Assembly: GCA_013287015.1 (NCBI GenBank) | Contig: JABDEO010000002.1 | Coordinates: 1-43,103 of the forward strand | Length of the DNA stretch: 43,103 nucleotides | Source: Chlamydiota bacterium | GTDB lineage: Bacteria > Chlamydiota > Chlamydiia > Chlamydiales > Parachlamydiaceae | Reading direction: 5' to 3' | Shown: positions 1 through 43,103 of the stretch, in pieces | Layout: every line of letters begins with the position of its first letter | How positions within the stretch are numbered: position 1 is the stretch's first letter | The notes under the pieces: model-generated | Databases searched by the model: none | The model's input: the letters and a program-made list of their open reading frames with translations, nothing else | Told to the model about the DNA's origin: nothing | Program-made: the position numbers and the translations under genes

Positions 1-186
1 CTCCCTTCAATATACCAGAAAATGGTAACTTAAGCAACTTGAGATGTCAATACTAAAAAGAAAAGTCACTTCAACTTGCAAGCCTGACCCCTATCAGTCT
101 GAAAGCGCCATATCTTTTTTTCTATAAAATTTATCATCAACGCAATACAATCATTTTTCATTTATAATCAAAAGACATGAGTGTTT

Positions 187-1767
187 ATGTATTCAGTTAC
201 AATGAGCGGGCTTGGAAATCAATTTTTCTCTTCGATCACCCCCATCAGAAAGAAATATGTTTTTGTTGGATCCATAGGAATTGGTTTTGCAGTTGGGGGG
301 TTGGGCGGAGCTTTAGGAGTCGGAGCTGCTTATCTTGCTGGGAAGAAAATTTGCCAAACCTGTGATTGTTCTCGCGCTATCCAAAATATTTATTCGAGAT
401 TATTTGGGAAAACTCAGCATCTAGACGAATTATTAAGCGCTGTCTTAAAAACAAACCCCGTCGACAATTTTGCCACTTATCACAAGTTGAGAAAAAAGCG
501 AGATTTTCTCCGTCGCAGCCAACTAGAAGAATGGAATGGTCTCTTAAATAAAATCGGAACACTTAATCGTAGCCCTCTTTCTATAGCTGCAATAGAAGCC
601 TTTCGATTAGGAAAATGGGATCATCCGATTTTCAAGCATCAAGACTGGCCCGTTCTTGTCTTTTATGCTTATTTGGAAGGGCTGTTAGAGGAAAAATATT
701 TGCATAAACTTGTTCCTTTTGATGCCTGTTGCAGAGAGACACATCCTAATCATCCAGTTCGCACTTTCCAATTGATAGATCGAGAAAGAAACGTTAACCC
801 TGAAGCGCTAGCAGTACTCCAGCGGGGAATGGAAGGCTACTTTAGTAAACAATGTATAAAAGCCATAGTAGAAAAATTGCGCGCTCTACCCCCCGAAACT
901 AGCCAGTTCTTTGAAATTCATCAGTCAAAAGAAGCAAGTGATACGTTTCATTATCTAACCTACACAGATTTCCATCCATTCCTCTGCCAAGATGCTTTCG
1001 GAAAAAATTATATACAAACAGTACTCCCTCCCGAATTTGTTTATGAAATTTTAAAAGTTAGATTTGGTAAAAATGCTAGAAGGCCTAATCCTGTTTTAGG
1101 GTACCACAAAATAGAGAAAATGTCCCTTGTAGATCAACGCGTTGTTGCACTCTCTCTAGGCGATTACATTAAATTACCAAAACAACTCCACGATTTTACA
1201 TCTACTCCTCTTGGATATTATCAACACGACGCTATCTATCACTTATTCGTTGATTCAGCAAATAAACATAGAGCGGCTTGGATTGAAATTGCTCAGTTAT
1301 TCAAAATAAAAAAAGAGGAAACAATTGTAGAACATCTATTTGATGGAGATTTTCCTCCCTACAGTAGGTCTATACGAGCAAACCCTCAACTTGAGCCGCT
1401 TTCGCTTTGTAGAAAGCCGTTAGAAAAAGACGATGAGAAATTCTGGGGTATGTTTATCATGATAGTGGCAAGGTGGCATAAAACGATGTCTCCTGATAGC
1501 GCAGTAGATCTATTTTGCGAGTATTTACAGGTGCATTCTGAGAAATGGAGCCGGGACTATGGACTAAGCATTAATAGCTTACGTCAATTCGCGCTAGGTG
1601 TGAGTAAAAGAATAAAAGCTCCAAACAAGAATGGACATTGCTTGAGCGAGCCTGAACATCTAATGCGCCTGTTAGGAAAAAAATTGGGACTCGAAAAAGA
1701 ATTCCAATTATGGCCAGGTTTTCCAAGTTATGAGAAAAGCGATCAATATCAGGCCGAGACGGCCTGA
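187..1767 (+). CDS. Hypothetical protein with one Gly-rich N-terminal hydrophobic segment; no recognisable family; candidate secreted or membrane protein
   Basis: Long uninterrupted ORF (track 181..1767, GTG at 181; first ATGs at 187 and 202). Hydrophobic stretch VFVGSIGIGFAVGGLGGALGVGAAYLAG near the N-terminus. No motif I can assign. Convergent with the T3SS operon. Confidence 0.6.
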   Translation: MYSVTMSGLGNQFFSSITPIRKKYVFVGSIGIGFAVGGLGGALGVGAAYLAGKKICQTCDCSRAIQNIYSRLFGKTQHLDELLSAVLKTNPVDNFATYHKLRKKRDFLRRSQLEEWNGLLNKIGTLNRSPLSIAAIEAFRLGKWDHPIFKHQDWPVLVFYAYLEGLLEEKYLHKLVPFDACCRETHPNHPVRTFQLIDRERNVNPEALAVLQRGMEGYFSKQCIKAIVEKLRALPPETSQFFEIHQSKEASDTFHYLTYTDFHPFLCQDAFGKNYIQTVLPPEFVYEILKVRFGKNARRPNPVLGYHKIEKMSLVDQRVVALSLGDYIKLPKQLHDFTSTPLGYYQHDAIYHLFVDSANKHRAAWIEIAQLFKIKKEETIVEHLFDGDFPPYSRSIRANPQLEPLSLCRKPLEKDDEKFWGMFIMIVARWHKTMSPDSAVDLFCEYLQVHSEKWSRDYGLSINSLRQFALGVSKRIKAPNKNGHCLSEPEHLMRLLGKKLGLEKEFQLWPGFPSYEKSDQYQAETA

Positions 1768-1795
1768 TTACCTCCATTTGCACAGCTATACTGCC

Positions 1796-1843
1796 CATAA
1801 TGCCGCATGCGGCATTATGCCCATCCTGATATTATTTTTTTTT
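1796..1843 (+). terminator. Candidate terminator between convergent genes: perfect 12-bp-stem palindrome followed downstream by a T-run
   Basis: CATAATGCCGCA|TGCGGCATTATG at 1796-1819, then a T-run at about 1835-1843. The spacer of about 14 nt between stem and T-run is longer than canonical. A second small hairpin, AGGCCGagaCGGCCT, overlaps the stop codon at 1751-1765. Confidence 0.35.
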
Positions 1844-1847
1844 GCAT

Positions 1848-2714
1848 TTAGGCGCTGGCGGGCAGCTCTTGTCCGGCGGGAATGATGAACATTTGAAGCA
1901 TATTAATGACGTTGCTAATCCAGAAATAGCTTTGTCGGACGAATTCGGAAGTCATCAATTGCCAACCAAAACAGATGACGGTTAAACCAATCAACGATTT
2001 CAAGGGCATTCCCAAAAATGTGATCTGCACCTGCGGCGCAAGCCGGTTTGCGATGCCAAGAAATACGTCAGTCATCAAAATTGAGATCAAGGCCGGAGCC
2101 GCAATCTGAATGGTGATCACCATCATCTGGTTGAAGAGTTGAATGATCATTTTTGCAAATGATGAACTCAAATTAAAAAAAGCAGGATTTAAAAATTTGT
2201 CCGGAGGAATGAGTTCATAAGATTTGATAATGGCGTCAATAAATAAAAATGGTCCATCGATCATGTAAAAAATATAAATCAACACCATGTTAAACAATGT
2301 GCCCAATGGAGAAGACTGATTTTGTATCGTAGGATCATTAACCATTAAACTGGCGCCGCCGCGTTGGTGATCGATAATGATGCCGGCCGATTGCACGATA
2401 ATAAAGGGAATGCTCATGATATATCCAATGGCAAGTCCGACGAACAGTTCTTTAAGAACGTAAAATACCAGTTGAGTGTTAAATTCAGTCGGAGAGCTCA
2501 CCGACAAAAGCAAATGCGGCAAGAACACTACAAAAAGGGTGAATGCGAAAAACACCTTCGTGGGGTTTGGCAGCAATCGCGCTCCAAAAAAGGGCGACAT
2601 CGCGATAATCGGCAGCATCCGCGCCAAAAAGAGAAACAACAGAGAAAGAGCCGCATATGAGCTGGATTGTGCATAGGCGCTGGAGAGAAAGAGTTCGAGG
2701 TAGCTATCCCCCAT
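1848..2714 (-). CDS. sctT: Type III secretion export apparatus protein SctT (CdsT/YscT/FliR family)
   Basis: 288-aa polytopic membrane protein directly downstream of sctS and sctR. Position and size match CdsT in the chlamydial cdsJ-cdsT operon. Confidence 0.88.
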   Translation of the reverse strand: MGDSYLELFLSSAYAQSSSYAALSLLFLFLARMLPIIAMSPFFGARLLPNPTKVFFAFTLFVVFLPHLLLSVSSPTEFNTQLVFYVLKELFVGLAIGYIMSIPFIIVQSAGIIIDHQRGGASLMVNDPTIQNQSSPLGTLFNMVLIYIFYMIDGPFLFIDAIIKSYELIPPDKFLNPAFFNLSSSFAKMIIQLFNQMMVITIQIAAPALISILMTDVFLGIANRLAPQVQITFLGMPLKSLIGLTVICFGWQLMTSEFVRQSYFWISNVINMLQMFIIPAGQELPASA

Positions 2715-2717
2715 GCC

Positions 2718-2996
2718 TTATCCTGTTGATATCACCCACTCGGGGAAATGCTGGAAAATATTGATGGCGAATGTCATGATTTGGGCCCCTAGCCAGCCGC
2801 CCATAAACATCAACGTCAGTGTAACGGCAACGAGTTTTATCGTGAATGACAATGTCTGTTCTTGAATCTGTGTGGCGGCCTGAAAAATAGCGACAATAAT
2901 TCCAAAAAACATACTCACCAAAATAGGAGGCGCCGATAAAATAAGAATCAGCAGCATCCCCTGATAGGCAAGTTGAATCACATGCGACTGGCCCAT
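2718..2996 (-). CDS. sctS: Type III secretion export apparatus protein SctS (CdsS/YscS/FliQ family)
   Basis: 92-aa two-helix membrane protein with a FliQ-like sequence (AATQIQEQTLSF). It lies between sctR and sctT with gaps of only 3-9 nt. Confidence 0.9.
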   Translation of the reverse strand: MGQSHVIQLAYQGMLLILILSAPPILVSMFFGIIVAIFQAATQIQEQTLSFTIKLVAVTLTLMFMGGWLGAQIMTFAINIFQHFPEWVISTG

Positions 2997-3005
2997 AACA
3001 ATCTC

Positions 3006-3884
3006 CTAATGGAAAGTATTCACTAACCCTTCGACCAACAGCGTCCAGCCGTCCAACATCACCAGCAAAAACAATTTTAACGGCATTGATATGGTTACAG
3101 GAGACAACATCATCATGCCCATTGCTAATAAAATGTTGGAAGTGACAAGGTCGATGACGAAAAATGGAATATAAATCAATACTCCGATTTCAAATGCATC
3201 CTTCAGCTGACTTGTAATAAACGCGGGAAGAAGAACCATCATGTCGCTAGGTGTAAGCGCGTCGCGGTACTCCTCAGGGAGCCCTTTATACGTCATCCGA
3301 TAAAACAGAGCCTGATGTTTAGGCGTCGAATTTTTCTTCAAGAAATCCTTAAAAGGCTCCTTGGCATATGATGCGATCTCGATTACATATGTCGAGGAAT
3401 CCGTGGACATGAGGGAATCAGGAGCCTTCAACCGGCCGACCACCTCTCTAGTGACATCATACATTTTTAAACAAGTTGGGTACATGATAAATAACGCCAA
3501 CATGAACGCCACGCCATTCAATATCTGGTTGGGCGGAGCTTGTTGAACGCCTAGGGCGCTGCGCAGTAAAGAAAGAACAATCACAATCTTCATGAAGGGT
3601 GAAAGAATCATGATGATAAACGGCAATAGCGCCAGAAGCGACAGCAGCATGCCCTGTGTGAGGAGGGAGGGCCGCTGATAGCCTGTTGGTTCCACAGCCA
3701 CTTGCCCAGAAGTTTTCACCTTCGCATTGTCAATAGCCCCTGGAGGAGGCAAACTCGTCGTTGAGCGCGCTCCCGCTTGTGAAAACAGTTGTTCGGGAGA
3801 GCAGCAAAAAACTCCGATAATTGCAAAAATGCATACCAGGAATCTCGCCGTAAAAAAACGTGAAATAAACGTCATAACATCCAC
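3006..3884 (-). CDS. sctR: Type III secretion export apparatus protein SctR (CdsR/YscR/FliP family)
   Basis: FliP-family motifs (LLRSALGVQQAPPNQILNGVAFMLALFIMYP; MMMLSPVTISMPLKLFLLVMLDGW). N-terminal extension as in chlamydial CdsR. GTG at 3884, or an internal ATG at 3875. Confidence 0.92.
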   Translation of the reverse strand: MDVMTFISRFFTARFLVCIFAIIGVFCCSPEQLFSQAGARSTTSLPPPGAIDNAKVKTSGQVAVEPTGYQRPSLLTQGMLLSLLALLPFIIMILSPFMKIVIVLSLLRSALGVQQAPPNQILNGVAFMLALFIMYPTCLKMYDVTREVVGRLKAPDSLMSTDSSTYVIEIASYAKEPFKDFLKKNSTPKHQALFYRMTYKGLPEEYRDALTPSDMMVLLPAFITSQLKDAFEIGVLIYIPFFVIDLVTSNILLAMGMMMLSPVTISMPLKLFLLVMLDGWTLLVEGLVNTFH

Positions 3885-3885
3885 T

Positions 3886-4518
3886 CTACTTTGCTTTCAG
3901 GAGATTTTCAAAAGCCGCTTCCAGAACGCGCCAACGATTATCCAACTGAGCGTTGATGATGCCGCCCTCAGTCTCGATAATGCATCCTCCCTGCGCCAAA
4001 TCCGCACGTTCACGGATCGACAAGGCTTCTAAATTTTCAAATAATTGCCTCAAACGCGGCCGATTAGCTTCCAATACAGCAAAATCTTTTCTATTAACAT
4101 AAATTGCAACCTTTTTGTGTTGGGCAACAGCCTTAAGGTTTGCTGATACAATATCGACGATCACGTCTTCCGAAAGTTCAATTTCTTTATTTACAATTTT
4201 TTTAGCGGCTTTGAGGGCGACCGGAATGACCTGTTTTTCCATATCGGCGCGAACTTTAAGGATCTCCTCTTCCAACTGAGCGATTTTATCCACCCACTGT
4301 TGAAAACCGACTTCAAATCCCTCGCGCTGCGCCTGTTCTTTCAAGGTTTCTATTTCCGCTACGACTTCGATTTTATGCTGTTCCGCATCTTTTTTTACGC
4401 TTTCGAGCGCTTCATGGGCGGTTTGTAGAACAGAAAATTCGTTGGCGGGAATGATTTTCTTTTTGGGAGCGATATGAACGCTGTCGCCATGAATAAGTGT
4501 AAAAAATTTATTACTCAC
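3886..4518 (-). CDS. sctL: Type III secretion stator / ATPase regulator SctL (CdsL/YscL/FliH-like)
   Basis: 210-aa coiled-coil protein with a FliH/YscL-like C-terminal part (GGCIIETEGGIINAQLDNRW). The GTG start overlaps the upstream stop (GTGA), implying translational coupling. Confidence 0.8.
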   Translation of the reverse strand: MSNKFFTLIHGDSVHIAPKKKIIPANEFSVLQTAHEALESVKKDAEQHKIEVVAEIETLKEQAQREGFEVGFQQWVDKIAQLEEEILKVRADMEKQVIPVALKAAKKIVNKEIELSEDVIVDIVSANLKAVAQHKKVAIYVNRKDFAVLEANRPRLRQLFENLEALSIRERADLAQGGCIIETEGGIINAQLDNRWRVLEAAFENLLKAK

Positions 4519-5381
4519 GATGCACTCTTTGGCTCAAGGTATTTTATAGCGTTAAGGACTTGTTGTATTAAAACAGGCGTCACTCCAGGCAACGCCTGTG
4601 GAGAATAATGCTTTTCCAATGCAGCCCCGCGGCCGACATCCAAAATATGTTTGATGTACCATAGCAGATCGGGATGCTGACCGCAAAGAGCTTTGCCAAG
4701 ACGTACAATGCCGCGTTGATGCAATAATCGCTCTAGCGTACGACGACTGCCGTCCCACAACTTTAAATTAAGAGGCGTCGCCGTAATTTTTTCTTTCTGA
4801 TGCAGGCATTCTCGCAAAAAGGGCTTTTGTTTTTTGGAAAGATGCGTATAAAACTGTTTCACACGCTTTTGGTCAATAATATAGCGCATCTCTTCCGCTA
4901 AATCATATAAACCTAAAATATCAATAAGCTCAATCAGTTGCTGTTTATTCCAATTAGCCAATTCTGAAAGCGATGTTTGAGGTAAAAATTCCACGGGAAG
5001 GATTTCGGCTGGCTTCACATGTTTATAGAGCGTATTGAGGAGAAAGACACGCACCGGATCAGCAAATGATGCGCCCGTATCAACTGGAGTTTGCTTTAAC
5101 AACAGTCCTAATTTAGAGCTATGCCCCTCAGGCAATACAGCCAATAAGGTGTTGTGCAATGGAGCGGGCAGCTTTTTCAACGCGGGCAGCAGCCATGAAT
5201 AGTGGATTTTTTCAACAAAGTCCTTGGGCTGCTGCAATGCGACGGCCGCATTGTCGAAGGCGATTTTCTGACTACGGACGCCTGCAGCGTCCTCCGGAGG
5301 TAAATAGCGCAGCAGAGAATCTTCCGAATGATGAAAGTGATTCAACAGCGCTTTCAGCATAATCCAACTTTTTGCCTGCAT
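4515..5381 (-). CDS. Conserved T3SS-operon protein occupying the position of chlamydial CT560 (possible SctK-like sorting-platform component)
   Basis: 288-aa soluble ORF between sctJ and sctL, the same position as CT560 in the C. trachomatis CT559-CT564 cluster. The functional call is positional only. Confidence 0.6.
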   Translation of the reverse strand: MQAKSWIMLKALLNHFHHSEDSLLRYLPPEDAAGVRSQKIAFDNAAVALQQPKDFVEKIHYSWLLPALKKLPAPLHNTLLAVLPEGHSSKLGLLLKQTPVDTGASFADPVRVFLLNTLYKHVKPAEILPVEFLPQTSLSELANWNKQQLIELIDILGLYDLAEEMRYIIDQKRVKQFYTHLSKKQKPFLRECLHQKEKITATPLNLKLWDGSRRTLERLLHQRGIVRLGKALCGQHPDLLWYIKHILDVGRGAALEKHYSPQALPGVTPVLIQQVLNAIKYLEPKSAS

Positions 5382-5391
5382 CCCTTCATCC

Positions 5392-6390
5392 TCAAGTTAC
5401 ATCAACATCGCGATCCTTCGCACTCTCCTCTTCCGCAGCTTTTTCGGCCGCCCCCTTCTCTACCGGTTCCTTTGCCTCGGAAGCATCCTCCAATTTTATT
5501 GGGTGAATATGGAATAATTCTTTTATACCCCCAAATTTTCGCAATAGGGGGTATATTTTCCAAGCGCCCCATATCAAGCTTAAAAGGAGCAGCAAGATGA
5601 TTACAATAAAAGAAAAGAAAATCAATCTAAACCGGTTCAGCGACTCCTTGCCTAACGTGATGGTCCAAACAGTGATATACTGCTTGTTTTCTTCACTTAA
5701 CGCCGTGGATGTTTCATTTCCAAAATAGGGATTAGTCACCCGATCTCCAATAACGGTCACATTGTCCGGATCTAAATTTGGAACGCTGGCCGCTACGAGT
5801 CGTTTAATTTTAGTGATGAGGTGACGATTAGGATCATCCAACACGCCATTATGTTTGACATATACGGAGGTTGTGCTTTTCTTCTTGGGAGCATTCGGGT
5901 TGAGTGGATTTTCTTCTGGGAATGTAATTTGCACTTCCGCATCCAATACTCCATCAATCTTACGAATCGTGCTTGCTATTTGCTCGGCTAGACCCGCTTG
6001 ATAGCGGATTTTTTCTTGCAGCTCCGAGGGGACAAGGCCGCCGCCCGTAAATATGCCTAGCAAGTTTTGTCCTCTACGGCGAGGAAGTCCAGCCTGATTA
6101 AGAAGAGCCATCGCTTCAGTAGCTTGTTCTGTATTGACGTTAATATCCCACAAAGAAGTTTTCGATCCGCCTCCGCCTCCCGTCCCTTCCGTACTCACCA
6201 CTTTTGCGGCCTCAATCCCTTTGCTTGCCAAGAAGACGATCATTTCATTAGCGTCTTTTTCATCCAATCCATTGACAATGGTTTTGGTGGAAGAGCAGCT
6301 AGTAAAGAGAGGAATAAAAAGACAAAGAAGGAGTAAATGGCGCGCAAACCGCATCCAAGGATTTTGCATGATGACACAATTCATTCGCAT
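5392..6390 (-). CDS. sctJ: Type III secretion inner-membrane ring lipoprotein SctJ (CdsJ/YscJ/PrgK family)
   Basis: Signal peptide with a Cys (LLLLCLFIPLFTSCSS), a YscJ-family N-domain (GLDEKDANEMIVFLASKGIEAAKV), a C-terminal TM helix and an acidic tail. Alternative starts at 6369 and 6354. Confidence 0.9.
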   Translation of the reverse strand: MRMNCVIMQNPWMRFARHLLLLCLFIPLFTSCSSTKTIVNGLDEKDANEMIVFLASKGIEAAKVVSTEGTGGGGGSKTSLWDINVNTEQATEAMALLNQAGLPRRRGQNLLGIFTGGGLVPSELQEKIRYQAGLAEQIASTIRKIDGVLDAEVQITFPEENPLNPNAPKKKSTTSVYVKHNGVLDDPNRHLITKIKRLVAASVPNLDPDNVTVIGDRVTNPYFGNETSTALSEENKQYITVWTITLGKESLNRFRLIFFSFIVIILLLLLSLIWGAWKIYPLLRKFGGIKELFHIHPIKLEDASEAKEPVEKGAAEKAAEEESAKDRDVDVT

Positions 6391-6553
6391 AATTATCGCT
6401 CTTCAAAAATAAAAGTAAAACCTATTCATTATCCTAACACATCCATCTAAAGGGTACAATTAAAAGTTGGGTTATTTTGCATCTTCACTTGCCTTTTGCT
6501 TGCGCAAGGAGTATGCTCCCTCTCTTTTAGAAGATATCCGCCTTTTAATATTT

Positions 6554-8710
6554 ATGAAATATAATTATCGCCTATTTCTTTTTTGGTTAAGCGCGCTTGG
6601 TTTAGGCTGCCCCCTTTTACAAGCTGGCGCTTCGGATTTTCAAGACCGGCTTTTTAACGACATGATGATTGTCGACTACTGGAATAAACGCATCAGCGAA
6701 CGTTTGCCTGTCACCTATAATCATCTGCTTCAAGGCGGATATTTTAATATGCCGTCTGCCCGCATGGGCAGTGAAGGCGAAGTCGGCGCAGGGTTCTCTT
6801 GGGTGCCTCCCTATCATAACTACAACCTGCGATGTCAATTCACCGACCGCCTTGAGGTCTCCGGAAATTATCGCGTTTTTCGCGGCGTTGACGACCCTGT
6901 TCTAACGCCATTGGGTTTTGGAGACCTCTCCGACAAGGGAGCCAACTTCAAGCTAAGTTTATTTCAAGCGGAGGACAGCGATTACACGCTTCCGGGCATT
7001 GCCATAGGCTTTGAGGATTTCATGGGCACGCGGAGCTTTAAAGCCCAGTACGCCGTCATCACTCAAGTTCTGCTCGACTATCACTTAGAAGCGAGCCTTG
7101 GATATGGCGGAGGTCGTATTCACGGATTTTTTGGCGGCGTTTCCCTAATGCCCTTTCGACGCTGCCAGTCAGCCCTTTTGAAAGGGATCAGCATAGCCGC
7201 CGAATATGATGCGATACCCTATCATGATCCCGAACTCGAAAAACATCCAAAAGGACGCGAAAAAAAATCTCCGATTAATTTTGGGGTTAAATACCGCCTC
7301 TGGGATATGTTTGATTTCTCAGCAAGTTATGTGCGCGGCAAAGCTTGGGCGTTCTCGACCTCCGTTTATTATAATTTAGGAACAACAAAAGGATTTTTGC
7401 CGAAAATTGATAAACCCTTGCCATACCAATCCCCTGTGAATATCGAGCCTCTAGGCTGGCGTCGACCTGAAGACGCGATGGTTCAGGATCTGCTCTATGC
7501 GATGCGCGTGCAAGGTTTTGACCTGTTGGAAGCGTCTCTTTTTTATACGGAATGCGCCGAAAAGTCACTGCGATTAAAAGTTTACAACACCTTTTACCGG
7601 AGTGAGAGCGAAGTTCGTGAACGCATTGTCAATTTACTTGCGTGTTTGGTCCCTAACGATATCGATCGCGTTATTGTCGTCATTGAAGATGAAGGTTTTC
7701 CCATTCAAGAATACCGCTTTCATATGGAATACTTGCGCGCCTATGCGGAACAAACAATAGGCCCGCATGAATTATGCATTCTTAGTCCATTATGCGAGGT
7801 GAGTTTTCCCGGTCCATGCACAGAGCAGCTCCTGTTTAAACACCGCAGAGACTTATGGAATTTTGAGGTCTTGCCTAAAACACACACCTTCTTTGGCAGT
7901 TCGAGAGGCAAATTCAAATACGCGCTTGGCGTGAATGCAGGCTTGAATGGCTATATTTTCGATGATCTTTTTTACTCTATTCGCTTAGGCTACATAGCTT
8001 TTTCAGACCTTGAGCATCTCAGGGGCGTCGACCGCCTGAATCCTTCGCAATTGCCGAATGTCAGAACCGATATCGTCCGCTATTACAATCAGCCTGGAGT
8101 CACTGTAGATGAGGGATATCTGCAAAAAAATTGGAATCTCGGCAAAGGTTGGTACACGCGCGCAGCTTTGGGGTATTTTGAAGAGGAATACGCCGGTTTG
8201 GCCAGTGAGATCCTTTATTACCCTCTTCATCACAATTGGGCGATCGGAATTGAAGGCGCCGCGTTTAAAAAACGCAATTACAAGGGCTTAGGATTTACAG
8301 ATAAAGTGCGTCAATACCATGGATTCATTCCTTTCCACCGCAAGTTCAATTTTTCGCAATATTTCTTGGATCTTTATTACACTTGGCCAGAAGCTCAACT
8401 TGATTTTAAAGCGATGATCGGCAAATTCCTCGCCGATGACTATGGCGTGCGGTATGAAATTGCGCGCTATTTCCCAAGCGGCCTTAAAATTTCCATCTGG
8501 TACACCGTCACCAACGGCCACGATCGCATTAATGGCTCCAATTATTATGACAAAGGCATCGCCTTTTCTCTGCCAATGGACATTTTCTATACTTACAGCG
8601 ACCGCTCCCGCTGGAGCTATGGCATGTCGGCATGGCTGCGCGACGTAGGGGTCACTGCGGAAACCGGCATGAAACTCTACGATCTAATTCGCGAACAGCG
8701 CAATTATTAA
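6554..8710 (+). CDS. YjbH/GfcD-family outer-membrane polysaccharide-associated beta-barrel protein
   Basis: Family-typical blocks recalled from E. coli YjbH: GYFNMPSARMGSEGEV (compare GLLQTPTARMAREGEL), LPGIAIGFEDFMGT, LPNVRTDIVRYY, EILYYPLHHNWAIGIEG and YYDKGIAFSLPMDIF. Signal-peptide-like start MKYNYRLFLFWLSALGLGCPLLQA at ATG 6554; the track ORF begins at TTG 6467. Confidence 0.8.
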   Translation: MKYNYRLFLFWLSALGLGCPLLQAGASDFQDRLFNDMMIVDYWNKRISERLPVTYNHLLQGGYFNMPSARMGSEGEVGAGFSWVPPYHNYNLRCQFTDRLEVSGNYRVFRGVDDPVLTPLGFGDLSDKGANFKLSLFQAEDSDYTLPGIAIGFEDFMGTRSFKAQYAVITQVLLDYHLEASLGYGGGRIHGFFGGVSLMPFRRCQSALLKGISIAAEYDAIPYHDPELEKHPKGREKKSPINFGVKYRLWDMFDFSASYVRGKAWAFSTSVYYNLGTTKGFLPKIDKPLPYQSPVNIEPLGWRRPEDAMVQDLLYAMRVQGFDLLEASLFYTECAEKSLRLKVYNTFYRSESEVRERIVNLLACLVPNDIDRVIVVIEDEGFPIQEYRFHMEYLRAYAEQTIGPHELCILSPLCEVSFPGPCTEQLLFKHRRDLWNFEVLPKTHTFFGSSRGKFKYALGVNAGLNGYIFDDLFYSIRLGYIAFSDLEHLRGVDRLNPSQLPNVRTDIVRYYNQPGVTVDEGYLQKNWNLGKGWYTRAALGYFEEEYAGLASEILYYPLHHNWAIGIEGAAFKKRNYKGLGFTDKVRQYHGFIPFHRKFNFSQYFLDLYYTWPEAQLDFKAMIGKFLADDYGVRYEIARYFPSGLKISIWYTVTNGHDRINGSNYYDKGIAFSLPMDIFYTYSDRSRWSYGMSAWLRDVGVTAETGMKLYDLIREQRNY

Positions 8711-8740
8711 CCATTTAGAGTTAAACGATTTTAAATAGCA

Positions 8741-9109
8741 GAACCAAAAGCTTGATGTCTTATTCATTTTTGCATCATTTTTTCTCTCATTATGTAGCCC
8801 ACACTAAGGTGTAGCGAGCCCTAGCGAGCGGAACCGCGGTGTGGGAATATCATGAATACACGACCTAACCAGGGACTGGTTCTTCATTTTTATCTTTTTT
8901 CCCTCTTTTTAAAATCGAAGGCTTAAATATTTTTCTGTAAAAAAAGCAAAAAAGACAAAAAAAGAAGAACTGGTCCCCAGTTAGGCTATGTATTCATCGT
9001 GTTCCCACACCTGCGGTTCCGCTCGCTTGGGCTCGCTACACCTTAGTGTGGGCTACGTAATGAGAGAAAAAATGATGCAAAAATGAATAAGACATCAAGC
9101 TTTTAGTTC
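8741..9109. repeat. Giant imperfect palindrome: arms of about 145 bp and a T/A-rich spacer of about 78 bp
   Basis: Left arm 8741-8885 (GAACCAAAAGCTTGATGTCTTATTCATTTTTGCATC...GGACTGGTTCTTC) is the reverse complement of right arm 8964-9109 (GAAGAACTGGTCC...GATGCAAAAATGAATAAGACATCAAGCTTTTAGTTC). The outer 60 bp or so are almost perfect, and several differences are T/G (wobble-compatible). Confidence 0.95.
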
Positions 9110-9145
9110 TGAAAGGATGGCATAAAAAAACAACAGTTTTTGTTT

Positions 9146-9772
9146 TTAATCGCACCCAGGATCATGGGCGGCGTTAACCACCAAAGAGGCGACAGCCCCG
9201 CCTAGTAAATTTCCTACTATGAAAATCCAGATGTTTGACCAATGGCTTAAATTGAGAATGGTTATTCCTAATGCAACCGCAGGATTAAAAGCTCCGCTTG
9301 AGATCGCTCCCACAGCATAAGCGCCTGCTAGAACTGTAAAGCCGATCGCCCACCCGAAATATGAATTTCCAGCTGTTTCTTTTACAGTAGCGACATTCAA
9401 TACAACATAACATAAGGCGAAGGTAAAAAGAAATTCCGAAAGGAGAGCTTTAAGATGATCGGGTTCAAGAGGGACCGAGGCGCGTCCTCCTTTGAGATAG
9501 ATAGTCATGAAAGCCGCAGCGGCGCCTCCCGCAAGCTGAGCGATCCAATACAACCACAGATCGCGAAGAGCCAATTTCTTGCGTAAGAAGACTGCTAATG
9601 AAACAGCGGGATTGTAATGTCCTCCGGAAATATGTCCTCCGGCAAAAACCATGACAGCCAACACGGATCCGATAGCTAATGGAGCCAACAACCCCGCATC
9701 GTTGTTAAAAACAGTCATCCCTACAGTCAAAACTAAAAAAAATGCGCCTATAAATTCGTATAGATACTTCAT
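9146..9772 (-). CDS. Aquaporin / MIP-family channel
   Basis: Two NPA boxes (HISGGHYNPAVS and SGAFNPAVA) and six hydrophobic segments. Likely start MKYLYEFIG at 9772, preceded by GGAG; the track ORF extends to 9847. Confidence 0.9.
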   Translation of the reverse strand: MKYLYEFIGAFFLVLTVGMTVFNNDAGLLAPLAIGSVLAVMVFAGGHISGGHYNPAVSLAVFLRKKLALRDLWLYWIAQLAGGAAAAFMTIYLKGGRASVPLEPDHLKALLSEFLFTFALCYVVLNVATVKETAGNSYFGWAIGFTVLAGAYAVGAISSGAFNPAVALGITILNLSHWSNIWIFIVGNLLGGAVASLVVNAAHDPGCD

Positions 9773-9921
9773 GGAAGGCTCCAGTAAATTTATTTCAATA
9801 TAAATGTTACCGCATTTTTTGCCTAAAAAAATGATGCTTGAACTCATCTTGAGCTAACCATTTTAATAAAAAAAACAACAATAAATGGAAAAAAGAAATA
9901 ACAAAAAGAATAAAAAAATGA

Positions 9922-9949
9922 TTGCATTTTTTAAAAAAAAGAATATATT
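9922..9949 (+). promoter_or_regulatory. Candidate sigma-70-type promoter for the 799-aa gene
   Basis: TTGCAT (9922-9927), a 16-nt spacer, then TATATT (9944-9949) in an AT-rich divergent intergenic region. GAGGAG Shine-Dalgarno at 9981-9986. Sequence pattern only. Confidence 0.3.
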
Positions 9950-10000
9950 GAAGAATATAGAGCCACCTCTCTTTCTAATATTAACGCGAGGAGAAAATAT

Positions 10001-12400
10001 ATGACAGAATCAAATAATGTCACTTTTTTTCCATCTAATGGCAATTTTCTTCCATCTATAGAACCTTTCCGGCCGCCTTTTTTAAAAAAAAGCACATTGG
10101 ATTATCCTCCAACTATCAACTCTTCCAAAAAATTTTCTTTTACAGCTCGACTAATAGAGAAATGCAAAAAAGACAAAAACGACATTATTTTCGCAGATTT
10201 ACAGAGCATCCAGACCGAGCGCAGCGATAAACAGAAAAAAAATAGCGGAACTCGCATCATCCTCCCAAGCTTAGCAACTGAAAATGAGCCGGAAAATGCG
10301 AGAACTTCCAGAAAAATCACATCGACCGCCGTCAAAGGACCATTGAAAATCGCACTGCAAGAAAAATCTTTTAATGAAAATAAAAAAACATCCCCTAAGA
10401 ATATTTTTTCTCCTCGAGCCGCCTCGCCTCGAAAGGAATTATCTCCAAAAAGTTTAACCTCCCCTAAAAATACTACGAGGAGAGAGAGATCGCTTTCCGA
10501 TGAGATACATTTTTTTCGACTTACTCAACTAGGGCCTCGCGGCAATTACACACGGCAATTTCAAGAATTTTTAAAATTGAGCGACACGTATAGCATTGCC
10601 AGTGAAGAGGAACAGAAACTTCTTATTAGCGACTTAAGAAAAGAAGCGGAAGCGTTGCGTAAAGAGGCTGATAGGCTCTATAACGTTTTAAAAGGCTTAT
10701 TAATGGCCGTGGACAACATACATCAAATTCCTCGCGAAAAAGAAGAGATCGGTCAATTTTCCAAAGTGTTAATCAAGCAAATTCAATTTTTAGATTTTGG
10801 TTTAAGCTTTCCACATCTGGACAAAGGCTTTGTTTCATTACGAAGAGACTATTTTTACTTTGGACATAATCACGCTCATTTTGCACGCGCCTATGTCGAA
10901 TCCCGCTACCTGAACATGCCCACGATATGGATGAAAACGGGCAGTGGAAAATCTTTTGAATATTTTTGCGGTTACACTTCCCCCGGACGAGACTGGATGG
11001 TCTGCAGCGCCTCCTATCGAGGCGCCATGTGGAAAAATACAACGACAGGCAAATATTCTATAGATAAACAACAGGGAAGCGAATGGATGGAGATCAATTT
11101 GCACAAGCCCTTGCCGATATGGAAAGATCAAAAAACCGGAGAATACGCCTGCAGTGTTTCTGTTTTGGGCGCGGATTGGCAAGAATTACAAGAAATGGAA
11201 ATCCTCCAATTACTCGCCGATGCAGGAAAAAATGTTGAAACTTTTCATCATGCTGGATTGGAAAACACTTTGAAAAAGGCCGTGGACGATGCGCTTACAT
11301 CGCCTTCTTCATCCCGTAAACTCCCTATGGTTAAAGAGACCGTCGATCAGTTGAGGGTCGCTCAAGATACGCTCAAAAGGCGACAATTAATGCAAATGCA
11401 CCTGGATGCGAAATTTGCAAAATTGTCCGTTGATTGGGACAGAGCTCCAAACGCCACGACGCTAAAAGTCGCTCGCCCGGGAACTACCAGGGAGACGATC
11501 GCATGTGGGAAAAAGAAAAGCCCGATGGAGCTTCCGTCATTTTCCCAAGTTAAGGATTATGTAACGCGGATGGGAGGAGTGGAAGCTTTCATCGATTGCA
11601 AAATGTGTTTAGAGGACCTTTTGGCTTTCTATAAATTCATAAATGCGCATCGATTCTCAGTAAAAGAAAATAATAAAGAGGCTCAATGGAGCCTTGCGAC
11701 ATGCTCTCAACTTAAACAAGCGATTCTGACTATACTGTCGACAACAAAAAAAGAGGACGCTCAAAGCAAAATGCGACATTCTATAAAATTTGCACCGGAA
11801 GTCGCGCTGGATGGAAAAATATACGAGATAAGGAACAAACAAGTAAAATATGAAACATTCAATAGGCATTTGTTAAAAATTCAAAAGCGAAGCGCGATAT
11901 TGACGTTTGAAGATTTAACGGCGATGGAAAAAATAGAAAATTGCGGAAAGCAAATCGTCAGAGCTTTTGAACGAGAACTTTGGAGAGATTGGAGTCGACA
12001 AATCGAAAAAGAAACAGCCAAGTTATTACAAGAAGAAATGCAGGGACTGCTTGACATCGAAGATTCAATGGAAACAATACAAAAAGTCGCTGAAGAACGG
12101 GTCATGAATACAATGGGGCAGGTGTACCCGATGCTTGTTTACACATTTGACGAAATACTGAACAAATTAGCTGATGAGGTTGAAGCGGGAATTCTTAATA
12201 AAAAAATAATTATAGAAGGAATGCTTCTTGAAATAGAACAGAGCATCTGGCGTAAGGAGGATGCATTAGCCGTAGAAGAACAGATGTCCGATGATTTGAT
12301 CATGGAAGGAATACAACTTCTAAAAGAAATATTCGAAAATCCTCATTTGAGAATAACGCTAGAAGGTTTTTTCCTTAAACAAGAAGTCGTCAAGCAATAG
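10001..12400 (+). CDS. Large hypothetical protein with a disordered Ser/Lys/Pro-rich N-terminal region and a coiled-coil-rich C-terminal half; candidate effector
   Basis: 799-aa ORF with a good Shine-Dalgarno. Five S-P-[KR] motifs at residues 131-156. Glu/Lys-rich heptad-like segments in the C-terminal 250 aa. No family recognised. Confidence 0.7.
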   Translation: MTESNNVTFFPSNGNFLPSIEPFRPPFLKKSTLDYPPTINSSKKFSFTARLIEKCKKDKNDIIFADLQSIQTERSDKQKKNSGTRIILPSLATENEPENARTSRKITSTAVKGPLKIALQEKSFNENKKTSPKNIFSPRAASPRKELSPKSLTSPKNTTRRERSLSDEIHFFRLTQLGPRGNYTRQFQEFLKLSDTYSIASEEEQKLLISDLRKEAEALRKEADRLYNVLKGLLMAVDNIHQIPREKEEIGQFSKVLIKQIQFLDFGLSFPHLDKGFVSLRRDYFYFGHNHAHFARAYVESRYLNMPTIWMKTGSGKSFEYFCGYTSPGRDWMVCSASYRGAMWKNTTTGKYSIDKQQGSEWMEINLHKPLPIWKDQKTGEYACSVSVLGADWQELQEMEILQLLADAGKNVETFHHAGLENTLKKAVDDALTSPSSSRKLPMVKETVDQLRVAQDTLKRRQLMQMHLDAKFAKLSVDWDRAPNATTLKVARPGTTRETIACGKKKSPMELPSFSQVKDYVTRMGGVEAFIDCKMCLEDLLAFYKFINAHRFSVKENNKEAQWSLATCSQLKQAILTILSTTKKEDAQSKMRHSIKFAPEVALDGKIYEIRNKQVKYETFNRHLLKIQKRSAILTFEDLTAMEKIENCGKQIVRAFERELWRDWSRQIEKETAKLLQEEMQGLLDIEDSMETIQKVAEERVMNTMGQVYPMLVYTFDEILNKLADEVEAGILNKKIIIEGMLLEIEQSIWRKEDALAVEEQMSDDLIMEGIQLLKEIFENPHLRITLEGFFLKQEVVKQ

Positions 12401-12443
12401 GGCGACTGGCTACCTTCCTTAGCCCTCACTTTTAATTGCACCC
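12400..12443. repeat. Solo half-copy of the CCTTCCTTAGCCCTCACTTTTAATTGCACCC cassette
   Basis: GGGCGACTGGCTACCTTCCTTAGCCCTCACTTTTAATTGCACCC matches 31612-31659, and matches 31018-31053 in reverse complement. Confidence 0.9.
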
Positions 12444-12486
12444 ATAGTTTTGGAAGAACTGGACTTGTACAAAATTTTCCGTAATA

Positions 12487-13878
12487 ATGCTTAGAATAAT
12501 CCAAAACGAGCTGAGAAAGACCTTGTTTAAAATCTTGACCCCCCCCTTATCATGCACACAGGTGTTTGATCGAAAATCTTCATTAATTCTTGTATTGCTA
12601 TGCTTGCCTCTTCTCTTCTTTCCAAAAATTAATCTAATCAAACTCTCACAAGGAGAAACAGCTGGTTTACGCATTGACGACCTCATCTTATTCTTCTTTT
12701 CGATCGTTCTCTTATGGGCTCATTTTTCTATGCGGAATTTTTTTTTTAAAATTGAATTGTGGGTGTTTGCACTCGTCTGTTTCTCATTTTTCTCTTACTT
12801 CTCTAATAAAATATTGGTTCTAATAGAGGTTTTACCTGTAAATTCGAAAATTTTTTACTGCGTCCGTATTTTCGAATATTTTTTGTTTTTCTATGTGGGA
12901 GCGATGGCCTCCCAGTTTTTTAGAGAAAATCGGATTATTAAGGCGTTTTTTATTTGGAATTTAAGTTTGATGTTGTTGCAAAAGGCCGGAGTGATAGGAG
13001 AGTTCAACTCTATGTCAGGATATAACGCCGAAGGAGCGTATCGCGTTTCGGGAATTGCATCGTTTCCATCTGAAATGGGAGCTCTTTTAAATTTGATGTT
13101 TTGTTATTTTCTTTTCGAACCTCCACAAAACGCAAAAAGTTCTTCATTGCTTCCATCGCTATTAAAAAGAATAATTCAGCGCACCTATATCTACTGGTTA
13201 TTTTTTTTATTTGCCGTTCTCGTGATTTTAACAGGATCGCGCATCGCTCTTGTTGCGCTCATCCTCCCGTTTTTCGTAAAATTAAAAGAGGAATTTCGTT
13301 CAAGGAATATAGAATCGGTCTTTGCCGCGATGTTTTTTTTGCTATTCGCTACAGCTATTTTATTTTTCTTTATTGCCAATACGGAATCCATCGCAACGCG
13401 CAGCCAGGGTTTATTATCGTGGCGCAATCTTGATTTAGTGAAAAATGTCTGGCAAGTCCAAGATATCACATTGGGATCCGATGATGTCAATGAGATCTCT
13501 TATGAAGGCTATGACTTGAGCTGGTGGATCCGCATCCATAAATGGTGCTATGCATTAAAAATGTATGTGTCGCACCCGGAAAACTATTTGCAAGGGATAG
13601 GACCTGGTTTTGCCTGGTTGGCGTTGGATGGCGGATTGTTGCGTATTTTGGTTGAATACGGACTGCTCGGCTGCGTCATTTTTTGGCGCCTTTTTCGCTC
13701 CATTTCGCAACAGAATGTACAGCTGAAATGGATGGTTGTCGCCCTAGTGATCAATATGATTTTCTTTGACAGTTATTTGGCTTATAAGCCGATGAGCCTG
13801 CTTTTCTTTGTCGCCGGATACGCCCACTCGCAGGGCGCACAGACCCGAGACAATTGCAAAAGTCTTATGCAAAGGTGA
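12487..13878 (+). CDS. O-antigen ligase family (Wzy_C/WaaL-like) polytopic membrane protein
   Basis: 463 aa with about 10-12 hydrophobic segments. It has the family-typical ILTGSRIALVALILPFF block followed by a large loop. It lies next to a wzm/wzt locus, where a ligase rather than a polymerase is expected. Confidence 0.7.
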   Translation: MLRIIQNELRKTLFKILTPPLSCTQVFDRKSSLILVLLCLPLLFFPKINLIKLSQGETAGLRIDDLILFFFSIVLLWAHFSMRNFFFKIELWVFALVCFSFFSYFSNKILVLIEVLPVNSKIFYCVRIFEYFLFFYVGAMASQFFRENRIIKAFFIWNLSLMLLQKAGVIGEFNSMSGYNAEGAYRVSGIASFPSEMGALLNLMFCYFLFEPPQNAKSSSLLPSLLKRIIQRTYIYWLFFLFAVLVILTGSRIALVALILPFFVKLKEEFRSRNIESVFAAMFFLLFATAILFFFIANTESIATRSQGLLSWRNLDLVKNVWQVQDITLGSDDVNEISYEGYDLSWWIRIHKWCYALKMYVSHPENYLQGIGPGFAWLALDGGLLRILVEYGLLGCVIFWRLFRSISQQNVQLKWMVVALVINMIFFDSYLAYKPMSLLFFVAGYAHSQGAQTRDNCKSLMQR

Positions 13879-14031
13879 GCGCTTACCCCTCTCTGTGCTC
13901 TCTGTGGGCTCTGTGGCAGCCAAAAAGCCTTAAATTGAATCATTTTAAGGCTTTATATCCACCACAGAGCCCACAGAGAGCACAGAGAGGGATAAGCGCT
14001 CACCTTTGCATATTATCCAAGACTTTTGCAA
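13854..14031. repeat. Palindromic element (arms of about 63-70 bp) with an inner CCTTAAATTGAATCATTTTAAGG hairpin
   Basis: TTGCAAAAGTCTTATGCAAAGGTGAGCGCTTACCCCTCTCTGTGCTCTCTGTGGGCTCTGTGG (13854-13916) pairs with CCACAGAGCCCACAGAGAGCACAGAGAGGGATAAGCGCTCACCTTTGCATATTATCCAAGACTTTTGCAA (13962-14031). The left arm contains the last codons and the TGA of the upstream gene. Confidence 0.95.
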
Positions 14032-14047
14032 CTGAGTTCTTCTCAGG

Positions 14048-15349
14048 TTAACTTTTTTGAGAACGCAATTGGTACAATAGTTCATGATAGATGGCTCGAG
14101 GCCCTCGAAGCTCATAGAAAGAAGAACAGATGCGACCGATATCGCGCATTGTGAGAGACCCCTTAGGCTGCTCAGCCAAATAGCGAGTAAGTCGATCGAT
14201 GGGCTCTACAATATGTTCCCAATAAAATTGCGGACGGATTTTATCGAGATTTTTTTGAATTTGTTGTTTCGATTCAGAACCAAGAATATGTTTAACGGCT
14301 TGGACGATCGCTTCAACATCATGATAAGGGACAACGACGCCGAGCCCGCAGCTTTCGATGAGATGCGCGAAAGAATCTCCCTGGGTCGCGATCATAGGCA
14401 AACCAGCCCAAATGTAATCTAGGATGCGCGTACGGAAAGCGTAATGCGTTTCCAGATGTTCTGCATGGGTCGATACGCCAATATCAGCTTCCAGCAAAAA
14501 ATCTTGACGCTGTTCGTATGGAGTCCACCCGTAGTTAAAAAACACATATTTATCGAGAAGTTCCAACTCTTTCGCCAAGTGCACCGAATCCAACGCCATT
14601 TTCATTGCGGGCATGCGTTCATTAGGATGTTTGACGCCCATGAACACCAAATGTATGGGGCAGTCCTCCATGCTGAGACGCTTGACCGCCCGAATAAGCG
14701 TGAGTGGATCGAACCAATTCCAGACGCCGCCGCCCCAGAGCATGACTTTGTCGCTCTCTTTGAGATTAAACATTTTTTTTAGACCATTCCCGCTGTGTCT
14801 TGGTGGAAGAGAAGGCAGTCCGAATGGCACGATATCAATCAAATTTTTTAAAGTAGGATCCGCATCATAGGTTGAAGGCGTAATGCGTTGCAATCCCATC
14901 AATAGTCCGCACCATAGATCGCGCTGTTTAACGTTGGCGCATAAGACAGCGTCCGCCATTTGAAAAGAAAACACCATACCATTGACGACTTGTCGATTTT
15001 TATGGTCTCGCAAATGCGAGGGAAGCGACTTAAAGCGTTCTAGATTCTCAAGAGGCATTGGGTCATAGGCGTCTAAGATGATCTTCACGCCCAAGCGTTT
15101 TGCGTGCCAAGCCATCCAATGTGTAACAGCTTGTGTGACGATCACATCGGCGTCTTTCATTTCCATGACCAGCGTTTGGCGGGTGCGTTGTTTCATTGCA
15201 AAACCTTCAGGGACTAGGTCCGATCGATTGGGAGTGAGCAATACGACCTGATGTCGCTTTGACAGAGCCTTGGCAAACTCCCAATAGCGGATGGCCGGAC
15301 CCGCCATCGATGTCCCTACAACTTCAAAGCAGTGCAAAATAATCTTCAT
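14048..15349 (-). CDS. Glycosyltransferase, GT-B fold (GT1/GT4 family)
   Basis: 433 aa. The C-terminal half is typical of GT4 enzymes (STHAEHLETHYAFRTRILDYIWAGLPMIATQGDSFAHLIE). It starts 4 nt downstream of wzt. Confidence 0.8.
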   Translation of the reverse strand: MKIILHCFEVVGTSMAGPAIRYWEFAKALSKRHQVVLLTPNRSDLVPEGFAMKQRTRQTLVMEMKDADVIVTQAVTHWMAWHAKRLGVKIILDAYDPMPLENLERFKSLPSHLRDHKNRQVVNGMVFSFQMADAVLCANVKQRDLWCGLLMGLQRITPSTYDADPTLKNLIDIVPFGLPSLPPRHSGNGLKKMFNLKESDKVMLWGGGVWNWFDPLTLIRAVKRLSMEDCPIHLVFMGVKHPNERMPAMKMALDSVHLAKELELLDKYVFFNYGWTPYEQRQDFLLEADIGVSTHAEHLETHYAFRTRILDYIWAGLPMIATQGDSFAHLIESCGLGVVVPYHDVEAIVQAVKHILGSESKQQIQKNLDKIRPQFYWEHIVEPIDRLTRYLAEQPKGSLTMRDIGRICSSFYELRGPRAIYHELLYQLRSQKS

Positions 15350-15353
15350 GATT

Positions 15354-16619
15354 TTAATTCCTTAACTGCCAGTTTTTTCCTAACGAAACACCCTCTATTC
15401 CCGGGGAATGAGCGAATCGTGTGTTTTTCTTAATGGGATAGATGGGAAATTTCAAAATAATTTCGTCGTTTAGAATTTTCTTTTTATTATGAATAGAGGA
15501 GTCCACTTTCAATAAGTATTCTCCTTCATGAAAAAGATCGGCCTCGATTATAAGAAACGCGCAGTGACGTCCCGGAGTGACAAAATTTTGTTCACTGTCC
15601 ACATCATCGATTGTATGAGCGCGGGCCAAAAGCTGATTGCGCTGATTCCAAACTCCGACTCCAAAAAATAGATCGGGAGTAGGCCGCAGCGTTTCATATT
15701 CAATTTCAACGCGGATTTTCTCACCTTGATAAAAAAACTCTTGATTTTCTTTCTCAGGCGTTAACCGAACGCGATGAAAACGAATGTGTTCATCCCCAGC
15801 GTTCCCTTCCCAGCAAAGGGTGTGGGCATGGCAAGTTTGCATATATGCGTTAACACATTGGTCCATGGAGCCGGACGCTTTGACGATGCCTTTTTCTAAA
15901 AAAACTCCTTTATTGCATAAACTCAACGCTGAACCAATGTCATGACTGACAAAGATGACTGTCCGCCCGCTGCCGCTTAAGCGATTCAGTTTTTGGAGGC
16001 ATTTTGCTTGAAATTTAGCGTCGCCCACGGCAAGCACCTCATCGACAATCAGCAAATCGGGATCGAGATGCGCAGCGATTGCGAAGCCGAGACGCATATA
16101 CATTCCGCTGGAAAATCGTTTTACGGGAGTATCTAGAAAATTTTCGATTTCAGCGAAAGCGGCAATTTCATCGAATTTCTGTTTGATCTCCTGATGACGC
16201 ATGCCCAAGATGGCTCCATTTAAAAAAATATTTTCCCTTCCGGTCAATTCAGGATGAAATCCCGTTCCCACTTCAAGCAGACTTGCAACCCGCCCCCGCA
16301 ATTTAATGCGTCCAGTCGTGGGCAGAGTGATGCGCGACAGAATCTTGAGCAGTGTGGATTTACCGGCGCCATTTCCGCCTACAATTCCGACACGATCCCC
16401 CTCTTCAATGGAGAGATTGACATTTTGCAACGCCCAAAAATCCTCATGGACGCTTTTAAAAGGCGCTGACGCGCCGGTGAAAGGATGCCGAATTTTCTGA
16501 ATGCATCGCTTTGCCTGCCGTGACAGCGTTCCGACCAAAGTTGCATATGCTTCATGTGAGCCGTGCGACAACCGATATTTCTTGGAAACATTCTCTATTT
16601 CGACAATTTTTTTCGCCAT
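15354..16619 (-). CDS. wzt: Polysaccharide/O-antigen ABC exporter ATP-binding protein Wzt (TagH-like) with a C-terminal carbohydrate-binding-type domain
   Basis: Walker A GGNGAGKST, ABC signature SSGMYMRLGFA and Walker B LLIVDEVLAVGD. A C-terminal extension of about 150 aa is rich in beta-strand pattern, as in Wzt_C domains. Confidence 0.9.
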   Translation of the reverse strand: MAKKIVEIENVSKKYRLSHGSHEAYATLVGTLSRQAKRCIQKIRHPFTGASAPFKSVHEDFWALQNVNLSIEEGDRVGIVGGNGAGKSTLLKILSRITLPTTGRIKLRGRVASLLEVGTGFHPELTGRENIFLNGAILGMRHQEIKQKFDEIAAFAEIENFLDTPVKRFSSGMYMRLGFAIAAHLDPDLLIVDEVLAVGDAKFQAKCLQKLNRLSGSGRTVIFVSHDIGSALSLCNKGVFLEKGIVKASGSMDQCVNAYMQTCHAHTLCWEGNAGDEHIRFHRVRLTPEKENQEFFYQGEKIRVEIEYETLRPTPDLFFGVGVWNQRNQLLARAHTIDDVDSEQNFVTPGRHCAFLIIEADLFHEGEYLLKVDSSIHNKKKILNDEIILKFPIYPIKKNTRFAHSPGIEGVSLGKNWQLRN

Positions 16620-16710
16620 GGCTAGCGCTCCATCAAGTTTACAATTTCGGATTGTGCTGCGGCAAGGCCCAATGTCATTAAGTTAAAAAACATAATATAT
16701 ATTAAAGTAA

Positions 16711-16785
16711 ACGCTTACGGGCTCTGTGGTTGATATAAAACCTTAAATTGAATCATTTTAAGGCTTTTTGGCAACCACAGAGCGC
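16711..16785. repeat. Short palindromic element of the CCTTAAATTGAATCATTTTAAGG family, located inside the wzm-wzt spacer
   Basis: ACGCTTACGGGCTCTGTGGTTG...CCTTAAATTGAATCATTTTAAGG...CAACCACAGAGC. It shares the core and the CTCTGTGG/CCACAGAG arms with 13854-14031. Confidence 0.9.
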
Positions 16786-17624
16786 TAGATCTGATCCGCA
16801 AATGTTTGTTCTGTTTTCCGAAAATAAAGCACGCCCGTCCATAAAATCACAAGAGTGATTGCGATGGAAAAACCGATGGAGAACGGCATTTGCGGGTAAG
16901 AGATTCCAAAAAACACCCAACGAAAGCCATCAATAACTCCACTCATTGGGTTCAAAAAATAAAGCCATCGCCACGGTTCCGGGATGATGAATGTCCCATA
17001 TCCAACTGGAGAAATAAACATTCCAAACTGAACAAAAAAAGGAATCATTATCCGAAAATCCCGGTATTTGACTGTAAGAGCTGAAAGCCATAAGCCCGTC
17101 CCGACGCATAGGGACGCCGCAAGCAGGAGAAATAGAGGAAAACAGAGAAAAGTCCATGGGTTAAGAACTCCCAGAAAGAGGCTAAGCGCAATAAGTAGAA
17201 AAGCCGTGATGGCGAAATCAACAAGATGGACAATGATTTGTGAAGCGGGGATGATCATGCGCGGAAAATAAATTTTCGACACAAGCGGCGCATTATTGAT
17301 TAGACTGTTGCAAGTGTCTACGGCGCTGCTGGAATAGAGCTGCCAAGGCAGCATTGCCGCCAACACAAATAAAGGATAATTTACGTGATCTGAAGAAAAA
17401 TTTGCAATTTTTCCAAAAAGAAAGGCAAAGACAAGCATATTCAATAAAGGACGTAAAAGCGCCCAAGCCACGCCAAAAAACGCCTGTTTGTAACGAACCA
17501 GAATGTCTCGCCAGGCGAGAAAATAAAACAACTCACGGCAGCGAAAAATATCCTTTAAATATTCTCGTTGAGGCAGTGAAGGATCGACAACTAAATAAAA
17601 TTCCTGAGCGTGTTCTTTAGTCAT
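16785..17624 (-). CDS. wzm: ABC-2 type polysaccharide exporter permease Wzm (TagG-like)
   Basis: 279 aa with six hydrophobic segments and an ABC-2 family N-terminal block (RELFYFLAWRDILVRYKQAFFGVAWALLRPLL). It overlaps the upstream GT2 gene by 4 nt. Confidence 0.88.
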   Translation of the reverse strand: MTKEHAQEFYLVVDPSLPQREYLKDIFRCRELFYFLAWRDILVRYKQAFFGVAWALLRPLLNMLVFAFLFGKIANFSSDHVNYPLFVLAAMLPWQLYSSSAVDTCNSLINNAPLVSKIYFPRMIIPASQIIVHLVDFAITAFLLIALSLFLGVLNPWTFLCFPLFLLLAASLCVGTGLWLSALTVKYRDFRIMIPFFVQFGMFISPVGYGTFIIPEPWRWLYFLNPMSGVIDGFRWVFFGISYPQMPFSIGFSIAITLVILWTGVLYFRKTEQTFADQI

Positions 17625-19480
17625 CCTTGTTCACCCCTCTTCTTGAGTGAACGATTTCCTGGTTTATGTTCAATGTGGATCTGCTGTAAAAATTTTTTTA
17701 CAAACCGTTTATGAAGCCATGTTGAATTTTCATAATCTTCAATATTATCAAGCGTTCGGGAAATGCTTTCATGATGAACGCCCACTGCATATGGCGTGTA
17801 TAGACACAATAATCCTCTCAACGCCAATTTAATCGCCAAGTTCGTATCGCTGTATGCGATCGGATACCAGATTTCCTCAAAACCGCCTACGTTCAAGAAT
17901 ACGCTTCTCTTGACGAGCGCACAGGCGGCTGTCACTGCCTTGACAACGCGAATTCGCTTGGCTTGCCGCAGCTTCTCAAACGGCGTCAATTTTTCAACAT
18001 GTTCCCAAGTCATTCGCCACAGAGGACTAGGAGAACGCAATTCAACGCCGCCATGTTGCAACAAGCCATTTGGATAATTCAATCGGCATCCCACCATTCC
18101 AATATGAGGTTGGTCGATCCAACGGCTCATCTCTAATAGAGCGCCTTGTTCGAGGTCTACATCGTTATTTAAAAAAAGAATATAATCACAATCTTTTCCT
18201 ATTTTTGTCCGTTCTACAGCCAAATTATTCAACCGTGAGTAATTGAAGGGTTCGTCGATGCGCAGCGTTTCGACTCCAAGTCGCTCCAGCTCTTCAGCGA
18301 TTGAGCGATCTTCGCTGCGATTATCCACAGCGGTGATTTTGATATTTACGCCTTCTTGCCGCAGTGTATTTTTGATTGCGCTCAGCGTGAGTTCTTTCTG
18401 GTCCTTAAATGGCACAATTACATGAATGGCGGGAATCTGTTTTAATTGGGGAATGGCGCGGTAAGCGCTTGGCTGAAATCCCGGCTGTATTTCCCAGTTC
18501 AATTTCTTATTTTTTACGTACTCAGCCAAAGCGCGTTGGCCCGCTTCGTTGGGGGGAGGCGCATCGCCCGCTCTATGTGCATATAGATAAAACGGAACAT
18601 TATAAAAATTCGCGCCCGCCGCATCCAAACGCAAAGCGAGATCAAAGGTTTCCGTTTTTGGAAAACCGGAACGCATTCCCTTGACAACGTTCCACAACGC
18701 TTTAGGAATCAGCATGCCGTGTTGAATATCATCTCCAAGCATGTAAGGAAAATGAGGTTGTTCAGGTTTATCAAGCTGTGTATTAGGAATCGGATAGTCT
18801 CGCTCATTAATTCGGTATTCGTTGCAATACAAAACCATATTTTCGGGACGGGGCAGCAGCCGCAGCGTCTGTTCATAACGAAATAATAAATCAGGTCGAA
18901 TCCAATCGGATGGATTCATTAAAAAAAGGAAATTGCCTTTTGCATAGCTAGCCAACCGATTTGCAGCAAGCGCAAAGGCGTTATCCGAAGATCCGGAACC
19001 TGGCAACGGAAGAGTGATGAGTCGTTCCGGATGCATTTTTTTCATTGCATCAAGCGCCTTGCTGATCTCAGGCGTTTGCGAACCCGACAGCCCCACTAAA
19101 ACCTCCATATGGGGGGCTGTCTGATTAAGAACAGCCTTCAAGGCTTTTGAAAAACAAGCGGGATTTGGATTGCCAATAAGCGGCATCAAAATTGAATAGG
19201 TGAATCGATTGTCTGCAGACAACAGGGCGTGCAAACCTGACGCTGTGCGCTGCAGCTTGCATTTTTGAGGACCTTCCAAGCCTTCCAGCAAAGGAGATTG
19301 TTCCTTCAACGTCTCTGAAAAATAATCGACATATCCAAAAAACAACCGTAGATACTGCTTGCAATACTCTTTTCCAAGCCCATTCCGAAAGCCATTATAT
19401 AGATATCGAGTTGCATATACGCTATGTTTCCCGAGAACGCGTAAATGACAAAAGATTTTACTAAAAAAATTATTTTTCAT
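17621..19480 (-). CDS. Two-domain glycosyltransferase: degenerate N-terminal GT-A-like domain plus canonical C-terminal GT2 domain
   Basis: The C-terminal domain has IHVIVPFKDQKELT, DNRSEDRS and LFLNNDVDL (DxD-type), followed by GCRLNYPNGLLQHGG. First gene of the GT2-wzm-wzt-GT1 operon. Confidence 0.8.
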   Translation of the reverse strand: MKNNFFSKIFCHLRVLGKHSVYATRYLYNGFRNGLGKEYCKQYLRLFFGYVDYFSETLKEQSPLLEGLEGPQKCKLQRTASGLHALLSADNRFTYSILMPLIGNPNPACFSKALKAVLNQTAPHMEVLVGLSGSQTPEISKALDAMKKMHPERLITLPLPGSGSSDNAFALAANRLASYAKGNFLFLMNPSDWIRPDLLFRYEQTLRLLPRPENMVLYCNEYRINERDYPIPNTQLDKPEQPHFPYMLGDDIQHGMLIPKALWNVVKGMRSGFPKTETFDLALRLDAAGANFYNVPFYLYAHRAGDAPPPNEAGQRALAEYVKNKKLNWEIQPGFQPSAYRAIPQLKQIPAIHVIVPFKDQKELTLSAIKNTLRQEGVNIKITAVDNRSEDRSIAEELERLGVETLRIDEPFNYSRLNNLAVERTKIGKDCDYILFLNNDVDLEQGALLEMSRWIDQPHIGMVGCRLNYPNGLLQHGGVELRSPSPLWRMTWEHVEKLTPFEKLRQAKRIRVVKAVTAACALVKRSVFLNVGGFEEIWYPIAYSDTNLAIKLALRGLLCLYTPYAVGVHHESISRTLDNIEDYENSTWLHKRFVKKFLQQIHIEHKPGNRSLKKRGEQG

Positions 19481-19553
19481 ATTTCTTTGATCAATTTTCT
19501 TGTTTGAGTCATATTAACTCAAACCATGGAATTCAGAATACAGAATTTAGCGT

Positions 19554-19620
19554 TTTTGGAGTCAGGCCTGACACTATGGCGCTTTTAAAAGCGTTATAGT
19601 ATCAGGCCTGACCCCAAAAA
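19554..19620. repeat. 67-bp palindrome carrying two GTCAGGCCTGAC-type cassettes
   Basis: TTTTTGGAGTCAGGCCTGACACTATGGCGCTTTT|AAAAGCGTTATAGTATCAGGCCTGACCCCAAAAA, immediately downstream of the histidine kinase stop codon. Confidence 0.95.
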
Positions 19621-19626
19621 TAAGCG

Positions 19627-22050
19627 TCAAGTCTGACCCAAATGCAGGCAGCTTTGAAGTTTTCGAATGAGCTCAATGCGCGTCACCGGTTTAATGATGA
19701 TATCATTGCAACCCACTTCAAAGCATTGCTTTTTTTCTTTCTCCGTTGCATAGGCCGTCAAGGCGATAATAATTCCTTTATACCCATCGGCGCGCAATTT
19801 TTTTACCGCTTCGAATCCATTAAGCTCAGGCATTTGAATATCCATTAAAATAAGGTCAAAAGGTTTACTGGGTTCATTTAATGATGCGATGGCTTTCTGA
19901 TAGGCGACTTTGCCATTTTCCGCAGATTCAACAACAGCGCCGGCGCTCGAAAGATAAAAAACAATGAGACGCATAATATCCATGTCGTCCTCCGCTAAAA
20001 GAATATGGGCTTGAATATTATCGTCGCCTTCTTCTTCATCCTTTTGCGTCTCTCGTTTTTGAACAATGGGTTCTATCGATATAGGTCCTCCAGGAATTGA
20101 CAGAGTGAATACGCTTCCTTTCCCCAGTTTGCTGGAACACGTGAGTTGTCCTCCTAACGCCTCTGCAAGCTGCTTGGAAATCATTAACCCTAATCCTGCG
20201 CCTTTTGGATCGCTTAAAACAGGGTTGTTGGCTTGATAATAAGGCTTAAACAAATTGGAAAGCTGCGCTTGAGTCATGCCAATTCCCGTATCAGTCACTT
20301 CAAATTGAATAAAGAAATTAGCCTTGTTCATATCAAACATTGTTACAATAATGCCTATTTTTCCCGATTTTGTGAATTTGATGGCGTTGCTTACAAGATT
20401 CATTAAAATCTGCGTGAGTCTGCGTGGATCCGTTTTCATTGTCGTAGAGATCATATTGACAAACGTCACTTCCAACTTAAGATTCTTTTCCTCCGTTTTT
20501 GGTCGAAAAAGAGTCAACACTTCATGCATAATCGCTTGAACGGAACAAGAAATTCGGTCGACATGTTGCCTTGCATCTAATTCCTCAAAATCTAAAACAT
20601 CGCTAATAATATCCAGCAATAAGCGTCCATTGCGCTGCACTATTGCGAGATACTCTAAACGTGTATCAAGAGTTATTTTCGGAGACAACGCCAAATCACA
20701 GTACCCCAGCATCGCAGTCAGCGGAGTCCTTATTTCATGGCTCATGCAAGATAAAAACTCGCTTTTTGCTTTAGAAGCTTTTTCAGCTAAATCTCTTGCT
20801 TGATTTACAGAATTTTCAAGCCGTCTTCTCTCTGTGATGTCTTGAACAACGCTTATAAAAAAACGTTCGCCATCGACCGTCCAAGCATAAAGCGAAATCT
20901 CCATAGGAAATTCCAAACCATCGCTTTTTAGGCCTTTCAATCGCTCTGTTCGATCGATATAATGAATCTTTTCAACCTCTAAATATCGCTCTATCTCAGA
21001 CTGATATTCATCACGATATTTTTTCGCTAAGATCATTGTAAACGGTCTTCCTAACGCCGCTTTCTCTGCGTATCCAAAGATTCTTTGCGCGGCATTGTTC
21101 CATCCAATGATTTTTTTTTGATTGTCCGCCAAAATGATGGCGTCATGATTTTCATAAATAAAGGTCTCCCAACGATGCTTCAAATCCAATGCGATTCGCT
21201 GCTCTCGTCTGGCTGATTGACCCATAAAAATCGCAACCATGCTCAATATTGAGCCGCAGAGTCCGAACACCAATACGGTCAGAGCGATCGGCGACTGCTG
21301 AACCTCGATTCTTTCGCGCTGATAAATCTCAAGAGCTTGATAGAATCCAAGCGTTGATACAAGAGCGATAATGCCGACGGGAATGACAAGCCATTTCTTG
21401 AACATTCCACGTTTTTCATCCTCAAACATCCAGGCCGATGTGAAAATACCGCTCCCACCTATAATAAGCGCCAAAGCGGCGTGCAGAGCGATAGGCGATG
21501 AATGGCGCCAGTGAAACGCCGGAGTGACCTGAGTGATAAAGCCGAGCAGGCTGATTATTCCAAAAGCGATAGCGACAGAAGCGATCACAGCGCTCGTCAA
21601 ACACTGCAGTCTGAATGAAGGGCGCCAGCATAAAATAAAAACAGAAATGCAATACAAGATAAAGGAAACAGCGGTATTGATCGACATATGCGTTGCATAG
21701 CGGCGCGCAAATTCTTTTGATGCGGCCGTGAACAAGCTATCTACATCCAACTGCATTTCGAAAAAATCATTCGCCTGGGCGATGGCGACAATCAGTAGAA
21801 TGGTCCCGGCGCAAACTATCGCTATAGAACGCTTGTTGTAGGCAAGAGCGAATAGAGCGCAACCATAAATAATAAGCATGAAAGCGGTATTGGCGTTCAT
21901 AACCGGGAAACCATACGCCATCCGCAGCAAAATCGGAATCTCTGCATACAATCCCACAAAGGTCAATCCGCCCGTTAAAATGCAGATAAAACCGCAAAAC
22001 ACAACCCAAGCCTTAAGCAAACAACGCGAGTTCGATTGAATATTCAACAT
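19627..22050 (-). CDS. Hybrid sensor histidine kinase / response regulator (polytopic N-terminal sensor, PAS, HisKA, HATPase_c, REC)
   Basis: About 8 N-terminal TM segments, a PAS-like block (DAIILADNQKKIIGWNNAAQRIFGY), H-box SHEIRTPLTAMLGY, G-boxes DTGIGM and GAGLGL, and a receiver domain with LILMDIQMPELNG. Confidence 0.9.
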   Translation of the reverse strand: MLNIQSNSRCLLKAWVVFCGFICILTGGLTFVGLYAEIPILLRMAYGFPVMNANTAFMLIIYGCALFALAYNKRSIAIVCAGTILLIVAIAQANDFFEMQLDVDSLFTAASKEFARRYATHMSINTAVSFILYCISVFILCWRPSFRLQCLTSAVIASVAIAFGIISLLGFITQVTPAFHWRHSSPIALHAALALIIGGSGIFTSAWMFEDEKRGMFKKWLVIPVGIIALVSTLGFYQALEIYQRERIEVQQSPIALTVLVFGLCGSILSMVAIFMGQSARREQRIALDLKHRWETFIYENHDAIILADNQKKIIGWNNAAQRIFGYAEKAALGRPFTMILAKKYRDEYQSEIERYLEVEKIHYIDRTERLKGLKSDGLEFPMEISLYAWTVDGERFFISVVQDITERRRLENSVNQARDLAEKASKAKSEFLSCMSHEIRTPLTAMLGYCDLALSPKITLDTRLEYLAIVQRNGRLLLDIISDVLDFEELDARQHVDRISCSVQAIMHEVLTLFRPKTEEKNLKLEVTFVNMISTTMKTDPRRLTQILMNLVSNAIKFTKSGKIGIIVTMFDMNKANFFIQFEVTDTGIGMTQAQLSNLFKPYYQANNPVLSDPKGAGLGLMISKQLAEALGGQLTCSSKLGKGSVFTLSIPGGPISIEPIVQKRETQKDEEEGDDNIQAHILLAEDDMDIMRLIVFYLSSAGAVVESAENGKVAYQKAIASLNEPSKPFDLILMDIQMPELNGFEAVKKLRADGYKGIIIALTAYATEKEKKQCFEVGCNDIIIKPVTRIELIRKLQSCLHLGQT

Positions 22051-22188
22051 AAGTATACCTAAATTTTTACATTACATCATTTTCAAAAAATAACCAATTG
22101 CTAACCATCAGACCCTCTATTTTTCATGTTTTTAGTGATTGAATATTAAGAAAATTTGCACTAACCTATTCTTATATGAGGAAGTATT

Positions 22189-23880
22189 ATGTTTCGTTTT
22201 TTTGAACAATTGAAATTGCGCGACTATGAGCCCATGACGGTTACGTGCTTGCGCGAAGGGTATACGCGCGAACGCTTTCTGCAGGATCTCTTTGCCGGAG
22301 TCAGCGTAGGCGTCATTGCGCTTCCCCTCGCTTTGGCGTTCGCCATTGGCTCGGGCGTCGCCCCGGAACAAGGCCTTTTTACTGCAATTATAGCAGGTTT
22401 TTTGATCTCTTTGCTCGGAGGCAGCCGCGTCCAAATTGGGGGTCCAACCGGAGCCTATGTCATCATTGTTTATGCGGTTATCCAACGACATGGCTATGAT
22501 GGACTGGCGGTGGCGACGCTGATTGCGGGCGTGATGATGGCCTTAATGGGATTGGCGCGTCTCGGCGTTTTGCTGAAATTCGTTCCTTATCCCGTTACAA
22601 CCGGATTCACTACAGGCATTGCATTAGTGATTTTCAGCTCGCAAATCAAAGATTTCTTTGGATTGCAAATTGAACATCTCTCTCCGAAATTTTGGGAAAA
22701 ATGTCAGCATTATTGCCTCTATGCCAACACATGGAATCCGTGGGCTGCTCTCATTTCCGTAGCGACGCTGACTTCTATTTTCGCATTGCGCCGCTATTAT
22801 CCTAAATTTCCCGGAGTCATTTCCGCCATCGCCGGCGCGACTTTGTTAACTTACCTTTTCGATATCCCTTTGGAAACAATTGAAGATAAGTTTGGCCAGA
22901 TCCCGAGAACCCTTCCCATGCCCTCATGGCCGACCACCTCTTGGAAACAGATTCAAGATGTTTTTCCCGATGCGATCACCATCGCGCTGCTTGGAGCCAT
23001 TGAGTCGCTGTTATCCGCTGTCGTAGCCGATGGCGCCACAGGGCATCGCCATCGATCCAATTGCGAATTATTGGCGCAAGGTTTGGCTAATATCGGGTCG
23101 GTGATATTCAAAGGCATTCCGGCCACCGGAGCCATTGCACGCACTTCAGCGAACATTCGCATGGGGGCCTCCTCTCCTTTCGCCGGAATGATCCACGCCG
23201 TTACATTGTTGTTATTGATGCTTTTTCTTGCTCCGCTTGCCTCGCAAATTCCTCTCTGCGCGCTTTCAGCGGTTCTAGTCTTTATCGCCTGGAACATGAG
23301 CGAATTGCCTCATTTTTATAACGTTCTTAAAGGACAGCGCAGCGACGCCATTGTTCTTGTCATTACTTTTTTATTGACAGTTCTCATCGATCTAGCTGTT
23401 GCGGTTCAAATTGGCGTTGTGTTGGCCGCCGTGTTGTTTCTTAAACGCATGACCGATTCCACAACCGTGCAAGTCTGCAAAACACTTATTGAAGAAAACG
23501 CCCATGAATCCCCGGAAAAGCATGATTCTGAAATCTTGCTGCGGCGCGATGTCCCGCACGATGTCGCCGTTTTTGAAATCAAAGGACCTTTTTTCTACAG
23601 CATTGCCGATCAGTTGGATGAAGCTCTGTCTCAATTGAATCCTCAGCCGCGAATCTTTATTCTGCGCATGCGCAGCGTTCCTTTGGTGGACTCCACCGGT
23701 TTGCATGCTCTGCAGAAATTCACTTTAAAGTGCCGTCAAAAAGGGATCGTCTTTATGGTTTCGGGAACTCGTCCAGAAATTTTGGATCTGTTCCATCAAA
23801 ACAAGCTTGACGCTCTGATCGGTCGCGAGCACATCTTCCCGCACATTAACGACGCTCTTGCCTACGCCCGAAATTTATGA
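22189..23880 (+). CDS. SulP-family inorganic anion transporter with C-terminal STAS domain
   Basis: 563 aa. SulP N-terminal block (DLFAGVSVGVIALPLALAFAIGSGVAPEQGLFTAIIAGF), multiple TM segments and a C-terminal STAS-like region (FILRMRSVPLVDSTGLHAL). Confidence 0.9.
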   Translation: MFRFFEQLKLRDYEPMTVTCLREGYTRERFLQDLFAGVSVGVIALPLALAFAIGSGVAPEQGLFTAIIAGFLISLLGGSRVQIGGPTGAYVIIVYAVIQRHGYDGLAVATLIAGVMMALMGLARLGVLLKFVPYPVTTGFTTGIALVIFSSQIKDFFGLQIEHLSPKFWEKCQHYCLYANTWNPWAALISVATLTSIFALRRYYPKFPGVISAIAGATLLTYLFDIPLETIEDKFGQIPRTLPMPSWPTTSWKQIQDVFPDAITIALLGAIESLLSAVVADGATGHRHRSNCELLAQGLANIGSVIFKGIPATGAIARTSANIRMGASSPFAGMIHAVTLLLLMLFLAPLASQIPLCALSAVLVFIAWNMSELPHFYNVLKGQRSDAIVLVITFLLTVLIDLAVAVQIGVVLAAVLFLKRMTDSTTVQVCKTLIEENAHESPEKHDSEILLRRDVPHDVAVFEIKGPFFYSIADQLDEALSQLNPQPRIFILRMRSVPLVDSTGLHALQKFTLKCRQKGIVFMVSGTRPEILDLFHQNKLDALIGREHIFPHINDALAYARNL

Positions 23881-23883
23881 CAA

Positions 23884-24072
23884 CTTGTAGCGTAGACTTC
23901 AGTCTGCGCTTGTTTGCGCAGGTTTTAACCTGCGCTTGTTTTTGCGGGTTTTAACCCGCAAGTCACACTTGCGAAAAAGGCTGAAGCGTACTTTTTGCGG
24001 GTTGAAACCCGCAAAAACAAACGCAGGTTAAAACCTGCGTAAACAAGCGCAGACTGAAGTCTACGCTACAAG
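23884..24072. repeat. 189-bp palindrome whose 78-bp arms each contain two internal hairpins (branched or cruciform potential)
   Basis: CTTGTAGCGTAGACTTCAGTCTGCGCTTGTTTGCGCAGGTTTTAACCTGCGCTTGTTTTTGCGGGTTTTAACCCGCAA (23884-23961) pairs with 23995-24072. Sub-hairpins are GCGCAGGTTTTAACCTGCGC and TGCGGGTTTTAACCCGCA. Confidence 0.95.
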
Positions 24073-24122
24073 CGCATCCCCCTATGCTATGCAATAAAGA
24101 GGCTTTCTGATATGTTGGCGCC

Positions 24123-25409
24123 ATGAACCGAAAACAGCTATTTATAAATTCATTATTGGGATTCCTCTTTTTATGCGGATCCATATACACCGCTGAAGAA
24201 GCGCGTGAGTACGAAGCTTCTCAAACCTTAGAAGAAGAAATCGCGCAGGCTCCGAAACCTTCGGACGTCGAAGAAAAAAAAATTGAATCCTTTTATGATA
24301 AAAAGTTTTGGTTCAAAGTTCCACAAGAGATGCTTTGCATCGGCGGGTCTGTGCAATGCGATGCACGCTTCTTCACTTCAGCTGACAACGGCGATTCCAC
24401 TTTTCTCGTGCGCCGCGCGCGACTCTATGTGACAGGCGTTCTTCATGATCTATTCGGGTACATTATCATGGGAGCTTGGGACAGGCAGCGCACCCCCTTT
24501 TTAGCTTATGCGTGGGTTGAAACCTTAACGCCCGCATATCTTCGTTTCCGCATCGGACTATTCACAGAACCTTTTAGCTTGGAAGCCCTTTACTCGAACC
24601 TGTACTTGAATTTTAATGAACGCAGCCTGGTTATAGACAACTACCTTCAACAAGAAGACATCGGCGCCATGTTCTTCGGAAAGGTTCTTGAAGGCCGATT
24701 TGAATACGGCCTCGGCATTTTCAATGGAAGAGGCAGCCATCTCTTGGACAATAATCAAAGCAAGGAAGCGGTAGGCCGCATTGTTGTCATGCCATTCAAT
24801 AAATGTCCATTCGAGAAGTTGTATTTAGGCGTCGCCGGTTCCAGCGGCAAACAGGATGAAGACCTTACAGGAAGAGTCTTTGCTACACACGACGGAACCA
24901 TTTTTTGGCGATGGACTGATGGAACAATGGTTAATGCCCGTCGGGCGCGTTGGGGAGCCGATATCGAATGGCTATACGGCCCTTGTGGAATACGCACCGA
25001 ATGGCTGCATGTTGACTGGGGCGATGTAAAAAATGGTCCAACCTCAAGGCGTTTTACCGGCTATGGATGGTATGCAGAGGGTTCCTATTTGCTCACAGGC
25101 GAAGATAAACCACGCAACGCTCCAGTCTTTCCAAAACACAATTTCGATTTAAAGGGCGGATATGGAGCCTGGGAGATCGCTGGACGATATGAAGTTTTTG
25201 AAGCTTCCCATGCGGTTCTGGAAGCGGGACTCGCTACGGGAACAAACTATGTCAGCGGTTTCACTCTTGGATTGAATTGGTATTGCAATCCACTAGTCGT
25301 TGTAAAGCTCGATTGGGAATCGTTGAATTTTCGTCAGAGCGTTCTCGTCAACTCGCATTCTATTAAACGTGATTCCGTCATCTCGTTGCGCGTGCAAGCC
25401 GAGTTTTAA
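24123..25409 (+). CDS. Phosphate/anion-selective porin, OprO/OprP (Porin_O_P) family
   Basis: Signal peptide (LLGFLFLCGSIYTAEEA), a family-like block (FLVRRARLYVTGVL), alternating aromatic beta-strand pattern and a C-terminal Phe (RVQAEF). Confidence 0.7.
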   Translation: MNRKQLFINSLLGFLFLCGSIYTAEEAREYEASQTLEEEIAQAPKPSDVEEKKIESFYDKKFWFKVPQEMLCIGGSVQCDARFFTSADNGDSTFLVRRARLYVTGVLHDLFGYIIMGAWDRQRTPFLAYAWVETLTPAYLRFRIGLFTEPFSLEALYSNLYLNFNERSLVIDNYLQQEDIGAMFFGKVLEGRFEYGLGIFNGRGSHLLDNNQSKEAVGRIVVMPFNKCPFEKLYLGVAGSSGKQDEDLTGRVFATHDGTIFWRWTDGTMVNARRARWGADIEWLYGPCGIRTEWLHVDWGDVKNGPTSRRFTGYGWYAEGSYLLTGEDKPRNAPVFPKHNFDLKGGYGAWEIAGRYEVFEASHAVLEAGLATGTNYVSGFTLGLNWYCNPLVVVKLDWESLNFRQSVLVNSHSIKRDSVISLRVQAEF

Positions 25410-25422
25410 AAAATTAAGATGG

Positions 25423-26796
25423 ATGCATATGAACAATATTGTGCGCATCGGAAACGCTCAAGGCTTTTGGGGCGACAGCCCTGGAGCGGCCGCTCGCTTG
25501 GCCCAGCAACAACCCGATTTGGACTACCTTACCCTAGATTATCTTGCAGAACTCTCCCTATCCATCATGGCCATCCAGCGGGAAAAAGATCCATCAATGG
25601 GTTATGCTCGCGATTTTGTTGAAGTCGTTCGTTCTTTGACGCCCTTATGGAAAAAAGGATCTCAATTAAAAATCGTGACGAATGCAGGAGGATTGAATCC
25701 ATTAGCCTGCGCCCAAGCTTGTCAGCGGCTGCTTCAACAAGAGCGACTTCCTCAAATCCGCATTGGCGTCGTCTCGGGAGATGATCTCCTTTCCCTGATG
25801 AAAACAAACCCGCAAAATCACTCTTTCGAAAATCTGGAAACCCATGAATCTTTGATCGCCATTCAAGAAAAACTCGTGACTGCAAATGCATATTTGGGCG
25901 CAAAGCCCATTGTACAAGCTCTCTCCATGGGAGCGCATATTGTCATCACAGGCCGCACAGCGGATCCCAGTCTGACTGTCGCACCTTGCGCAGCTCATTT
26001 CAATTGGTCGTTGGATGACGACTATGATCGCCTAGCCGGAGCCACCATTGCAGGCCATCTCATTGAATGCGGGACGCAGGTGACAGGCGGCATCTCCACC
26101 GATTGGCTGCAAATGCCGGATCCTGCCCATTTGGGTTTTCCAATAGTTGAAGTCGACGCAAACGGCGATTGCGTCATCACGAAGCCGCTTAACACTGGCG
26201 GAAAAGTCACAATCAACACCGTCAAGGAACAGCTGCTATATGAGGTCGGCGACCCCGACCACTATCTTAGTCCCGATGCAACAGTTTCTTTCCTATCCTT
26301 AACGCTCAAGGAAGTAGGCGAAAATCGCATTCATATCTCCGGAGCTAAAGGAAATCCCCCTCCTCCCTCGTATAAAGTCAGCGCCACCTACCGCGACGGC
26401 TTCAAGGCGGAAGCCTATCTCGCCATATTCGGCGTGGACGCTCAAACAAAAGCGCGTCGTTGCGGAGAAATCATTCTACAGCGCGTACGTGAAGCCGGAT
26501 ATGATCTCCAACGCACAATCATTGAATGTCTGGGCGCCGGAGCCATCGCGCCGGGCGTAGTATCCAGCGCGCCTTCCATGGAATGCGTGCTGCGCATCGC
26601 TGCGGCGGATTCACGTCAGGAGGCGCTGGATTGTTTTGCAAAAGAGATCGCTCCAATGGTGACAAGCGGTCCCCAGGGTGTTTCAGGATATTCATCAGGG
26701 AGGCCTCATATCCGTCCCGTTTTTGGCTATTGGCCCTGTTTAGTCGCCAGAGATCAAATTTCACCTATTGTGCAGATATTGGAGGCTTCCCGATGA
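25423..26796 (+). CDS. AtuA-like protein (DUF1446, acyclic terpene utilisation family)
   Basis: N-terminal signature MNNIVRIGNAQGFWGDSPGAAARL...LDYLTLDYLAELSLSIM...GYARDF, typical of DUF1446. ATGs at 25423 and 25429, just after the porin stop at 25409; the track ORF start at 25369 overlaps the porin gene. Confidence 0.85.
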   Translation: MHMNNIVRIGNAQGFWGDSPGAAARLAQQQPDLDYLTLDYLAELSLSIMAIQREKDPSMGYARDFVEVVRSLTPLWKKGSQLKIVTNAGGLNPLACAQACQRLLQQERLPQIRIGVVSGDDLLSLMKTNPQNHSFENLETHESLIAIQEKLVTANAYLGAKPIVQALSMGAHIVITGRTADPSLTVAPCAAHFNWSLDDDYDRLAGATIAGHLIECGTQVTGGISTDWLQMPDPAHLGFPIVEVDANGDCVITKPLNTGGKVTINTVKEQLLYEVGDPDHYLSPDATVSFLSLTLKEVGENRIHISGAKGNPPPPSYKVSATYRDGFKAEAYLAIFGVDAQTKARRCGEIILQRVREAGYDLQRTIIECLGAGAIAPGVVSSAPSMECVLRIAAADSRQEALDCFAKEIAPMVTSGPQGVSGYSSGRPHIRPVFGYWPCLVARDQISPIVQILEASR

Positions 26797-27149
26797 CATT
26801 CAGCATTGTTCCACTGCGAACCATCGCCTATGCCCGCAGCGGCGACAAAGGCGACAGCGCCAATATTGGCGTCATTGCCTACAATGCGGCGGGTTACGCC
26901 TTCTTACGAGAATATCTTTCCGCTGATAAGGTGAATGCTTATTTCAAACCCCTAGGGGTGACTTCGACCATCCGATATGAGCTGGCCAACTTGGAAGCGT
27001 TGAATTTCGTTCTTAATCATGTACTGGCGGGCGGAGGAAGCCGTTCCCTGCGCACCGACTCTCAAGGTAAGGCGCTAGGACAAGCGATTCTTGAAATGCC
27101 CATTGAAATTGAAGATTCCATATTAAAACAAGCTCGACGCTCTTATTAG
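26793..27149 (+). CDS. Small AtuA-partner protein (AtuA-like ferredoxin-fold domain family)
   Basis: MTFSIVPLRTIAYARSGDKGDSANIGV... with the conserved RSGDKGD and LRTDSQGKALG blocks. GGAGG Shine-Dalgarno at 26781. The ATG overlaps the upstream TGA (ATGA). The part of the track ORF upstream of 26793 is an out-of-context extension. Confidence 0.8.
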   Translation: MTFSIVPLRTIAYARSGDKGDSANIGVIAYNAAGYAFLREYLSADKVNAYFKPLGVTSTIRYELANLEALNFVLNHVLAGGGSRSLRTDSQGKALGQAILEMPIEIEDSILKQARRSY

Positions 27150-27202
27150 TTATGAGCATATCTTTCCAGACGACGCCCTTGCCTACGCCCGAAGTTGTTG
27201 AA

Positions 27203-27526
27203 GCGCATTGGGGTCAGGCCTGGGCTGAAACGAATGACCGATTTTCGAAGAAAATCAGCTTGGGGTTTACCCCCTAATTTTGGCGCCGTTTTTCGACGCC
27301 AGTGAGTGGTAGGGACGATGGGGACTCAAGCGACCTTAGGGACATTAGAGACAGGGACAATCAGCTTGTTTGTCCCTGTCTCCAAGGTCCCTAAGGTCGC
27401 TTGAGTCCCCATCGTCCCTACCACTCACTGGCGTCGAAAAACGGCGCCAAAATTAGGGGGATAAAACCGGGCTGAATTTTGAAGATACTCAACCATTCGT
27501 TTCAGCCTAGGCCTGACCCAATGCGA
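27203..27526. repeat. 324-bp giant palindrome, copy 1 (arms of about 155 bp; terminal GGGTCAGGCCTG cassettes)
   Basis: CGCATTGGGGTCAGGCCTGGGCTGAAACGAATG...GGTAGGGACGATGGGGACTCAAGCGACCTTAGGGAC...centre...GTCCCTAAGGTCGCTTGAGTCCCCATCGTCCCTACC...CATTCGTTTCAGCCTAGGCCTGACCCAATGCG. The inner 100 bp or so of each arm pair almost perfectly. Confidence 0.97.
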
Positions 27527-27529
27527 CGC

Positions 27530-28199
27530 TTACATCTCTTTAAATAGATCTTCAAGCAACGCTTGATTTGTTATTATTTCCTCGGAATACATGGTCCGCT
27601 TTAAACCCATTTTAGTAATCATGCAAAAGAAAAGCTGTTTTTTTGTTCTTGTTTGCTTTCGAAAGATTTCCATTTTTTTCAACAGCTCTTGAGCGTAAGA
27701 TTTATCGATTGCAAATTGATTGTCAGAGCATTTGATTTCGCATAGAGTAATCGCTCCATCAAGTCGATCAAAAAGCAGATCAATTTGCGCTCCTTCTTGC
27801 TGTACCTCTTTTTGGATTTTTTTTGCTTTAGGCGCAAATCGCCAAGTTCCTACAGTAGCCCCTGGATCGATTTTTAATGCTTTGCGAATCTGATCGATAT
27901 GCTTATAGCATGTAGATTCGAATGATAACCCAGCCCAAATTTTCCAAGTTGGCTGATTCGATTGAGATATCCAAAATCCTTCGTTGATTGCTTTCTTAGC
28001 TATTGTCTTCAAGTTTGGCTCAATCCAACGCAAATAAAAAAGGCTATATTCATCATCAATGACGTAGTAGACTCCTCGATCTTTATGTCCATTCTGATTT
28101 ATTGGATTCAATGAGGTCTCGCAGCAATTCTTGCTCCCTACGTCGCCCTATGATCTTCTCCGTAATGTCTGCAACGTCATCCTTATTCTTGGTCATATG
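27530..28199 (-). pseudogene. Degraded ATPase gene (PF01637-type AAA ATPase with DUF234-like C-terminal domain): N-terminal 30 or so codons plus the C-terminal 190 or so codons, with the AAA core missing
   Basis: ATG at 28199 opens MTKNKDDVADITEKIIGRRREQELLRDLIES (the typical N-terminus of this ATPase family) and hits a stop after 36 codons. A second frame (TTG 28111 to 27530) encodes only the C-terminal nuclease-fold-like part (GAQIDLLFDRLDGAITLCEIKCSDNQF). No Walker A or B motif is present. Confidence 0.6.
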
Positions 28200-28399
28200 C
28201 TCCTATGGCTTTATTTTCTTAAATCTCGCGGAACACACGTGTTTTATGTTTTAAGCGCTGTGATTATATTTCTAAATGCCGCGGTAAAAATGCAAAACAA
28301 TGTCTGTTCCGCGTTCTTTATATTACCAAACGCCGCTGGAAGGAAACAAGAATTTTATGCATTGGAGTCAGACCTGACCCCACTTTAAGTAAATCATTA

Positions 28400-28454
28400 G
28401 GACAGGGGCTTCTCGAAATGCCCATTGAAATTGAAGATTTCATATTAAAACAAA
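28400..28454. repeat. Relic copy of the 3' end of the AtuA-partner gene (direct repeat of 27079-27133)
   Basis: GGACAGGGGCTTCTCGAAATGCCCATTGAAATTGAAGATTTCATATTAAAACAA compared with GGACAAGCGATTCTTGAAATGCCCATTGAAATTGAAGATTCCATATTAAAACAA. Confidence 0.9.
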
Positions 28455-28508
28455 GCCGTTCAACATAAAGGAGCAAGAGTGCAAAAGTGTAAAAGTGTAA
28501 AGATAAAA

Positions 28509-28700
28509 ATTCAACGCAAAGGCGCAAAGACGCAAAGGCGCAAAGAATAGATTTGGCCAACTCCATTGCAAGGAATAAAAATTAATGTCAGATGAGTCTG
28601 ACTTATCCTTCCTATCCTTCCTATCCTGAAATTAATTTTTATTCCTTGCAATGAAATGAGCCGCATCTATTCTTTGCGTCTTTGCGCCTTTGCGTTGAAT
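28509..28700. repeat. Two-layer palindrome with 8-mer (CGCAAAGR) and 9-mer (TATCCTTCC) micro-tandem repeats
   Basis: Outer arms are ATTCAACGCAAAGGCGCAAAGACGCAAAGGCGCAAAGAATAGAT (28509-28552) and ATCTATTCTTTGCGTCTTTGCGCCTTTGCGTTGAAT (28665-28700). Inner arms are CATTGCAAGGAATAAAAATTAAT (28564-28586) and ATTAATTTTTATTCCTTGCAATG (28631-28653). The loop contains GTCAGATGAGTCTGAC and (TATCCTTCC)x3. Confidence 0.93.
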
Positions 28701-28729
28701 CACCCCTTTACAAGCGGCGGCTCCATCGC

Positions 28730-29146
28730 TTACATCACCTTTAACAGGTGCTTCAGGAGCTTGTGGCGCAATGTCGCCGGCATTGGAATCTTCATTCTGG
28801 TCTTGCTGTCAAGGGTCACATGCACGGTTTTGGCGGAACCCACCAGCGCAGTCCGGCCGGTTTTATATATTTGATAAGAAACCGTAAAAGAAGAGCTTCC
28901 GACTTTTTCAATGCCCAGATGCACTTCAAGCAAATCTCCGATCTTTAACGGCGTCAAGTAATCCGCCTCCGCATGCACAATGACAAATACATAATGTTCT
29001 TTGTGGAAAAGATGCTGAAAACTCAGCCCCTCGCTTTCCATAAATTCCTCTAAAGCATCATGGGCGAAACGAAATTGACGCGCAAAATATAAAATGCCCG
29101 CCATATCTGTATCGTGCATGCGGACTCTATTATGAGAGATGAACAT
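28730..29146 (-). CDS. Acyl-CoA thioesterase, hotdog fold (4HBT/YbgC-like)
   Basis: MFISHNRVRMHDTDMAGILYFARQFRFAHDALEEFM..., typical of 4HBT thioesterases (catalytic Asp in the HDTD block). The internal ATG at 29146 is preferred over the track start at 29248, which overlaps holC. Confidence 0.8.
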   Translation of the reverse strand: MFISHNRVRMHDTDMAGILYFARQFRFAHDALEEFMESEGLSFQHLFHKEHYVFVIVHAEADYLTPLKIGDLLEVHLGIEKVGSSSFTVSYQIYKTGRTALVGSAKTVHVTLDSKTRMKIPMPATLRHKLLKHLLKVM

Positions 29147-29555
29147 GATGCCCTCGCGTTTGATACGCCATTCGCCGTTCCTCTGACAACCGCCGTTTGT
29201 CAGGATGCGTCTCATCCCACAACTCATACACCTTTGCAAATTGCGCATACATCGGGCTGACTTCTGGACATAAATTTAATAATATTGACGCTTTATTGAG
29301 ATTCATTTGCGTTGTAGTGATCACGATCGCCGCCTCAGCAGATTGATCGCTAATCACATGCGGGATAAATCCCTCCTCAGGCAAACGCCACAGCAACAAA
29401 TCTATGTATTGCGCAGCCTCATTGCTGGACGCTGTAATTAAAATACGCTGACCCTGTTCAAAATAATGCCGCGCCATTTTGCAGATGCGAGTGGATTTCG
29501 CCGCATTATCCGCAACGCATAAAAATACAATTATAGGAGATGTTGGAGTGTTCAT
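29130..29555 (-). CDS. holC: DNA polymerase III chi subunit (HolC)
   Basis: 141 aa. The pattern IIVFLCV...KSTRICKMARHYFEQGQRILITASSNEAAQYIDLLLWRLPEEGFIPHV matches the chi-subunit family (LD..LW....F.PH). Confidence 0.75.
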   Translation of the reverse strand: MNTPTSPIIVFLCVADNAAKSTRICKMARHYFEQGQRILITASSNEAAQYIDLLLWRLPEEGFIPHVISDQSAEAAIVITTTQMNLNKASILLNLCPEVSPMYAQFAKVYELWDETHPDKRRLSEERRMAYQTRGHHVHLS

Positions 29556-30229
29556 TTAGCCGAAATATCTTGTTGAATAGGTGGAGGAAACTCTGGCCAG
29601 ATCACGCCAATCGACACAAGCAATTTCAACGCTTCATCCACTCGCATATCGAGATGTATCAGTTGATCCTCTCGAAACATAAGCATAAAACCCATAGAGG
29701 GATTAGGCGTTCCCGGAACAAAGACCGAAATTTTGCCGATATCTTTAATGTCAGAACCCTCGGGGAGCGCTCTATGGGTCACTAAACCAATGCTCCGCGT
29801 TTTTTCATGAGGAAAAGGCGCCAGCACGACAGATGAAAAACTGGCGCCGTCTTTTGTTTTTTCCGCCAGCAACGTATGCACGACATCCTGAGTGGCCTTA
29901 TAAATGGGGCTCACCAAAGGAATGCGATGCAGAAAATAGTCTCCAACTCGACCGAAGACCCTTAAAATAACCAGTTGGGCCAAGCATCCAATCACCATAA
30001 TGACGACAATCAAGCTTACCAGCGCCACTATTTTGCTGACAAACATCAAAACCGCGGACCCTGAGAAAAATAAAATAGGTTTATTAAATAAATCATAGTA
30101 GTCGAAAGCAGTGGAAACGATGCCTACAAAGGGTTTTGTAAGGATATTAATGACAAAAACAACAATAATTATAGTGAGCGCCAGCGGAAGAAGCAAAACC
30201 AAACCAGTCAAAAAATATTTCTTCATCAC
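29552..30229 (-). CDS. DUF502-family membrane protein (paralog 2 of a tandem pair)
   Basis: 225 aa with two N-terminal TM helices, the conserved IPLVSPIYKA block and FVPGTPNPSMGF (DUF502 hallmark P-x-P-N-P-x-x-G). 4-nt overlaps with both neighbours. Confidence 0.8.
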   Translation of the reverse strand: MMKKYFLTGLVLLLPLALTIIIVVFVINILTKPFVGIVSTAFDYYDLFNKPILFFSGSAVLMFVSKIVALVSLIVVIMVIGCLAQLVILRVFGRVGDYFLHRIPLVSPIYKATQDVVHTLLAEKTKDGASFSSVVLAPFPHEKTRSIGLVTHRALPEGSDIKDIGKISVFVPGTPNPSMGFMLMFREDQLIHLDMRVDEALKLLVSIGVIWPEFPPPIQQDISAK

Positions 30230-30903
30230 ACTTCCCTTTCATTATTAGCAGGACCTTCGCCTTTATATTCTTTAAAAGGCGGCATAATCAGTCCACAGGA
30301 AATAATGTACTTGAAAGCATCCTCAACTTTCATATCCAAAGGAATAACGTCTTCTCTGTTGTATATCGTTAAAAATCCCGAAGTCGGATTGGGGGTGGTT
30401 GGAACAAATACAGCAACTAAATTTCCACCAACGCTTTGCTCTAAACCGGGCAAAGAATCGCGTGTTACAAGTCCTATCGTATACGTCTCTTGGTTGGGAA
30501 AACGCACCATTACAACTTGTTTAAATGCGCTGGTTTGTGAAGTGAAAATCGTCTTGATCACATCCTGGCAGGCCCTATATATGGGACTTACAAGCGGGAT
30601 TCGATGAATGAGATATTCCCAAAAGCGGATCATATAGTGCACAAAAAACCAGCGAGCGACAACTCCCAACAGAACCGTAAAGCCAAACAATGCTAATAAA
30701 ATCAAAGTCTGACTGAAGAAAGTCAACAGCTGTTCCGCGCTTAAAAATAAAAAACCTGTATTTAATAAGTTATAGCGACTTAAAATGGCCTGAGAAATGC
30801 CCAAGAATGGCGTTGTCAGCAAATTAAAAATAAAAGCGACCACCACCAGAGTGAGCGTGACCGGCAGAAGAATCACTAAACCGGTAATAAAATATTTCTT
30901 CAT
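30226..30903 (-). CDS. DUF502-family membrane protein (paralog 1 of a tandem pair)
   Basis: 225 aa with the same architecture: IPLVSPIYRA and FVPTTPNPTSGF. First gene of the DUF502-DUF502-holC-thioesterase operon. Confidence 0.8.
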   Translation of the reverse strand: MKKYFITGLVILLPVTLTLVVVAFIFNLLTTPFLGISQAILSRYNLLNTGFLFLSAEQLLTFFSQTLILLALFGFTVLLGVVARWFFVHYMIRFWEYLIHRIPLVSPIYRACQDVIKTIFTSQTSAFKQVVMVRFPNQETYTIGLVTRDSLPGLEQSVGGNLVAVFVPTTPNPTSGFLTIYNREDVIPLDMKVEDAFKYIISCGLIMPPFKEYKGEGPANNEREV

Positions 30904-30971
30904 TTTTTGTCCTTAAACGCTGCCCTGAGATGTGATGTGACAAACGCTCGTTCCTCGCGCTCGTCACCGCG

Positions 30972-31000
30972 TTTATAGCATATATTGAATATTTACCCAA
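30972..31000 (-). promoter_or_regulatory. Candidate sigma-70-type promoter of the DUF502 operon
   Basis: On the minus strand: TTGGGT (complement of 30995-31000), a 17-nt spacer, then TATAAA (complement of 30972-30977), about 70 nt upstream of the ATG at 30903. Pattern only. Confidence 0.25.
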
Positions 31001-31017
31001 ATACTTACAGCGCTTAC

Positions 31018-31659
31018 GGGTGCAATTAAAAGTGAGGGGTTAAGGAGGTAGCCAGGGCGTCCCGCCCTGCTTTTTAGGCAAAAAAACATTGAAGATAATA
31101 CACGCGACCAGGGCGGGACGCCCTTCCATATAACGCAGCCCTTTTGCACGTGTTATTTAACGCGAGTTTTGGGAGTTTGACGCTTTGATGCTTTTAAAAG
31201 CGCCAGGGTATTTTGGGGGTCAGGCCTGACCTGGGCTGAAACGAATGACCGATTTTCGAAGAAAATCAGCTTGGGGTTTACCCCCTAATTTTGGCGCCGT
31301 TTTTCCACGCCAGTGGGTGGTAGGGACGATGGGGACTCAAGCGACCTTAGGGACCTTGGAGACAGGGACAAATAACCTGATTGTCCCTGTCTCCAATGTC
31401 CCTAAGGTCGCTTGAGTCCCCATCGTCCCTACCACTCACTGGCGTGGAAAAACGGCGCCAAAATTAGGGGGATAAAATACGGCTAATTTTTTTCAAAAAT
31501 CAGTCATTCGTTTCAGCCCAGGCCTGACCCCAAAATACGCGCCAAAGCGTCAATGTCAGGACAATCGTTTATCCAAAACTCGCGTTATTTACAGACAAAC
31601 ACCGCGGAGCCGTAGGGCAACTGGCCACCTTCCTTAACCCCTCACTTTTAATTGCACCC
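31018..31659. repeat. Composite four-layer nested palindrome of about 640 bp; the innermost layer (31211-31537) is copy 2 of the 324-bp element
   Basis: Layer 1: GGGTGCAATTAAAAGTGAGGGGTTAAGGAGGTAGCC (31018-31053) pairs with GGCCACCTTCCTTAACCCCTCACTTTTAATTGCACCC (31623-31659). Layer 2: CCAGGGCGTCCCGCCCTG (31052-) and CCAGGGCGGGACGCCCT (31108-). Layer 3: TTATTTAACGCGAGTTTTGG... (31153-) pairs with CCAAAACTCGCGTTATTTAC (31574-31593). Layer 4: GGGGTCAGGCCTGAC...CAGGCCTGACCCC. Confidence 0.95.
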
Positions 31660-31664
31660 AGTGT

Positions 31665-32003
31665 TTACACGTCCAAGATCAACCGTATGGCATCGTCAAC
31701 AAGTTTCATCTCTTCAATTGACAATTCGCCGATTTTGTCTCCAAGCCTTTTAGTTCTATCTATAGACCTCATCTGCCTTGGAACGACTTTTCCAGCTCTT
31801 CCAGCCAAATTAATTTTCACCTCAATTTTCGAAAAAATGCGCTCTACATTACTCGTGATTGGGGCGACAACAATCAATTCAGAACGATTCGCAATGTCGC
31901 TGGAAATAATAAGACAAGGACGCGTCTTGTTTATTCCTTTACCATCAGTTGGATCTAAACGCACCCAGTAAATATCACCTCTTTTTGGATAATCATTTTT
32001 CAT
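31665..32003 (-). CDS. mazF: Type II toxin-antitoxin system toxin, PemK/MazF family endoribonuclease
   Basis: 112 aa. PKRGDIYWVRLDPTDGKGINKTRPCLIISSDIANRSELIVVAPITS is the canonical PemK/MazF N-terminal pattern. It overlaps the upstream antitoxin gene by 11 nt. Confidence 0.88.
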   Translation of the reverse strand: MKNDYPKRGDIYWVRLDPTDGKGINKTRPCLIISSDIANRSELIVVAPITSNVERIFSKIEVKINLAGRAGKVVPRQMRSIDRTKRLGDKIGELSIEEMKLVDDAIRLILDV

Positions 32004-32262
32004 TTACTGTCTGTTCTCCAAAATCAAAATCGTCCATCCCAATAAAATCTTCACCTTCAATATTAGAAAAATTTTGTTTAACTTCGATATTTCCAATGTC
32101 TTTATCAGCTTCTAAAAACTCCATTAGTAAAGTTTTTTCATCTTTCTTGAGAGCTTCCCACAAAGCCTGAGTGACGAATTTACTCATTTTACCTCGCCCA
32201 ACCCTAGTGTGTAGAGCGGCATCCAACTGCTCAGGAATTGTATATGTTACAGCTTTTTTCAT
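31993..32262 (-). CDS. Cognate antitoxin (ribbon-helix-helix-like N-terminus, acidic C-terminal tail)
   Basis: MKKAVTYTIPEQLDAALHTRVGRGKMSKFVTQALWEAL (RHH pattern), then an acidic tail (EGEDFIGMDDFDFGE). AGGAG Shine-Dalgarno upstream of the ATG at 32262; the track ORF starts further upstream at 32304. Confidence 0.75.
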   Translation of the reverse strand: MKKAVTYTIPEQLDAALHTRVGRGKMSKFVTQALWEALKKDEKTLLMEFLEADKDIGNIEVKQNFSNIEGEDFIGMDDFDFGEQTVNEK

Positions 32263-32388
32263 GATAATGTAACTCCTCTTTGCTTGAATTATACATATAT
32301 TCATATATATTTATCAAGTCCAAAGCTTGGTATATTTGAATATTTCAACATAAAAAATCCCTTCTTGGTTATAATTAATAACATCATT

Positions 32389-33771
32389 ATGGAATTCATT
32401 CATCAAGCCTACCAACCCGGCGAAACCATCGCCGCAGTCGCCACTCCTCCGGGAGAGGGCGGCGTCGCGATTGTGCGTATTTCGGGTAAAAACGCTCTAA
32501 ATGTCGCCTCAAAAATTTTTTCGGGTCCCATCCATCAATATCGCACGCACACCGCGCACTACGGGAAAATTTTTAATCAAGCCGGCGAACATATCGACGA
32601 CGTTCTCTTACTCGTGATGTTAGGCAAACGCTCCTACACCGGAGAAAACACTGTCGAAATCCACTGTCATGGCGGAGGATTGATCACGCGCCGCGTTCTA
32701 GAAACTGTTTTACATGCAGGCTGTCGCGCGGCAAGACCCGGAGAGTTCACATTTAAGGCCTTTATGAATGGAAGGCTCGATCTTGCCCAAGCTGAAGCTG
32801 TGCAAGAATTGATTTGCGCGAAGAACGAACATGCGCTTAACGCCGCAGAAAATCAGTTGCAGGGGGCGCTTTCACGTAAAATATCGAATTTTCAAACCTC
32901 CTTGACTTTGATCGCCGCCATCCTTGAAGCTTGGGTCGATTTCCCTGAAGAAGGCCTTGAATTCGCCAGTATGGAGGAAATTTCCGATCAACTCACCGAT
33001 GTGTGCACACAGATGTCGCGCCTTGCCGCAACTTTTCACGATGGCAAAATCTTGCATGATGGCGTTTCCCTTTGCCTGATCGGCTGCCCTAATGTGGGGA
33101 AATCTTCGTTGATGAATGCACTGCTCGATAAAGAACGCGCCATTGTCTCGCATATTCCCGGCACCACTCGCGATATTTTAGAAGACCACGTTCGCTTAAA
33201 TGGGTTGAATTTACGCTTAACTGACACCGCAGGCATCCGCGATTCTGATGAATGCATCGAACAGGAGGGAATCCGCCGCTCCAAGGCGGCGATGGCTGAC
33301 GCCGATCTCATTTTGCTCGTATTCGACGCATCCAAGCCCATTGCGGAAGAAGAACGGCGGCTCATCACGGAGGTTCCTCCAACCAAGACGATTGTCATCT
33401 GGAACAAAATCGATCTGCCCCATCATGAATCGCCGCTCTTTGATTTTCCTTTTTCGCATATCGTCAAAATTTCAGCGAAGGAAAAAACAGGCTTGGATCT
33501 ATTGCGTAAGAAGATTGATGAGGTTATCTGGGAGCGCGGGCCTCCTGCGCGTGATGAAGTTCTGATAACGAATGTACGTCACAAAGAAGCGTTGAATCGA
33601 GCCATCGGCGCCTGCCAAACGATAATTGACGGGCTGCGCAGTGGAGTTTCGCCGGAATTCCTTTCATTCGACATGCGTCAATGTCTCAGCGAACTCGGGG
33701 TCATCATAGGCGTTAACATCACTGAAGATATTCTTTCAGCCATTTTTTCCAAATTCTGCATCGGAAAATAA
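32389..33771 (+). CDS. mnmE: tRNA modification GTPase MnmE (TrmE)
   Basis: N-terminal ETIAAVATPPGEGGVAIVRISG, G-domain GCPNVGKSSLMNAL / DTAGIR / NKIDL, and the invariant C-terminal FCIGK. ATG at 32389; the track ORF begins upstream at 32284. Confidence 0.95.
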   Translation: MEFIHQAYQPGETIAAVATPPGEGGVAIVRISGKNALNVASKIFSGPIHQYRTHTAHYGKIFNQAGEHIDDVLLLVMLGKRSYTGENTVEIHCHGGGLITRRVLETVLHAGCRAARPGEFTFKAFMNGRLDLAQAEAVQELICAKNEHALNAAENQLQGALSRKISNFQTSLTLIAAILEAWVDFPEEGLEFASMEEISDQLTDVCTQMSRLAATFHDGKILHDGVSLCLIGCPNVGKSSLMNALLDKERAIVSHIPGTTRDILEDHVRLNGLNLRLTDTAGIRDSDECIEQEGIRRSKAAMADADLILLVFDASKPIAEEERRLITEVPPTKTIVIWNKIDLPHHESPLFDFPFSHIVKISAKEKTGLDLLRKKIDEVIWERGPPARDEVLITNVRHKEALNRAIGACQTIIDGLRSGVSPEFLSFDMRQCLSELGVIIGVNITEDILSAIFSKFCIGK

Positions 33772-33801
33772 TGTTCTTGCGCATTCAAATAGATAATCAC
33801 C

Positions 33802-34908
33802 TTATTCGCTCGAGTGCAAAGCCCACGCTGCAACCTCTTCCTCTATAGTGTTGTAGCGCTGATAATCCTCATATTCCTCACAATTCTCAAACTCGTCATG
33901 ACCGATTAATTTTTCAATGTTTCGAAAAATGCTGCATATTTCTTCGACTTTTTCATATTCGCCATTGTAGATTATTTTATGAAGATTTGTTAGTTGCTCC
34001 GGTGTGAATTGAATGTTCGCATTCGCATTCCGTTCAACAAGTATTTTTTTTTGGCCTTCTGACAAAGTCATTTTAAAGTTTGAAACTGATGTTCGAAGCT
34101 CATTGACATCGTTGCTATCCAAAGTTTCTATTATATCCATGGCTTCGTCGGCATACAATTCAGCGAATTCCTTACCATATTGTTTTTCAATCGATTCTTT
34201 TAATTCATCAGGCAACACTTGACTGCCTCCTGTCCTATATAAACCATATAAATATTTTAAAGCTTCATCACTCTCAGCATCTTTTTTCTCCACTTTGTCA
34301 GCAAGAAAGGAGAAAAGCCCATAATAAAGCGATTTGAAAGCCTCAGACCGAATTTTTTCCGATTCGCCTTTAGTATTTATCAAAAATACCAAGTAGTAAC
34401 GACTCATTTTTTTTAATACATCGATAAGCGGTTGGATTAATGATAATTTAGGAGGAGGCTCGCTTACACTCCAGTCATCTAATACTTTTTTTAAAACCCC
34501 CAAAGCTGTTATACTTATTGGCTTTTCTGAAATACGTTCACATAAAACGCCCATATCTATCATTTTTTTATCTTCCAACCGAATTTTTTCTTCACATTGG
34601 GCGATAATTTTTTCAAATTGCTCCCTCAGCAGCGTTATTCCTACCGCTTCGGGACTTATTTTTTTCATAAACAGATTCATAAGAAATTCTTTCGATTTCT
34701 CGGAATTTACAGTTCCCGATTGCAATCCTTTAATTTTATTAATTAACTGTTCTAATGAGACTGAGACTCCTTCCATTGATTCTGATTTTTTAAACACATG
34801 ACCATGCGATTTTTCTCCGGGAGAATACACAAGTTCTGCACTGAATTTTTCTAATTGACTCCAATTTTCTATTCCTTGCAATGGGTTGTTCTCAGATATA
34901 GAAGTCAT
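33802..34908 (-). CDS. Acidic helical hypothetical protein, tandem paralog A (368 aa)
   Basis: Long ORF sharing most residues with 35123..36259, including a conserved upstream region of about 110 bp. No signal peptide, TM segment or recognisable family. Confidence 0.7.
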   Translation of the reverse strand: MTSISENNPLQGIENWSQLEKFSAELVYSPGEKSHGHVFKKSESMEGVSVSLEQLINKIKGLQSGTVNSEKSKEFLMNLFMKKISPEAVGITLLREQFEKIIAQCEEKIRLEDKKMIDMGVLCERISEKPISITALGVLKKVLDDWSVSEPPPKLSLIQPLIDVLKKMSRYYLVFLINTKGESEKIRSEAFKSLYYGLFSFLADKVEKKDAESDEALKYLYGLYRTGGSQVLPDELKESIEKQYGKEFAELYADEAMDIIETLDSNDVNELRTSVSNFKMTLSEGQKKILVERNANANIQFTPEQLTNLHKIIYNGEYEKVEEICSIFRNIEKLIGHDEFENCEEYEDYQRYNTIEEEVAAWALHSSE

Positions 34909-35122
34909 GACACCCTCCTAATTTTTACAAATGTTGAAATAATAAATAAATATAAACAATAAACTGTATTATTACTTACATAATAACCTATAAAAATAAA
35001 AAACACACAATTTATTATTTAAAGTAATCAGATCGTCCCGACCTGATTACTGATGCATTCAAGGCCGGGACGGCCTTGTTATCTTATACCGCCACCATGA
35101 CTTTTTAAGGACGTACCTAAAA

Positions 35123-36259
35123 TCATCTTATTCGCTCGAGTGCAAGAACCCACGCTGCAACCTCTTCCTCTATAGTGTTGTAGCGCTGATAATCCTCATA
35201 TTCCTCACAATTCTCAAACTCGTCATGACCGATTAATCTTTCAATGTTTCGAAAAATGCTGCATATTTTTTCGACTTTTTCATATTCGCCATTGTTGATT
35301 ATTTTATGAAGATTTGTTAGTTGCTCCGGTGTGAATTGAATGTTCGCATTCCGTTCAACAAGTATTTTTTTTTGGCCTTCTGACAAAGTCATTCTAAAGT
35401 TTGAAAGTAGTGTTTGAAGCGCCTTGACATCGTTGCTATCCAAAGTTTCTATTATATCCATGGCTTCGTCGGCATACAATTCAGCGAATTCCTTACCATA
35501 TTGTTTTTCAATCGACTTTTTTAAAACATTAGGCAAGGCTTGACTGCCTCCTGTCCTATATAAATCATATAAATATTTTAAAGCTTCATCACTTTCAGCA
35601 TCTTTTTTTTCCACTTTGTCAGCAAGAAAGGAGAAAAGCCCATAATAAAGCGATTTGAAAGCCTCAGACCGAATTTTTTCCGATTCGTCTTTAGTATGTG
35701 TCAAAAATAAAAGGTCGAAACGAGGCATTTTTTTTAATACATCGATAAGGGGTTGGATTAATGATAATTTAGGAGGAGGCTTGCTTATATTCCAGCCATC
35801 TAATATTTCTTTTAAAACCCCCAAAGCTGTTATACTTATCGGATTTTCTGAAATACATTCACATAAGGTGCGCATATTTATCATTCTTTTATCTTCTACC
35901 CGAGATTTTTCTTCATCTTGTGTTAATGAAAGTTCAGGAAATGCTTGAGTAATGATTTTTTCAAATCTCCCTCTTAGCAGCGTTATTCCTGGCGCTTCGG
36001 GGCTTATTTTTTTCATAAACAGATTCATAAGAAATTCTTTCGATTTCTCGAGATTTACGGTTCCCGATTGCAATGCTTTAATTTTGGTAATTAACTGCTC
36101 CAATGAGACTGAGATTCCGTCCGTTGATCCTGATTTTTTGAACACATGACCATGCAATTCTTTTTCGGAGGGAGAATACTCAAATTCTGAACTGAATTTT
36201 TCTAATTGACTCCAATTTTCTATTCCCTGCAATGGGTTGTTGTCAGATATAGAAGTCAT
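35123..36259 (-). CDS. Acidic helical hypothetical protein, tandem paralog B (378 aa)
   Basis: Same family as 33802..34908. It has a 10-aa insertion (AFPELSLTQD) and a different C-terminal tail caused by a 1-nt indel near the 3' end. Confidence 0.7.
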   Translation of the reverse strand: MTSISDNNPLQGIENWSQLEKFSSEFEYSPSEKELHGHVFKKSGSTDGISVSLEQLITKIKALQSGTVNLEKSKEFLMNLFMKKISPEAPGITLLRGRFEKIITQAFPELSLTQDEEKSRVEDKRMINMRTLCECISENPISITALGVLKEILDGWNISKPPPKLSLIQPLIDVLKKMPRFDLLFLTHTKDESEKIRSEAFKSLYYGLFSFLADKVEKKDAESDEALKYLYDLYRTGGSQALPNVLKKSIEKQYGKEFAELYADEAMDIIETLDSNDVKALQTLLSNFRMTLSEGQKKILVERNANIQFTPEQLTNLHKIINNGEYEKVEKICSIFRNIERLIGHDEFENCEEYEDYQRYNTIEEEVAAWVLALERIR

Positions 36260-36456
36260 GACACCCTCCTAATTTTTACAAATGTTGAAATAATAAATAA
36301 ATATAAACAACAAACTGTATTATCACTAATCACATAATAACATATAAAAATTAAAAAACACACTTTATTATTTAAATCAGCCAATATCTAATTTTTTGGG
36401 TAATACTCCTATGCCGACACGATTGAATTTGAAACATCCCTTTGGGTACATCCTTA

Positions 36457-36691
36457 AATAACGCGAGTTTTGGATAAACGATTGCCCTGATATTGACGCT
36501 TTGGCGCGTATTTTGGGGTCAGGCCTGACACTATGACACTTTTAAAAACGCCAGTATGACACGTTTCAAAGCATCATACTGGCGTTTTTAAAAGTGTCAT
36601 AGTGTCAGGCCTGACCCCAAAAATACCCTGGCGCTTTTAAAAGTATCAAAGTGTCAAACTCACCTTTGCACGTTGTGCAAGACTTTTGCAA
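36457..36691. repeat. Mosaic repeat block: AACGCGAGTTTTGGATAAACG cassette, a 113-bp GTCAGGCCTGAC palindrome (36511-36623), a GCGCTTTTAAAAG cassette and a CACCTTTGCA...GACTTTTGCAA cassette
   Basis: 36457-36536 is the reverse complement of 31521-31593. 36511-36623 is a palindrome (TTTTGGGGTCAGGCCTGACACTATGACACTTTTAAAAACGCCAGTATGA...). 36623-36660 is the reverse complement of 31177-31213. 36661-36691 resembles 14001-14031. Confidence 0.93.
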
Positions 36692-36836
36692 TTATTTGAG
36701 GACATGCCCTTTGGTCTTTTAGGTCCTTCAGGTCCCTTAAGGTCCCTCCGTCCTTAAATTTGTTTTTTGTGTTGTGGGGAAAATGAGGATTCAGTAGAAG
36801 TAGGGGTCACCGTTTTTATTAGATGCAGGGGCAAAC

Positions 36837-38018
36837 ATGGGACATTTTTTATTTACATCGGAATCCGTAGCGATAGGGCATCCGGATAAAATTGCGGATC
36901 AGATATCCGATGCAGTGCTGGACGCCTGTTTGCGCCAGGATCCCCATTCCAGAGTCGCATGTGAAACGCTTGTCGCGCCGGGCTTTGTCATGCTGGCCGG
37001 AGAAATCACCACAAAAGCGCATCTTTCCTATCAAGATCTTGTCAGGCAAACGGTGCGGGAAATCGGTTATGATAATGTTGCGCTAGGTTTTGATTACCGC
37101 TCATGCGGCATCATTACCTCCATTAACAAGCAGTCCGCCGACATCTCGCTTGGCGTCGACGAAAGCACCGCGCCCTTTAAAGAGCAAGGCGCGGGAGATC
37201 AAGGCATTATGTTTGGGTACGCGTGCGATGAAACTCCGGAGCTCATGCCTCTGCCAATCATGATGGCCCACCAAATCGTCAGGGAGCTGCGCCGTTTGCG
37301 TGAAACAGGCGAGCTTCCTTATTTATGCCCCGATGCTAAATCGCAAGTCACCATTGAATACAATGAAGCGCATGAACCTGTCCGCGTGCACACAATCGTC
37401 ATTTCCACACAGCATCTTGAAAGCGTCAGTCAAGCCGTCATTGCAAAAGACATGAAGGCGATGTCGCTCCGTCTGTTTCCAAAGCGGCTCTTTGACGACA
37501 ACACACTATTTTATATCAATCCTACCGGCCGTTTTGTAATCGGAGGCCCTGTAGGGGACTGCGGATTAACAGGACGCAAAATCATTGTCGACACTTACGG
37601 CGGCATGAGCCGGCATGGCGGAGGAGCTTTTTCAGGCAAGGATCCAACAAAAGTGGATCGATCCGCCTGTTATGCAGCCCGCTACATAGCAAAAAACATA
37701 GTGGCGGCGAAATTAGCGCGCCGTTGCGAAATACAGGTCTCGTACGCAATTGGCGTCCCCTATCCCATTTCCATTAAAGTTGATGCCTTTGGAACCGGCG
37801 CAGTCAGCGACGAACTATTAAGCCGCGTCGTGCCCAAGGTGTTTTCGCTCTCACCAAAGGGCATCATCGATATGCTTAATTTGCAACGTCCTATCTATAA
37901 GAACACCGCATTCGGCGGTCATTTTGGGCGAACGGAAAAAGAATTTTCGTGGGAAGCGACGGACCGCATCGACAGCCTTTTAGAAGCAACTGCTGCACGC
38001 GCGCAAAATTTGACGTAA
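36837..38018 (+). CDS. metK: S-adenosylmethionine synthase MetK
   Basis: Canonical MetK blocks: [54 protein letters not shown] and YAIGVP. Confidence 0.96.
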
Positions 38019-38049
38019 ACGGAACATTTAGGCTTTTTTTATCCATTCC

Positions 38050-38303
38050 TTCGCGCAGCGTTTGGAGTGCGTGCGACTTGTCGCCGCTTTGGAAGACCTC
38101 GACTTGTCGAGGTCGAAGCGTAAATCTAAAATACCCAAAAGCTGGCGTTTTTAACGTTGAACAGGTCATATTGTCGATAGCAAAACGCTTTCCCATGTTA
38201 ACGTAAGCTAGCTTCTAGATGTTTTAGATTCACGCTTCGACCTCGACAAATCGAGGTCTTCCAAAGCGGCGACAAGTCGCACGCACTCCAAACGCTGCGC
38301 GAA
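38050..38303. repeat. 254-bp palindrome (82-bp arms, loop of about 90 bp) unrelated in sequence to the other families
   Basis: TTCGCGCAGCGTTTGGAGTGCGTGCGACTTGTCGCCGCTTTGGAAGACCTCGACTTGTCGAGGTCGAAGCGTAAATCTAAAA (38050-38131) pairs with 38222-38303. Each arm has an internal hairpin, CCTCGACTTGTCGAGG. Confidence 0.95.
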
Positions 38304-38353
38304 AGAAAAGTTAAAAAAAACTAAAATCGAATCTGTAAATCACTGCATTTTGT

Positions 38354-39253
38354 ATGATAAAATCTCCCGACAATGACAAACCCGCATCAAAAGAGCTTCA
38401 GCTTGCAATAAAAACTTTGCAAACAGCCTTTAGAAGACTTTTAAAGCGCGCTCGGAAACGAAGAGACGGCACGCTGCAAGATCTTAATAAATGTCTGGAA
38501 TGGAATGCTTTACATCACGAGGCGCTGCTCCTGCAAGCCAACTTGTTTCAAATAAAAAAAGGCATGCGGGAGATCATTGTTGAGGACTGGGATGGCGGCC
38601 AGAAGCGGAAAATCACTCTAAATCCTCAATTTGAACCGCATATTGAGGTGACTAAACGATTCAAGCAAAGCAAAAAATTGCGGGCAGGCGTCCCCTATCG
38701 CAAAATTCTACTAGAAAAAGTTGAACAAGAGATCAAGCGTTATGAAAGCTGTCTAGCTGAGTTGGAAACTATTGACTCCTTGGAAGCCCTCGTTCCTTTG
38801 CAACAATATTTGCCAAAACTTAAAACTCCAAAGTCGATCAATGCCGCCCCAGAAGCCCTTCCCTTCCGAGAATTTTTTTCGTCCAGCGGCTTGCTTCTGT
38901 GGGTAGGTAAAAGCGCCAAAGATAATGAAGCGCTCACTTTCCGGCACGCCAAAGGATCAGATTGGTGGCTGCATGCGCATGAGTTCCCAGGCTCCCACAT
39001 CGTTCTTAGAGTCAAAAAAGACCAGTCCCCCGATCCAGATGCATTGCAAGACGCTCTTCAGCTAGCTCTCCATTACAGTAAAGCCAAAAATCAAGGTTCG
39101 GCGGAAATTTGCGTAACGCAATGCAAATATGTTGCACGCTTTGGCAGGGGTAAAATCGGAAAAGTCCATATTTCCAAGCATCAAGTTGTATTCGTTAAAA
39201 ACGATCCCGAACGCCTTCAAAATCTGAAAGACAGAAAGCGCGAGAGAACTTGA
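38354..39253 (+). CDS. DUF814 / NFACT-R domain protein (RqcH/FbpA C-terminal-like)
   Basis: 299 aa with the hallmark DUF814 block GSDWWLHAHEFPGSHIVLRV preceded by coiled-coil sequence. Confidence 0.8.
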   Translation: MIKSPDNDKPASKELQLAIKTLQTAFRRLLKRARKRRDGTLQDLNKCLEWNALHHEALLLQANLFQIKKGMREIIVEDWDGGQKRKITLNPQFEPHIEVTKRFKQSKKLRAGVPYRKILLEKVEQEIKRYESCLAELETIDSLEALVPLQQYLPKLKTPKSINAAPEALPFREFFSSSGLLLWVGKSAKDNEALTFRHAKGSDWWLHAHEFPGSHIVLRVKKDQSPDPDALQDALQLALHYSKAKNQGSAEICVTQCKYVARFGRGKIGKVHISKHQVVFVKNDPERLQNLKDRKRERT

Positions 39254-39432
39254 TGCCCCGCTTCTTTATTCGGAGATGGTGAGGCGGAGGAAACTTTTTC
39301 AACTAATCCATGGAAAAAATCATAAACGCGATTCGCCCAAGACAGCATTGTATTAAACGCTTCGGGAAAGAAAATCCAGATCAAATAGAACAGGAATCCA
39401 AAGAAAAAAAAGTAAAAAATAAATCTAAACAT
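39217..39432 (-). CDS. Possible small Phe-rich membrane protein (71 aa)
   Basis: N-terminal hydrophobic helix FIFYFFFFGFLFYLIWIFF. GAGGT-type Shine-Dalgarno 7-12 nt upstream of the ATG at 39432. Its 3' end overlaps the convergent DUF814 gene by 37 nt. No homology support. Confidence 0.35.
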   Translation of the reverse strand: MFRFIFYFFFFGFLFYLIWIFFPEAFNTMLSWANRVYDFFHGLVEKVSSASPSPNKEAGHQVLSRFLSFRF

Positions 39433-39532
39433 ACCTACCTCTGACCTCTGAAAACTTTAAGGTTCAATAATTTCTTTATCTATACCTCGTATTATCAGAT
39501 TACCTTAAAATTAGCAAGCGATCATGCATGAC

Positions 39533-39580
39533 GAAGGAAGGTAGCCAGGGCGGGACGCCCTGGTTACCTTCCTTAGCCCT
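39533..39580. repeat. 48-bp hairpin cassette AAGGAAGGTAGCCAGGGCGggaCGCCCTGGTTACCTTCCTT, directly after the MFS-PlsC stop codon
   Basis: Perfect or near-perfect stem of about 20 bp. It shares the CCAGGGCGGGACGCCCTGG and CCTTCCTTAGCCCT cassettes with 31041-31125, 31623-31640 and 12410-12425. It probably also acts as a terminator. Confidence 0.9.
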
Positions 39581-39583
39581 GCA

Positions 39584-41443
39584 TTACGCGTTAACTTTAG
39601 GGCTGCAGGAGGACTTTGGCAATTGTCTCGATAGAGGAATGGCGGCGTCGAGACAAGCTTTAGCCGGTGAGGGAGTGGAGTTATCCCAGGGGATCGATTT
39701 AAATGAAATAACGGCAGGTACGCGGAATTTATTCATCAAACGTCTAAAGAGACGAGGTTTTTTATTTTTCTCCCCTTTTTCGATGTGAACGGCCAATACA
39801 GGACAATTCACGTCTTGTAAAATTTCGCGAACCATTCGGGCGTGTTTTAATTTTTCAAATTCTCCTTCGACATTTGCATCCTGAATGAAAATACAAACGG
39901 AAATTCCATTTTTTAAAGTGTTTTTGATTGCAGTTAAACAGGAAGGATTATGTTCAAGCGGCTCTATTTCGGGAATCAATACTACACGCAACAGACGATA
40001 TAAACGCTTGAGCCACTTAGAGTGATCTTGCTCATGTTCGATAAAAAACCGCATACGCCTACGCTGCGCTCCCAAAAGAAGAAGCGTGTCATTCCAAGCA
40101 GTATGCGTGCAAATATAAACAGCGGGGGTGTCAGGAATATTCTCATAACCATTAAAAGTGATCTTAAAATGCAAACGAGATAATATCATCCCAACAAAAC
40201 GCGTCAAATAATCAAAAAAGAGAATCGTATAAAGCGCAGTAACTACCAATGTAATGCTTCCTACGATCGTAAATCCCTTGTCCGCCTGGACGCCAAAGAC
40301 TTCAGTTACAATGTACAGAAGGCAAGATGCGCACAACACGCCAATAAAACTCATAAATGTTGTCGCCGCTACGGTTTGACCAATATATTGCTTTGAACTT
40401 GTAATCTGAACGTAGGAATCCAAGGGGATTAAATACATGCCTCCAAAGATTCCAATAGTGATGACAAGTGGAATGCAAATCAATAGGTTATGAGAAAAAA
40501 CATCCAACAGATAAAAACAGATCGTAATGCCAATCCCGGCTAGAGGCGTCAAGGCGAGCTCCACCATTCTCCCAGAAATTTTTCCTGCGATGATCGATCC
40601 GGTGCCAATGCCAATTGCAGTCAATAAAAAGAGATACCCGCCCTGAACATCTGTCAAATGAAGAGAGGTGACCGCAAATGGGATCATATTAAGTTGTGTA
40701 TAGGAAGCCATAAATAAGAAAAACGCCGATCCGAGCATAGCGGCTAACAACGAAGGCTCATGTCGCACGCGTTTGAGGGTCATGTAAATGTCAGATACAA
40801 AGTGCGCATTGAGTTCCTTATGTGAACCGGAGGGAGAAGTATACTTAATAGAAGCGCTGCTGACCACTCCAATGAAGGCGAATAGGATGCAAAATCCGGA
40901 AGCGATGATAAAGTTGCGTTGAGTGACATCAAGTAAAAATGAAGCAAGGAATGTTCCTAAAATAATCGCCAGATATGTGCAAGAGGTCATCATGCCATTA
41001 GCTTTGGAAATCTTATCAGAAGGCAGCAGTTCGGGTAAAATGCCATATTTTGAGGGGCTGAATAAGGCGCTGTGGCTGGCTAATAGAAATAGTGTGCAGT
41101 AGGAAAGAATCTTACTGGAATAAGCAAAGGAAACTAATCCCAGGATCATGATTCCGAGTTCAAGAAGTTTAGTGGCGATAATGATATTGCGTTTGCTAAA
41201 GCGATCTGCAAGGATTCCAGCGGATGAAGAGAACAGCAAAAAGGGAAGTACATAAAGTATTCCGGTCGTAGCAAGAACGACGTGACTTCGTTCTATCCCC
41301 TCTAATTGAATAAAGAAAAAAATAATTAATAATTTAAAAATATTATCATTCATCGCTCCAAGAAACTGAGTTGCATTCAGATAGGCGAATGAGGAAAGAC
41401 CTCCTGTCGCTGAAGCAAGGTTGCGGCGCATAAATGATATCAT
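39584..41443 (-). CDS. Fusion protein: LplT-like MFS lysophospholipid transporter plus a PlsC-type (HX4D) acyltransferase domain
   Basis: The N-terminal 410 aa or so have 12 hydrophobic segments and an MFS loop motif (GILADRFSKRN). The C-terminal domain has the acyltransferase HX4D box (CTHTAWNDTLLL). Confidence 0.8.
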   Translation of the reverse strand: MISFMRRNLASATGGLSSFAYLNATQFLGAMNDNIFKLLIIFFFIQLEGIERSHVVLATTGILYVLPFLLFSSSAGILADRFSKRNIIIATKLLELGIMILGLVSFAYSSKILSYCTLFLLASHSALFSPSKYGILPELLPSDKISKANGMMTSCTYLAIILGTFLASFLLDVTQRNFIIASGFCILFAFIGVVSSASIKYTSPSGSHKELNAHFVSDIYMTLKRVRHEPSLLAAMLGSAFFLFMASYTQLNMIPFAVTSLHLTDVQGGYLFLLTAIGIGTGSIIAGKISGRMVELALTPLAGIGITICFYLLDVFSHNLLICIPLVITIGIFGGMYLIPLDSYVQITSSKQYIGQTVAATTFMSFIGVLCASCLLYIVTEVFGVQADKGFTIVGSITLVVTALYTILFFDYLTRFVGMILSRLHFKITFNGYENIPDTPAVYICTHTAWNDTLLLLGAQRRRMRFFIEHEQDHSKWLKRLYRLLRVVLIPEIEPLEHNPSCLTAIKNTLKNGISVCIFIQDANVEGEFEKLKHARMVREILQDVNCPVLAVHIEKGEKNKKPRLFRRLMNKFRVPAVISFKSIPWDNSTPSPAKACLDAAIPLSRQLPKSSCSPKVNA

Positions 41444-41506
41444 AACCCCTCATAATCGATTTTTCAATGATCTAAGTGCAATGGTAATCCGATCATTCAT
41501 TTTATA

Positions 41507-41549
41507 AAAGAAAGAAAAAAAAAGAGGAAACTCGCGGGAGTTTCCTCTT
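41507..41549 (-). terminator. Rho-independent terminator of the MOMP-like gene
   Basis: On the minus strand: AAGAGGAAACTCccgcGAGTTTCCTCTT (stem of about 12 bp, complement of 41522-41549) followed immediately by TTTTTTTTTCTTT. Confidence 0.8.
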
Positions 41550-41580
41550 GAAAAATCGACCGGCAAATACTTTTGTTCGA

Positions 41581-42903
41581 TTAAAATGCGTAAATCGCCT
41601 CTAACTCGAATTTGGAGTACGTATGGCGATGAGCTTGGTTAGAGCGCGCCCACTCAATAATCGAACTTAGCGTTAGATTATCAGTTAAAGCATACAATCC
41701 TTCCACTCTCCAACCTTTGTAACCAGGCGTAGGATTGACGCCGCAGCAATCAGCGCGTGCATCTAAAAGTCCAATGCCCGACTGATCATCCCACGCGATC
41801 GCATCTTCCTGAACCCACTGATACTCGACGTCGACACTCCAGTCCCCTTCTTTAACAACAGAACCTGTAGTGACGCCAACATACCAAGCCAAGCCTTTAT
41901 GCTTCTTTTTATTCACCTGTTTAGCGCAATGGTTGATCAAGAACGCGCCATAGAATTCAACTGGAACGCATAGGAGATCAGGCTCCAGGTGATAAGTGAG
42001 GATGACCTGAGAGTTGCAATATTTAAAGGCGCGTGGATTGCGAACATAGCAGCGGTCAGTTCCTCTCTTTATCCAATCGATAAAGGAGTATTTGAAATCA
42101 AACCCTGAATCACAGAGGTTGATGAGTGCAAACTCAGTCGCCCAGGCAAAGTGGTTAACGCGTTCATCAACAACAAATCCGCCCCATTTGACATACCAGT
42201 CAGAAACACATTCCCAAGTGTTGGAATAGGTCAACAGCAAGCCATCAAAACGACTCAAGAATTGAATTTCAGATTCGAAAACATCATACAATAATCGGCG
42301 ACCGAGTTCGACATCAAAACGTCCACAATCGGCTATAACATTGTAACCCATATAAGCGCGTTTGAGGCACAAATCATCGCATTGCCCGCTTCCATGAAAA
42401 CGTCCTCTTCTAAGGATTCGCTTACTGCCGACGGTGCAGCCGCATGGTTCATCGGTGCATGAAACAGTATTGCAGCAGCAATCCACATCATTGTCGATCC
42501 CTGCGGAGTTATCATATTGAAGATGAGCGATCGCCCATGCTCGTTCGCAGACATAATCGAATCGCAGATTGAATTCGATGTCGAAGTCATTGCGAGAGCG
42601 AGGACGCCCAGCGCAATCTGTGGCATGACCGCCGACTTGATTATGTCCAAATTTCTTCTCATAGAGATGACGCCATTCAGTTCGAACGTCTCCGCTAATC
42701 GTTAAATTTGTCGACTTTTCTTTAACATCGATCGTTCTTTTTGTGTTAAGATAGTCTTTAAGAGCTTGAAAATCTCTTTCATTCAATTCTTTATCGTGCG
42801 TGGAAAAGTGGAACTCTGCATCATGCTCCGCTCCATTTACACAACTAGCGATTGCTAAACTGACAACTGTTATTATTGGTGACAGACACCTTAAAAATTT
42901 CAT
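41581..42903 (-). CDS. Cys-rich outer-membrane beta-barrel protein, chlamydial MOMP-like / porin-like
   Basis: Signal peptide MKFLRCLSPIITVVSLAIASCVNGAEH (ATG 42903 preceded by GGAG; the track start is 42915). Alternating aromatic beta-strand pattern and a C-terminal aromatic residue (EAIYAF). 20 or more Cys residues, including DVDCCCNTVSCTDEPCGCTVG. Confidence 0.6.
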   Translation of the reverse strand: MKFLRCLSPIITVVSLAIASCVNGAEHDAEFHFSTHDKELNERDFQALKDYLNTKRTIDVKEKSTNLTISGDVRTEWRHLYEKKFGHNQVGGHATDCAGRPRSRNDFDIEFNLRFDYVCERAWAIAHLQYDNSAGIDNDVDCCCNTVSCTDEPCGCTVGSKRILRRGRFHGSGQCDDLCLKRAYMGYNVIADCGRFDVELGRRLLYDVFESEIQFLSRFDGLLLTYSNTWECVSDWYVKWGGFVVDERVNHFAWATEFALINLCDSGFDFKYSFIDWIKRGTDRCYVRNPRAFKYCNSQVILTYHLEPDLLCVPVEFYGAFLINHCAKQVNKKKHKGLAWYVGVTTGSVVKEGDWSVDVEYQWVQEDAIAWDDQSGIGLLDARADCCGVNPTPGYKGWRVEGLYALTDNLTLSSIIEWARSNQAHRHTYSKFELEAIYAF

Positions 42904-43048
42904 TTTTATCTCCATTTTGGCTTATTCTAATTCCTAAATCGCACCAGACTTTGGCTAATGTATTTACCTGTTTTAAGAGTTTTAGTCAAGAGTCATTTCA
43001 ACATCATCAACCATTAATAGTTCATAAGATTTTGAATATAAGTTACTT

Positions 43049-43103
43049 ATAAAACGCGAGTTCTAGATAAACGAGGCCTCGTTCACCTCTCTGTGTGTTC
43101 TGT
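43049..43103. repeat. Start of another mosaic repeat, truncated by the window end
   Basis: ATAAAACGCGAGTTCTAGATAAACGA resembles the 36457/31574 cassette. CACCTCTCTGTGTGTTCTGT resembles the CCCCTCTCTGTGCTCTCTGTGG arm at 13887. Confidence 0.6.

Follow-up and report, generated by a model that had tools for sequence, protein, structure and literature searches.

The window analysed here is an entire contig of 43,103 nucleotides from an uncultured Parachlamydiaceae-like chlamydia, obtained from a short-read metagenome assembly and ending inside a repeat. All repeat elements in the window are intergenic. They are listed below by position in the window, with strand where one applies and with the RNA-folding z-score against dinucleotide shuffles where given.

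8739–9111: 373-nt palindrome, outer arms 99 nt at 97%, inner arms 74 nt at 76%; z = −34.6
12400–12443, + strand: solo arm of unit V (CTGGCTACCTTCCTTAGCCCTCACTTTTAATTGCACCC) with no inverted repeat; z = −0.5
13854–14031: nested palindrome in a convergent spacer, 73-nt arms at 13866–14012; z = −23.5
16719–16783: second copy of a 65-nt palindromic element, 85% identical to the copy at 13906–13970; inverted repeat at 16721–16783
19553–19620: 68-nt palindrome of two inverted U units (GGGGTCAGGCCTGAC and ACTATG..TTTTAAAA)
23884–24072: 189-nt palindrome, 78-nt arms at 96%; z = −23.8
27203–27526, + strand: element E copy 1, a 300-nt palindrome, 153-nt arms at 87% (27211–27519); z = −28.3
28359–28700: composite region of a degenerate 18-mer, a gene-end copy and a palindrome
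31018–31659: nested layers making up a 642-nt 'onion', its outermost V arms forming a perfect 29-nt inverted repeat; z = −30.8
35022–35078: two small hairpins with the CGGGACG/CGTCCCG tip kept and differing stems (TCAGATCGtccCGACCTGA; CAAGGCCGggaCGGCCTTG)
36457–36691: XY element whose core differs from that of the copy at 31159–31594 and is a perfect palindrome with 49-nt arms (36511–36622, 100%)
38026–38327: family B palindrome, 121-nt arms at 88%; z = −23.2
39524–39584: 61-nt hairpin of V-type sequence (AAGGAAGGTAGCCAGGGCG gga CGCCCTGGTTACCTTCCTT); z = −7.4
43049–43103: AAACGCGAGTTCTAGATAAACG cassettes and CTCTGTG words that the contig end truncates; z = +0.2

Architecture and census of the elements

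The 8739–9111 palindrome sits between convergent genes, YjbH-like (stop at 8710) and MIP channel (stop at 9146), and carries two terminator-like hairpins placed face to face, 8867–8881 (+) and 8982–8968 (−), each followed by a T-run. The solo V arm begins at the stop codon of gene 10001–12400 and corresponds to the outer element of 31018–31659. Within 13854–14031, outer W arms (TCACCTTTGCA..GACTTTTGCAA) and runs of the word CTCTGTG enclose an inner 65-nt element (13906–13970), whose second copy adjoins the stop of a wzm-like gene (16785) inside the wzm–wzt operon. The 68-nt palindrome lies 6 nt off the stop of gene 19627–22050 (−). The 23884–24072 palindrome starts 3 nt past the SulP stop, begins with GTAG and ends with CTAC, and its arms string together small perfect hairpins (GCGCAGGTTttAACCTGCGC, GCGGGTTttAACCCGC) that T-runs follow. 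Copy 1 of E, with ends GGGGTCAGGCCTGGGCTGAAACGAA, occupies a spacer between convergent genes. The composite region comprises an uninterrupted degenerate 18-mer (28361–28384), a duplicate of the AtuA-C gene's 3′ end at 86% (28389–28453) and a palindrome (28509–28700) with runs of the word GCGCAAAG(G/A)C in its arms.

The 642-nt composite, 5 nt from a mazF-like stop (31665), reads from the outside in as V arms, CCAGGGCG-NNN-CGCCCTG hairpins, the reverse-complement Y and X arms of the XY element, and E copy 2 at its centre (31212–31535; inverted repeat 31223–31529 with 149-nt arms at 89%). The small hairpins at 35022–35078 lie downstream of the stop of gene 35123–36259 (−). The second XY element, which is followed by a solo W arm (36660–36691), is the sole palindrome in a divergent spacer. 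Family B, which ends in CGCAGCGTTTGGAGTGCG and two sub-hairpins around GACTTGTC, occupies the metK–NFACT junction, and the 39524–39584 hairpin adjoins the stop of gene 39584–41443 (−).

A sequence-only reading of this DNA had listed 13 regions with long inverted repeats. Strong palindromes are present in 11 of these, with folding z-scores of −7 to −35, compared with +0.9 to −4.9 by the same measure for control intergenic and coding stretches; the regions at 12400–12443 (z = −0.5) and 43049 to the end (z = +0.2) drop out. In most palindromes the arms are imperfect (76–97%); they lie only between genes and have their ends at stop codons. Within the window, the share of 12-mers that recur on either strand is 24% in intergenic and 1.2% in coding DNA.

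That a small vocabulary of cassettes is re-used in different combinations was confirmed, with some positions off by one base or one mismatch. Units U, V and W, like the sub-hairpins, measure 15–45 nt and occur in two to six copies each in 43 kb, intergenic throughout. Four palindromes (8739, 23884, 28509 and 38026) are single-copy within the window. The headline 18-mer, GGGGTCAGGCCTGACCCC, is not present intact: the window lacks an exact copy, the best matches carry two or three mismatches, and the sequence is present as half-sites only, with six occurrences of the 13-mer GGGGTCAGGCCTG. The assertion that arms extend far beyond those of REP/BIME elements is only partly true, in that the arms of 23884–24072, 31018–31659 and 38026–38327 are strings of 15–26-nt sub-hairpins. 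Other arms are runs of 7–10-nt words; short words that run in arms are CTCTGTG, GCGCAAAGG, GGGAC and TAGCGAGC.

Elements are copied as finished units

The two copies of the 300-nt palindrome E, 27212–27511 and 31223–31522, are 91% identical. Corresponding arms match better between copies (left–left 90%, right–right 87%) than opposite arms do (84–85%), and the copies have eight arm-specific differences in common and one copy-specific compensated change. Because both carry the same differences between left and right arms, E was copied as a finished unit rather than generated by independent fold-back.

Modules are also separable. The 65-nt element is seen alone (16719) and nested (13906), the XY arms bracket two different cores in opposite orientation (31159–31594 and 36460–36660), and V and W units are also present as solo arms. 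Inverted U doublets are found at 19553–19620 and 36511–36622 and mosaics at 31018–31659 and 36457–36691, and both direct and inverted arrays occur in two other chlamydial assemblies (L025 and L046). Inner and outer layers of the nested composites exist separately elsewhere.

Empty junctions and conserved ends in relatives

Where the window has spacers of 165–335 nt, syntenic relatives have tight or overlapping junctions. At wzm/wzt, the genes overlap by 1 nt in L066, whereas the window has a 165-nt spacer with the 65-nt palindrome. At metK/NFACT, the genes overlap by 4 nt in L126 and are 10 nt apart in L124 and 43 nt apart in L127, compared with 335 nt in the window. Similarly, mnmE and metK are 60 nt apart in L126 and L127 and 3 kb apart in the window, with no inverted repeat of at least 24 nt between the genes of L126 or L127. 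These presence/absence differences at orthologous junctions, with elements missing in L066, L126, L127 and L124, come from distant relatives only (MetK identity at most 82% at the amino-acid level), for which breakpoints are unreadable at base resolution. The elements thus look like insertions relative to syntenic relatives, although deletion in those relatives is a formal alternative.

Outside the window, a 25-mer from the end of E is found exactly in the Parachlamydiaceae metagenome-assembled genome (MAG) L025 and in three metagenome contigs, and the family B end is found in four loci of two other chlamydial MAGs. Element ends are conserved between genomes whose genes are only about 70% identical in nucleotide sequence. 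Of 20 exact 18-mers in chlamydial loci, 12 are sited at the tip of a longer hairpin, where the chance per site is 1.6%. Insertion sequences (IS) lie in or beside palindromes in the relatives L117, L120 and L122.

Position at gene ends and transcription termination

In co-directional spacers, the element adjoins the upstream stop codon in seven of seven cases and lies 26–398 nt before the next start. An element is present in four of six convergent spacers compared with one of five divergent spacers, and the stop-codon rule extends to relatives (three of three palindromes in L122 and four of four in L124). This placement is what would be expected if the palindromes were functional transcription terminators or 3′-end RNA structures, bidirectional at convergent genes and selected in place rather than selfish. 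Also in keeping with that explanation, sub-modules of 8739–9111 and 23884–24072 have the terminator pattern of a G+C-rich hairpin with a T-run, the latter at 23916–23935 (+) and 24040–24021 (−).

We nonetheless regard termination as an unlikely basis for the elements. Relatives lack them at the same junctions, and wzm/wzt and metK/NFACT are inside operons with overlapping genes. Many elements have no T-run: the terminator pattern is absent from the U-unit palindromes, E, family B and 13854–14031, and the TTTT-hairpin-AAAA flanks of the U-unit palindromes have the wrong polarity for a terminator. Furthermore, there is often no gene opposite the mirror-image half (24040–24021, for instance), arms of 100–150 nt are far above what termination needs, a plain terminator is present at 41549–41522, and unrelated genes, as well as other genomes, carry these same modules.

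The pattern of substitutions likewise argues against a function in RNA. Sub-hairpins of family B are 99% paired, with both sides changed in 7 of 15 pairs and a score reached by none of 500 shuffles. This covariation proceeds by Watson–Crick pairs only, with no wobble intermediates, and arm mismatches have no bias of G:U over A:C on the transcribed strand, so there is no sign of RNA selection. Rfam 15 yields no family match at gathering score; with E-values allowed up to 0.1, the matches are limited to generic hairpin models of miRNA precursors, which hit both strands and stay below threshold. The earlier proposal of long structured or double-stranded 3′-UTR RNAs is thus not supported.

Hallmarks of transposition

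The earlier observation that the window encodes no transposase stands, as no such Pfam or NCBIfam family matches any scanned open reading frame (ORF) of at least 100 amino acids. There is no RAYT (Y1 HUH) gene within the window, a peptide search with the longest ORF inside E gave no matches, and 117 other loci with the motif show no recurrent neighbour gene and no mobilising enzyme consistently beside it.

The elements have the MITE-type traits of terminal inverted repeats, small size and no coding capacity. These traits raise the prospect that they are classical DDE-transposase MITEs, that is, IS deletion derivatives (IS4/Tn5-like for family B and Tn3-like for E) spread by cut-and-paste or replicative transposition. 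For family B, this idea draws on L117, in which the family B end AATTCGCGCAGCGTTTGGAGTGCGGTGACTTGTC is followed, 95 nt downstream, by the start of a Tn5-like transposase with the domains Tnp_DNA_bind, DDE_Tnp_1 and Dimer_Tnp_Tn5. However, the contig includes just one end of that IS, and the break in the family B arm falls precisely at the tip of its first sub-hairpin, so the IS may have inserted into the repeat. In L120 and L122, where an IS4-like element lies in or beside palindromes, comparison of two copies reveals an IS end that differs from the repeat end. For E, 20 of the 38 positions of the Tn3 inverted repeat agree with its end, GGGGTC and TG.AACGAA being at the same offsets, but 19 of the 86,132 windows in this sequence score as high, and Tn3 was picked after the element had been seen. 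E does not fit the Tn3-derived miniature elements (TIMEs), which are marked by a Tn3-type inverted repeat of about 38 bp (GGGG... internal ACGAAAA ... TAAG) and a 5-bp duplication, as it has neither a 5-bp direct repeat nor TAAG.

Target-site duplications, a classical MITE hallmark that the sequence-only reading had proposed to look for, were not found. The flanks of E lack 9-bp and 5-bp direct repeats and are instead inverted (GCGCATT / AATGCGA for copy 1 and GTATTTT / AAAATAC for copy 2), and clear duplications are absent for the 65-nt element and for family B copies. We judge a DDE-type origin to be about as improbable as the terminator explanation.

Somewhat less plausible again is a local origin, in which slippage during replication, template switches or fold-back synthesis, each starting from a small hairpin, would lengthen palindromes where they stand and make them more perfect. 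The short-word runs in arms, the strictly Watson–Crick covariation, the lack of target-site duplication and the 100% perfect palindrome at 36511–36622 are consistent with such a process, whereas the presence of identical modules in either orientation at loci that are not linked, and also in other genomes, and the asymmetries inherited by both copies of E speak against it. Local fold-back or slippage may still add to word-run growth and arm repair.

Artefacts of assembly or amplification (chimeric inverted joins, for example), which a short-read metagenome contig ending inside a repeat and Logan contig breaks at palindromes might suggest, are very improbable given arms that are mostly imperfect, exclusively intergenic and end at stop codons, the 68-nt palindrome reproduced at 100% in Logan contig L001 (a second assembly, possibly from the same reads), and related units and palindromes in chlamydial assemblies with 0.5–2.6 Mb contigs (L005, L037, L046 and L122).

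Comparison with known repeat systems

REP, BIME and REPIN sequences of Enterobacteria and Pseudomonas are mobilised by RAYT (TnpA-REP) HUH transposases. With these REP/BIME/REPIN–RAYT systems (Gilson 1991; Nunvar 2010, PMC2817692; Bertels & Rainey 2011, PMC3116915; Di Nocera 2013, PMC3733652), the elements share short extragenic hairpin units arranged as singlets, inverted doublets and mosaic clusters with few linker motifs, a position after genes, covarying stems, a lack of target-site duplication and IS insertions into units. Because BIMEs are mosaics of short units in alternating orientation, and several arms here are built in this way, the elements do not fall outside the REP/BIME kind. 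They differ in that no RAYT gene, which REPs typically flank, was found within the window and that some elements, such as E, are true long-arm palindromes rather than REP strings. Of the tetranucleotides conserved at one end of REP units (GTAG or CGTC), GTAG is carried by some units only (23888, 31048 and 39541) and is missing from GGGGTCAGGCC units and family B; GTAG/CTAC brackets 23888–24068 and GGTAGCC lies at the base of CCAGGGCG hairpins (31048 and 39541), but a 4-mer is too short for statistics.

Neisseria intergenic mosaic elements (NIMEs), reportedly described by Parkhill in 2000, consist of RS units with an inverted repeat of 20 bp, dRS3, on either side; dRS3 is an integration site for phage and IS110-type elements. 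Correia elements are palindromic MITEs of about 100–155 bp that affect transcription and termination and have a TA duplication. Like NIMEs, the elements described here place a short conserved palindromic repeat around variable cassettes in arrays downstream of genes. Their sequences are unrelated, however, the TA duplication is a Correia feature and no dRS3-type integrase was seen here.

Other palindromic MITEs include Rickettsia RPE, ERIC/IRU, pneumococcal BOX (boxA-boxB(n)-boxC) and cyanobacterial Nezha. These are also non-coding long hairpins of 100–300 nt, some of them modular, and RPEs can be abundant in obligate intracellular bacteria. RPEs are often in frame inside genes, whereas all elements here are intergenic, and composite palindromes nested through several layers are not known to be typical of such MITEs. 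Eukaryotic foldback (FB) elements similarly have long inverted arms of short tandem sub-repeats and variable length, but in a different host kingdom; the analogy is architectural only and implies no relation.

Finally, some mobile elements target hairpins: IS1397/ISKpn1 and members of the IS110 family insert in REPs, and class C group II introns do so at the stem-loops of terminators, a subject that Tobes and Pareja reportedly treated in 2006. Those are autonomous and encode proteins or ribozymes, whereas the units here are non-coding palindromes.

A model for nested palindromes

We favour, with a probability of roughly 55%, the interpretation that these are REP/BIME- or MITE-like mosaic repeats, non-coding and non-autonomous, that became nested by repeated insertion just downstream of genes. 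Besides the comparisons with relatives and between copies, the covariation in family B, the placement at stop codons, the tip position of 18-mers in chlamydial loci and the density of intergenic repeats count in its favour. The empty sites, unit copying, separable modules, conserved ends and lack of a transposase in the window agree with the non-autonomous mobile-type modular family proposed from the sequence alone. The repeat units are single arms of about 30–45 nt and hairpin doublets of 60–300 nt.

Under this model, a sequence-specific enzyme encoded elsewhere in the genome would recognise the conserved ends or tips (GGGGTCAGGCC.., CGCAGCGTTTGGAGTGCG and GACTTGTC) and mobilise the units. 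New copies would favour the tips of hairpins already in place, whether terminators or earlier copies, and we infer this apex targeting from the inverted flanks. Insertion at or near tips, as with the hairpin-targeting elements above, would account for three features: the onion-like palindromes, flanks that are inverted and not direct, and placement after stop codons at the 3′ ends of genes. Arms would then decay neutrally, and some hairpin copies with a T-run probably act as terminators by side effect.

The closest analogue would be a system of the REP/BIME/REPIN or MITE type. This kind of element is well known in other bacteria, and its occurrence in chlamydiae is one for which literature searches found no earlier description. 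On this interpretation, the repeats represent a few families that are native to environmental chlamydiae.

Long palindromes in the intergenic DNA

The window is an entire contig of 43,103 nt. The sequence-only reading had described 13 intergenic regions with long inverted repeats, many of them built from re-used cassettes; with some corrections, this holds up. In folding energy, 11 of the 13 lie 7–35 s.d. below dinucleotide shuffles, and control spacers and coding stretches give z values from +0.9 to −4.9. The two regions that fail are 12400–12443, a solo arm belonging to the outer element of the 31018–31659 composite, and 43049 to the end, which is truncated by the contig end. At the positions given, a repeat finder reports inverted-repeat arms of 153, 149, 121, 99, 78, 73, 69, 49 (perfect), 36, 31 and 29 nt. 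Intergenic DNA makes up 13.3% of the window, and palindromic regions account for roughly 2.7 of its 5.7 kb when their lengths are summed. Recurrence of 12-mers on either strand reaches 24% in intergenic DNA, compared with 1.2% in coding DNA, the latter computed with one gene duplication set aside.

The exact 18-mer palindrome GGGGTCAGGCCTGACCCC, put forward as a re-used cassette, has no copy in the window; the sequence that recurs is its 13-nt half-site GGGGTCAGGCCTG, six times. The remaining cassettes lie where they had been placed, some displaced by one base or carrying one mismatch.

It is unlikely that the palindromes are an assembly artefact. Most arms are imperfect, the elements are restricted to spacers, and related units are present in chlamydial assemblies with contigs of 0.5–2.6 Mb, all of which argue against this explanation. 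One palindrome is also reproduced in the Logan assembly of SRR8433575, possibly from the same reads.

Genes in the window show 65–73% nucleotide identity to Parachlamydiaceae genome bins, and the nearest MetK proteins, some of them named ‘Parachlamydiaceae bacterium’, are at most 82% identical. Judged by these similarities, the source is an uncultured chlamydia-related bacterium without a close relative in databases. A type III secretion cluster (SctJ, SctL, SctR and SctT homologues) occupies 1848–6390. Other predicted products are Wzm/Wzt, glycosyltransferases, a hybrid histidine kinase, SulP, a porin, AtuA, two DUF502 proteins, MnmE, MetK, an NFACT protein and an MFS-acyltransferase. The G+C content is about 43%; no tRNAs were found in the window, and an Rfam scan of it returned no match at the gathering score.

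A small set of re-used and nested units

Repeat units of the window and where they occur
19553–19620 and 36511–36622: inverted doublets of unit U, which reads GGGGTCAGGCCTGAC followed by ACTATG..TTTTAAAA
27203–27526 and 31212–31535: element E, a 300-nt palindrome with ends GGGGTCAGGCCTGGGCTGAAACGAA
16719–16783: the 65-nt palindrome, alone
13906–13970: the 65-nt palindrome, nested within runs of CTCTGTG words and W arms
31018–31659 (outer layer), 12400 (solo arm) and 39524–39584 (entire hairpin): unit V, GGGTGCAATTAAAAGTGAGGG..AAGGAAGGTAGCCAGGGCG
13854–14031 (flanks) and 36660 (solo): unit W
36460–36660, with an inverted copy at 31159–31594: the XY element, with arms X and Y

The two copies of the XY element differ at the core: one has a perfect palindrome with 49-nt arms, and the other has E. 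Some arms are strings of small perfect hairpins (23884–24072, parts of 31018–31659, and 38026–38327, which we call family B), and others carry runs of 7–10-nt words (for example CTCTGTG, GCGCAAAGG, GGGAC and TAGCGAGC). Local hairpins away from the palindrome centres occur at 9.1 per kb in palindromic regions versus 3.1 per kb in coding DNA.

Some 80 nt upstream of metK, at 36700–36760, lies a run of AGGTCC(C)TT words that are complementary to the GGGAC words of E and to CGGGACG hairpin tips at 31053, 31110, 35030, 35067 and 39552. In addition, a 65-nt stretch of the 3′ end of the AtuA-C gene (27067–27131) is duplicated at 86% identity 1.3 kb downstream (28389–28453). An uninterrupted degenerate 18-mer, CATTGGAGTCAGACCTGACCCC, lies at 28361–28384 immediately before this duplicate, and E copy 1 and an unannotated 193-aa open reading frame (ORF) separate the duplicate from the gene end.

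Probable gain, and duplication, of whole elements

Comparison with syntenic loci points to insertion. In the Parachlamydiaceae locus L066, a single base is shared by the wzm stop and the wzt start; in the window this junction measures 165 nt, with the 65-nt palindrome directly against the wzm stop. The comparison loci L126 and L127 are both arranged as DUF502-DUF502-mnmE-metK-NFACT-(MFS). The metK/NFACT junction is a 4-nt overlap in L126, 43 nt in L127 and 10 nt in a third locus, L124, compared with 335 nt in the window, where it contains a 302-nt palindrome. Likewise, mnmE and metK are 60 nt apart in L126 and L127 versus 3 kb in the window, and the DUF502–mnmE distance is 240 nt in L126 versus 1.5 kb in the window, where it includes a 642-nt composite and a mazEF-like pair. 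No inverted repeats of at least 24 nt occur between the genes of L126 or L127. By parsimony and from the overlapping reading frames, we infer gain in the window rather than loss in these relatives, which are distant.

Two gene pairs beside the largest composites are also absent from L126 and L127: the mazEF-like toxin–antitoxin pair (31665–32304) and two tandem, paralogous, low-G+C ORFs of 368 and 378 aa (33802–36259), for which no family match was found.

The two E copies record how such an element is copied. When their four arms are aligned, eight left/right differences are common to both copies, and only one is copy-specific and compensated. Left arms are 90% and right arms 87% identical between copies, versus 84–85% between left and right within a copy. 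Because the left/right differences are common to both copies, a finished, already imperfect palindrome was duplicated, rather than each copy arising by independent fold-back.

The NFACT-family gene (38354–39253) encodes only 299 aa; compared with the 457-aa Parachlamydia homologue (L043), the first ~200 residues are missing. Truncation by the palindrome, suggested by that comparison, is rejected: L126, which is a closer relative, encodes the 299-aa form too and has no palindrome, so the short form is a lineage trait and not palindrome damage. Downstream of this gene, intergenic positions 39302–39426 are 72% conserved with L127:6891–7015, where neighbouring genes are only 67–72% identical; this stretch may be a small gene or RNA.

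Elements follow gene ends and show no sign of RNA selection

The seven co-directional spacers all have their element 0–29 nt from the upstream stop codon and 26–398 nt from the downstream start. Of the six convergent spacers, four hold an element, and of the five divergent ones, one does. Palindromes within 50 nt of a stop codon are likewise the rule in two other chlamydial loci (three of three in L122, four of four in L124).

Selection on a structured transcript was considered and rejected. Arm mismatches of the A:C type are as frequent as G:T on either strand, covariation in family B is strictly Watson–Crick, and Rfam searches returned only sub-threshold, generic miRNA hairpin models, on both strands. 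Thus, with no G:U bias and no Rfam family, nothing indicates selection on the transcript of a given strand. Terminator-like modules, each a hairpin with a T-run, face inwards on both strands of 23884–24072 and 8739–9111. The U-unit palindromes have the wrong polarity for terminators (TTTT before, AAAA after), and a plain terminator is present at 41549–41522.

Related elements in other genomes

L025 (Parachlamydiaceae MAG CAWACC01) and three JGI metagenome contigs match the first 25 nt of E exactly. An E arm is recognizable over about 75 nt in L119 and L121; in L120, BLAST supports no more than the 25-nt end, and a further ~50 nt are similar by eye. The E-type element is palindromic in none of L119, L120 and L121.

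Family B is found in four loci of two other chlamydial MAGs (L063, L086 and L117 of JABDBB01; L057). Seven arms from three genomes align around the invariant block GGAGTGCG, and each bears two sub-hairpins around GACTTGTC. The stems of these sub-hairpins differ, yet 99% of cells are paired. Both sides have changed in seven of the 15 pairs, one-sided (wobble) changes are seen in none, and 0 of 500 shuffles reach the observed covariation.

U-like units form direct and inverted arrays in the Parachlamydiaceae loci L025, L037 and L046, accompanied by 11-nt arrays of TGACCCCTTTC. At L025:3420–3800 and L046:2200–2260 these arrays, with their 11-nt period, adjoin the U-like units and look iteron-like. 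Other long palindromes are present in L122 and L124, some of them with CACAGAG/CTCTGTG words or a CCCAGGGCGTTGCCCTGGG hairpin.

A genome-collection scan with the exact 18-mer revealed chlamydial relatives and a recurrence across phyla. In Desulfobacterales and Thermodesulfobacteriota MAGs the 18-mer centres a multi-copy, MITE-like element of about 110 nt with CTCGATGATCAAGTTTTT terminal repeats, and in the gammaproteobacterial MAG DAIEGU01 it is multi-copy with varied flanks (loci L002, L004, L017, L052, L081, L089, L095, L100 and others). Two chlamydial loci have other sequences between inverted GGGGTCAGGCCTGAC units. At L046:1784–2051 (Parachlamydiaceae MAG), a five-repeat CRISPR array (Rfam CRISPR-DR4, I-F-type repeat, spacer 1 identical to spacer 4) sits between inverted clusters, and at L086:1100–2282 a lipoprotein-like beta-propeller gene of 376–389 aa is bracketed, cargo-like, by inverted half-sites.

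Scans of viral contigs with two element ends and a plasmid-collection search with E gave no match. Nor did the translated longest ORF within E find further copies among predicted proteins. The window's terminal genes, looked up in Logan to extend the contig ends, were not on record.

Candidate routes of mobilization

The flanks of each E copy are inverted repeats of each other (GCGCATT and AATGCG at one copy, GTATTTT and AAAATAC at the other), and neither copy is flanked by a direct duplication. Across chlamydial loci, a longer hairpin is centred on 12 of the 20 intact 18-mers, for which the chance expectation is 1.6% per site. A model in which units insert into the tips of hairpins already present would fit the E flanks, the 18-mer at 28361–28384, the centring of the 18-mer and the separable layers.

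The sequence-only reading saw no transposase in the window, and this is supported: none of the scanned ORFs of at least 100 aa matches a transposase, integrase or HUH family. When the ORFs of 117 other loci were clustered in search of a transposase constantly beside the motif, only housekeeping families and no recurrent neighbour emerged.

Insertion sequences (IS) do occur in or beside the repeats of three chlamydial loci. A Tn5-like transposase (L117:3–1361) starts 95 nt past a family B end that stops at a hairpin tip; its distant viral relatives (27–32% identity) were uninformative on its ends. An IS4-like element, with 178 mostly fragmentary homologues in public data, lies within an E-type arm in L120 (4893–5339) and at a palindrome edge in L122 (9905–11100). 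These three copies may be parents of the repeats, or IS elements that favour hairpin targets. IS elements favour REP hairpins as targets, and the positions inside or at the edge of palindromes suggest that hairpins serve as targets here. The IS4-like transposase beside the E-type end in L120 was rejected as the parent: the L122 copy places the IS end about 170 nt further inside, and the element's own end is not the repeat end. A Tn3-type inverted repeat at the E end was dismissed, as the similarity is weak (20 of 38 positions, a score reached by 19 of 86,132 stretches along this sequence) and the 5-bp duplication is absent. Separately, ~36 T followed by ~36 A beside an ISL3 transposase (ENA metagenome contig L123:2371–2442) is probably an assembly or homopolymer oddity.

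Relation to known repeat families

The elements are best read as a chlamydial set of mosaic repeats, non-autonomous and REP/BIME- or MITE-like, that became nested as insertions recurred at gene 3′ ends, with terminator side effects for some of them. The best functional analogy is REP/BIME/REPIN, an analogy and not a claim of membership. Like those systems, the window has short hairpin units that stand alone, pair as inverted doublets or join into mosaics with linker motifs, located downstream of genes, with covarying stems, no target duplication and IS strikes. A RAYT gene defines REP/BIME/REPIN systems, and the search for one here covered this contig, without a hit; the GTAG tag is seen on some units. 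Assignment to classical MITEs fails on target-site duplication. Parts of the architecture recur in NIME/dRS3, Correia elements, RPE, BOX and eukaryotic foldback elements. In the literature that could be searched, REP-, BIME- or MITE-type repeats are not described for Chlamydiae.

A bolder proposal is that the conserved ends GGGGTCAGG and CCTGACCCC mark a new mobile-DNA system that inserts without target duplication at hairpin tips and possibly carries cargo between inverted half-sites (the 300-nt palindrome here, the beta-propeller gene in L086, the CRISPR array in L046). Such a system would span phyla, given that Desulfobacterales, Parachlamydiaceae and a gammaproteobacterial MAG all hold multiple copies of the intact 18-mer. 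We consider this proposal improbable, at odds of about one in eight.

Implications of the mosaic repeats

The occurrence of the same 18-mer palindrome in unrelated phyla merits systematic study, and the nested architecture, inverted flanks and lack of target duplication provide a clean natural data set on hairpin-targeting insertion. The elements could also serve as strain-typing markers. De Bruijn-graph contigs, both the window's own and the Logan contig L001, stop inside repeats, and thus such repeats are a probable cause of breaks in chlamydial genome assemblies. In one lineage they make up about half of the intergenic DNA, and related units are present in several other environmental chlamydial genomes. 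Because they split formerly overlapping operon genes (wzm/wzt and metK/NFACT), the elements probably rewire transcription units.

Follow-up and report, generated by a model that had tools for sequence, protein, structure and literature searches.

Several kinds of short bacterial repeat resemble the element described here. REPINs, of the REP-RAYT system, are non-coding, intergenic and 70–110 bp long, and consist of mirror-image halves that fold as one long hairpin; small local hairpins within the arms make an alternative cloverleaf fold possible, and compensatory changes are common in these hairpins (PMC3116915). Their REP units measure 20–40 nt and a GTAG/CGTC tag is found at the ends. Copy number within a genome is high, and the genome also carries a cognate RAYT gene, for an HUH Y1 transposase, with the repeat on its flanks. 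They occur as single units, doublets and mosaics with other units, and target-site duplication is not expected. The TIR repeats of TIRYT genes, which are RAYT-like, carry the consensus GGGGWSAS in the inverted repeats flanking these genes; they are moderately abundant, sometimes self-complementary and present as single units, dimers or clusters, and the published cases are from phyla other than the one considered here (Di Nocera et al. 2013, PMC3733652). MITEs such as the Correia, Nezha and RPE elements are also small, non-coding and repeated, with inverted-repeat ends. They are found as nested insertions and in intergenic positions near gene ends, and short-read assemblies are broken at them; a target-site duplication of fixed length and a parent insertion sequence are expected for them. 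Inverted repeats are in addition subject to a process of their own, known for quasi-palindromes (Ripley model): template switching between the arms leads to arm homogenisation and spacer inversion (PMC8604942), and one template-switch step can make compensatory changes in hairpins (PMC8794818). In the literature searched we found no report of a REPIN-like element of the sort described below in Chlamydiota.

The DNA analysed is a stretch of 43,103 nt (the window) from a Chlamydiota bacterium (GCA_013287015.1 JABDEO010000002.1:1-43103), whose source organism is a Parachlamydiaceae-like uncultured chlamydia. The original prediction of two palindromes of about 324 bp was borne out: both are real and their limits needed correction by 3 nt at most. 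Copy 1 (27204–27525, 322 bp; no strand is assigned to any of the repeats) is the derived copy and lies in a patchwork intergenic region, where it starts 4 nt past the stop codon of a DUF234 gene remnant and 54 nt past that of AtuA_C. Copy 2 (31208–31538, 331 bp including GTATTTT/AAAATAC ends) is located 126 nt past the MazF stop codon and 305 nt upstream of the DUF502a start. Each copy forms one long imperfect hairpin of about 150 bp with an arm complementarity of 86–89%, and the RNA folds reach −272 and −280 kcal/mol (z = −32 and −31 against shuffled sequences). The copies are 90.5% identical when aligned directly and 88% when one is inverted (BLAST E 1e-104 to 1e-122). Neither encodes a transposase, their longest open frame being one of 56 codons without homologue. 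Scans of public sequences yielded no copies beyond the two in the window, and with two sequences a covariation control is uninformative.

Like REPINs, the copies are non-coding and intergenic, fold from mirror-image halves, contain small local hairpins within the arms with a possible cloverleaf alternative, occur as single units, doublets and mosaics with other units, and need no target-site duplication. They are, however, about three to four times longer (320 bp), only two are seen, and they lack the GTAG/CGTC tag at their ends, the only GTAG being internal, in GGTAGGGAC. The resemblance to MITEs lies in size, lack of coding capacity, repetition, inverted-repeat ends, nesting, location near gene ends and broken short-read assemblies, but here the palindrome covers the whole element rather than the termini alone, and a target-site duplication is not consistently present. 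The flanks of copy 1 (CGCATT / AATGCG) are inverted, not direct; copy 2 can be read with a 7-nt GCCTGAC duplication, in which case copy 1 has only 2 nt, so that the two readings are inconsistent. Neither the window nor the loci compared contain a parent insertion sequence that shares these termini, and the ends of the IS5-type transposase of L085 are unrelated to the element. The 43-kb window contains no transposase, RAYT or TIRYT gene, nor did scanning related loci (1.37 Mb) for motifs reveal a transposase.

The ends of the element are discrete. Homology between the copies is bounded at GGGGTCAG...CTGACCCC, the limits of between-copy similarity being GGGGTCAGGCC...GGCCTGACCC. The ends read (T)TTTGGGGTCAGGCCTG and carry a short palindromic unit, GGGGTCAGGCCTGACCCC, split in two; this end unit is only an 18-bp palindrome, shorter than a REP unit. 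Of the four ends of copies 1 and 2, three carry GGGGTCAG, the exception being the right end of copy 1 with TGGGTCAG; the palindrome at 36511 has GGGGTCAG at both ends. Two further palindrome families in the window share the element ends. One is a second locus with the flanks of copy 2 (36455–36661), which includes the palindrome 36511–36622 and has GGGGTCAGGCCTGAC ends around a different, 76-nt interior. The other is a 68-bp palindrome (19553–19620) with the same TTTTGGGGTCAGGCCTGAC ends and an interior of 28 nt. GGGGTCAG is thus common to the families at 19553, 27204, 31208 and 36511 and to an unsplit 18-bp palindrome, GGAGTCAGACCTGACCCC (28365–28382), which represents the end motif with nothing inside; the start of L084 carries a homologue of the latter, GTCAGGCCTGAC. 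In all, the window includes eight GGGGTCAG sites. These ends fit GGGGWSAS, the consensus of the inverted repeats flanking TIRYT genes (PMC3733652), which is matched 11 times in the window, where 3.65 ± 2.15 matches would be expected. The similarity to TIR repeats extends to the occurrence of single units, dimers and clusters, but the end match is to a short degenerate motif of only 8 nt.

The surroundings of the two copies differ. Around copy 2, inverted repeats are nested in one another over 650 bp, with the copy itself as the core, and all layers are paired in the DNA fold. The left half of the next layer (31155–31207) pairs with 31539–31591, and these flanks recur around the palindrome at 36455–36661; the left arm of the outermost repeat (31017–31069) has its partner at 31613–31666 and belongs to a family with further members at 12398–12450 and 39524–39584. 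Copy 1 abuts what is left of a SulP-type gene 3′ end (27122–27201, plus strand), which meets the 3′ end of AtuA_C in a shared AAAACAA and is 75% identical to 23795–23875, the 3′ end of the SulP gene preceding the palindrome 23884–24072. On its other side is the gene that had been described as a degraded ATPase (27530–28111, minus strand). It is indeed an N-terminally truncated remnant, which retains the C-terminal part, DUF234, of a protein of the ATPase-DUF234 family, and is found in three other contexts without the repeat (81–91% nucleotide identity). The last 65 nt of AtuA_C (27067–27131) recur at 28389–28453 (plus strand, 86% identical), and these duplicates bracket a 1.32-kb insert that holds copy 1. 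A gene 3′-end fragment at the edge of copy 1 fits recombination equally well as transposition. The 192-bp palindrome already noticed at 28509–28700 was confirmed; it is unrelated to the copies, has arms of CGCAAAG repeats, lies 29 nt past the thioesterase stop codon and has family members in four other chlamydial loci. Such structures are numerous: the window and 80 chlamydial mnmE loci contain 113 palindromes of 60–670 bp, often nested, and some families are common to several chlamydial genomes.

A comparison of the two copies provides information on how the arms evolve. The near-perfect inner stem and loop (27270–27460 in copy 1, 31281–31471 in copy 2) differ between copies at only 4 of about 90 stem positions. 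Among these is the G:C to C:G swap that had been predicted, found at exactly the sites expected: 27295 G pairs with 27435 C in copy 1, and 31306 C with 31446 G in copy 2. The number of compensated pairs expected by chance in the inner stem, calculated from stem counts, is about 0.015, a value that is post hoc because the site had already been singled out. In the L088 outgroup the site has the copy 2 state, in a loose alignment. The compensated change is a single case. The outer arms had been described as the same asymmetric arms in both copies. This is correct on the left, where they are identical over 65 nt with no private changes, but not on the right, where about 14–17 of 60 positions differ, with about 15 private changes across both copies. 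This asymmetry of 0 versus 15 may reflect a functional left outer arm or recent gene conversion between the copies. Similarly, the description of the copies as direct repeats applies to their outer parts only. The central 63 nt of copy 2 match copy 1 with 3 mismatches when reverse-complemented and 8 when aligned directly; the segment concerned, the loop and flanking stem at 27344–27386 including the mismatched pair 27344/27386, is inverted with respect to 31355–31397 in copy 2, and the flip pattern is seen at three alignment columns.

The original prediction offered selection for the hairpin or concerted conversion between arms as explanations for the swap. The observations support the view that the arms do not evolve independently and, because the centre is inverted between the copies, concerted change between arms is favoured over selection for the hairpin. 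A two-sided change combined with inversion of the centre corresponds to the published signature of template switching or recombination between inverted-repeat arms, although this identifies a pattern and not a process. Both products known from quasi-palindrome homogenisation (PMC8604942, PMC8794818) are seen: arms matched anew, here through G:C to C:G on both sides, and a spacer inverted together with adjacent stem. However, the published arms are mostly 5–20 bp whereas those described here are about 150 bp, and RecA-dependent recombination between arms so long would give the same outcome, indistinguishable here.

In the alternative based on selection, the hairpin would be a functional RNA (a terminator, a 3′-end stabiliser or an RNase III substrate) in which selection for pairing fixed an independent compensatory mutation. 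Both copies do follow genes on the minus strand, at 4 nt and 126 nt from the stop codons, and the palindrome class as a whole starts at a median of 9 nt from the stop codon and is depleted in divergent spacers; the folds are very stable and one inner-stem change is G.U-compatible. But a single one of the 23 stem positions that differ between copies is compensated while pairing is lost at 16, and the 19 outer-zone changes include no compensated one. Nor is there a strand bias of G.U versus A.C mismatches, either in the element or on the sense strand of 52 palindromes whose orientation was set by the upstream gene (131 G.U versus 135 A.C). On either strand, the sequence immediately after the large hairpin is AAAA or AATG, with A-runs rather than the U-runs of an intrinsic terminator; the terminator consensus scan found only a small internal minus-strand hairpin which, followed by a T-rich run, belongs in both copies to the conserved left outer arm. 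Rfam gave no match above threshold, the sub-threshold matches being to miRNA-precursor families only, i.e., generic hairpins, and the equivalent palindromes of L088 and L089 occupy a divergent promoter spacer and not a 3′ end. A functional RNA is an unlikely explanation. Also unlikely is the proposal that the GGGAC-rich core, with its mirror-oriented arrays of short repeats, is a conserved protein-binding operator for mnmE and/or the DUF502-holC operon, copy 1 being an accidental duplicate. A smaller relative of the core, with GGGAC units every 9 nt, sits in the orthologous spacer of L088, in the middle of the divergent mnmE/DUF502a region at about 80–90 nt from each start codon. It is the sole other GGGAC-array palindrome in 1.41 Mb, and aligns with the core with a score of 64 (shuffles, 19 ± 3.4). 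Moreover, in the chlamydial contig L083 a single arm (33 nt identical) precedes an ABC-F gene by 108 nt, in the same orientation relative to that gene as in the window, and other palindrome families are also made of tandem short motifs (CTCTGTG, CAGGAT, CGCAAAG). Against this, the GGGAC palindrome is absent from L012, L089, L093 and L091, where the spacer is the same or similar; GGGAC spacing is irregular in the window copies (9, 18, 15 nt); copy 1 has a gene 3′ end on either side; between copy 2 and the DUF502a start there are 305 nt, and between copy 2 and mnmE a MazEF pair; and no candidate binding protein is known.

Two other readings are very improbable. In the first, as originally suggested, the repeats terminate a composite, transposon-like unit that imported the 3.7-kb block between them or is able to mobilise it. 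The repeats of about 320 bp are indeed 3.7 kb apart with their outer arms direct, and homologous recombination between them could in principle excise or duplicate the block, which is trivially true. The neighbours named with this suggestion were identified correctly: the bracketed operon (28730–30903, minus strand) encodes a thioesterase, HolC and two DUF502 proteins (Pfam). But the flanking repeats are non-coding, without an ORF of more than 56 codons and without a transposase, and no direct repeat surrounds the whole unit. Synteny indicates that the operon is ancestral in its place. Rather than lying elsewhere, the block occupies the same site in L012, L088, L089/L090 and L093, next to mnmE and/or AtuA as far as the contigs reach. 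The order mnmE, DUF502, DUF502, (holC), thioesterase, AtuA is found in at least four relatives, all without the repeat, the two sites being empty or occupied by unrelated palindromes. The genes between the copies were thus shown to have held that order before the repeat existed. The block proteins are only 50–76% identical to their counterparts in L012, L089/L090, L088 and L093 whereas the repeats are 90% identical to each other, so the arrangement is far older than the repeats. The second reading, in which the palindromes are fold-back chimeras produced by metagenome assembly, is just as improbable. The independent Logan contigs L001 and L087, assembled from short reads of the same sample, end near the repeats without spanning them, and no independent sequence of either copy was found; yet short-read assemblers are expected to break contigs at repeats. 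The copies differ by about 9%, have dissimilar flanks and carry private substitutions in every arm, and comparable palindromes are found at corresponding sites between genes in many independent assemblies, among them megabase-scale contigs and two records of complete chromosomes.

The preferred reading is arm-to-arm copying within a palindromic repeat. The GGGAC-rich core of about 110 bp would have arisen between mnmE and the DUF502 operon in an ancestor shared with the L088 organism, and would then have been extended in the lineage of the window organism. The element may later have been copied as a discrete unit to the site beside AtuA, generating copy 1. The sole lead to a mobilising enzyme is a RAYT-like (TIRYT) tyrosine transposase, a candidate in view of the agreement between the ends and the published GGGGWSAS consensus. 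The arms are presumably kept alike at the DNA level, by replication template switching or arm recombination that would overwrite one arm with the other and occasionally invert the centre, giving rise to the flipped centre. The single compensated G:C to C:G change would likewise have come from arm copying and not from selection on RNA, most likely in the copy 1 lineage. A point against this reading is that, between the window organism and L088, conservation of the core equals that of the flanking coding DNA, a hint of constraint. Overall, we consider it probable that the two copies represent a nested palindromic repeat without coding capacity, of the REP/REPIN/MITE type, whose arms are kept alike by arm-to-arm copying and whose compensated change is a product of that process. 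Most likely, the element has no role specific to the genes that it brackets.

Self-comparison of the window recovers two long palindromes, at 27204-27525 (copy 1) and 31208-31538 (copy 2), with an arm complementarity of 86-89%, and the palindrome pair described in the original prediction is therefore present. Each is predicted to fold as a single long hairpin, with energies of -272 kcal/mol (copy 1) and -280 kcal/mol (copy 2); relative to shuffled sequences, the z-scores are -32 and -31. Identity between the copies is 90.5% when they are aligned directly and 88% when one is inverted, and their similarity is bounded by GGGGTCAGGCC...GGCCTGACCC(C), which indicates that a discrete unit was copied. 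The gene content proposed for the intervening region also holds: the two DUF502 genes, holC and the thioesterase gene are confirmed by Pfam, the palindrome at 28509-28700 is found (192 bp) and "degraded ATPase" is a fair label for the ORF at 27530-28111, which represents the C-terminal DUF234 part of an ATPase-DUF234 protein.

Alignment of the four arms, with left arms as read and right arms reverse-complemented, reveals three zones. In the outer zone (about 60 nt per arm), the left arms of both copies are identical across 65 nt, whereas the right arms together show about 15 private changes. Seven sites in this zone distinguish left from right alike in both copies, which identifies these as direct repeats. 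Under a single rate of change for the four arms, the binomial probability of 0 versus 15 private changes is about 3e-5 (our own calculation); the asymmetry could stem from recent gene conversion between the copies or from a constraint acting on the left outer arm. The inner zone (about 90 bp per arm) is almost perfect and just four stem positions vary between copies. These are a compensated pair, a pair which is G.U-compatible on the plus strand, an A.C mismatch (G.U on the minus strand) and a mismatch found in both copies, for which the two arms have exchanged bases. Over the central 63 nt, copy 1 shows eight differences from copy 2 but only three from its reverse complement; the loop and adjacent stem of one copy have therefore been inverted with respect to the outer arms.

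The compensated pair (27295 G and 27435 C in copy 1; 31306 C and 31446 G in copy 2) occurs exactly as originally reported, and had been attributed either to selection for the hairpin or to conversion between its arms. In the 151-pair structure, 123 pairs never vary, three are changed on one side and still pair, one is compensated and 24 include unpaired cells. The copies differ at 23 stem positions, at 16 of which the pair is lost in one copy, and compensation is seen for none of the 19 outer-zone changes. A covariation shuffle control, with two sequences only, reached the observed value in 367 of 500 shuffles. About 0.015 compensated pairs would be expected by chance from the inner-zone change rate, which argues that the arms do not evolve independently, an argument concerning one event picked after the fact.

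Template switching between the arms of inverted repeats is known to homogenise the arms and invert the spacer (PMC8604942) and can create apparently compensatory hairpin substitutions in one step (PMC8794818). A two-sided change accompanied by an inverted centre matches this published pattern, and copying of one arm onto the other at the DNA level is the best explanation for the compensated substitution; ordinary recombination between arms of this length (150 bp) would generate an identical pattern. Of the two causes originally envisaged, conversion is thus favoured by the flipped centre and the two-sided change, while selection on an RNA has left no sign in the mismatch balance, the flanks or Rfam. 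G.U and A.C mismatches are about equally frequent within this element and number 131 and 135, respectively, in 52 chlamydial palindromes located between same-strand genes and oriented by the upstream gene. On both strands, A-runs rather than U-runs follow the large hairpin, and Rfam includes no family matching at gathering score, a relaxed threshold yielding only sub-threshold matches to miRNA precursors, which are generic hairpins. The paired substitution is no evidence for a functional RNA and, more generally, when long DNA palindromes show compensated changes, these should not be taken as RNA covariation. The closest described kinds of element are REPINs/BIMEs, together with TIR repeats and MITEs, and compensatory changes across the hairpin are reported to be common in REPIN/BIME hairpins (PMC3116915). 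A flipped centre with direct outer arms provides a clear example from nature of copying or recombination between the 150-bp arms of a bacterial palindrome.

The original prediction had also considered the arrangement to be composite-transposon-like. This was rejected since the bracketed block (28730-30903, minus strand) occurs in conserved order in relatives without the repeat. The best relatives of MnmE (32284-33771) are from Parachlamydiaceae and other environmental chlamydiae (59-75% identity). Type III secretion genes are also present on the minus strand at 1848-6390 (Pfam Bac_export_1, FliP, FliH and YscJ/FliF); these are read as SctT, SctR, SctL and SctJ and are consistent with a chlamydial origin. 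In one related locus, L012, the order is AtuA, AtuA_C, one gene, a 573-bp palindrome, thioesterase, holC, DUF502, DUF502, a small gene, mnmE, metK and NFACT. In L089/L090 it is mnmE, a 277-bp palindrome, DUF502, DUF502, a thioesterase gene overlapping AtuA_C, and AtuA, and in L088 and L093 it is metK, mnmE, DUF502, DUF502. The 573-bp and 277-bp palindromes are both unrelated to the window repeat, which is absent from all of these loci. Protein identity between these loci and the window is 50-76%, whereas the repeat copies differ by just 10%; this old gene order, conserved without the repeat, implies that the repeats were added to a pre-existing arrangement. Judged by synteny, which refutes the idea, the bracketed gene block is not mobile, and the arrangement needs no special explanation beyond the repeat family. 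Integron attC sites were likewise rejected because the neighbours are core genes in conserved order.

Compared to these relatives, the window has gained material in three places. Between AtuA_C and the thioesterase gene, about 1.6 kb holds the 3′ fragment of a SulP gene, copy 1, the remnant ATPase gene, the end motif in unsplit form, a duplicate of the final 65 nt of AtuA_C and a palindrome of CGCAAAG repeats. The duplicated 65 nt, from the AtuA ferredoxin-like gene (27067-27131 and 28389-28453, 86% identity), bracket a 1.32-kb insert with copy 1 and the ATPase remnant, and both end in a similar C-terminal peptide. The 77-nt SulP-type remnant (27122-27201; compare 23795-23880) lies directly 5′ of copy 1 and joins AtuA_C at the common bases AAAACAA; the intact SulP gene (22189-23880) is immediately followed by a different palindrome. 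The DUF234 remnant (27530-28111) was considered as a nuclease or transposase for the repeat and rejected: it is an ordinary ATPase-DUF234 tail and close homologues elsewhere have no copy of this repeat after them. The remnant, with the same N-terminal truncation, is also found in L084, L085 and L086 (81-91% nucleotide identity), which come from other samples and represent three different genomic contexts. Most database homologues are likewise truncated and lie on short contigs, and the fragment may belong to a gene that is multi-copy or mobile. The second gain, between mnmE and its adjacent DUF502 gene (DUF502a), comprises a nested stack around copy 2 and a MazEF-like pair. The latter, a gene for a MazF/PemK toxin preceded by a small partner gene (31665-32304, between copy 2 and mnmE), is absent from the corresponding spacer in L012, L088, L089 and L093. 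The third consists of two paralogous genes between mnmE and metK, which are without an intervening gene in L012, L088 and L093. This tandem pair (33795-35023 and 35121-36376; 368 and 378 aa; 89.6% nucleotide identity over about 1265 nt; G+C 33-36%) has no Pfam or NCBIfam match.

The end motif of the element family is GGGGTCAGGCCTG. The same ends, of the form (TTTT)GGGGTCAGGCCTGAC, also delimit two other palindromes, one of 68 bp at 19553 and one of 112 bp at 36511; when unsplit, the motif is an 18-bp palindrome, GGAGTCAGACCTGACCCC, at 28365. A close relative, L084, carries GTCAGGCCTGAC at its contig start and this occurs in no other fetched locus. Around copy 2, inverted repeats form two more layers, one joining 31155-31207 with 31539-31591 and the other 31017-31069 with 31613-31666. 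Together with copy 2 itself this makes three layers, each of which is paired in the predicted fold of the 663-nt region, and the middle layer also encloses the different palindrome at 36511. No target-site duplication is consistent across the two copies; Y1 HUH enzymes are not known to make one. The sequence GGGGTCAG fits the consensus GGGGWSAS, of which the window contains 11 matches against 3.65 expected. This is the consensus of inverted repeats, themselves forming families, which flank the genes of RAYT-like (TIRYT) tyrosine transposases (PMC3733652). The window contains no RAYT-like/TIRYT gene and a scan for HUH ... Y..NP motifs revealed none in 1.37 Mb of related loci, and this resemblance of the ends is a lead, not a demonstration. 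A Tn3-type end was also considered: the first 38 nt are identical at 20 of 38 positions to the Tn3 inverted repeat, with GGGGTC and AACGAA at matching positions, but the conserved TAAG and the 5-bp duplication are absent and the similarity was dropped as coincidence.

Further copies of the repeat were sought. A 36-mer gave no matches among genomes representing one per species, and a 20-mer yielded one chance match (L082) and one single-arm match (L083) in JGI metagenomes. Two scans of viral contigs, searches of plasmid and phage collections and a protein query with the longest open frame through the palindrome gave none. When all fetched loci were searched with motifs and with an nhmmer profile built from the four arms, only L083 was returned, plus a weak match in L088. 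The L083 match (5608-5655) is a single non-palindromic arm, with 33 nt identical and 44/49 overall, 108 nt upstream of an ABC-F gene on a Parachlamydiaceae-like metagenome contig. In a look-up for other assemblies of the locus, the AtuA_C product was not on record, and same-sample Logan contigs (L001 and L087) end short of both copies. These independent short-read contigs, and L090 from the L089 organism, end at or near palindromes, and the repeats therefore fragment assemblies; the window itself ends (43040-43103) inside CTCTGTG-type repeats, beside a motif resembling the middle layer of copy 2.

The 1.41 Mb of sequence fetched contains mirror-image GGGAC arrays at only three places, namely both copies in the window and L088 3668-3739; the latter lies in the mnmE-DUF502a spacer, a position orthologous to that of copy 2. 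The alignment of the L088 site with the copy 2 centre scores 64 (shuffles 19 +/- 3.4, maximum 32) and reaches into TTTCC(A/G)(C/T)GCC.GTG. At the compensated position L088 has the copy 2 state, although the alignment is loose there, and the two-sided change thus probably arose in copy 1. The element is absent from other relatives having this spacer. In the simplest reading, a small GGGAC hairpin would have arisen in the mnmE-DUF502a spacer of an ancestor common with L088, been enlarged in the lineage of the window and later been copied to the site beside AtuA. The GGGAC core is conserved to a degree that would still permit a sequence-specific function, for example protein binding.

Palindromes of this general kind are widespread. 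Self-comparison of the window and 80 chlamydial mnmE loci identified 113 palindromes of 60-670 bp, with at least one in 44 of the 81 sequences; they reach 670 bp around mnmE and occur in 43 of the 80 loci (L002-L081), examples being L012 6546-7118, L021 4254-4921 and L010 12013-12327. Their arms are composed of tandem short motifs (CTCTGTG, CAGGAT, CGCAAAG) and small local hairpins in nested combinations, and they form families common to several genomes. One family has 17 members composed of CTCTGTG repeats, including those at 13851 and 16721 in the window, and others are based on CAGGAT repeats, CGCAAAG repeats or small GAC-TT-GTC hairpins. After merging overlapping matches, 106 sites remain: 29 in convergent spacers, 52 tandem, 12 divergent, five inside ORFs and eight at contig edges. 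They start at a median of 9 nt past the nearest stop codon. The window has nine further palindromes (8739-9111, 13851-14034, 16719-16783, 19553-19620, 23884-24072, 28509-28700, 36511-36622, 38026-38327 and 39524-39584) of 61-373 bp; all but one begin within about 30 nt of a stop codon and several belong to families present in other chlamydial genomes. Another family, of 165-175 bp, is found in at least six genomes (members at L018 2450-2616, L029 139-312 and 3584-3753, L030 8169-8335, L046 13351-13518 and L077 1726-1900). Inspected by eye, one of its arms is GAAAGCTCCCGCG and the opposite arm CGGGGGCTTTG, so that the same G.T mismatches would seem to fall repeatedly on a single strand, which could reflect a strand-specific constraint.

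No description of such palindromes in chlamydiae was found in searchable papers, genome papers mentioning "repetitive elements" only generally. It is conceivable, though we consider it improbable, that environmental chlamydiae harbour a phylum-wide, hierarchical and so far undescribed palindrome system with a dedicated hairpin- or motif-recognising activity. Hairpins of tandem 7-9-nt motifs (GGGAC, CTCTGTG, CAGGAT, CGCAAAG) would be seeded no more than about 10 nt from stop codons and would grow to 300-670 bp by insertion of palindromes into their centres or by arm-to-arm copying, with families common to genomes whose MnmE proteins are each just 60-75% identical to that of the window. A HUH transposase recognising GGGGWSAS could supply this activity, or else some unknown protein, and the palindromes would not be a passive by-product. 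Were this true, the flipped centre, two-sided substitution and three nested layers of the copies would record the process in action.

The element itself is an ordinary intergenic palindromic repeat, in a phylum where none was described. What is worth keeping is the flipped centre as evidence of arm-to-arm exchange and the class of nested palindromes adjacent to stop codons. This wider class may outweigh the finding at the locus: large nested palindromes immediately following stop codons occur widely among environmental chlamydiae, break short-read assemblies of their genomes and may mark an unrecognised mobile-element system or an unusual mode of gene ending in the phylum.

Follow-up and report, generated by a model that had tools for sequence, protein, structure and literature searches.

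Inner layers of two pairs of palindromic repeats in the chromosome of an environmental chlamydia lie in opposite orientations relative to adjoining layers that align directly, and these flips are on balance probably the product of strand exchange between the arms of paralogous nested palindromes, which would invert whatever lies inside the point of exchange. In the longer pair (c1 and c2) the core is inverted within directly aligned outer arms, and in a second pair (A and B) a middle layer is inverted around a directly aligned centre. Both orientation states of the second pair are confirmed by contigs from an independent public sequencing run (X1). Furthermore, the palindromes belong to a nested family of repeats with shared ends that appears to be undescribed in the Chlamydiota.

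Results

Source organism and genomic setting

The window, i.e. the whole 43,103-nt stretch of DNA that was analysed, is a piece of bacterial chromosome. In its type III secretion cluster, sctJ, an unknown gene, sctL, sctR, sctS and sctT follow one another in the gene order of chlamydiae, with sctS assumed to occupy a small unscanned gap (2714-3006). AtuA, MnmE, MetK, SulP and a Wzt-type ABC transporter are also encoded. The named homologues are from Parachlamydia, Anoxychlamydiales and Chlamydiales MAGs, the best AtuA identity being 71%, and the source organism is, to judge from these sequence matches, an environmental chlamydia without close sequenced relatives. X1, which is labelled as a soil metagenome, is the only public run containing this genome and was used in the form of 31-mer contigs, from which rare variants are dropped. 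A further run, X2 (0.11 of words), holds mostly metK of other organisms, with the same organism at a depth of ~2.

The palindromes are internal, well within the 43-kb contig, and are located between the AtuA, thioesterase, DUF502, MnmE, glycosyltransferase and ABC transporter genes; most of the sizeable intergenic regions inspected contain a long layered palindrome. Palindrome c1 separates the AtuA-ferredoxin gene from an ORF at 27530-28111, two genes that converge on it with their 3' ends, and the single-stranded DNA fold of its region (27145-27535) reaches -168 kcal/mol. Palindrome c2 is nested within a larger element (31173-31591), itself within a palindrome at 31018-31659. Arm complementarity across c1 and c2 is 87-89% and both have 9-nt loops. 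The features compared are listed in Table 1.

Table 1 Palindromes, layers and marker sites in the window
Feature	Position	Strand	Details
Palindrome A	13866-14012 (compared part 13906-13972)	.	mid-layer 13917-13927 + 13951-13961; centre 13928-13954
Palindrome B	16719-16783	.	inner layers only; mid-layer inverted relative to A
Small member of the GGGGTCAGGCCTGAC-ended superfamily	19553-19620	.	30-nt cargo between two TCAGGCCTGA repeats
Palindrome c1	27208-27519	.	~310 nt; arms ~150 nt, 87% complementary; 9-nt loop
Perfectly symmetric zone of c1	27270-27343, mirror 27387-27460	.	74 nt, 0 arm-to-arm mismatches
Copy-specific difference mirrored in both arms	27295, mirror 27435		c1 CGACG...CGTCG, c2 CCACG...CGTGG
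Inner palindromic module of c1	27309-27421	.	113 nt; starts GTAG, ends CTAC
c1 core inverted relative to c2	27344-27386	.	markers 27344/27386, 27361/27369, 27364/27366
Swapped arm site	c1 27344 / mirror 27386; c2 31355 / mirror 31397		c1 A / G; c2 C / T
Bare 18-bp palindrome GGAGTCAGACCTGACCCC	28364-28381	.	superfamily ends, no cargo
Palindrome c2	31223-31533	.	~310 nt; core 31355-31397; loop ATAACCTGA 31372-31380
Inverted copy of the c2-hosting element	36455-36661	.	ends = 31173-31230 and 31519-31591; different 76-nt palindromic cargo replaces the c core

The c1 core is inverted within directly aligned outer arms

The initial annotation of this DNA had described the centres of c1 and c2 as flipped relative to one another while the outer arms keep their orientation, and had quoted for c1 a core sequence that spans 27339-27391, its loop TCAGCTTGT falling at 27361-27369 with the centre at 27365. 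The sequences were quoted correctly, and the loops of c1 and c2 do agree at 7 of 9 positions when one is inverted as against 4 of 9 in the direct sense; the arm mismatches reported to change sides in the core also do so (A/G in c1, C/T in c2). Each copy was then aligned to the other and to both reverse complements, and every column was classified by its four-arm state. All 7 doubly asymmetric sites of the outer zone (27239-27269 plus mirror) are direct, as had been proposed for the outer arms, whereas 3 of the 4 asymmetric sites in the core are swapped, at the mirror pairs 27344/86, 27361/69 and 27364/66 (Fisher exact test for outer vs core orientation, p=0.024). Over the core as a whole (27344-27386), c1 and c2 differ at 8 of 43 positions when aligned directly and at 3 of 43 when one of them is inverted. 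The single central base, 27365, stays direct, which runs against inversion and had gone unremarked.

When the left arm of c1 is compared with the reverse complement of the right, 74 nt separating the core from the outer markers show no mismatch, and the breakpoints of the c1 inversion must fall, scar-free, in this symmetric zone (27270-27343, mirror 27387-27460). The same zone means that k-mer data cannot phase the core orientation, which is therefore that given by the assembler of the window, the 31-mer contigs providing no check. For c1/c2 only, an assembly artefact in which the core was threaded in an arbitrary orientation has to be weighed. Flip and flop share all k-mers at k<75, the four c1/c2 arms are nearly identical in the symmetric zone, and the X1 contigs break throughout the element with none spanning 27270-27344. 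Such an artefact is nevertheless improbable: reads of at least 100 nt or a k of at least 77 would be enough to phase the core, and the contig is correct across a dozen other palindromes of high copy number. The flip in palindromes A and B, whose markers are spaced by less than 31 nt, is borne out by exactly matching contigs from independent data, so that the phenomenon is present in the genome whatever the status of c1/c2.

Divergence between c1 and c2 is strongly mosaic: the left outer arm is free of mismatches (0/47), the symmetric zones have 2/74 and 1/74, and the right outer arm has 13/45, a distribution which suggests that exchange among copies may have taken place.

A second pair shows the converse arrangement

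For the pair at 13917-13961 and 16727-16777, the initial annotation had described mutually inverted mid-layer flanks around an identically oriented loop, and the alignment of palindromes A and B agrees with this. All three mid-layer mirror sites (13920, 13921 and 13923) are inverted, while both centre sites are direct and the central 27 nt (13928-13954 = 16741-16767) are identical at 27/27 positions in the direct orientation and at 24/27 in the inverted. This is the converse of c1/c2, i.e. the mid-layer is flipped and the centre is direct. The centre is bounded by an 11-bp stem (AAAGCCTTAAA/TTTAAGGCTTT) and the outer stems are GGGCTCTGTGG/CCACAGAGCCC. As the inverted mid-layer markers lie no more than 10 nt from the direct centre, the pattern cannot stem from assembly. 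In X1, a 56-nt contig matches 13918-13973 of palindrome A exactly (depth 679, ~5-6 genomic copies), a 2771-nt contig extends without mismatch from unique flank across the B centre as far as 16772, and exact contigs are joined to both unique flanks of B.

Across the two pairs, coincident point mutations without any inversion would have in their favour that informative sites are few and that base 27365 and two other loop positions misfit a clean inversion. Each swapped pair would, however, need matching changes at mirror positions in both copies. In the alignments the reverse-complement relation held at 3/4 c-core and 3/3 A/B mid-layer pairs, with the adjacent layers direct, and an origin in independent substitutions is scarcely credible.

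A third apparent flip, between a CCAGGGCG-TCC-CGCCCTG hairpin at 31053 and a GGA loop at 39546, was rejected because the copy at 39539-39580 can be read in the opposite orientation, which places its extended arm on the matching side; one weak marker is contrary.

The palindromes belong to a nested superfamily of repeats

The shared element end GGGGTCAGGCCTG has 15 matches in the window against 0.26 expected, and such ends enclose differing palindromic cargos at 19553, 36511, c1 and c2. Self-comparison of the window matched 36455-36661 to the ends of the c2-hosting element as 97% and 95% repeats. A check for target duplications found TCAGGCCTGA flanking the cargo at 19553 and 36511, but these repeats are palindromic, making direct and inverted indistinguishable; a CCTGA direct repeat surrounds the cargo in c2 and is lacking in c1. 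The motif GGGGWSAS has 11 matches in the window against 3.65 expected, 8 of them being the element-end sequence GGGGTCAG.

Depth of X1 rises and falls with the layers of c1, from ~100-115 on the unique flanks to 11000-17000 on the outermost layer, 4800-7000 on the inner arm and 390-540 on the core. The repeats thus reach up to ~150x unique depth, and the c core is present, by depth, in ~4-5 genomic copies, two of which are in the window; a depth estimate for the A/B centre hairpin gives ~30 copies. Beyond this genome, the GGGGTCAGGCCTG end terminates or starts contigs of two other chlamydial genomes (L008 and L009), and in a third (L012) it bounds palindromes with subterminal ATGGGGTCAG repeats.

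On their organisation and copy number the elements are best classed as a multi-copy, nested, MITE/REP-like non-autonomous palindromic repeat superfamily in an environmental chlamydia. The arm 20-mer GATGGGGACTCAAGCGACCT, searched against genome and metagenome contigs, gave only chance matches in an Acidoferrum MAG and a half-module in a contig of another metagenome (L003); a 61-aa translation used to find spurious ORFs inside other palindrome copies yielded no candidates, and Rfam and tRNA scans gave no match. Nothing specific was found in the literature on nested palindromes or MITEs in chlamydiae.

In a distant relative (L006, AtuA 68% identical), the genes of the syntenic locus (AtuA, AtuA-ferredoxin, thioesterase, two DUF502 genes and MnmE) are closely spaced, and the sites orthologous to c1, 28509-28700 and c2 are free of palindromes. 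The elements are therefore insertions in the lineage of the window. L006 contains nested palindromes of its own. In one pair of these (2882-3154 and 13676-13952), 19 doubly asymmetric sites are direct and 0 inverted, so that there is no flip at any layer, and four differences are mirrored as compared with 12 that are private. Together with the mirrored difference in c1 and c2 (Table 1), these four point to a process that may homogenise the arms of a palindrome.

The inner module occurs in other contexts

Other X1 contigs part from the c1 sequence precisely at 27309 and at its mirror position 27421, which makes the 113-nt GTAG...CTAC module a separable unit. The half-module in L003 is 33 nt long, identical and non-palindromic there, and in one X1 contig the sequence that precedes the A/B centre hairpin is unrelated (loose end at 16742). 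Since the module and the hairpin are both found in other X1 contexts, re-insertion in the opposite orientation is possible. The inner module would then be a small mobile element that targets the outer dyad centre and was inserted, or excised and re-inserted, in opposite orientations in c1/c2 and in A/B.

All three of these observations speak for such insertion, as do the different cargos between the same TCAGGCCTGA...TCAGGCCTGA ends (19553, 36511 and c2), the CCTGA repeat around the c2 cargo and the reported insertion of REP dimers at the centre of longer palindromes (PMC3733652). It would, however, require two independent insertions at an identical position producing near-identical composites (left outer arms 0/47, junctions identical), and the flipping markers are confined to 27344-27386, well within the module boundary. 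Furthermore, a consistent target-site duplication was not found, c1 being without the CCTGA repeat, and no transposase is encoded in the window. Opposite insertion is regarded as unlikely.

No dedicated enzyme was detected in the window

The initial annotation had suggested looking for Holliday-junction or cruciform resolvases or hairpin nickases associated with the repeats. None is encoded in the 43-kb window: among its ORFs of at least 100 aa, no Rep/HUH, Y1_Tnp, resolvase, nickase, invertase, recombinase or transposase domain was detected. The inverted segments themselves, hairpin cores of 27-43 nt, contain neither coding sequence nor promoters.

ORF 27530-28111, adjacent to c1, was considered as a palindrome-associated nuclease on the strength of a weak RE_TdeIII match (E=0.024) and was rejected. 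Its homologues elsewhere, which show no linkage to these palindromes, have DUF234 and come after an ATPase_2 fragment within a methyltransferase island (L011), and the near-identical copies of L009 and L010 are not accompanied by a c-like palindrome. By homology, it is a truncated ATPase_2/DUF234-type defence-type gene and not the enzyme of the element.

Discussion

Strand exchange between arms would account for both pairs by a single principle. In a nested palindrome each layer has the next one outward as inverted repeats on its two sides, and exchange between the arms would invert everything interior to the exchange point while leaving the exterior untouched and no scar at the junctions. The inverted segments are indeed bounded on both sides by inverted repeats, i.e. 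74-nt perfect arms for the c core and the 11-bp stem for A/B. The exchange could take the form of a replication template switch at the hairpin, of intramolecular recombination between the arms, or of gene conversion from a family member paired antiparallel, which a palindrome would permit. The same arm-to-arm copying would homogenise the arms and so give rise to mirrored differences, shared by the two arms of a single copy.

The component processes are established elsewhere. Template switching yields loop inversions and compensatory changes in rRNA and microRNA hairpins (PMC8794818), and in plastids, small inversions lying between inverted repeats of 11-24 bp produce flip-flop orientations (PMC12928735, citing Kim & Lee 2005). 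The initial annotation had taken flip/flop isomers to be the signature of hairpin-mediated processes. One of those it listed, template switching, stands among the preferred routes and is the favoured mechanism of that list, the three routes of exchange not being separable here; hairpin-primed replication of the parvoviral ITR type does not stand, as the loci are chromosome-internal. Nor do the flips mark out a special system, core inversion being a generic by-product of inverted repeats (PMC12928735; PMC8794818). Because all the comparisons are between paralogues and no locus is seen in both states, inversion in place is what we infer, as are the particular route of strand exchange and the standing of the flips as passive by-products without function.

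The inversion reading has further weak points: two pairs with about a dozen informative sites make up the sample, the orientation of the c1 core is that of the assembly, and the direct central base at 27365 demands one extra substitution.

A close parallel is with template-switch hairpins (Monttinen & Loytynoja 2022, PMC8794818), as described by the four-point model (Loytynoja & Goldman 2017, PMC5453318). In both cases a stem-flanked segment is reverse-complemented in a relative, stem changes are paired and compensatory, and a perfect stem leaves no scar. Those hairpins are short, belong to RNA genes, typically have 4-nt loops and were compared between orthologues, whereas here stems reach up to 150 nt, inverted segments of 27-43 nt or more are involved and the copies are paralogous mobile elements, with no Rfam match and no sign of RNA as the selected product. 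The plastid small inversions, as relayed by PMC12928735 from Kim & Lee 2005, are similarly 5-50 bp long, bounded by short inverted repeats that form stem-loops, and recurrently flip-flop; in that account they are single-copy organelle loci compared across species and sometimes heteroplasmic, whereas the present loci are bacterial and multi-copy.

The elements also resemble the REP/REPIN, BIME and TIR repeats associated with RAYT/TIRYT proteins (Di Nocera et al. 2013, PMC3733652) in being intergenic, multi-copy and palindromic, in forming dimers and in being nested in longer palindromes. The inner module shares the GTAG...CTAC termini of such repeats and the outer end GGGGTCAG conforms to GGGGWSAS, the published TIR motif, but with short motifs and an 8-nt degenerate consensus this likeness is a possible lead and not class membership. 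In contrast to REPs of 20-40 nt, the present elements are single long hairpins of 65-310 nt whose arms are not individually self-folding, and no RAYT/TIRYT or Y1_Tnp gene is found in the window. The Chlamydiota are not reported as hosts of these families and are mentioned only in passing (PMC3733652). In common with MITEs, the copies are numerous and scattered, their terminal inverted repeats are conserved, and the elements are absent from the orthologous sites of L006.

The flip/flop hairpins of parvoviruses and poxviruses (e.g. vaccinia, PMC8956199) likewise consist of two reverse-complement isomers of a palindrome in which stem mismatches mark the orientation. They are situated at the termini of linear replicons, where inversion is obligatory in each replication round via nicking or resolution, whereas the present palindromes are internal and no nickase or resolvase is encoded in the window. 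Site-specific invertase switches (Hin/Gin, Fim and shufflons) have an adjacent recombinase and a promoter or coding segment to invert; here no recombinase gene is present in the window, and what is inverted carries neither promoter nor coding sequence. A dedicated hairpin system, be it rolling-hairpin or parvovirus-like replication, a telomere or cruciform resolvase or a site-specific invertase, is very improbable here. Flip/flop combined with symmetrised arms is what hairpin-templated copying is expected to give, the GGGGTCAGGCCTG ends are conserved across chlamydial genomes (L008, L009 and L012), and they fit the motif of TIRs flanking HUH tyrosine transposases (PMC3733652); the fit, however, is to that same degenerate consensus, the loci are not replicon ends, the pair in L006 is unflipped at every layer, and the domain search of the window ORFs was negative.

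A bolder variant, decidedly improbable, is that fold-back (hairpin-templated) copying or transposition is active in this lineage, with a putative enzyme recognising the GGGGTCAGGCCTGAC ends, as a chromosomal analogue of rolling-hairpin replication. Under such a scheme half-templates would be converted into long perfect palindromes, arms would be kept symmetric, modules would become nested at dyad centres and cores would come to lie either way round.

Under the preferred reading of strand exchange between arms, the flips are what inverted repeats are known to bring about, in this case within an apparently undescribed family of repeats from an environmental chlamydia. They bear on sequence analysis, as short k-mers do not fix the orientation of such a palindrome core, assemblies and alignments of these genomes can misreport it, and apparent substitution counts are inflated by inverted cores. 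If the flips are ongoing, these repeats would allow template switching or arm recombination at long palindromes to be measured in a natural bacterial setting, in a genome that would tolerate hundreds of perfect hairpins of 100-300 nt, which E. coli does not tolerate without sbcCD mutations. Furthermore, the GGGGTCAGGCCTG-ended superfamily may serve as a strain marker and may inform the study of genome plasticity in environmental chlamydiae.

Palindrome arms, centres and partial forms

Palindrome arms in the window (13880-13915, 28509-28537 and 27309-27358) are composed of short quasi-tandem motifs, namely CTCTGTG heptamers, GCAAAG[GA]C and GGGAC at 7-10 nt spacing. A similar vocabulary, including CACAGAG runs, is found at 15411-15440 of L006, the syntenic locus of a distant relative, which also contains hairpins of the form CCCAGGGC-loop-GCCCTGGG. 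Contigs of X2, an unrelated soil metagenome run, include the outer ~22-nt arms of the window palindromes 28509-28700 and 23884-24072, joined over differing 15-39-nt centres; across organisms, the arms of both palindromes stay constant and the centres vary. In L003 (Ga0206832_10435), a contig from another metagenome with similar GC, 33 nt at 5608-5640 are identical to the arm of the inner module of palindrome c1 (GGTAGGGACGATGGGGACTCAAGCGACCTTAGG), and this half is single and non-palindromic.

Within the window, the two halves of the GGGTGCAATTAAAAGTGAGGGGTTAAGGAGGTAGCCAG... palindrome lie ~560 nt apart at 31018-31659, separated by nested elements. The palindrome is represented by its right half only at 12398-12444, directly 3' of the stop codon of a gene ending at 12400, and near 39534-39580 takes the form of a compact 42-nt hairpin (39539-39580). 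A degenerate GGTCC/GGTCCCT motif run at 36700-36760 (…AGGTCCTTCAGGTCCCTTAAGGTCCCTCCGTCC…) is reminiscent of one arm of the c1 inner module in decayed form.

Insertions and neighbouring genes

Palindrome c1 lies in a 1.3-kb insert together with a truncated ATPase_2/DUF234 gene (27530-28111), whose protein has a 92% identical counterpart in a JGI metagenome contig, and a bare 18-bp palindrome (28364-28381). On either side of the insert the AtuA-ferredoxin 3' end is present as a 65-nt direct repeat (27067-27131 and 28389-28453, 86% identical). L006 contains neither the repeat nor the insert, nor any of its contents. The toxin gene and its partner ORF, placed between the nest around the second palindrome copy, c2, and mnmE, are likewise absent from L006.

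Gene features of the window
Feature	Position	Details
Type III secretion cluster	1848-6390	sctJ, 288-aa gene, sctL, sctR, sctS (assumed), sctT in order
PemK/MazF toxin gene	31665-32003	
Small partner ORF upstream of the PemK/MazF gene	31993-32304	
Tandem duplication of ~370-aa ORF	33802-36327	87-99% identity in blocks

The duplicated ORF gave no significant Pfam match. GC drops to 35% across the duplication, compared with ~44% elsewhere, and the region may therefore be foreign.

In the type III secretion cluster, sctJ is YscJ, the 288-aa gene that follows it is unknown, with a weak YscK match, and the small gap between sctR and sctT (2714-3006) is assumed to hold sctS. This gene order, in which the chlamydial CT559-CT564 cluster is also arranged, and the homologues of window genes named from Parachlamydia and Anoxychlamydiales MAGs place the window in the Chlamydiota.

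Follow-up and report, generated by a model that had tools for sequence, protein, structure and literature searches.

How do several inverted repeats come to lie one inside another, like a Russian doll, at a single intergenic site of a bacterial chromosome? The question is raised by a locus of about 640 bp in a 43,103-nt stretch of DNA, which was analysed as a whole and is hereafter called the window; the organism is Parachlamydiaceae-like, and environmental chlamydiae are usually considered compact and repeat-poor. An earlier note on this DNA had proposed that palindromic units were repeatedly inserted into the centre of pre-existing palindromes, or that the locus grew outwards by duplication-inversion, and had suggested that hairpin or cruciform DNA might be recognised during insertion. 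We argue that the locus is most likely a real pile-up of small non-coding transposon relics, one within another, i.e. a known sort of selfish DNA that most likely involves no new mechanism; on present evidence, no new recombination mechanism is revealed by it. Our best explanation, to which we assign a probability of roughly 0.7, is that MITE-like, non-autonomous transposable elements lie nested in a gap between genes on a Parachlamydiaceae-like chromosome.

Four inverted-repeat pairs had been described in the locus and all four were recovered, as was a copy of each layer elsewhere in the window (four of four; Table 1). Layer 1 (31018-31046 with 31631-31659) comprises 29 nt of 100% complementarity and reaches about 38 nt with two mismatches and one indel; layer 2 (31054-31069 with 31109-31124) comprises 16 nt, again 100% complementary, and either of its copies alone can also form a hairpin (CAGGGCG-TCC-CGCCCTG). 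The pair of layer 3 (31158-31172 with 31573-31587) is 15 nt long and 100% complementary, while over their full length the layer-3 arms reach a complementarity of only about 66%, agreeing at the 15-nt tips and in an inner GGGGTCAGGCCTG motif and differing over the approximately 38 nt between. Layer 4 possesses 149-nt arms of 89% complementarity. The description of the layers as concentric holds for layers 1, 3 and 4, which are nested (midpoints 31338.5, 31372.5 and 31376), but not for the hairpin pair of layer 2, which lies off to the left (midpoint 31089).

Chance cannot plausibly account for the repeat pairs and their copies: perfect inverted repeats of the region reach 38 nt, whereas none in 200 shuffles exceeded 18 nt. 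Folding, which the earlier note had named as a check, gave structures far more stable than those of shuffled sequences both for single-stranded DNA (-262 kcal/mol vs -91 +/- 6.5, z = -26) and for minus-strand RNA (-441 kcal/mol vs -203 +/- 7, z = -34). The interior order of the nest is that of one assembly; independent Logan contigs (run SRR8433575), found via exact-protein look-ups of the flanking genes, are 100% identical to its flanks and end within the 29-nt repeat on both sides. A chimera generated by MDA or by the assembly was rejected because the arms are imperfect (merely 87-89% complementary).

Table 1. Features of the nest, its flanks and related copies elsewhere in the window.
Feature	Position	Strand	Remarks
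Promoter-like site of DUF502 gene	30972-31000	-	-35 TTGGGT 30995-31000, -10 TATAAA 30972-30977
Left putative degenerate 9-bp target-site duplication, AGCGCTTAC	31009-31017		abuts layer-1 end
Left terminal inverted repeat, ISKra4-type miniature element (layer 1)	31018-31055	+	subterminal TTAAGGAGGT RBS-like
GC hairpin 1, CAGGGCG-TCC-CGCCCTG then CTTTTT	31053-31069	+	layer-1 subterminal; terminator-like
GC hairpin 2, inverted copy of hairpin 1, loop GGA	31108-31124	+	off-centre
Layer-3 frame left arm, TAACGCGAGTTTTGG + GAGTTTGACGCTTTGATGCTTTTAAAAGCGCCAGGGTAT	31158-31210	+	95% identical to 36604-36661, reverse orientation
324-bp-type palindrome (layer 4), ends TTTTGGGG(G)TCAGGCCTG	31211-31537		arms 31223-31371, 31381-31529
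Layer-3 frame right arm, reverse complement of TAACGCGAGTTTTGGATAAACGATTGTCCTGACATTGACGCTTTGGCGCGTA	31538-31587	-	97% identical to 36455-36527
Collapsed GC hairpin remnant, TAGGGCAACTGGC	31613-31625		adjoins right terminal repeat
Right terminal inverted repeat, ISKra4-type miniature element	31622-31659	-	5 nt from mazF-like stop codon
Right putative degenerate 9-bp target-site duplication, AGTGTTTAC	31660-31668		overlaps mazF-like stop codon
Single layer-1 end elsewhere	12398-12443	-	88% identical over 12406-12446
68-bp palindrome, GGGGTCAGGCCTGA(C) ends	19553-19620		no target duplication
Second 324-bp palindrome copy	27203-27526		91-96% identical over 27208-27519
Core palindrome TTGGAGTCAGACCTGACCCC, uninterrupted	28362-28381		degenerate
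Second layer-3 frame, opposite orientation	36455-36661		encloses 112-bp palindrome
Layer-1/2 hairpin element remnant, AAGGAAGGTAGCCAGGGCG-GGA-CGCCCTGGTTACCTTCCTT	39533-39580		internal; layer-1/2 match over 39539-39580; without terminal 21-mers

To judge by its sequence, layer 1 carries transposon ends. Its first 21 nt, GGGTGCAATTAAAAGTGAGGG, are identical (21/21) to both ends of an ISKra4-family IS in a Nitrospira MAG (L005; loci fetched for comparison carry the prefix L) and to the right end of a MITE in a Coraliomargarita MAG (L006), the left end of which has one mismatch. Among species-representative genomes, only four others contain this 21-mer; all belong to other phyla, and it always lies at an element boundary. 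The Nitrospira element is 2.7 kb long and its ORF fragments match the NCBIfam model NF033572 (ISKra4 family transposase; E = 1.1e-30 and 1.5e-21); it is the one full-length IS on which the match of the layer-1 ends to an autonomous element rests. In L003 and L004 the 21-mer is found as a single end only, and no transposase was found beside it in either locus. The MITE of L006, 195 bp long, is flanked by a perfect 9-bp target duplication (GGCGGGTAG) and displays GGTAGC, a GC stem and a TCC/GGA loop, the same architecture as layer 2. For the ISKra4 group, 18-39 bp has been reported as the length of the inverted repeats, which have a terminal C, and 8-9 bp as that of the target duplications (PMC3942029); the layer-1 inverted repeat, 29-38 nt long and ending in ...GCACCC, fits the former.

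The nest itself is non-coding over its 642 bp, with ORFs of at most 58 aa, none of which has a homologue. Layer 1 is multi-copy in the window, with further ends or remnants at 12398-12443 and 39533-39580. Both outer repeats of the nest share the variant GGGGTTAAGGA, where the 12 and 39 loci have GGGCTAAGGA, and are therefore regarded as sister ends. GC hairpin 2 is 100% identical to 39545-39561, and the collapsed remnant at 31613-31625 is common to the single layer-1 end at 12398-12410. A full second GC hairpin (31108) and a collapsed third one (31613) go beyond a simple single-element model.

The nest lies between a mazF-like gene (31665-32003) and a DUF502 gene (30226-30903), both on the minus strand, and is bordered by a degenerate 9-bp direct repeat, whose two copies match at 7/9 positions (the 8-bp register gives only 2/8); by our own estimate, the binomial p of this match is ~1.3e-3 for this register and ~2.6e-3 if an 8- or 9-bp register is allowed. 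The putative DUF502 promoter has a 17-nt spacer, and 17 nt separate its -35 hexamer from the nest's left end. With 8/12 consensus matches (background P(>=8) = 0.048), a weak -35 (3/6) and no flag in a stricter promoter scan, this site is suggestive only. Beside the 12443 end, a promoter-like TGGACT-17-AATAAT (9/12 consensus matches; background P(>=9) = 0.007) lies 16 nt away, before an ORF at 12487-13878, and L005 has promoter-like TTGACT and TTGACA at 16 nt, one per side. Altogether, 5/9 junctions of the layer-1 element type score at least 8/12 at the promoter offset, as against a background of 4.8%, in terms of consensus matches only and including the window's own 31018 (offset 17) and 12443 (offset 16). 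ISKra4-group elements have been reported to insert 13-17 bp upstream of sigma-A promoters (PMC3942029), and the position of layer 1 appears to fit such promoter-proximal targeting, so that recognition of a hairpin loop or cruciform, as suggested before, is not needed for this layer.

The frame formed by layer 3 occurs twice in the window, with different inner palindromes (324 bp and 112 bp) at the same point. The 112-bp palindrome (36511-36622), which has 49-nt arms of 100% complementarity, occupies the slot of the 324-bp unit. A complete element of the layer-3 family was found in a related metagenome contig (L011), with ~46-nt inverted repeats, CAGGGTC...GACCCTG ends and a 9-bp duplication (AGTCTGAAC); the layer-3 right arm (31538-31587) is homologous to the end region of this TSD-flanked MITE. 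The window copies keep the inner part only (TAACGCGAGTTTTGGATAAAC), the outer 25 nt being absent, and no target duplication was seen at them. The CAGGG ends and 8-10-bp duplications of the family presumably resemble those of ISAs1, and the family is possibly ISAs1-like. The layer-3 block interrupts the layer-1 sequence about 0.66 of the way along, at a point next to a hairpin rather than within a loop, so that insertion into hairpin loops does not suit this layer.

The innermost layer has a second copy at 27203, which is not enclosed by a layer-1 or layer-3 frame and has its own short outer inverted repeat (AAGCG..CATT); at the left junction in the nest there are five extra bases, CCTGA, in comparison with that copy. 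In both copies the left arm reads AGCTTGGGGTTTACCCCC and the right arm TAGCCGTATTTTATCCCCC. Since the copies share such arm-specific differences, the unit would have diverged first and been copied as a whole later; on this reading of the arms, it was copied ready-made and not grown in place. A 56-aa ORF within it has no homologue among 5.8 billion proteins, a search that thus added no copies of the unit. The unit belongs to a family with GGGGTCAGGCCTG ends, in which two inverted motifs surround a spacer without target duplication (19553-19620, 36511-36622, L007, L008, L022, L029). None of five independent GGGGTCAGGCCTG-ended elements (six with L029) shows a target duplication, and classical DDE cut-and-paste may therefore not be their route; around layers 3 and 4 inside the nest, clear target duplications were not found either. 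A metagenome scan with the core 19-mer revealed 17 loci, several of them estimated chance matches, in organisms of 40-61% GC, and no transposase was found flanking the 17 loci. In L013 an IS4-family element sits in the motif; the palindrome is not continued on the far flank, and nothing clear on targeting therefore follows from this locus. Scans of viral contigs for the layer-1 21-mer and the core 19-mer gave no match, and a blastn comparison of both element ends with plasmid sequences was uninformative.

The position of the 324-bp unit, exactly between the two halves (GGGGTCAGG and CCTGACCCC) of an 18-bp palindrome, invites a different reading of the inner layer: a recombinase or HUH/IS110-type enzyme could recognise the 18-bp palindrome (GGGGTCAGGCCTGACCCC) and integrate palindromes at its dyad, so that the nest grows from the centre. 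Indeed, all five inner units of the window (68, 112 and 324 bp) lie between such half-sites, the uninterrupted palindrome occurs alone at 28362-28381 (degenerate), in L009 and in L016, ordinary target duplications are absent from the family, and one type of layer-3 frame houses two different inner units. Moreover, the 31 locus can be read as a CCTGGGCTG...CAGCCCAGG unit with CCTGA as 5-bp direct repeats in an otherwise intact palindrome, and REP palindromes as known IS targets offer a precedent (PMC1525189). However, half-sites that are the unit's own terminal inverted repeats yield the same facts and explain the position of the 324-bp unit equally well as hairpin targeting; the 27203 copy lacks the 5-bp repeat, no candidate enzyme gene occurs in the window, and in L011 and L014 the motif is a single end beside non-palindromic sequence. 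The terminal-repeat reading is favoured because the ends of the L029 element (GGGGTCATGCCTGAT / GGGGTCACGCCTGAC) are not self-complementary, as expected of a terminal repeat but not of a palindromic target. We consider integration at the dyad rather improbable. Its extension, that the repeats ending in (T)TTGGGGTCAGGCCTGA(C), with neither GTAG nor CGTC at their ends, constitute an undescribed, widespread miniature class, spread over Parachlamydiaceae-like genomes and hosts with as much as 61% GC, to which a hairpin-recognising enzyme (HUH/Y1- or IS110-type) adds units at the dyad, is something of a long shot; if true, these palindromes would really grow from the centre, as the earlier note proposed.

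Growth in place, by inverted duplication or by hairpin-templated repair that copies one arm onto the other and proceeds outwards, could account for inverted repeats that run past the GGGG ends in a locus-specific manner (GCATT at 27203; GTATTTT at 31211) and for a second nest (13866-14012), in which a CTCTGTG tandem expansion is symmetric on both arms. Yet the layer-4 arms are 87-89% complementary within a copy as against ~96% between copies, with the same asymmetries, and those of layer 3 show ~66% complementarity to each other as against 95-97% identity with the corresponding arms of the 36 locus. Thus arms are more alike between copies than within, which contradicts the proposed duplication-inversion for layers 3 and 4, and layer 1 matches transposon ends of other phyla; growth in place is already disfavoured and highly improbable. 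A selected cis-regulatory or RNA element, serving for example as terminator or insulator between mazEF and the DUF502 operon or as a long dsRNA substrate, is scarcely plausible: the region does lie between two same-strand genes, hairpin 1 and the T-run behind it resemble a terminator of the plus strand, and the minus-strand RNA is predicted to fold extremely stably, but the terminator-like hairpin is opposite in strand to both flanking genes, syntenic relatives lack the region, and its parts are dispersed repeats with transposon ends. Rfam returned nothing at gathering thresholds for the whole window and only sub-threshold miRNA-precursor hairpin models in a permissive scan of the nest; no tRNA or tmRNA was found. 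It is unlikely, though worth serious consideration, that all 642 bp make up a single mobile mosaic, built elsewhere by earlier insertions or by recombination between repeats and moved in by a single ISKra4-type event. The sole recognisable target duplication surrounds the entire nest, none being visible at the inner layers, and GGGGTTAAGGA is common to both outer repeats; against this, neither the window nor any fetched locus contains a second composite, and the inner units are also found by themselves in different surroundings (27203, 36455, 19553). This explanation and the preferred one differ solely in where the nesting took place.

The preferred reading, nested MITE-like elements, retains from the earlier proposal the separable, pre-formed units within others, but not the preference for hairpin loops in the outer layers, where it is unsupported. 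Comparison with relatives is consistent with it: L025, L026, L028 and L029 retain the gene order thioesterase/holC/DUF502x2 followed by mnmE/metK/NFACT, while the order differs in L024 and L027, and the layer-1, layer-3 and 324-bp repeats occur in none of the seven contigs of relatives (MnmE 76-82% identical), which contain no intermediate nesting state (outer layer without inner) either. That no transposase of any kind is encoded in the 43-kb window counts against it.

In detail, a miniature derivative of the ISKra4 group (Mutator-like, DDE), made up of terminal inverted repeats and subterminal GC hairpins, would have inserted between the mazF-like and the DUF502 gene, 5 nt past the stop codon of the former and 17 nt upstream of the latter's -35 box, duplicating a 9-bp target; we infer that a candidate partner transposase encoded elsewhere would have mobilised it in trans. 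The layer-3 family would either have entered the interior of layer 1 or have been there already, and a pre-formed 324-bp palindromic unit of a third family would finally have been housed in layer 3 between the GGGGTCAGGCCTG ends, in this presumed order and probably without a cellular function. Concentric palindromes arise automatically in this way, because each such element is itself an inverted repeat, and gene-dense genomes offer few sites other than existing elements where a new insertion does no harm. On this reading, the chlamydial genome would harbour miniature transposons at high density and of various kinds, at which contigs break; the nest would account for assembly breaks, and the gap between DUF502 and mnmE would be a variable spot, useful for strain typing. 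The 21-nt end, identical in four further phyla, points to recent inter-phylum spread or to a very tight transposase constraint, and the layer-1 type would add independent insertion sites fitting the promoter-proximal targeting reported for ISKra4-group elements.

Among known systems, two were compared and rejected. Tn3-derived miniature elements (TIMEs) have ~38-bp inverted repeats starting with GGGG and a 5-bp target duplication. The 324-bp ends start with GGGGTC and are similar to the Tn3 repeat around TG.AACGAA. In both copies, however, the 5-bp sequences just outside GGGG...CCCC are reverse complements (GCATT/AATGC; ATTTT/AAAAT) and not direct repeats, as is likewise the case at the 68- and 112-bp units. 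For integron attC/VCR sites, whose hallmarks are RYYYAAC ... GTTRRRY cores, arrays of cassettes and an intI gene in the vicinity, the best candidate (CTCGCGTTATTTA) gives GTTATTT, which violates GTTRRRY; neither a cassette array nor an integrase was found in the window, where the neighbours are housekeeping genes.

The likeness to ISKra4-group IS extends to the terminal 21 nt (L005) and the length of the inverted repeat with its terminal C, and possibly to the 9-bp flanking direct repeat, degenerate in the nest and perfect in the L006 MITE, and to ends of the nest type 16-17 nt upstream of promoter-like sites. Unlike these IS, the nest is devoid of a transposase gene, its interior is full of other repeats and its host is chlamydial. 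We know of no described ISKra4-derived MITE and found none in the literature, where searches for chlamydial MITEs, nested bacterial MITEs and ISKra4 MITEs gave no direct precedent. The phyla listed for p-MULT 4, the ISKra4 group, do not include Chlamydiae (PMC3942029).

REP elements are palindromes of 20-40 nt, tagged on one side with the tetranucleotide GTAG or CGTC (PMC3733652), and, like REPINs, are mobilised by RAYT (Y1/HUH) transposases (PMC3116915, PMC2817692, PMC3733652). The GGGGTCAGGCCTGA(C)-ended units are REPIN-like in form, being intergenic and possessing two inverted hairpin-capable motifs, a spacer and no target duplication; unlike REPINs, they are without a GTAG/CGTC head, and no RAYT gene lies in the window. 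REPINs are, moreover, mostly lineage-specific and vertically inherited, whereas the core 19-mer spans the GC range given above. IS1397, ISKpn1 and ISPpu9/10 target REP palindromes (PMC1525189, PMC12288879) and thus set a precedent, in that mobile DNA enters repeated palindromes at their centre, as the earlier note envisaged. These are full IS with known transposases and defined insertion points, whereas the "target" in the nest may be the element's own ends.

MITEs nested in MITEs are known, as are mosaic intergenic repeats such as the BIMEs of E. coli and the Correia elements of Neisseria. With these (for REP-BIME background see PMC2817692 and PMC3333891) the nest has in common short palindromic, non-coding intergenic repeats, variable mosaics and units within units. 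Its sequence families differ from those described for other bacteria and, unlike BIMEs and Correia elements, it stacks at least three unrelated families, one of which is traceable to a specific IS family.

The nest, a stack of inverted repeats at 31018-31659, occupies a 760-bp gap with a DUF502 gene on one side and a MazF/PemK-type toxin gene on the other. Its inverted repeats go far beyond what chance would give: the longest perfect one measures 38 nt, whereas 200 shuffled sequences gave none longer than 18 nt. The region was folded, as the earlier note had proposed: as single-stranded DNA the nest forms one giant hairpin (-262 kcal/mol versus -91 +/- 6.5 in shuffles, z = -26), and the minus-strand RNA is likewise stable (-441 kcal/mol versus -203 +/- 7, z = -34). 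All four nested pairs described there were found, as were the four copies of the layers elsewhere in the window, but the pairs are not all concentric: the midpoint of layer 2 (31089) is off-centre, those of layers 1, 3 and 4 being 31338.5, 31372.5 and 31376. Over their full length, the layer-3 arms are only ~66% complementary. Independent Logan contigs from run SRR8433575 agree with both flanks at every base and stop within the 29-nt outer repeat, so that the interior order of the nest rests on a single assembly.

Coordinates of the nested layers (from an inverted-repeat search) and of the flanking genes
Feature	Position	Strand	Arms	Remark
DUF502 gene	30226-30903	minus		flank of nest
Layer 1	31018-31046 / 31631-31659		29 nt, 100% complementary	
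Layer 2	31054-31069 / 31109-31124		16 nt, 100% complementary	
Layer 3	31158-31172 / 31573-31587		15 nt, 100% complementary	
Layer 4	31223-31371 / 31381-31529		149 nt, 89% complementary	
MazF/PemK-type toxin gene	31665-32003	minus		flank of nest; followed by putative antitoxin, then mnmE

Scanned against one genome per species, the layer-1 21-mer GGGTGCAATTAAAAGTGAGGG gave four matches, each in a phylum other than that of the window (Acidobacteriota, Nitrospirales, Nitrospira and Coraliomargarita), and in every case the match starts exactly where similarity to the flank ends. In the Nitrospira MAG (L005) it stands at either end of an element of 2.7 kb (1064-3801), whose ORF fragments match the ISKra4 family transposase (NCBIfam NF033572, E = 1.1e-30 and 1.5e-21); this gene is split by an element judged by eye to be IS256-family-like, and its ribosome-binding site lies in the place of the subterminal TTAAGGAGGT of layer 1. 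In the Coraliomargarita MAG, the 21-mer delimits a MITE of 195 bp that has a perfect duplication of 9 bp (GGCGGGTAG); each end is adjoined by GGTAGC and then a GC hairpin whose loop is TCC/GGA, the same arrangement as in layers 1 and 2 of the window. Such Mutator-like elements are reported to possess inverted repeats of 18-39 bp with a terminal C and target duplications of 8-9 bp, and the ISKra4 group inserts 13-17 bp upstream of sigma-A promoters (Guerillot et al., PMC3942029). The 9-mers abutting the nest, AGCGCTTAC (31009-31017) and AGTGTTTAC (31660-31668), are identical at 7/9 positions (p ~1e-3). A promoter-like TTGGGT-17-TATAAA before the DUF502 gene lies 17 nt from the left end of the nest, a similar TGGACT-17-AATAAT lies 16 nt from the single layer-1 end at 12443, and the L005 element is flanked symmetrically by -35-like sequences, TTGACT on one side and TTGACA on the other, each exactly 16 nt beyond the end; promoter consensus scores of at least 8/12 occur at 5/9 junctions versus a 4.8% background. 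On these sequence features, we take layers 1 and 2 as the probable termini of a miniature element of ISKra4 type, whose insertion site would have been immediately behind the mazF-like stop codon and a short way upstream of the predicted DUF502 promoter.

Layer 3 is present in two copies of opposite orientation, in the nest and at 36455-36661 (36 locus); its arms are 95-97% identical between copies, while the two arms differ from each other. At the same point, the frame encloses a 324-bp unit (layer 4) in the nest and one of 112 bp at the 36 locus. The family occurs as a complete element in L011, a metagenome contig of 2.3 kb (GC content 43%); there it has inverted repeats of ~46 nt (CAGGGTC...GACCCTG) and a 9-bp duplication, AGTCTGAAC; the outer 25 nt of such ends are missing from the window copies. 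A third, diverged layer-3 end lies at 43055-43072, and the contig end (43049-43103) falls inside a layer-3-type repeat. Repeats of this type and the 29-nt outer repeats fragment short-read assemblies of the host organism.

The sequence (T)TTGGGGTCAGGCCTG starts the ends of the 324-bp unit and of palindromes of 68 bp (19553) and 112 bp (36511). The exact 19-mer TTTTGGGGTCAGGCCTGAC was found in 17 metagenome contigs, whose GC content ranges from 36 to 68%; several of the matches are estimated to be chance. Among the non-chance loci, the elements of L007, L008 and L022 are short palindromes that share these ends but differ in their interiors. The motif is in reverse arrangement in L012, L013 and L017 (61% GC), and the 18-bp palindrome is uninterrupted in L009 and L016. 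In L012 (249-300; a 61% GC organism) the reverse arrangement forms a 70-bp palindrome (GTCAGGCCTGACCCCAAAAGAG...); L013 shares its left flank, and there an IS4-family element (483-2050; NF033592, E = 1.4e-60) lies between GTCAGGCCT and GAC of the motif, and the far flank does not carry the palindrome on. Iterated GGGAC / GTCCC motifs, spaced ~9-20 nt in the arms of the 324-bp unit (31300-31360, 31395-31440), appear to resemble multiple protein-binding sites, and GGTCC(C) iterations recur at 36715-36755, adjoining the 36-locus frame. In L029, a contig of a relative, a ~100-bp element (8436-8526) lies 70 nt away from the start codon in the orthologous gap upstream of DUF502. The two ends of this element, GGGGTCATGCCTGAT and GGGGTCACGCCTGAC (pattern aattGGGGTCA(T/C)GCCTGA), are not self-complementary and so favour reading the GGGGTCAGGCCTG motif as a terminal repeat over a palindromic target. 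The outer end (CATGACCCC) could also supply a -35-like box for a TATAAA downstream.

A type III secretion cluster (1848-6390; sctJ, an unknown gene, sctL, sctR, sctS, sctT, the chlamydial arrangement) and the matches of MnmE (72-74% identity to the best named relatives, 'Parachlamydiaceae bacterium' and 'Candidatus Protochlamydia'; 82% to the best match overall) place the window in Chlamydiae (Parachlamydiaceae-like). Among contigs of relatives, L025, L026, L028 and L029 (MnmE 76-78% identical) keep the local gene order, with a different gene each time between DUF502 and mnmE, L030 (75%) keeps thioesterase/holC and mnmE/metK, with loss of both DUF502 and the gene at the variable spot, and the closest relative, L024 (82%), and L027 (77%) have another gene order around mnmE. 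Layer-1, layer-3 and 324-bp repeats were found neither in the first four nor in L024 and L027, so that these families expanded in the window's own lineage, including the L011 and L014 organisms; the intermediate nesting states that the earlier note had proposed to look for were likewise not found in L024-L030. DUF502 and mnmE are transcribed divergently, and the gap that separates them (window 30904-32388) is a variable spot, which contains mazEF and the nest in the window, ORFs of 511 aa in L025 (2353-4188), 273 aa (ubiquitin-like) in L028 (2861-3953) and 451 aa in L029 (8367-10000), and nothing in L030.

Intergenic palindromes crowd the window (8739-9111, 13866-14012, 16721-16783, 19553-19620, 23884-24072, 27203-27526, 28509-28700, 36455-36661, 38026-38327 and 39533-39580). 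That at 13866-14012 is a second 'Russian doll' of 147 bp, whose 73-nt arms are 90% complementary and share the same tandem CTCTGTG expansion; its inner 65-bp unit is found alone at 16719-16783, and its outer module (CACCTTTGCA...AAGACTTTTGCAA) recurs beside the layer-3 frame, both at 36660-36700 and in L011. The 302-bp palindrome at 38026-38327 (121-nt arms, 88% complementary) occupies the metK-NFACT gap; these genes overlap without a gap in L028, and in L025 the gap has a different, smaller palindrome (7114-7240) and NFACT is longer (465 versus 299 aa). Tandem paralogous genes of low GC (33-36%) at 33802-34908 and 35123-36259 (368 and 378 aa), without a match in Pfam or NCBIfam and missing in those relatives with conserved synteny (L025, L028 and L030), may encode lineage-specific effector-like proteins.

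Most likely, the nest was built by non-autonomous elements that inserted successively into one another, or were exchanged by recombination at shared ends, starting with an ISKra4-type MITE that would have been aimed at a promoter-proximal site; existing repeats are safe landing sites in a gene-dense genome. Insertion of palindromic units into one another, as first suggested, is thereby retained, but recognition of cruciforms is not needed for concentric palindromes, because each nested element is itself an inverted repeat. The alternative origin by outward duplication-inversion is contradicted by left/right arm differences of the 324-bp unit that are common to both copies (31211-31537 and 27203-27526): divergence of the unit thus preceded its copying in one piece. 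As read from the sequences, this argues against growth of the palindrome in place, which is highly improbable.

That a composite moved to the nest site as one unit is unlikely, and dyad-targeted insertion, confined to the innermost family, slightly more so. At the junctions of the 324-bp unit inside the nest, CCTGA may be read as a direct repeat of 5 bp on either side of a unit that entered an intact palindrome; a repeat of this type is not present at the junctions of the 27203 copy, and target duplications were found in 0/5 independent GGGGTCAGGCCTG-motif elements (0/6 counting L029). It is still more doubtful that units with this motif form a widespread, duplication-less, hairpin-ended family integrating at its own dyad. 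Selection of the nest as an RNA or regulatory element has very little probability. In the literature searched, no description appears to exist of these repeat families, of a miniature element derived from ISKra4 or of its presence in a chlamydia; the nest as such is a nest of MITEs, a kind of structure that is already known.
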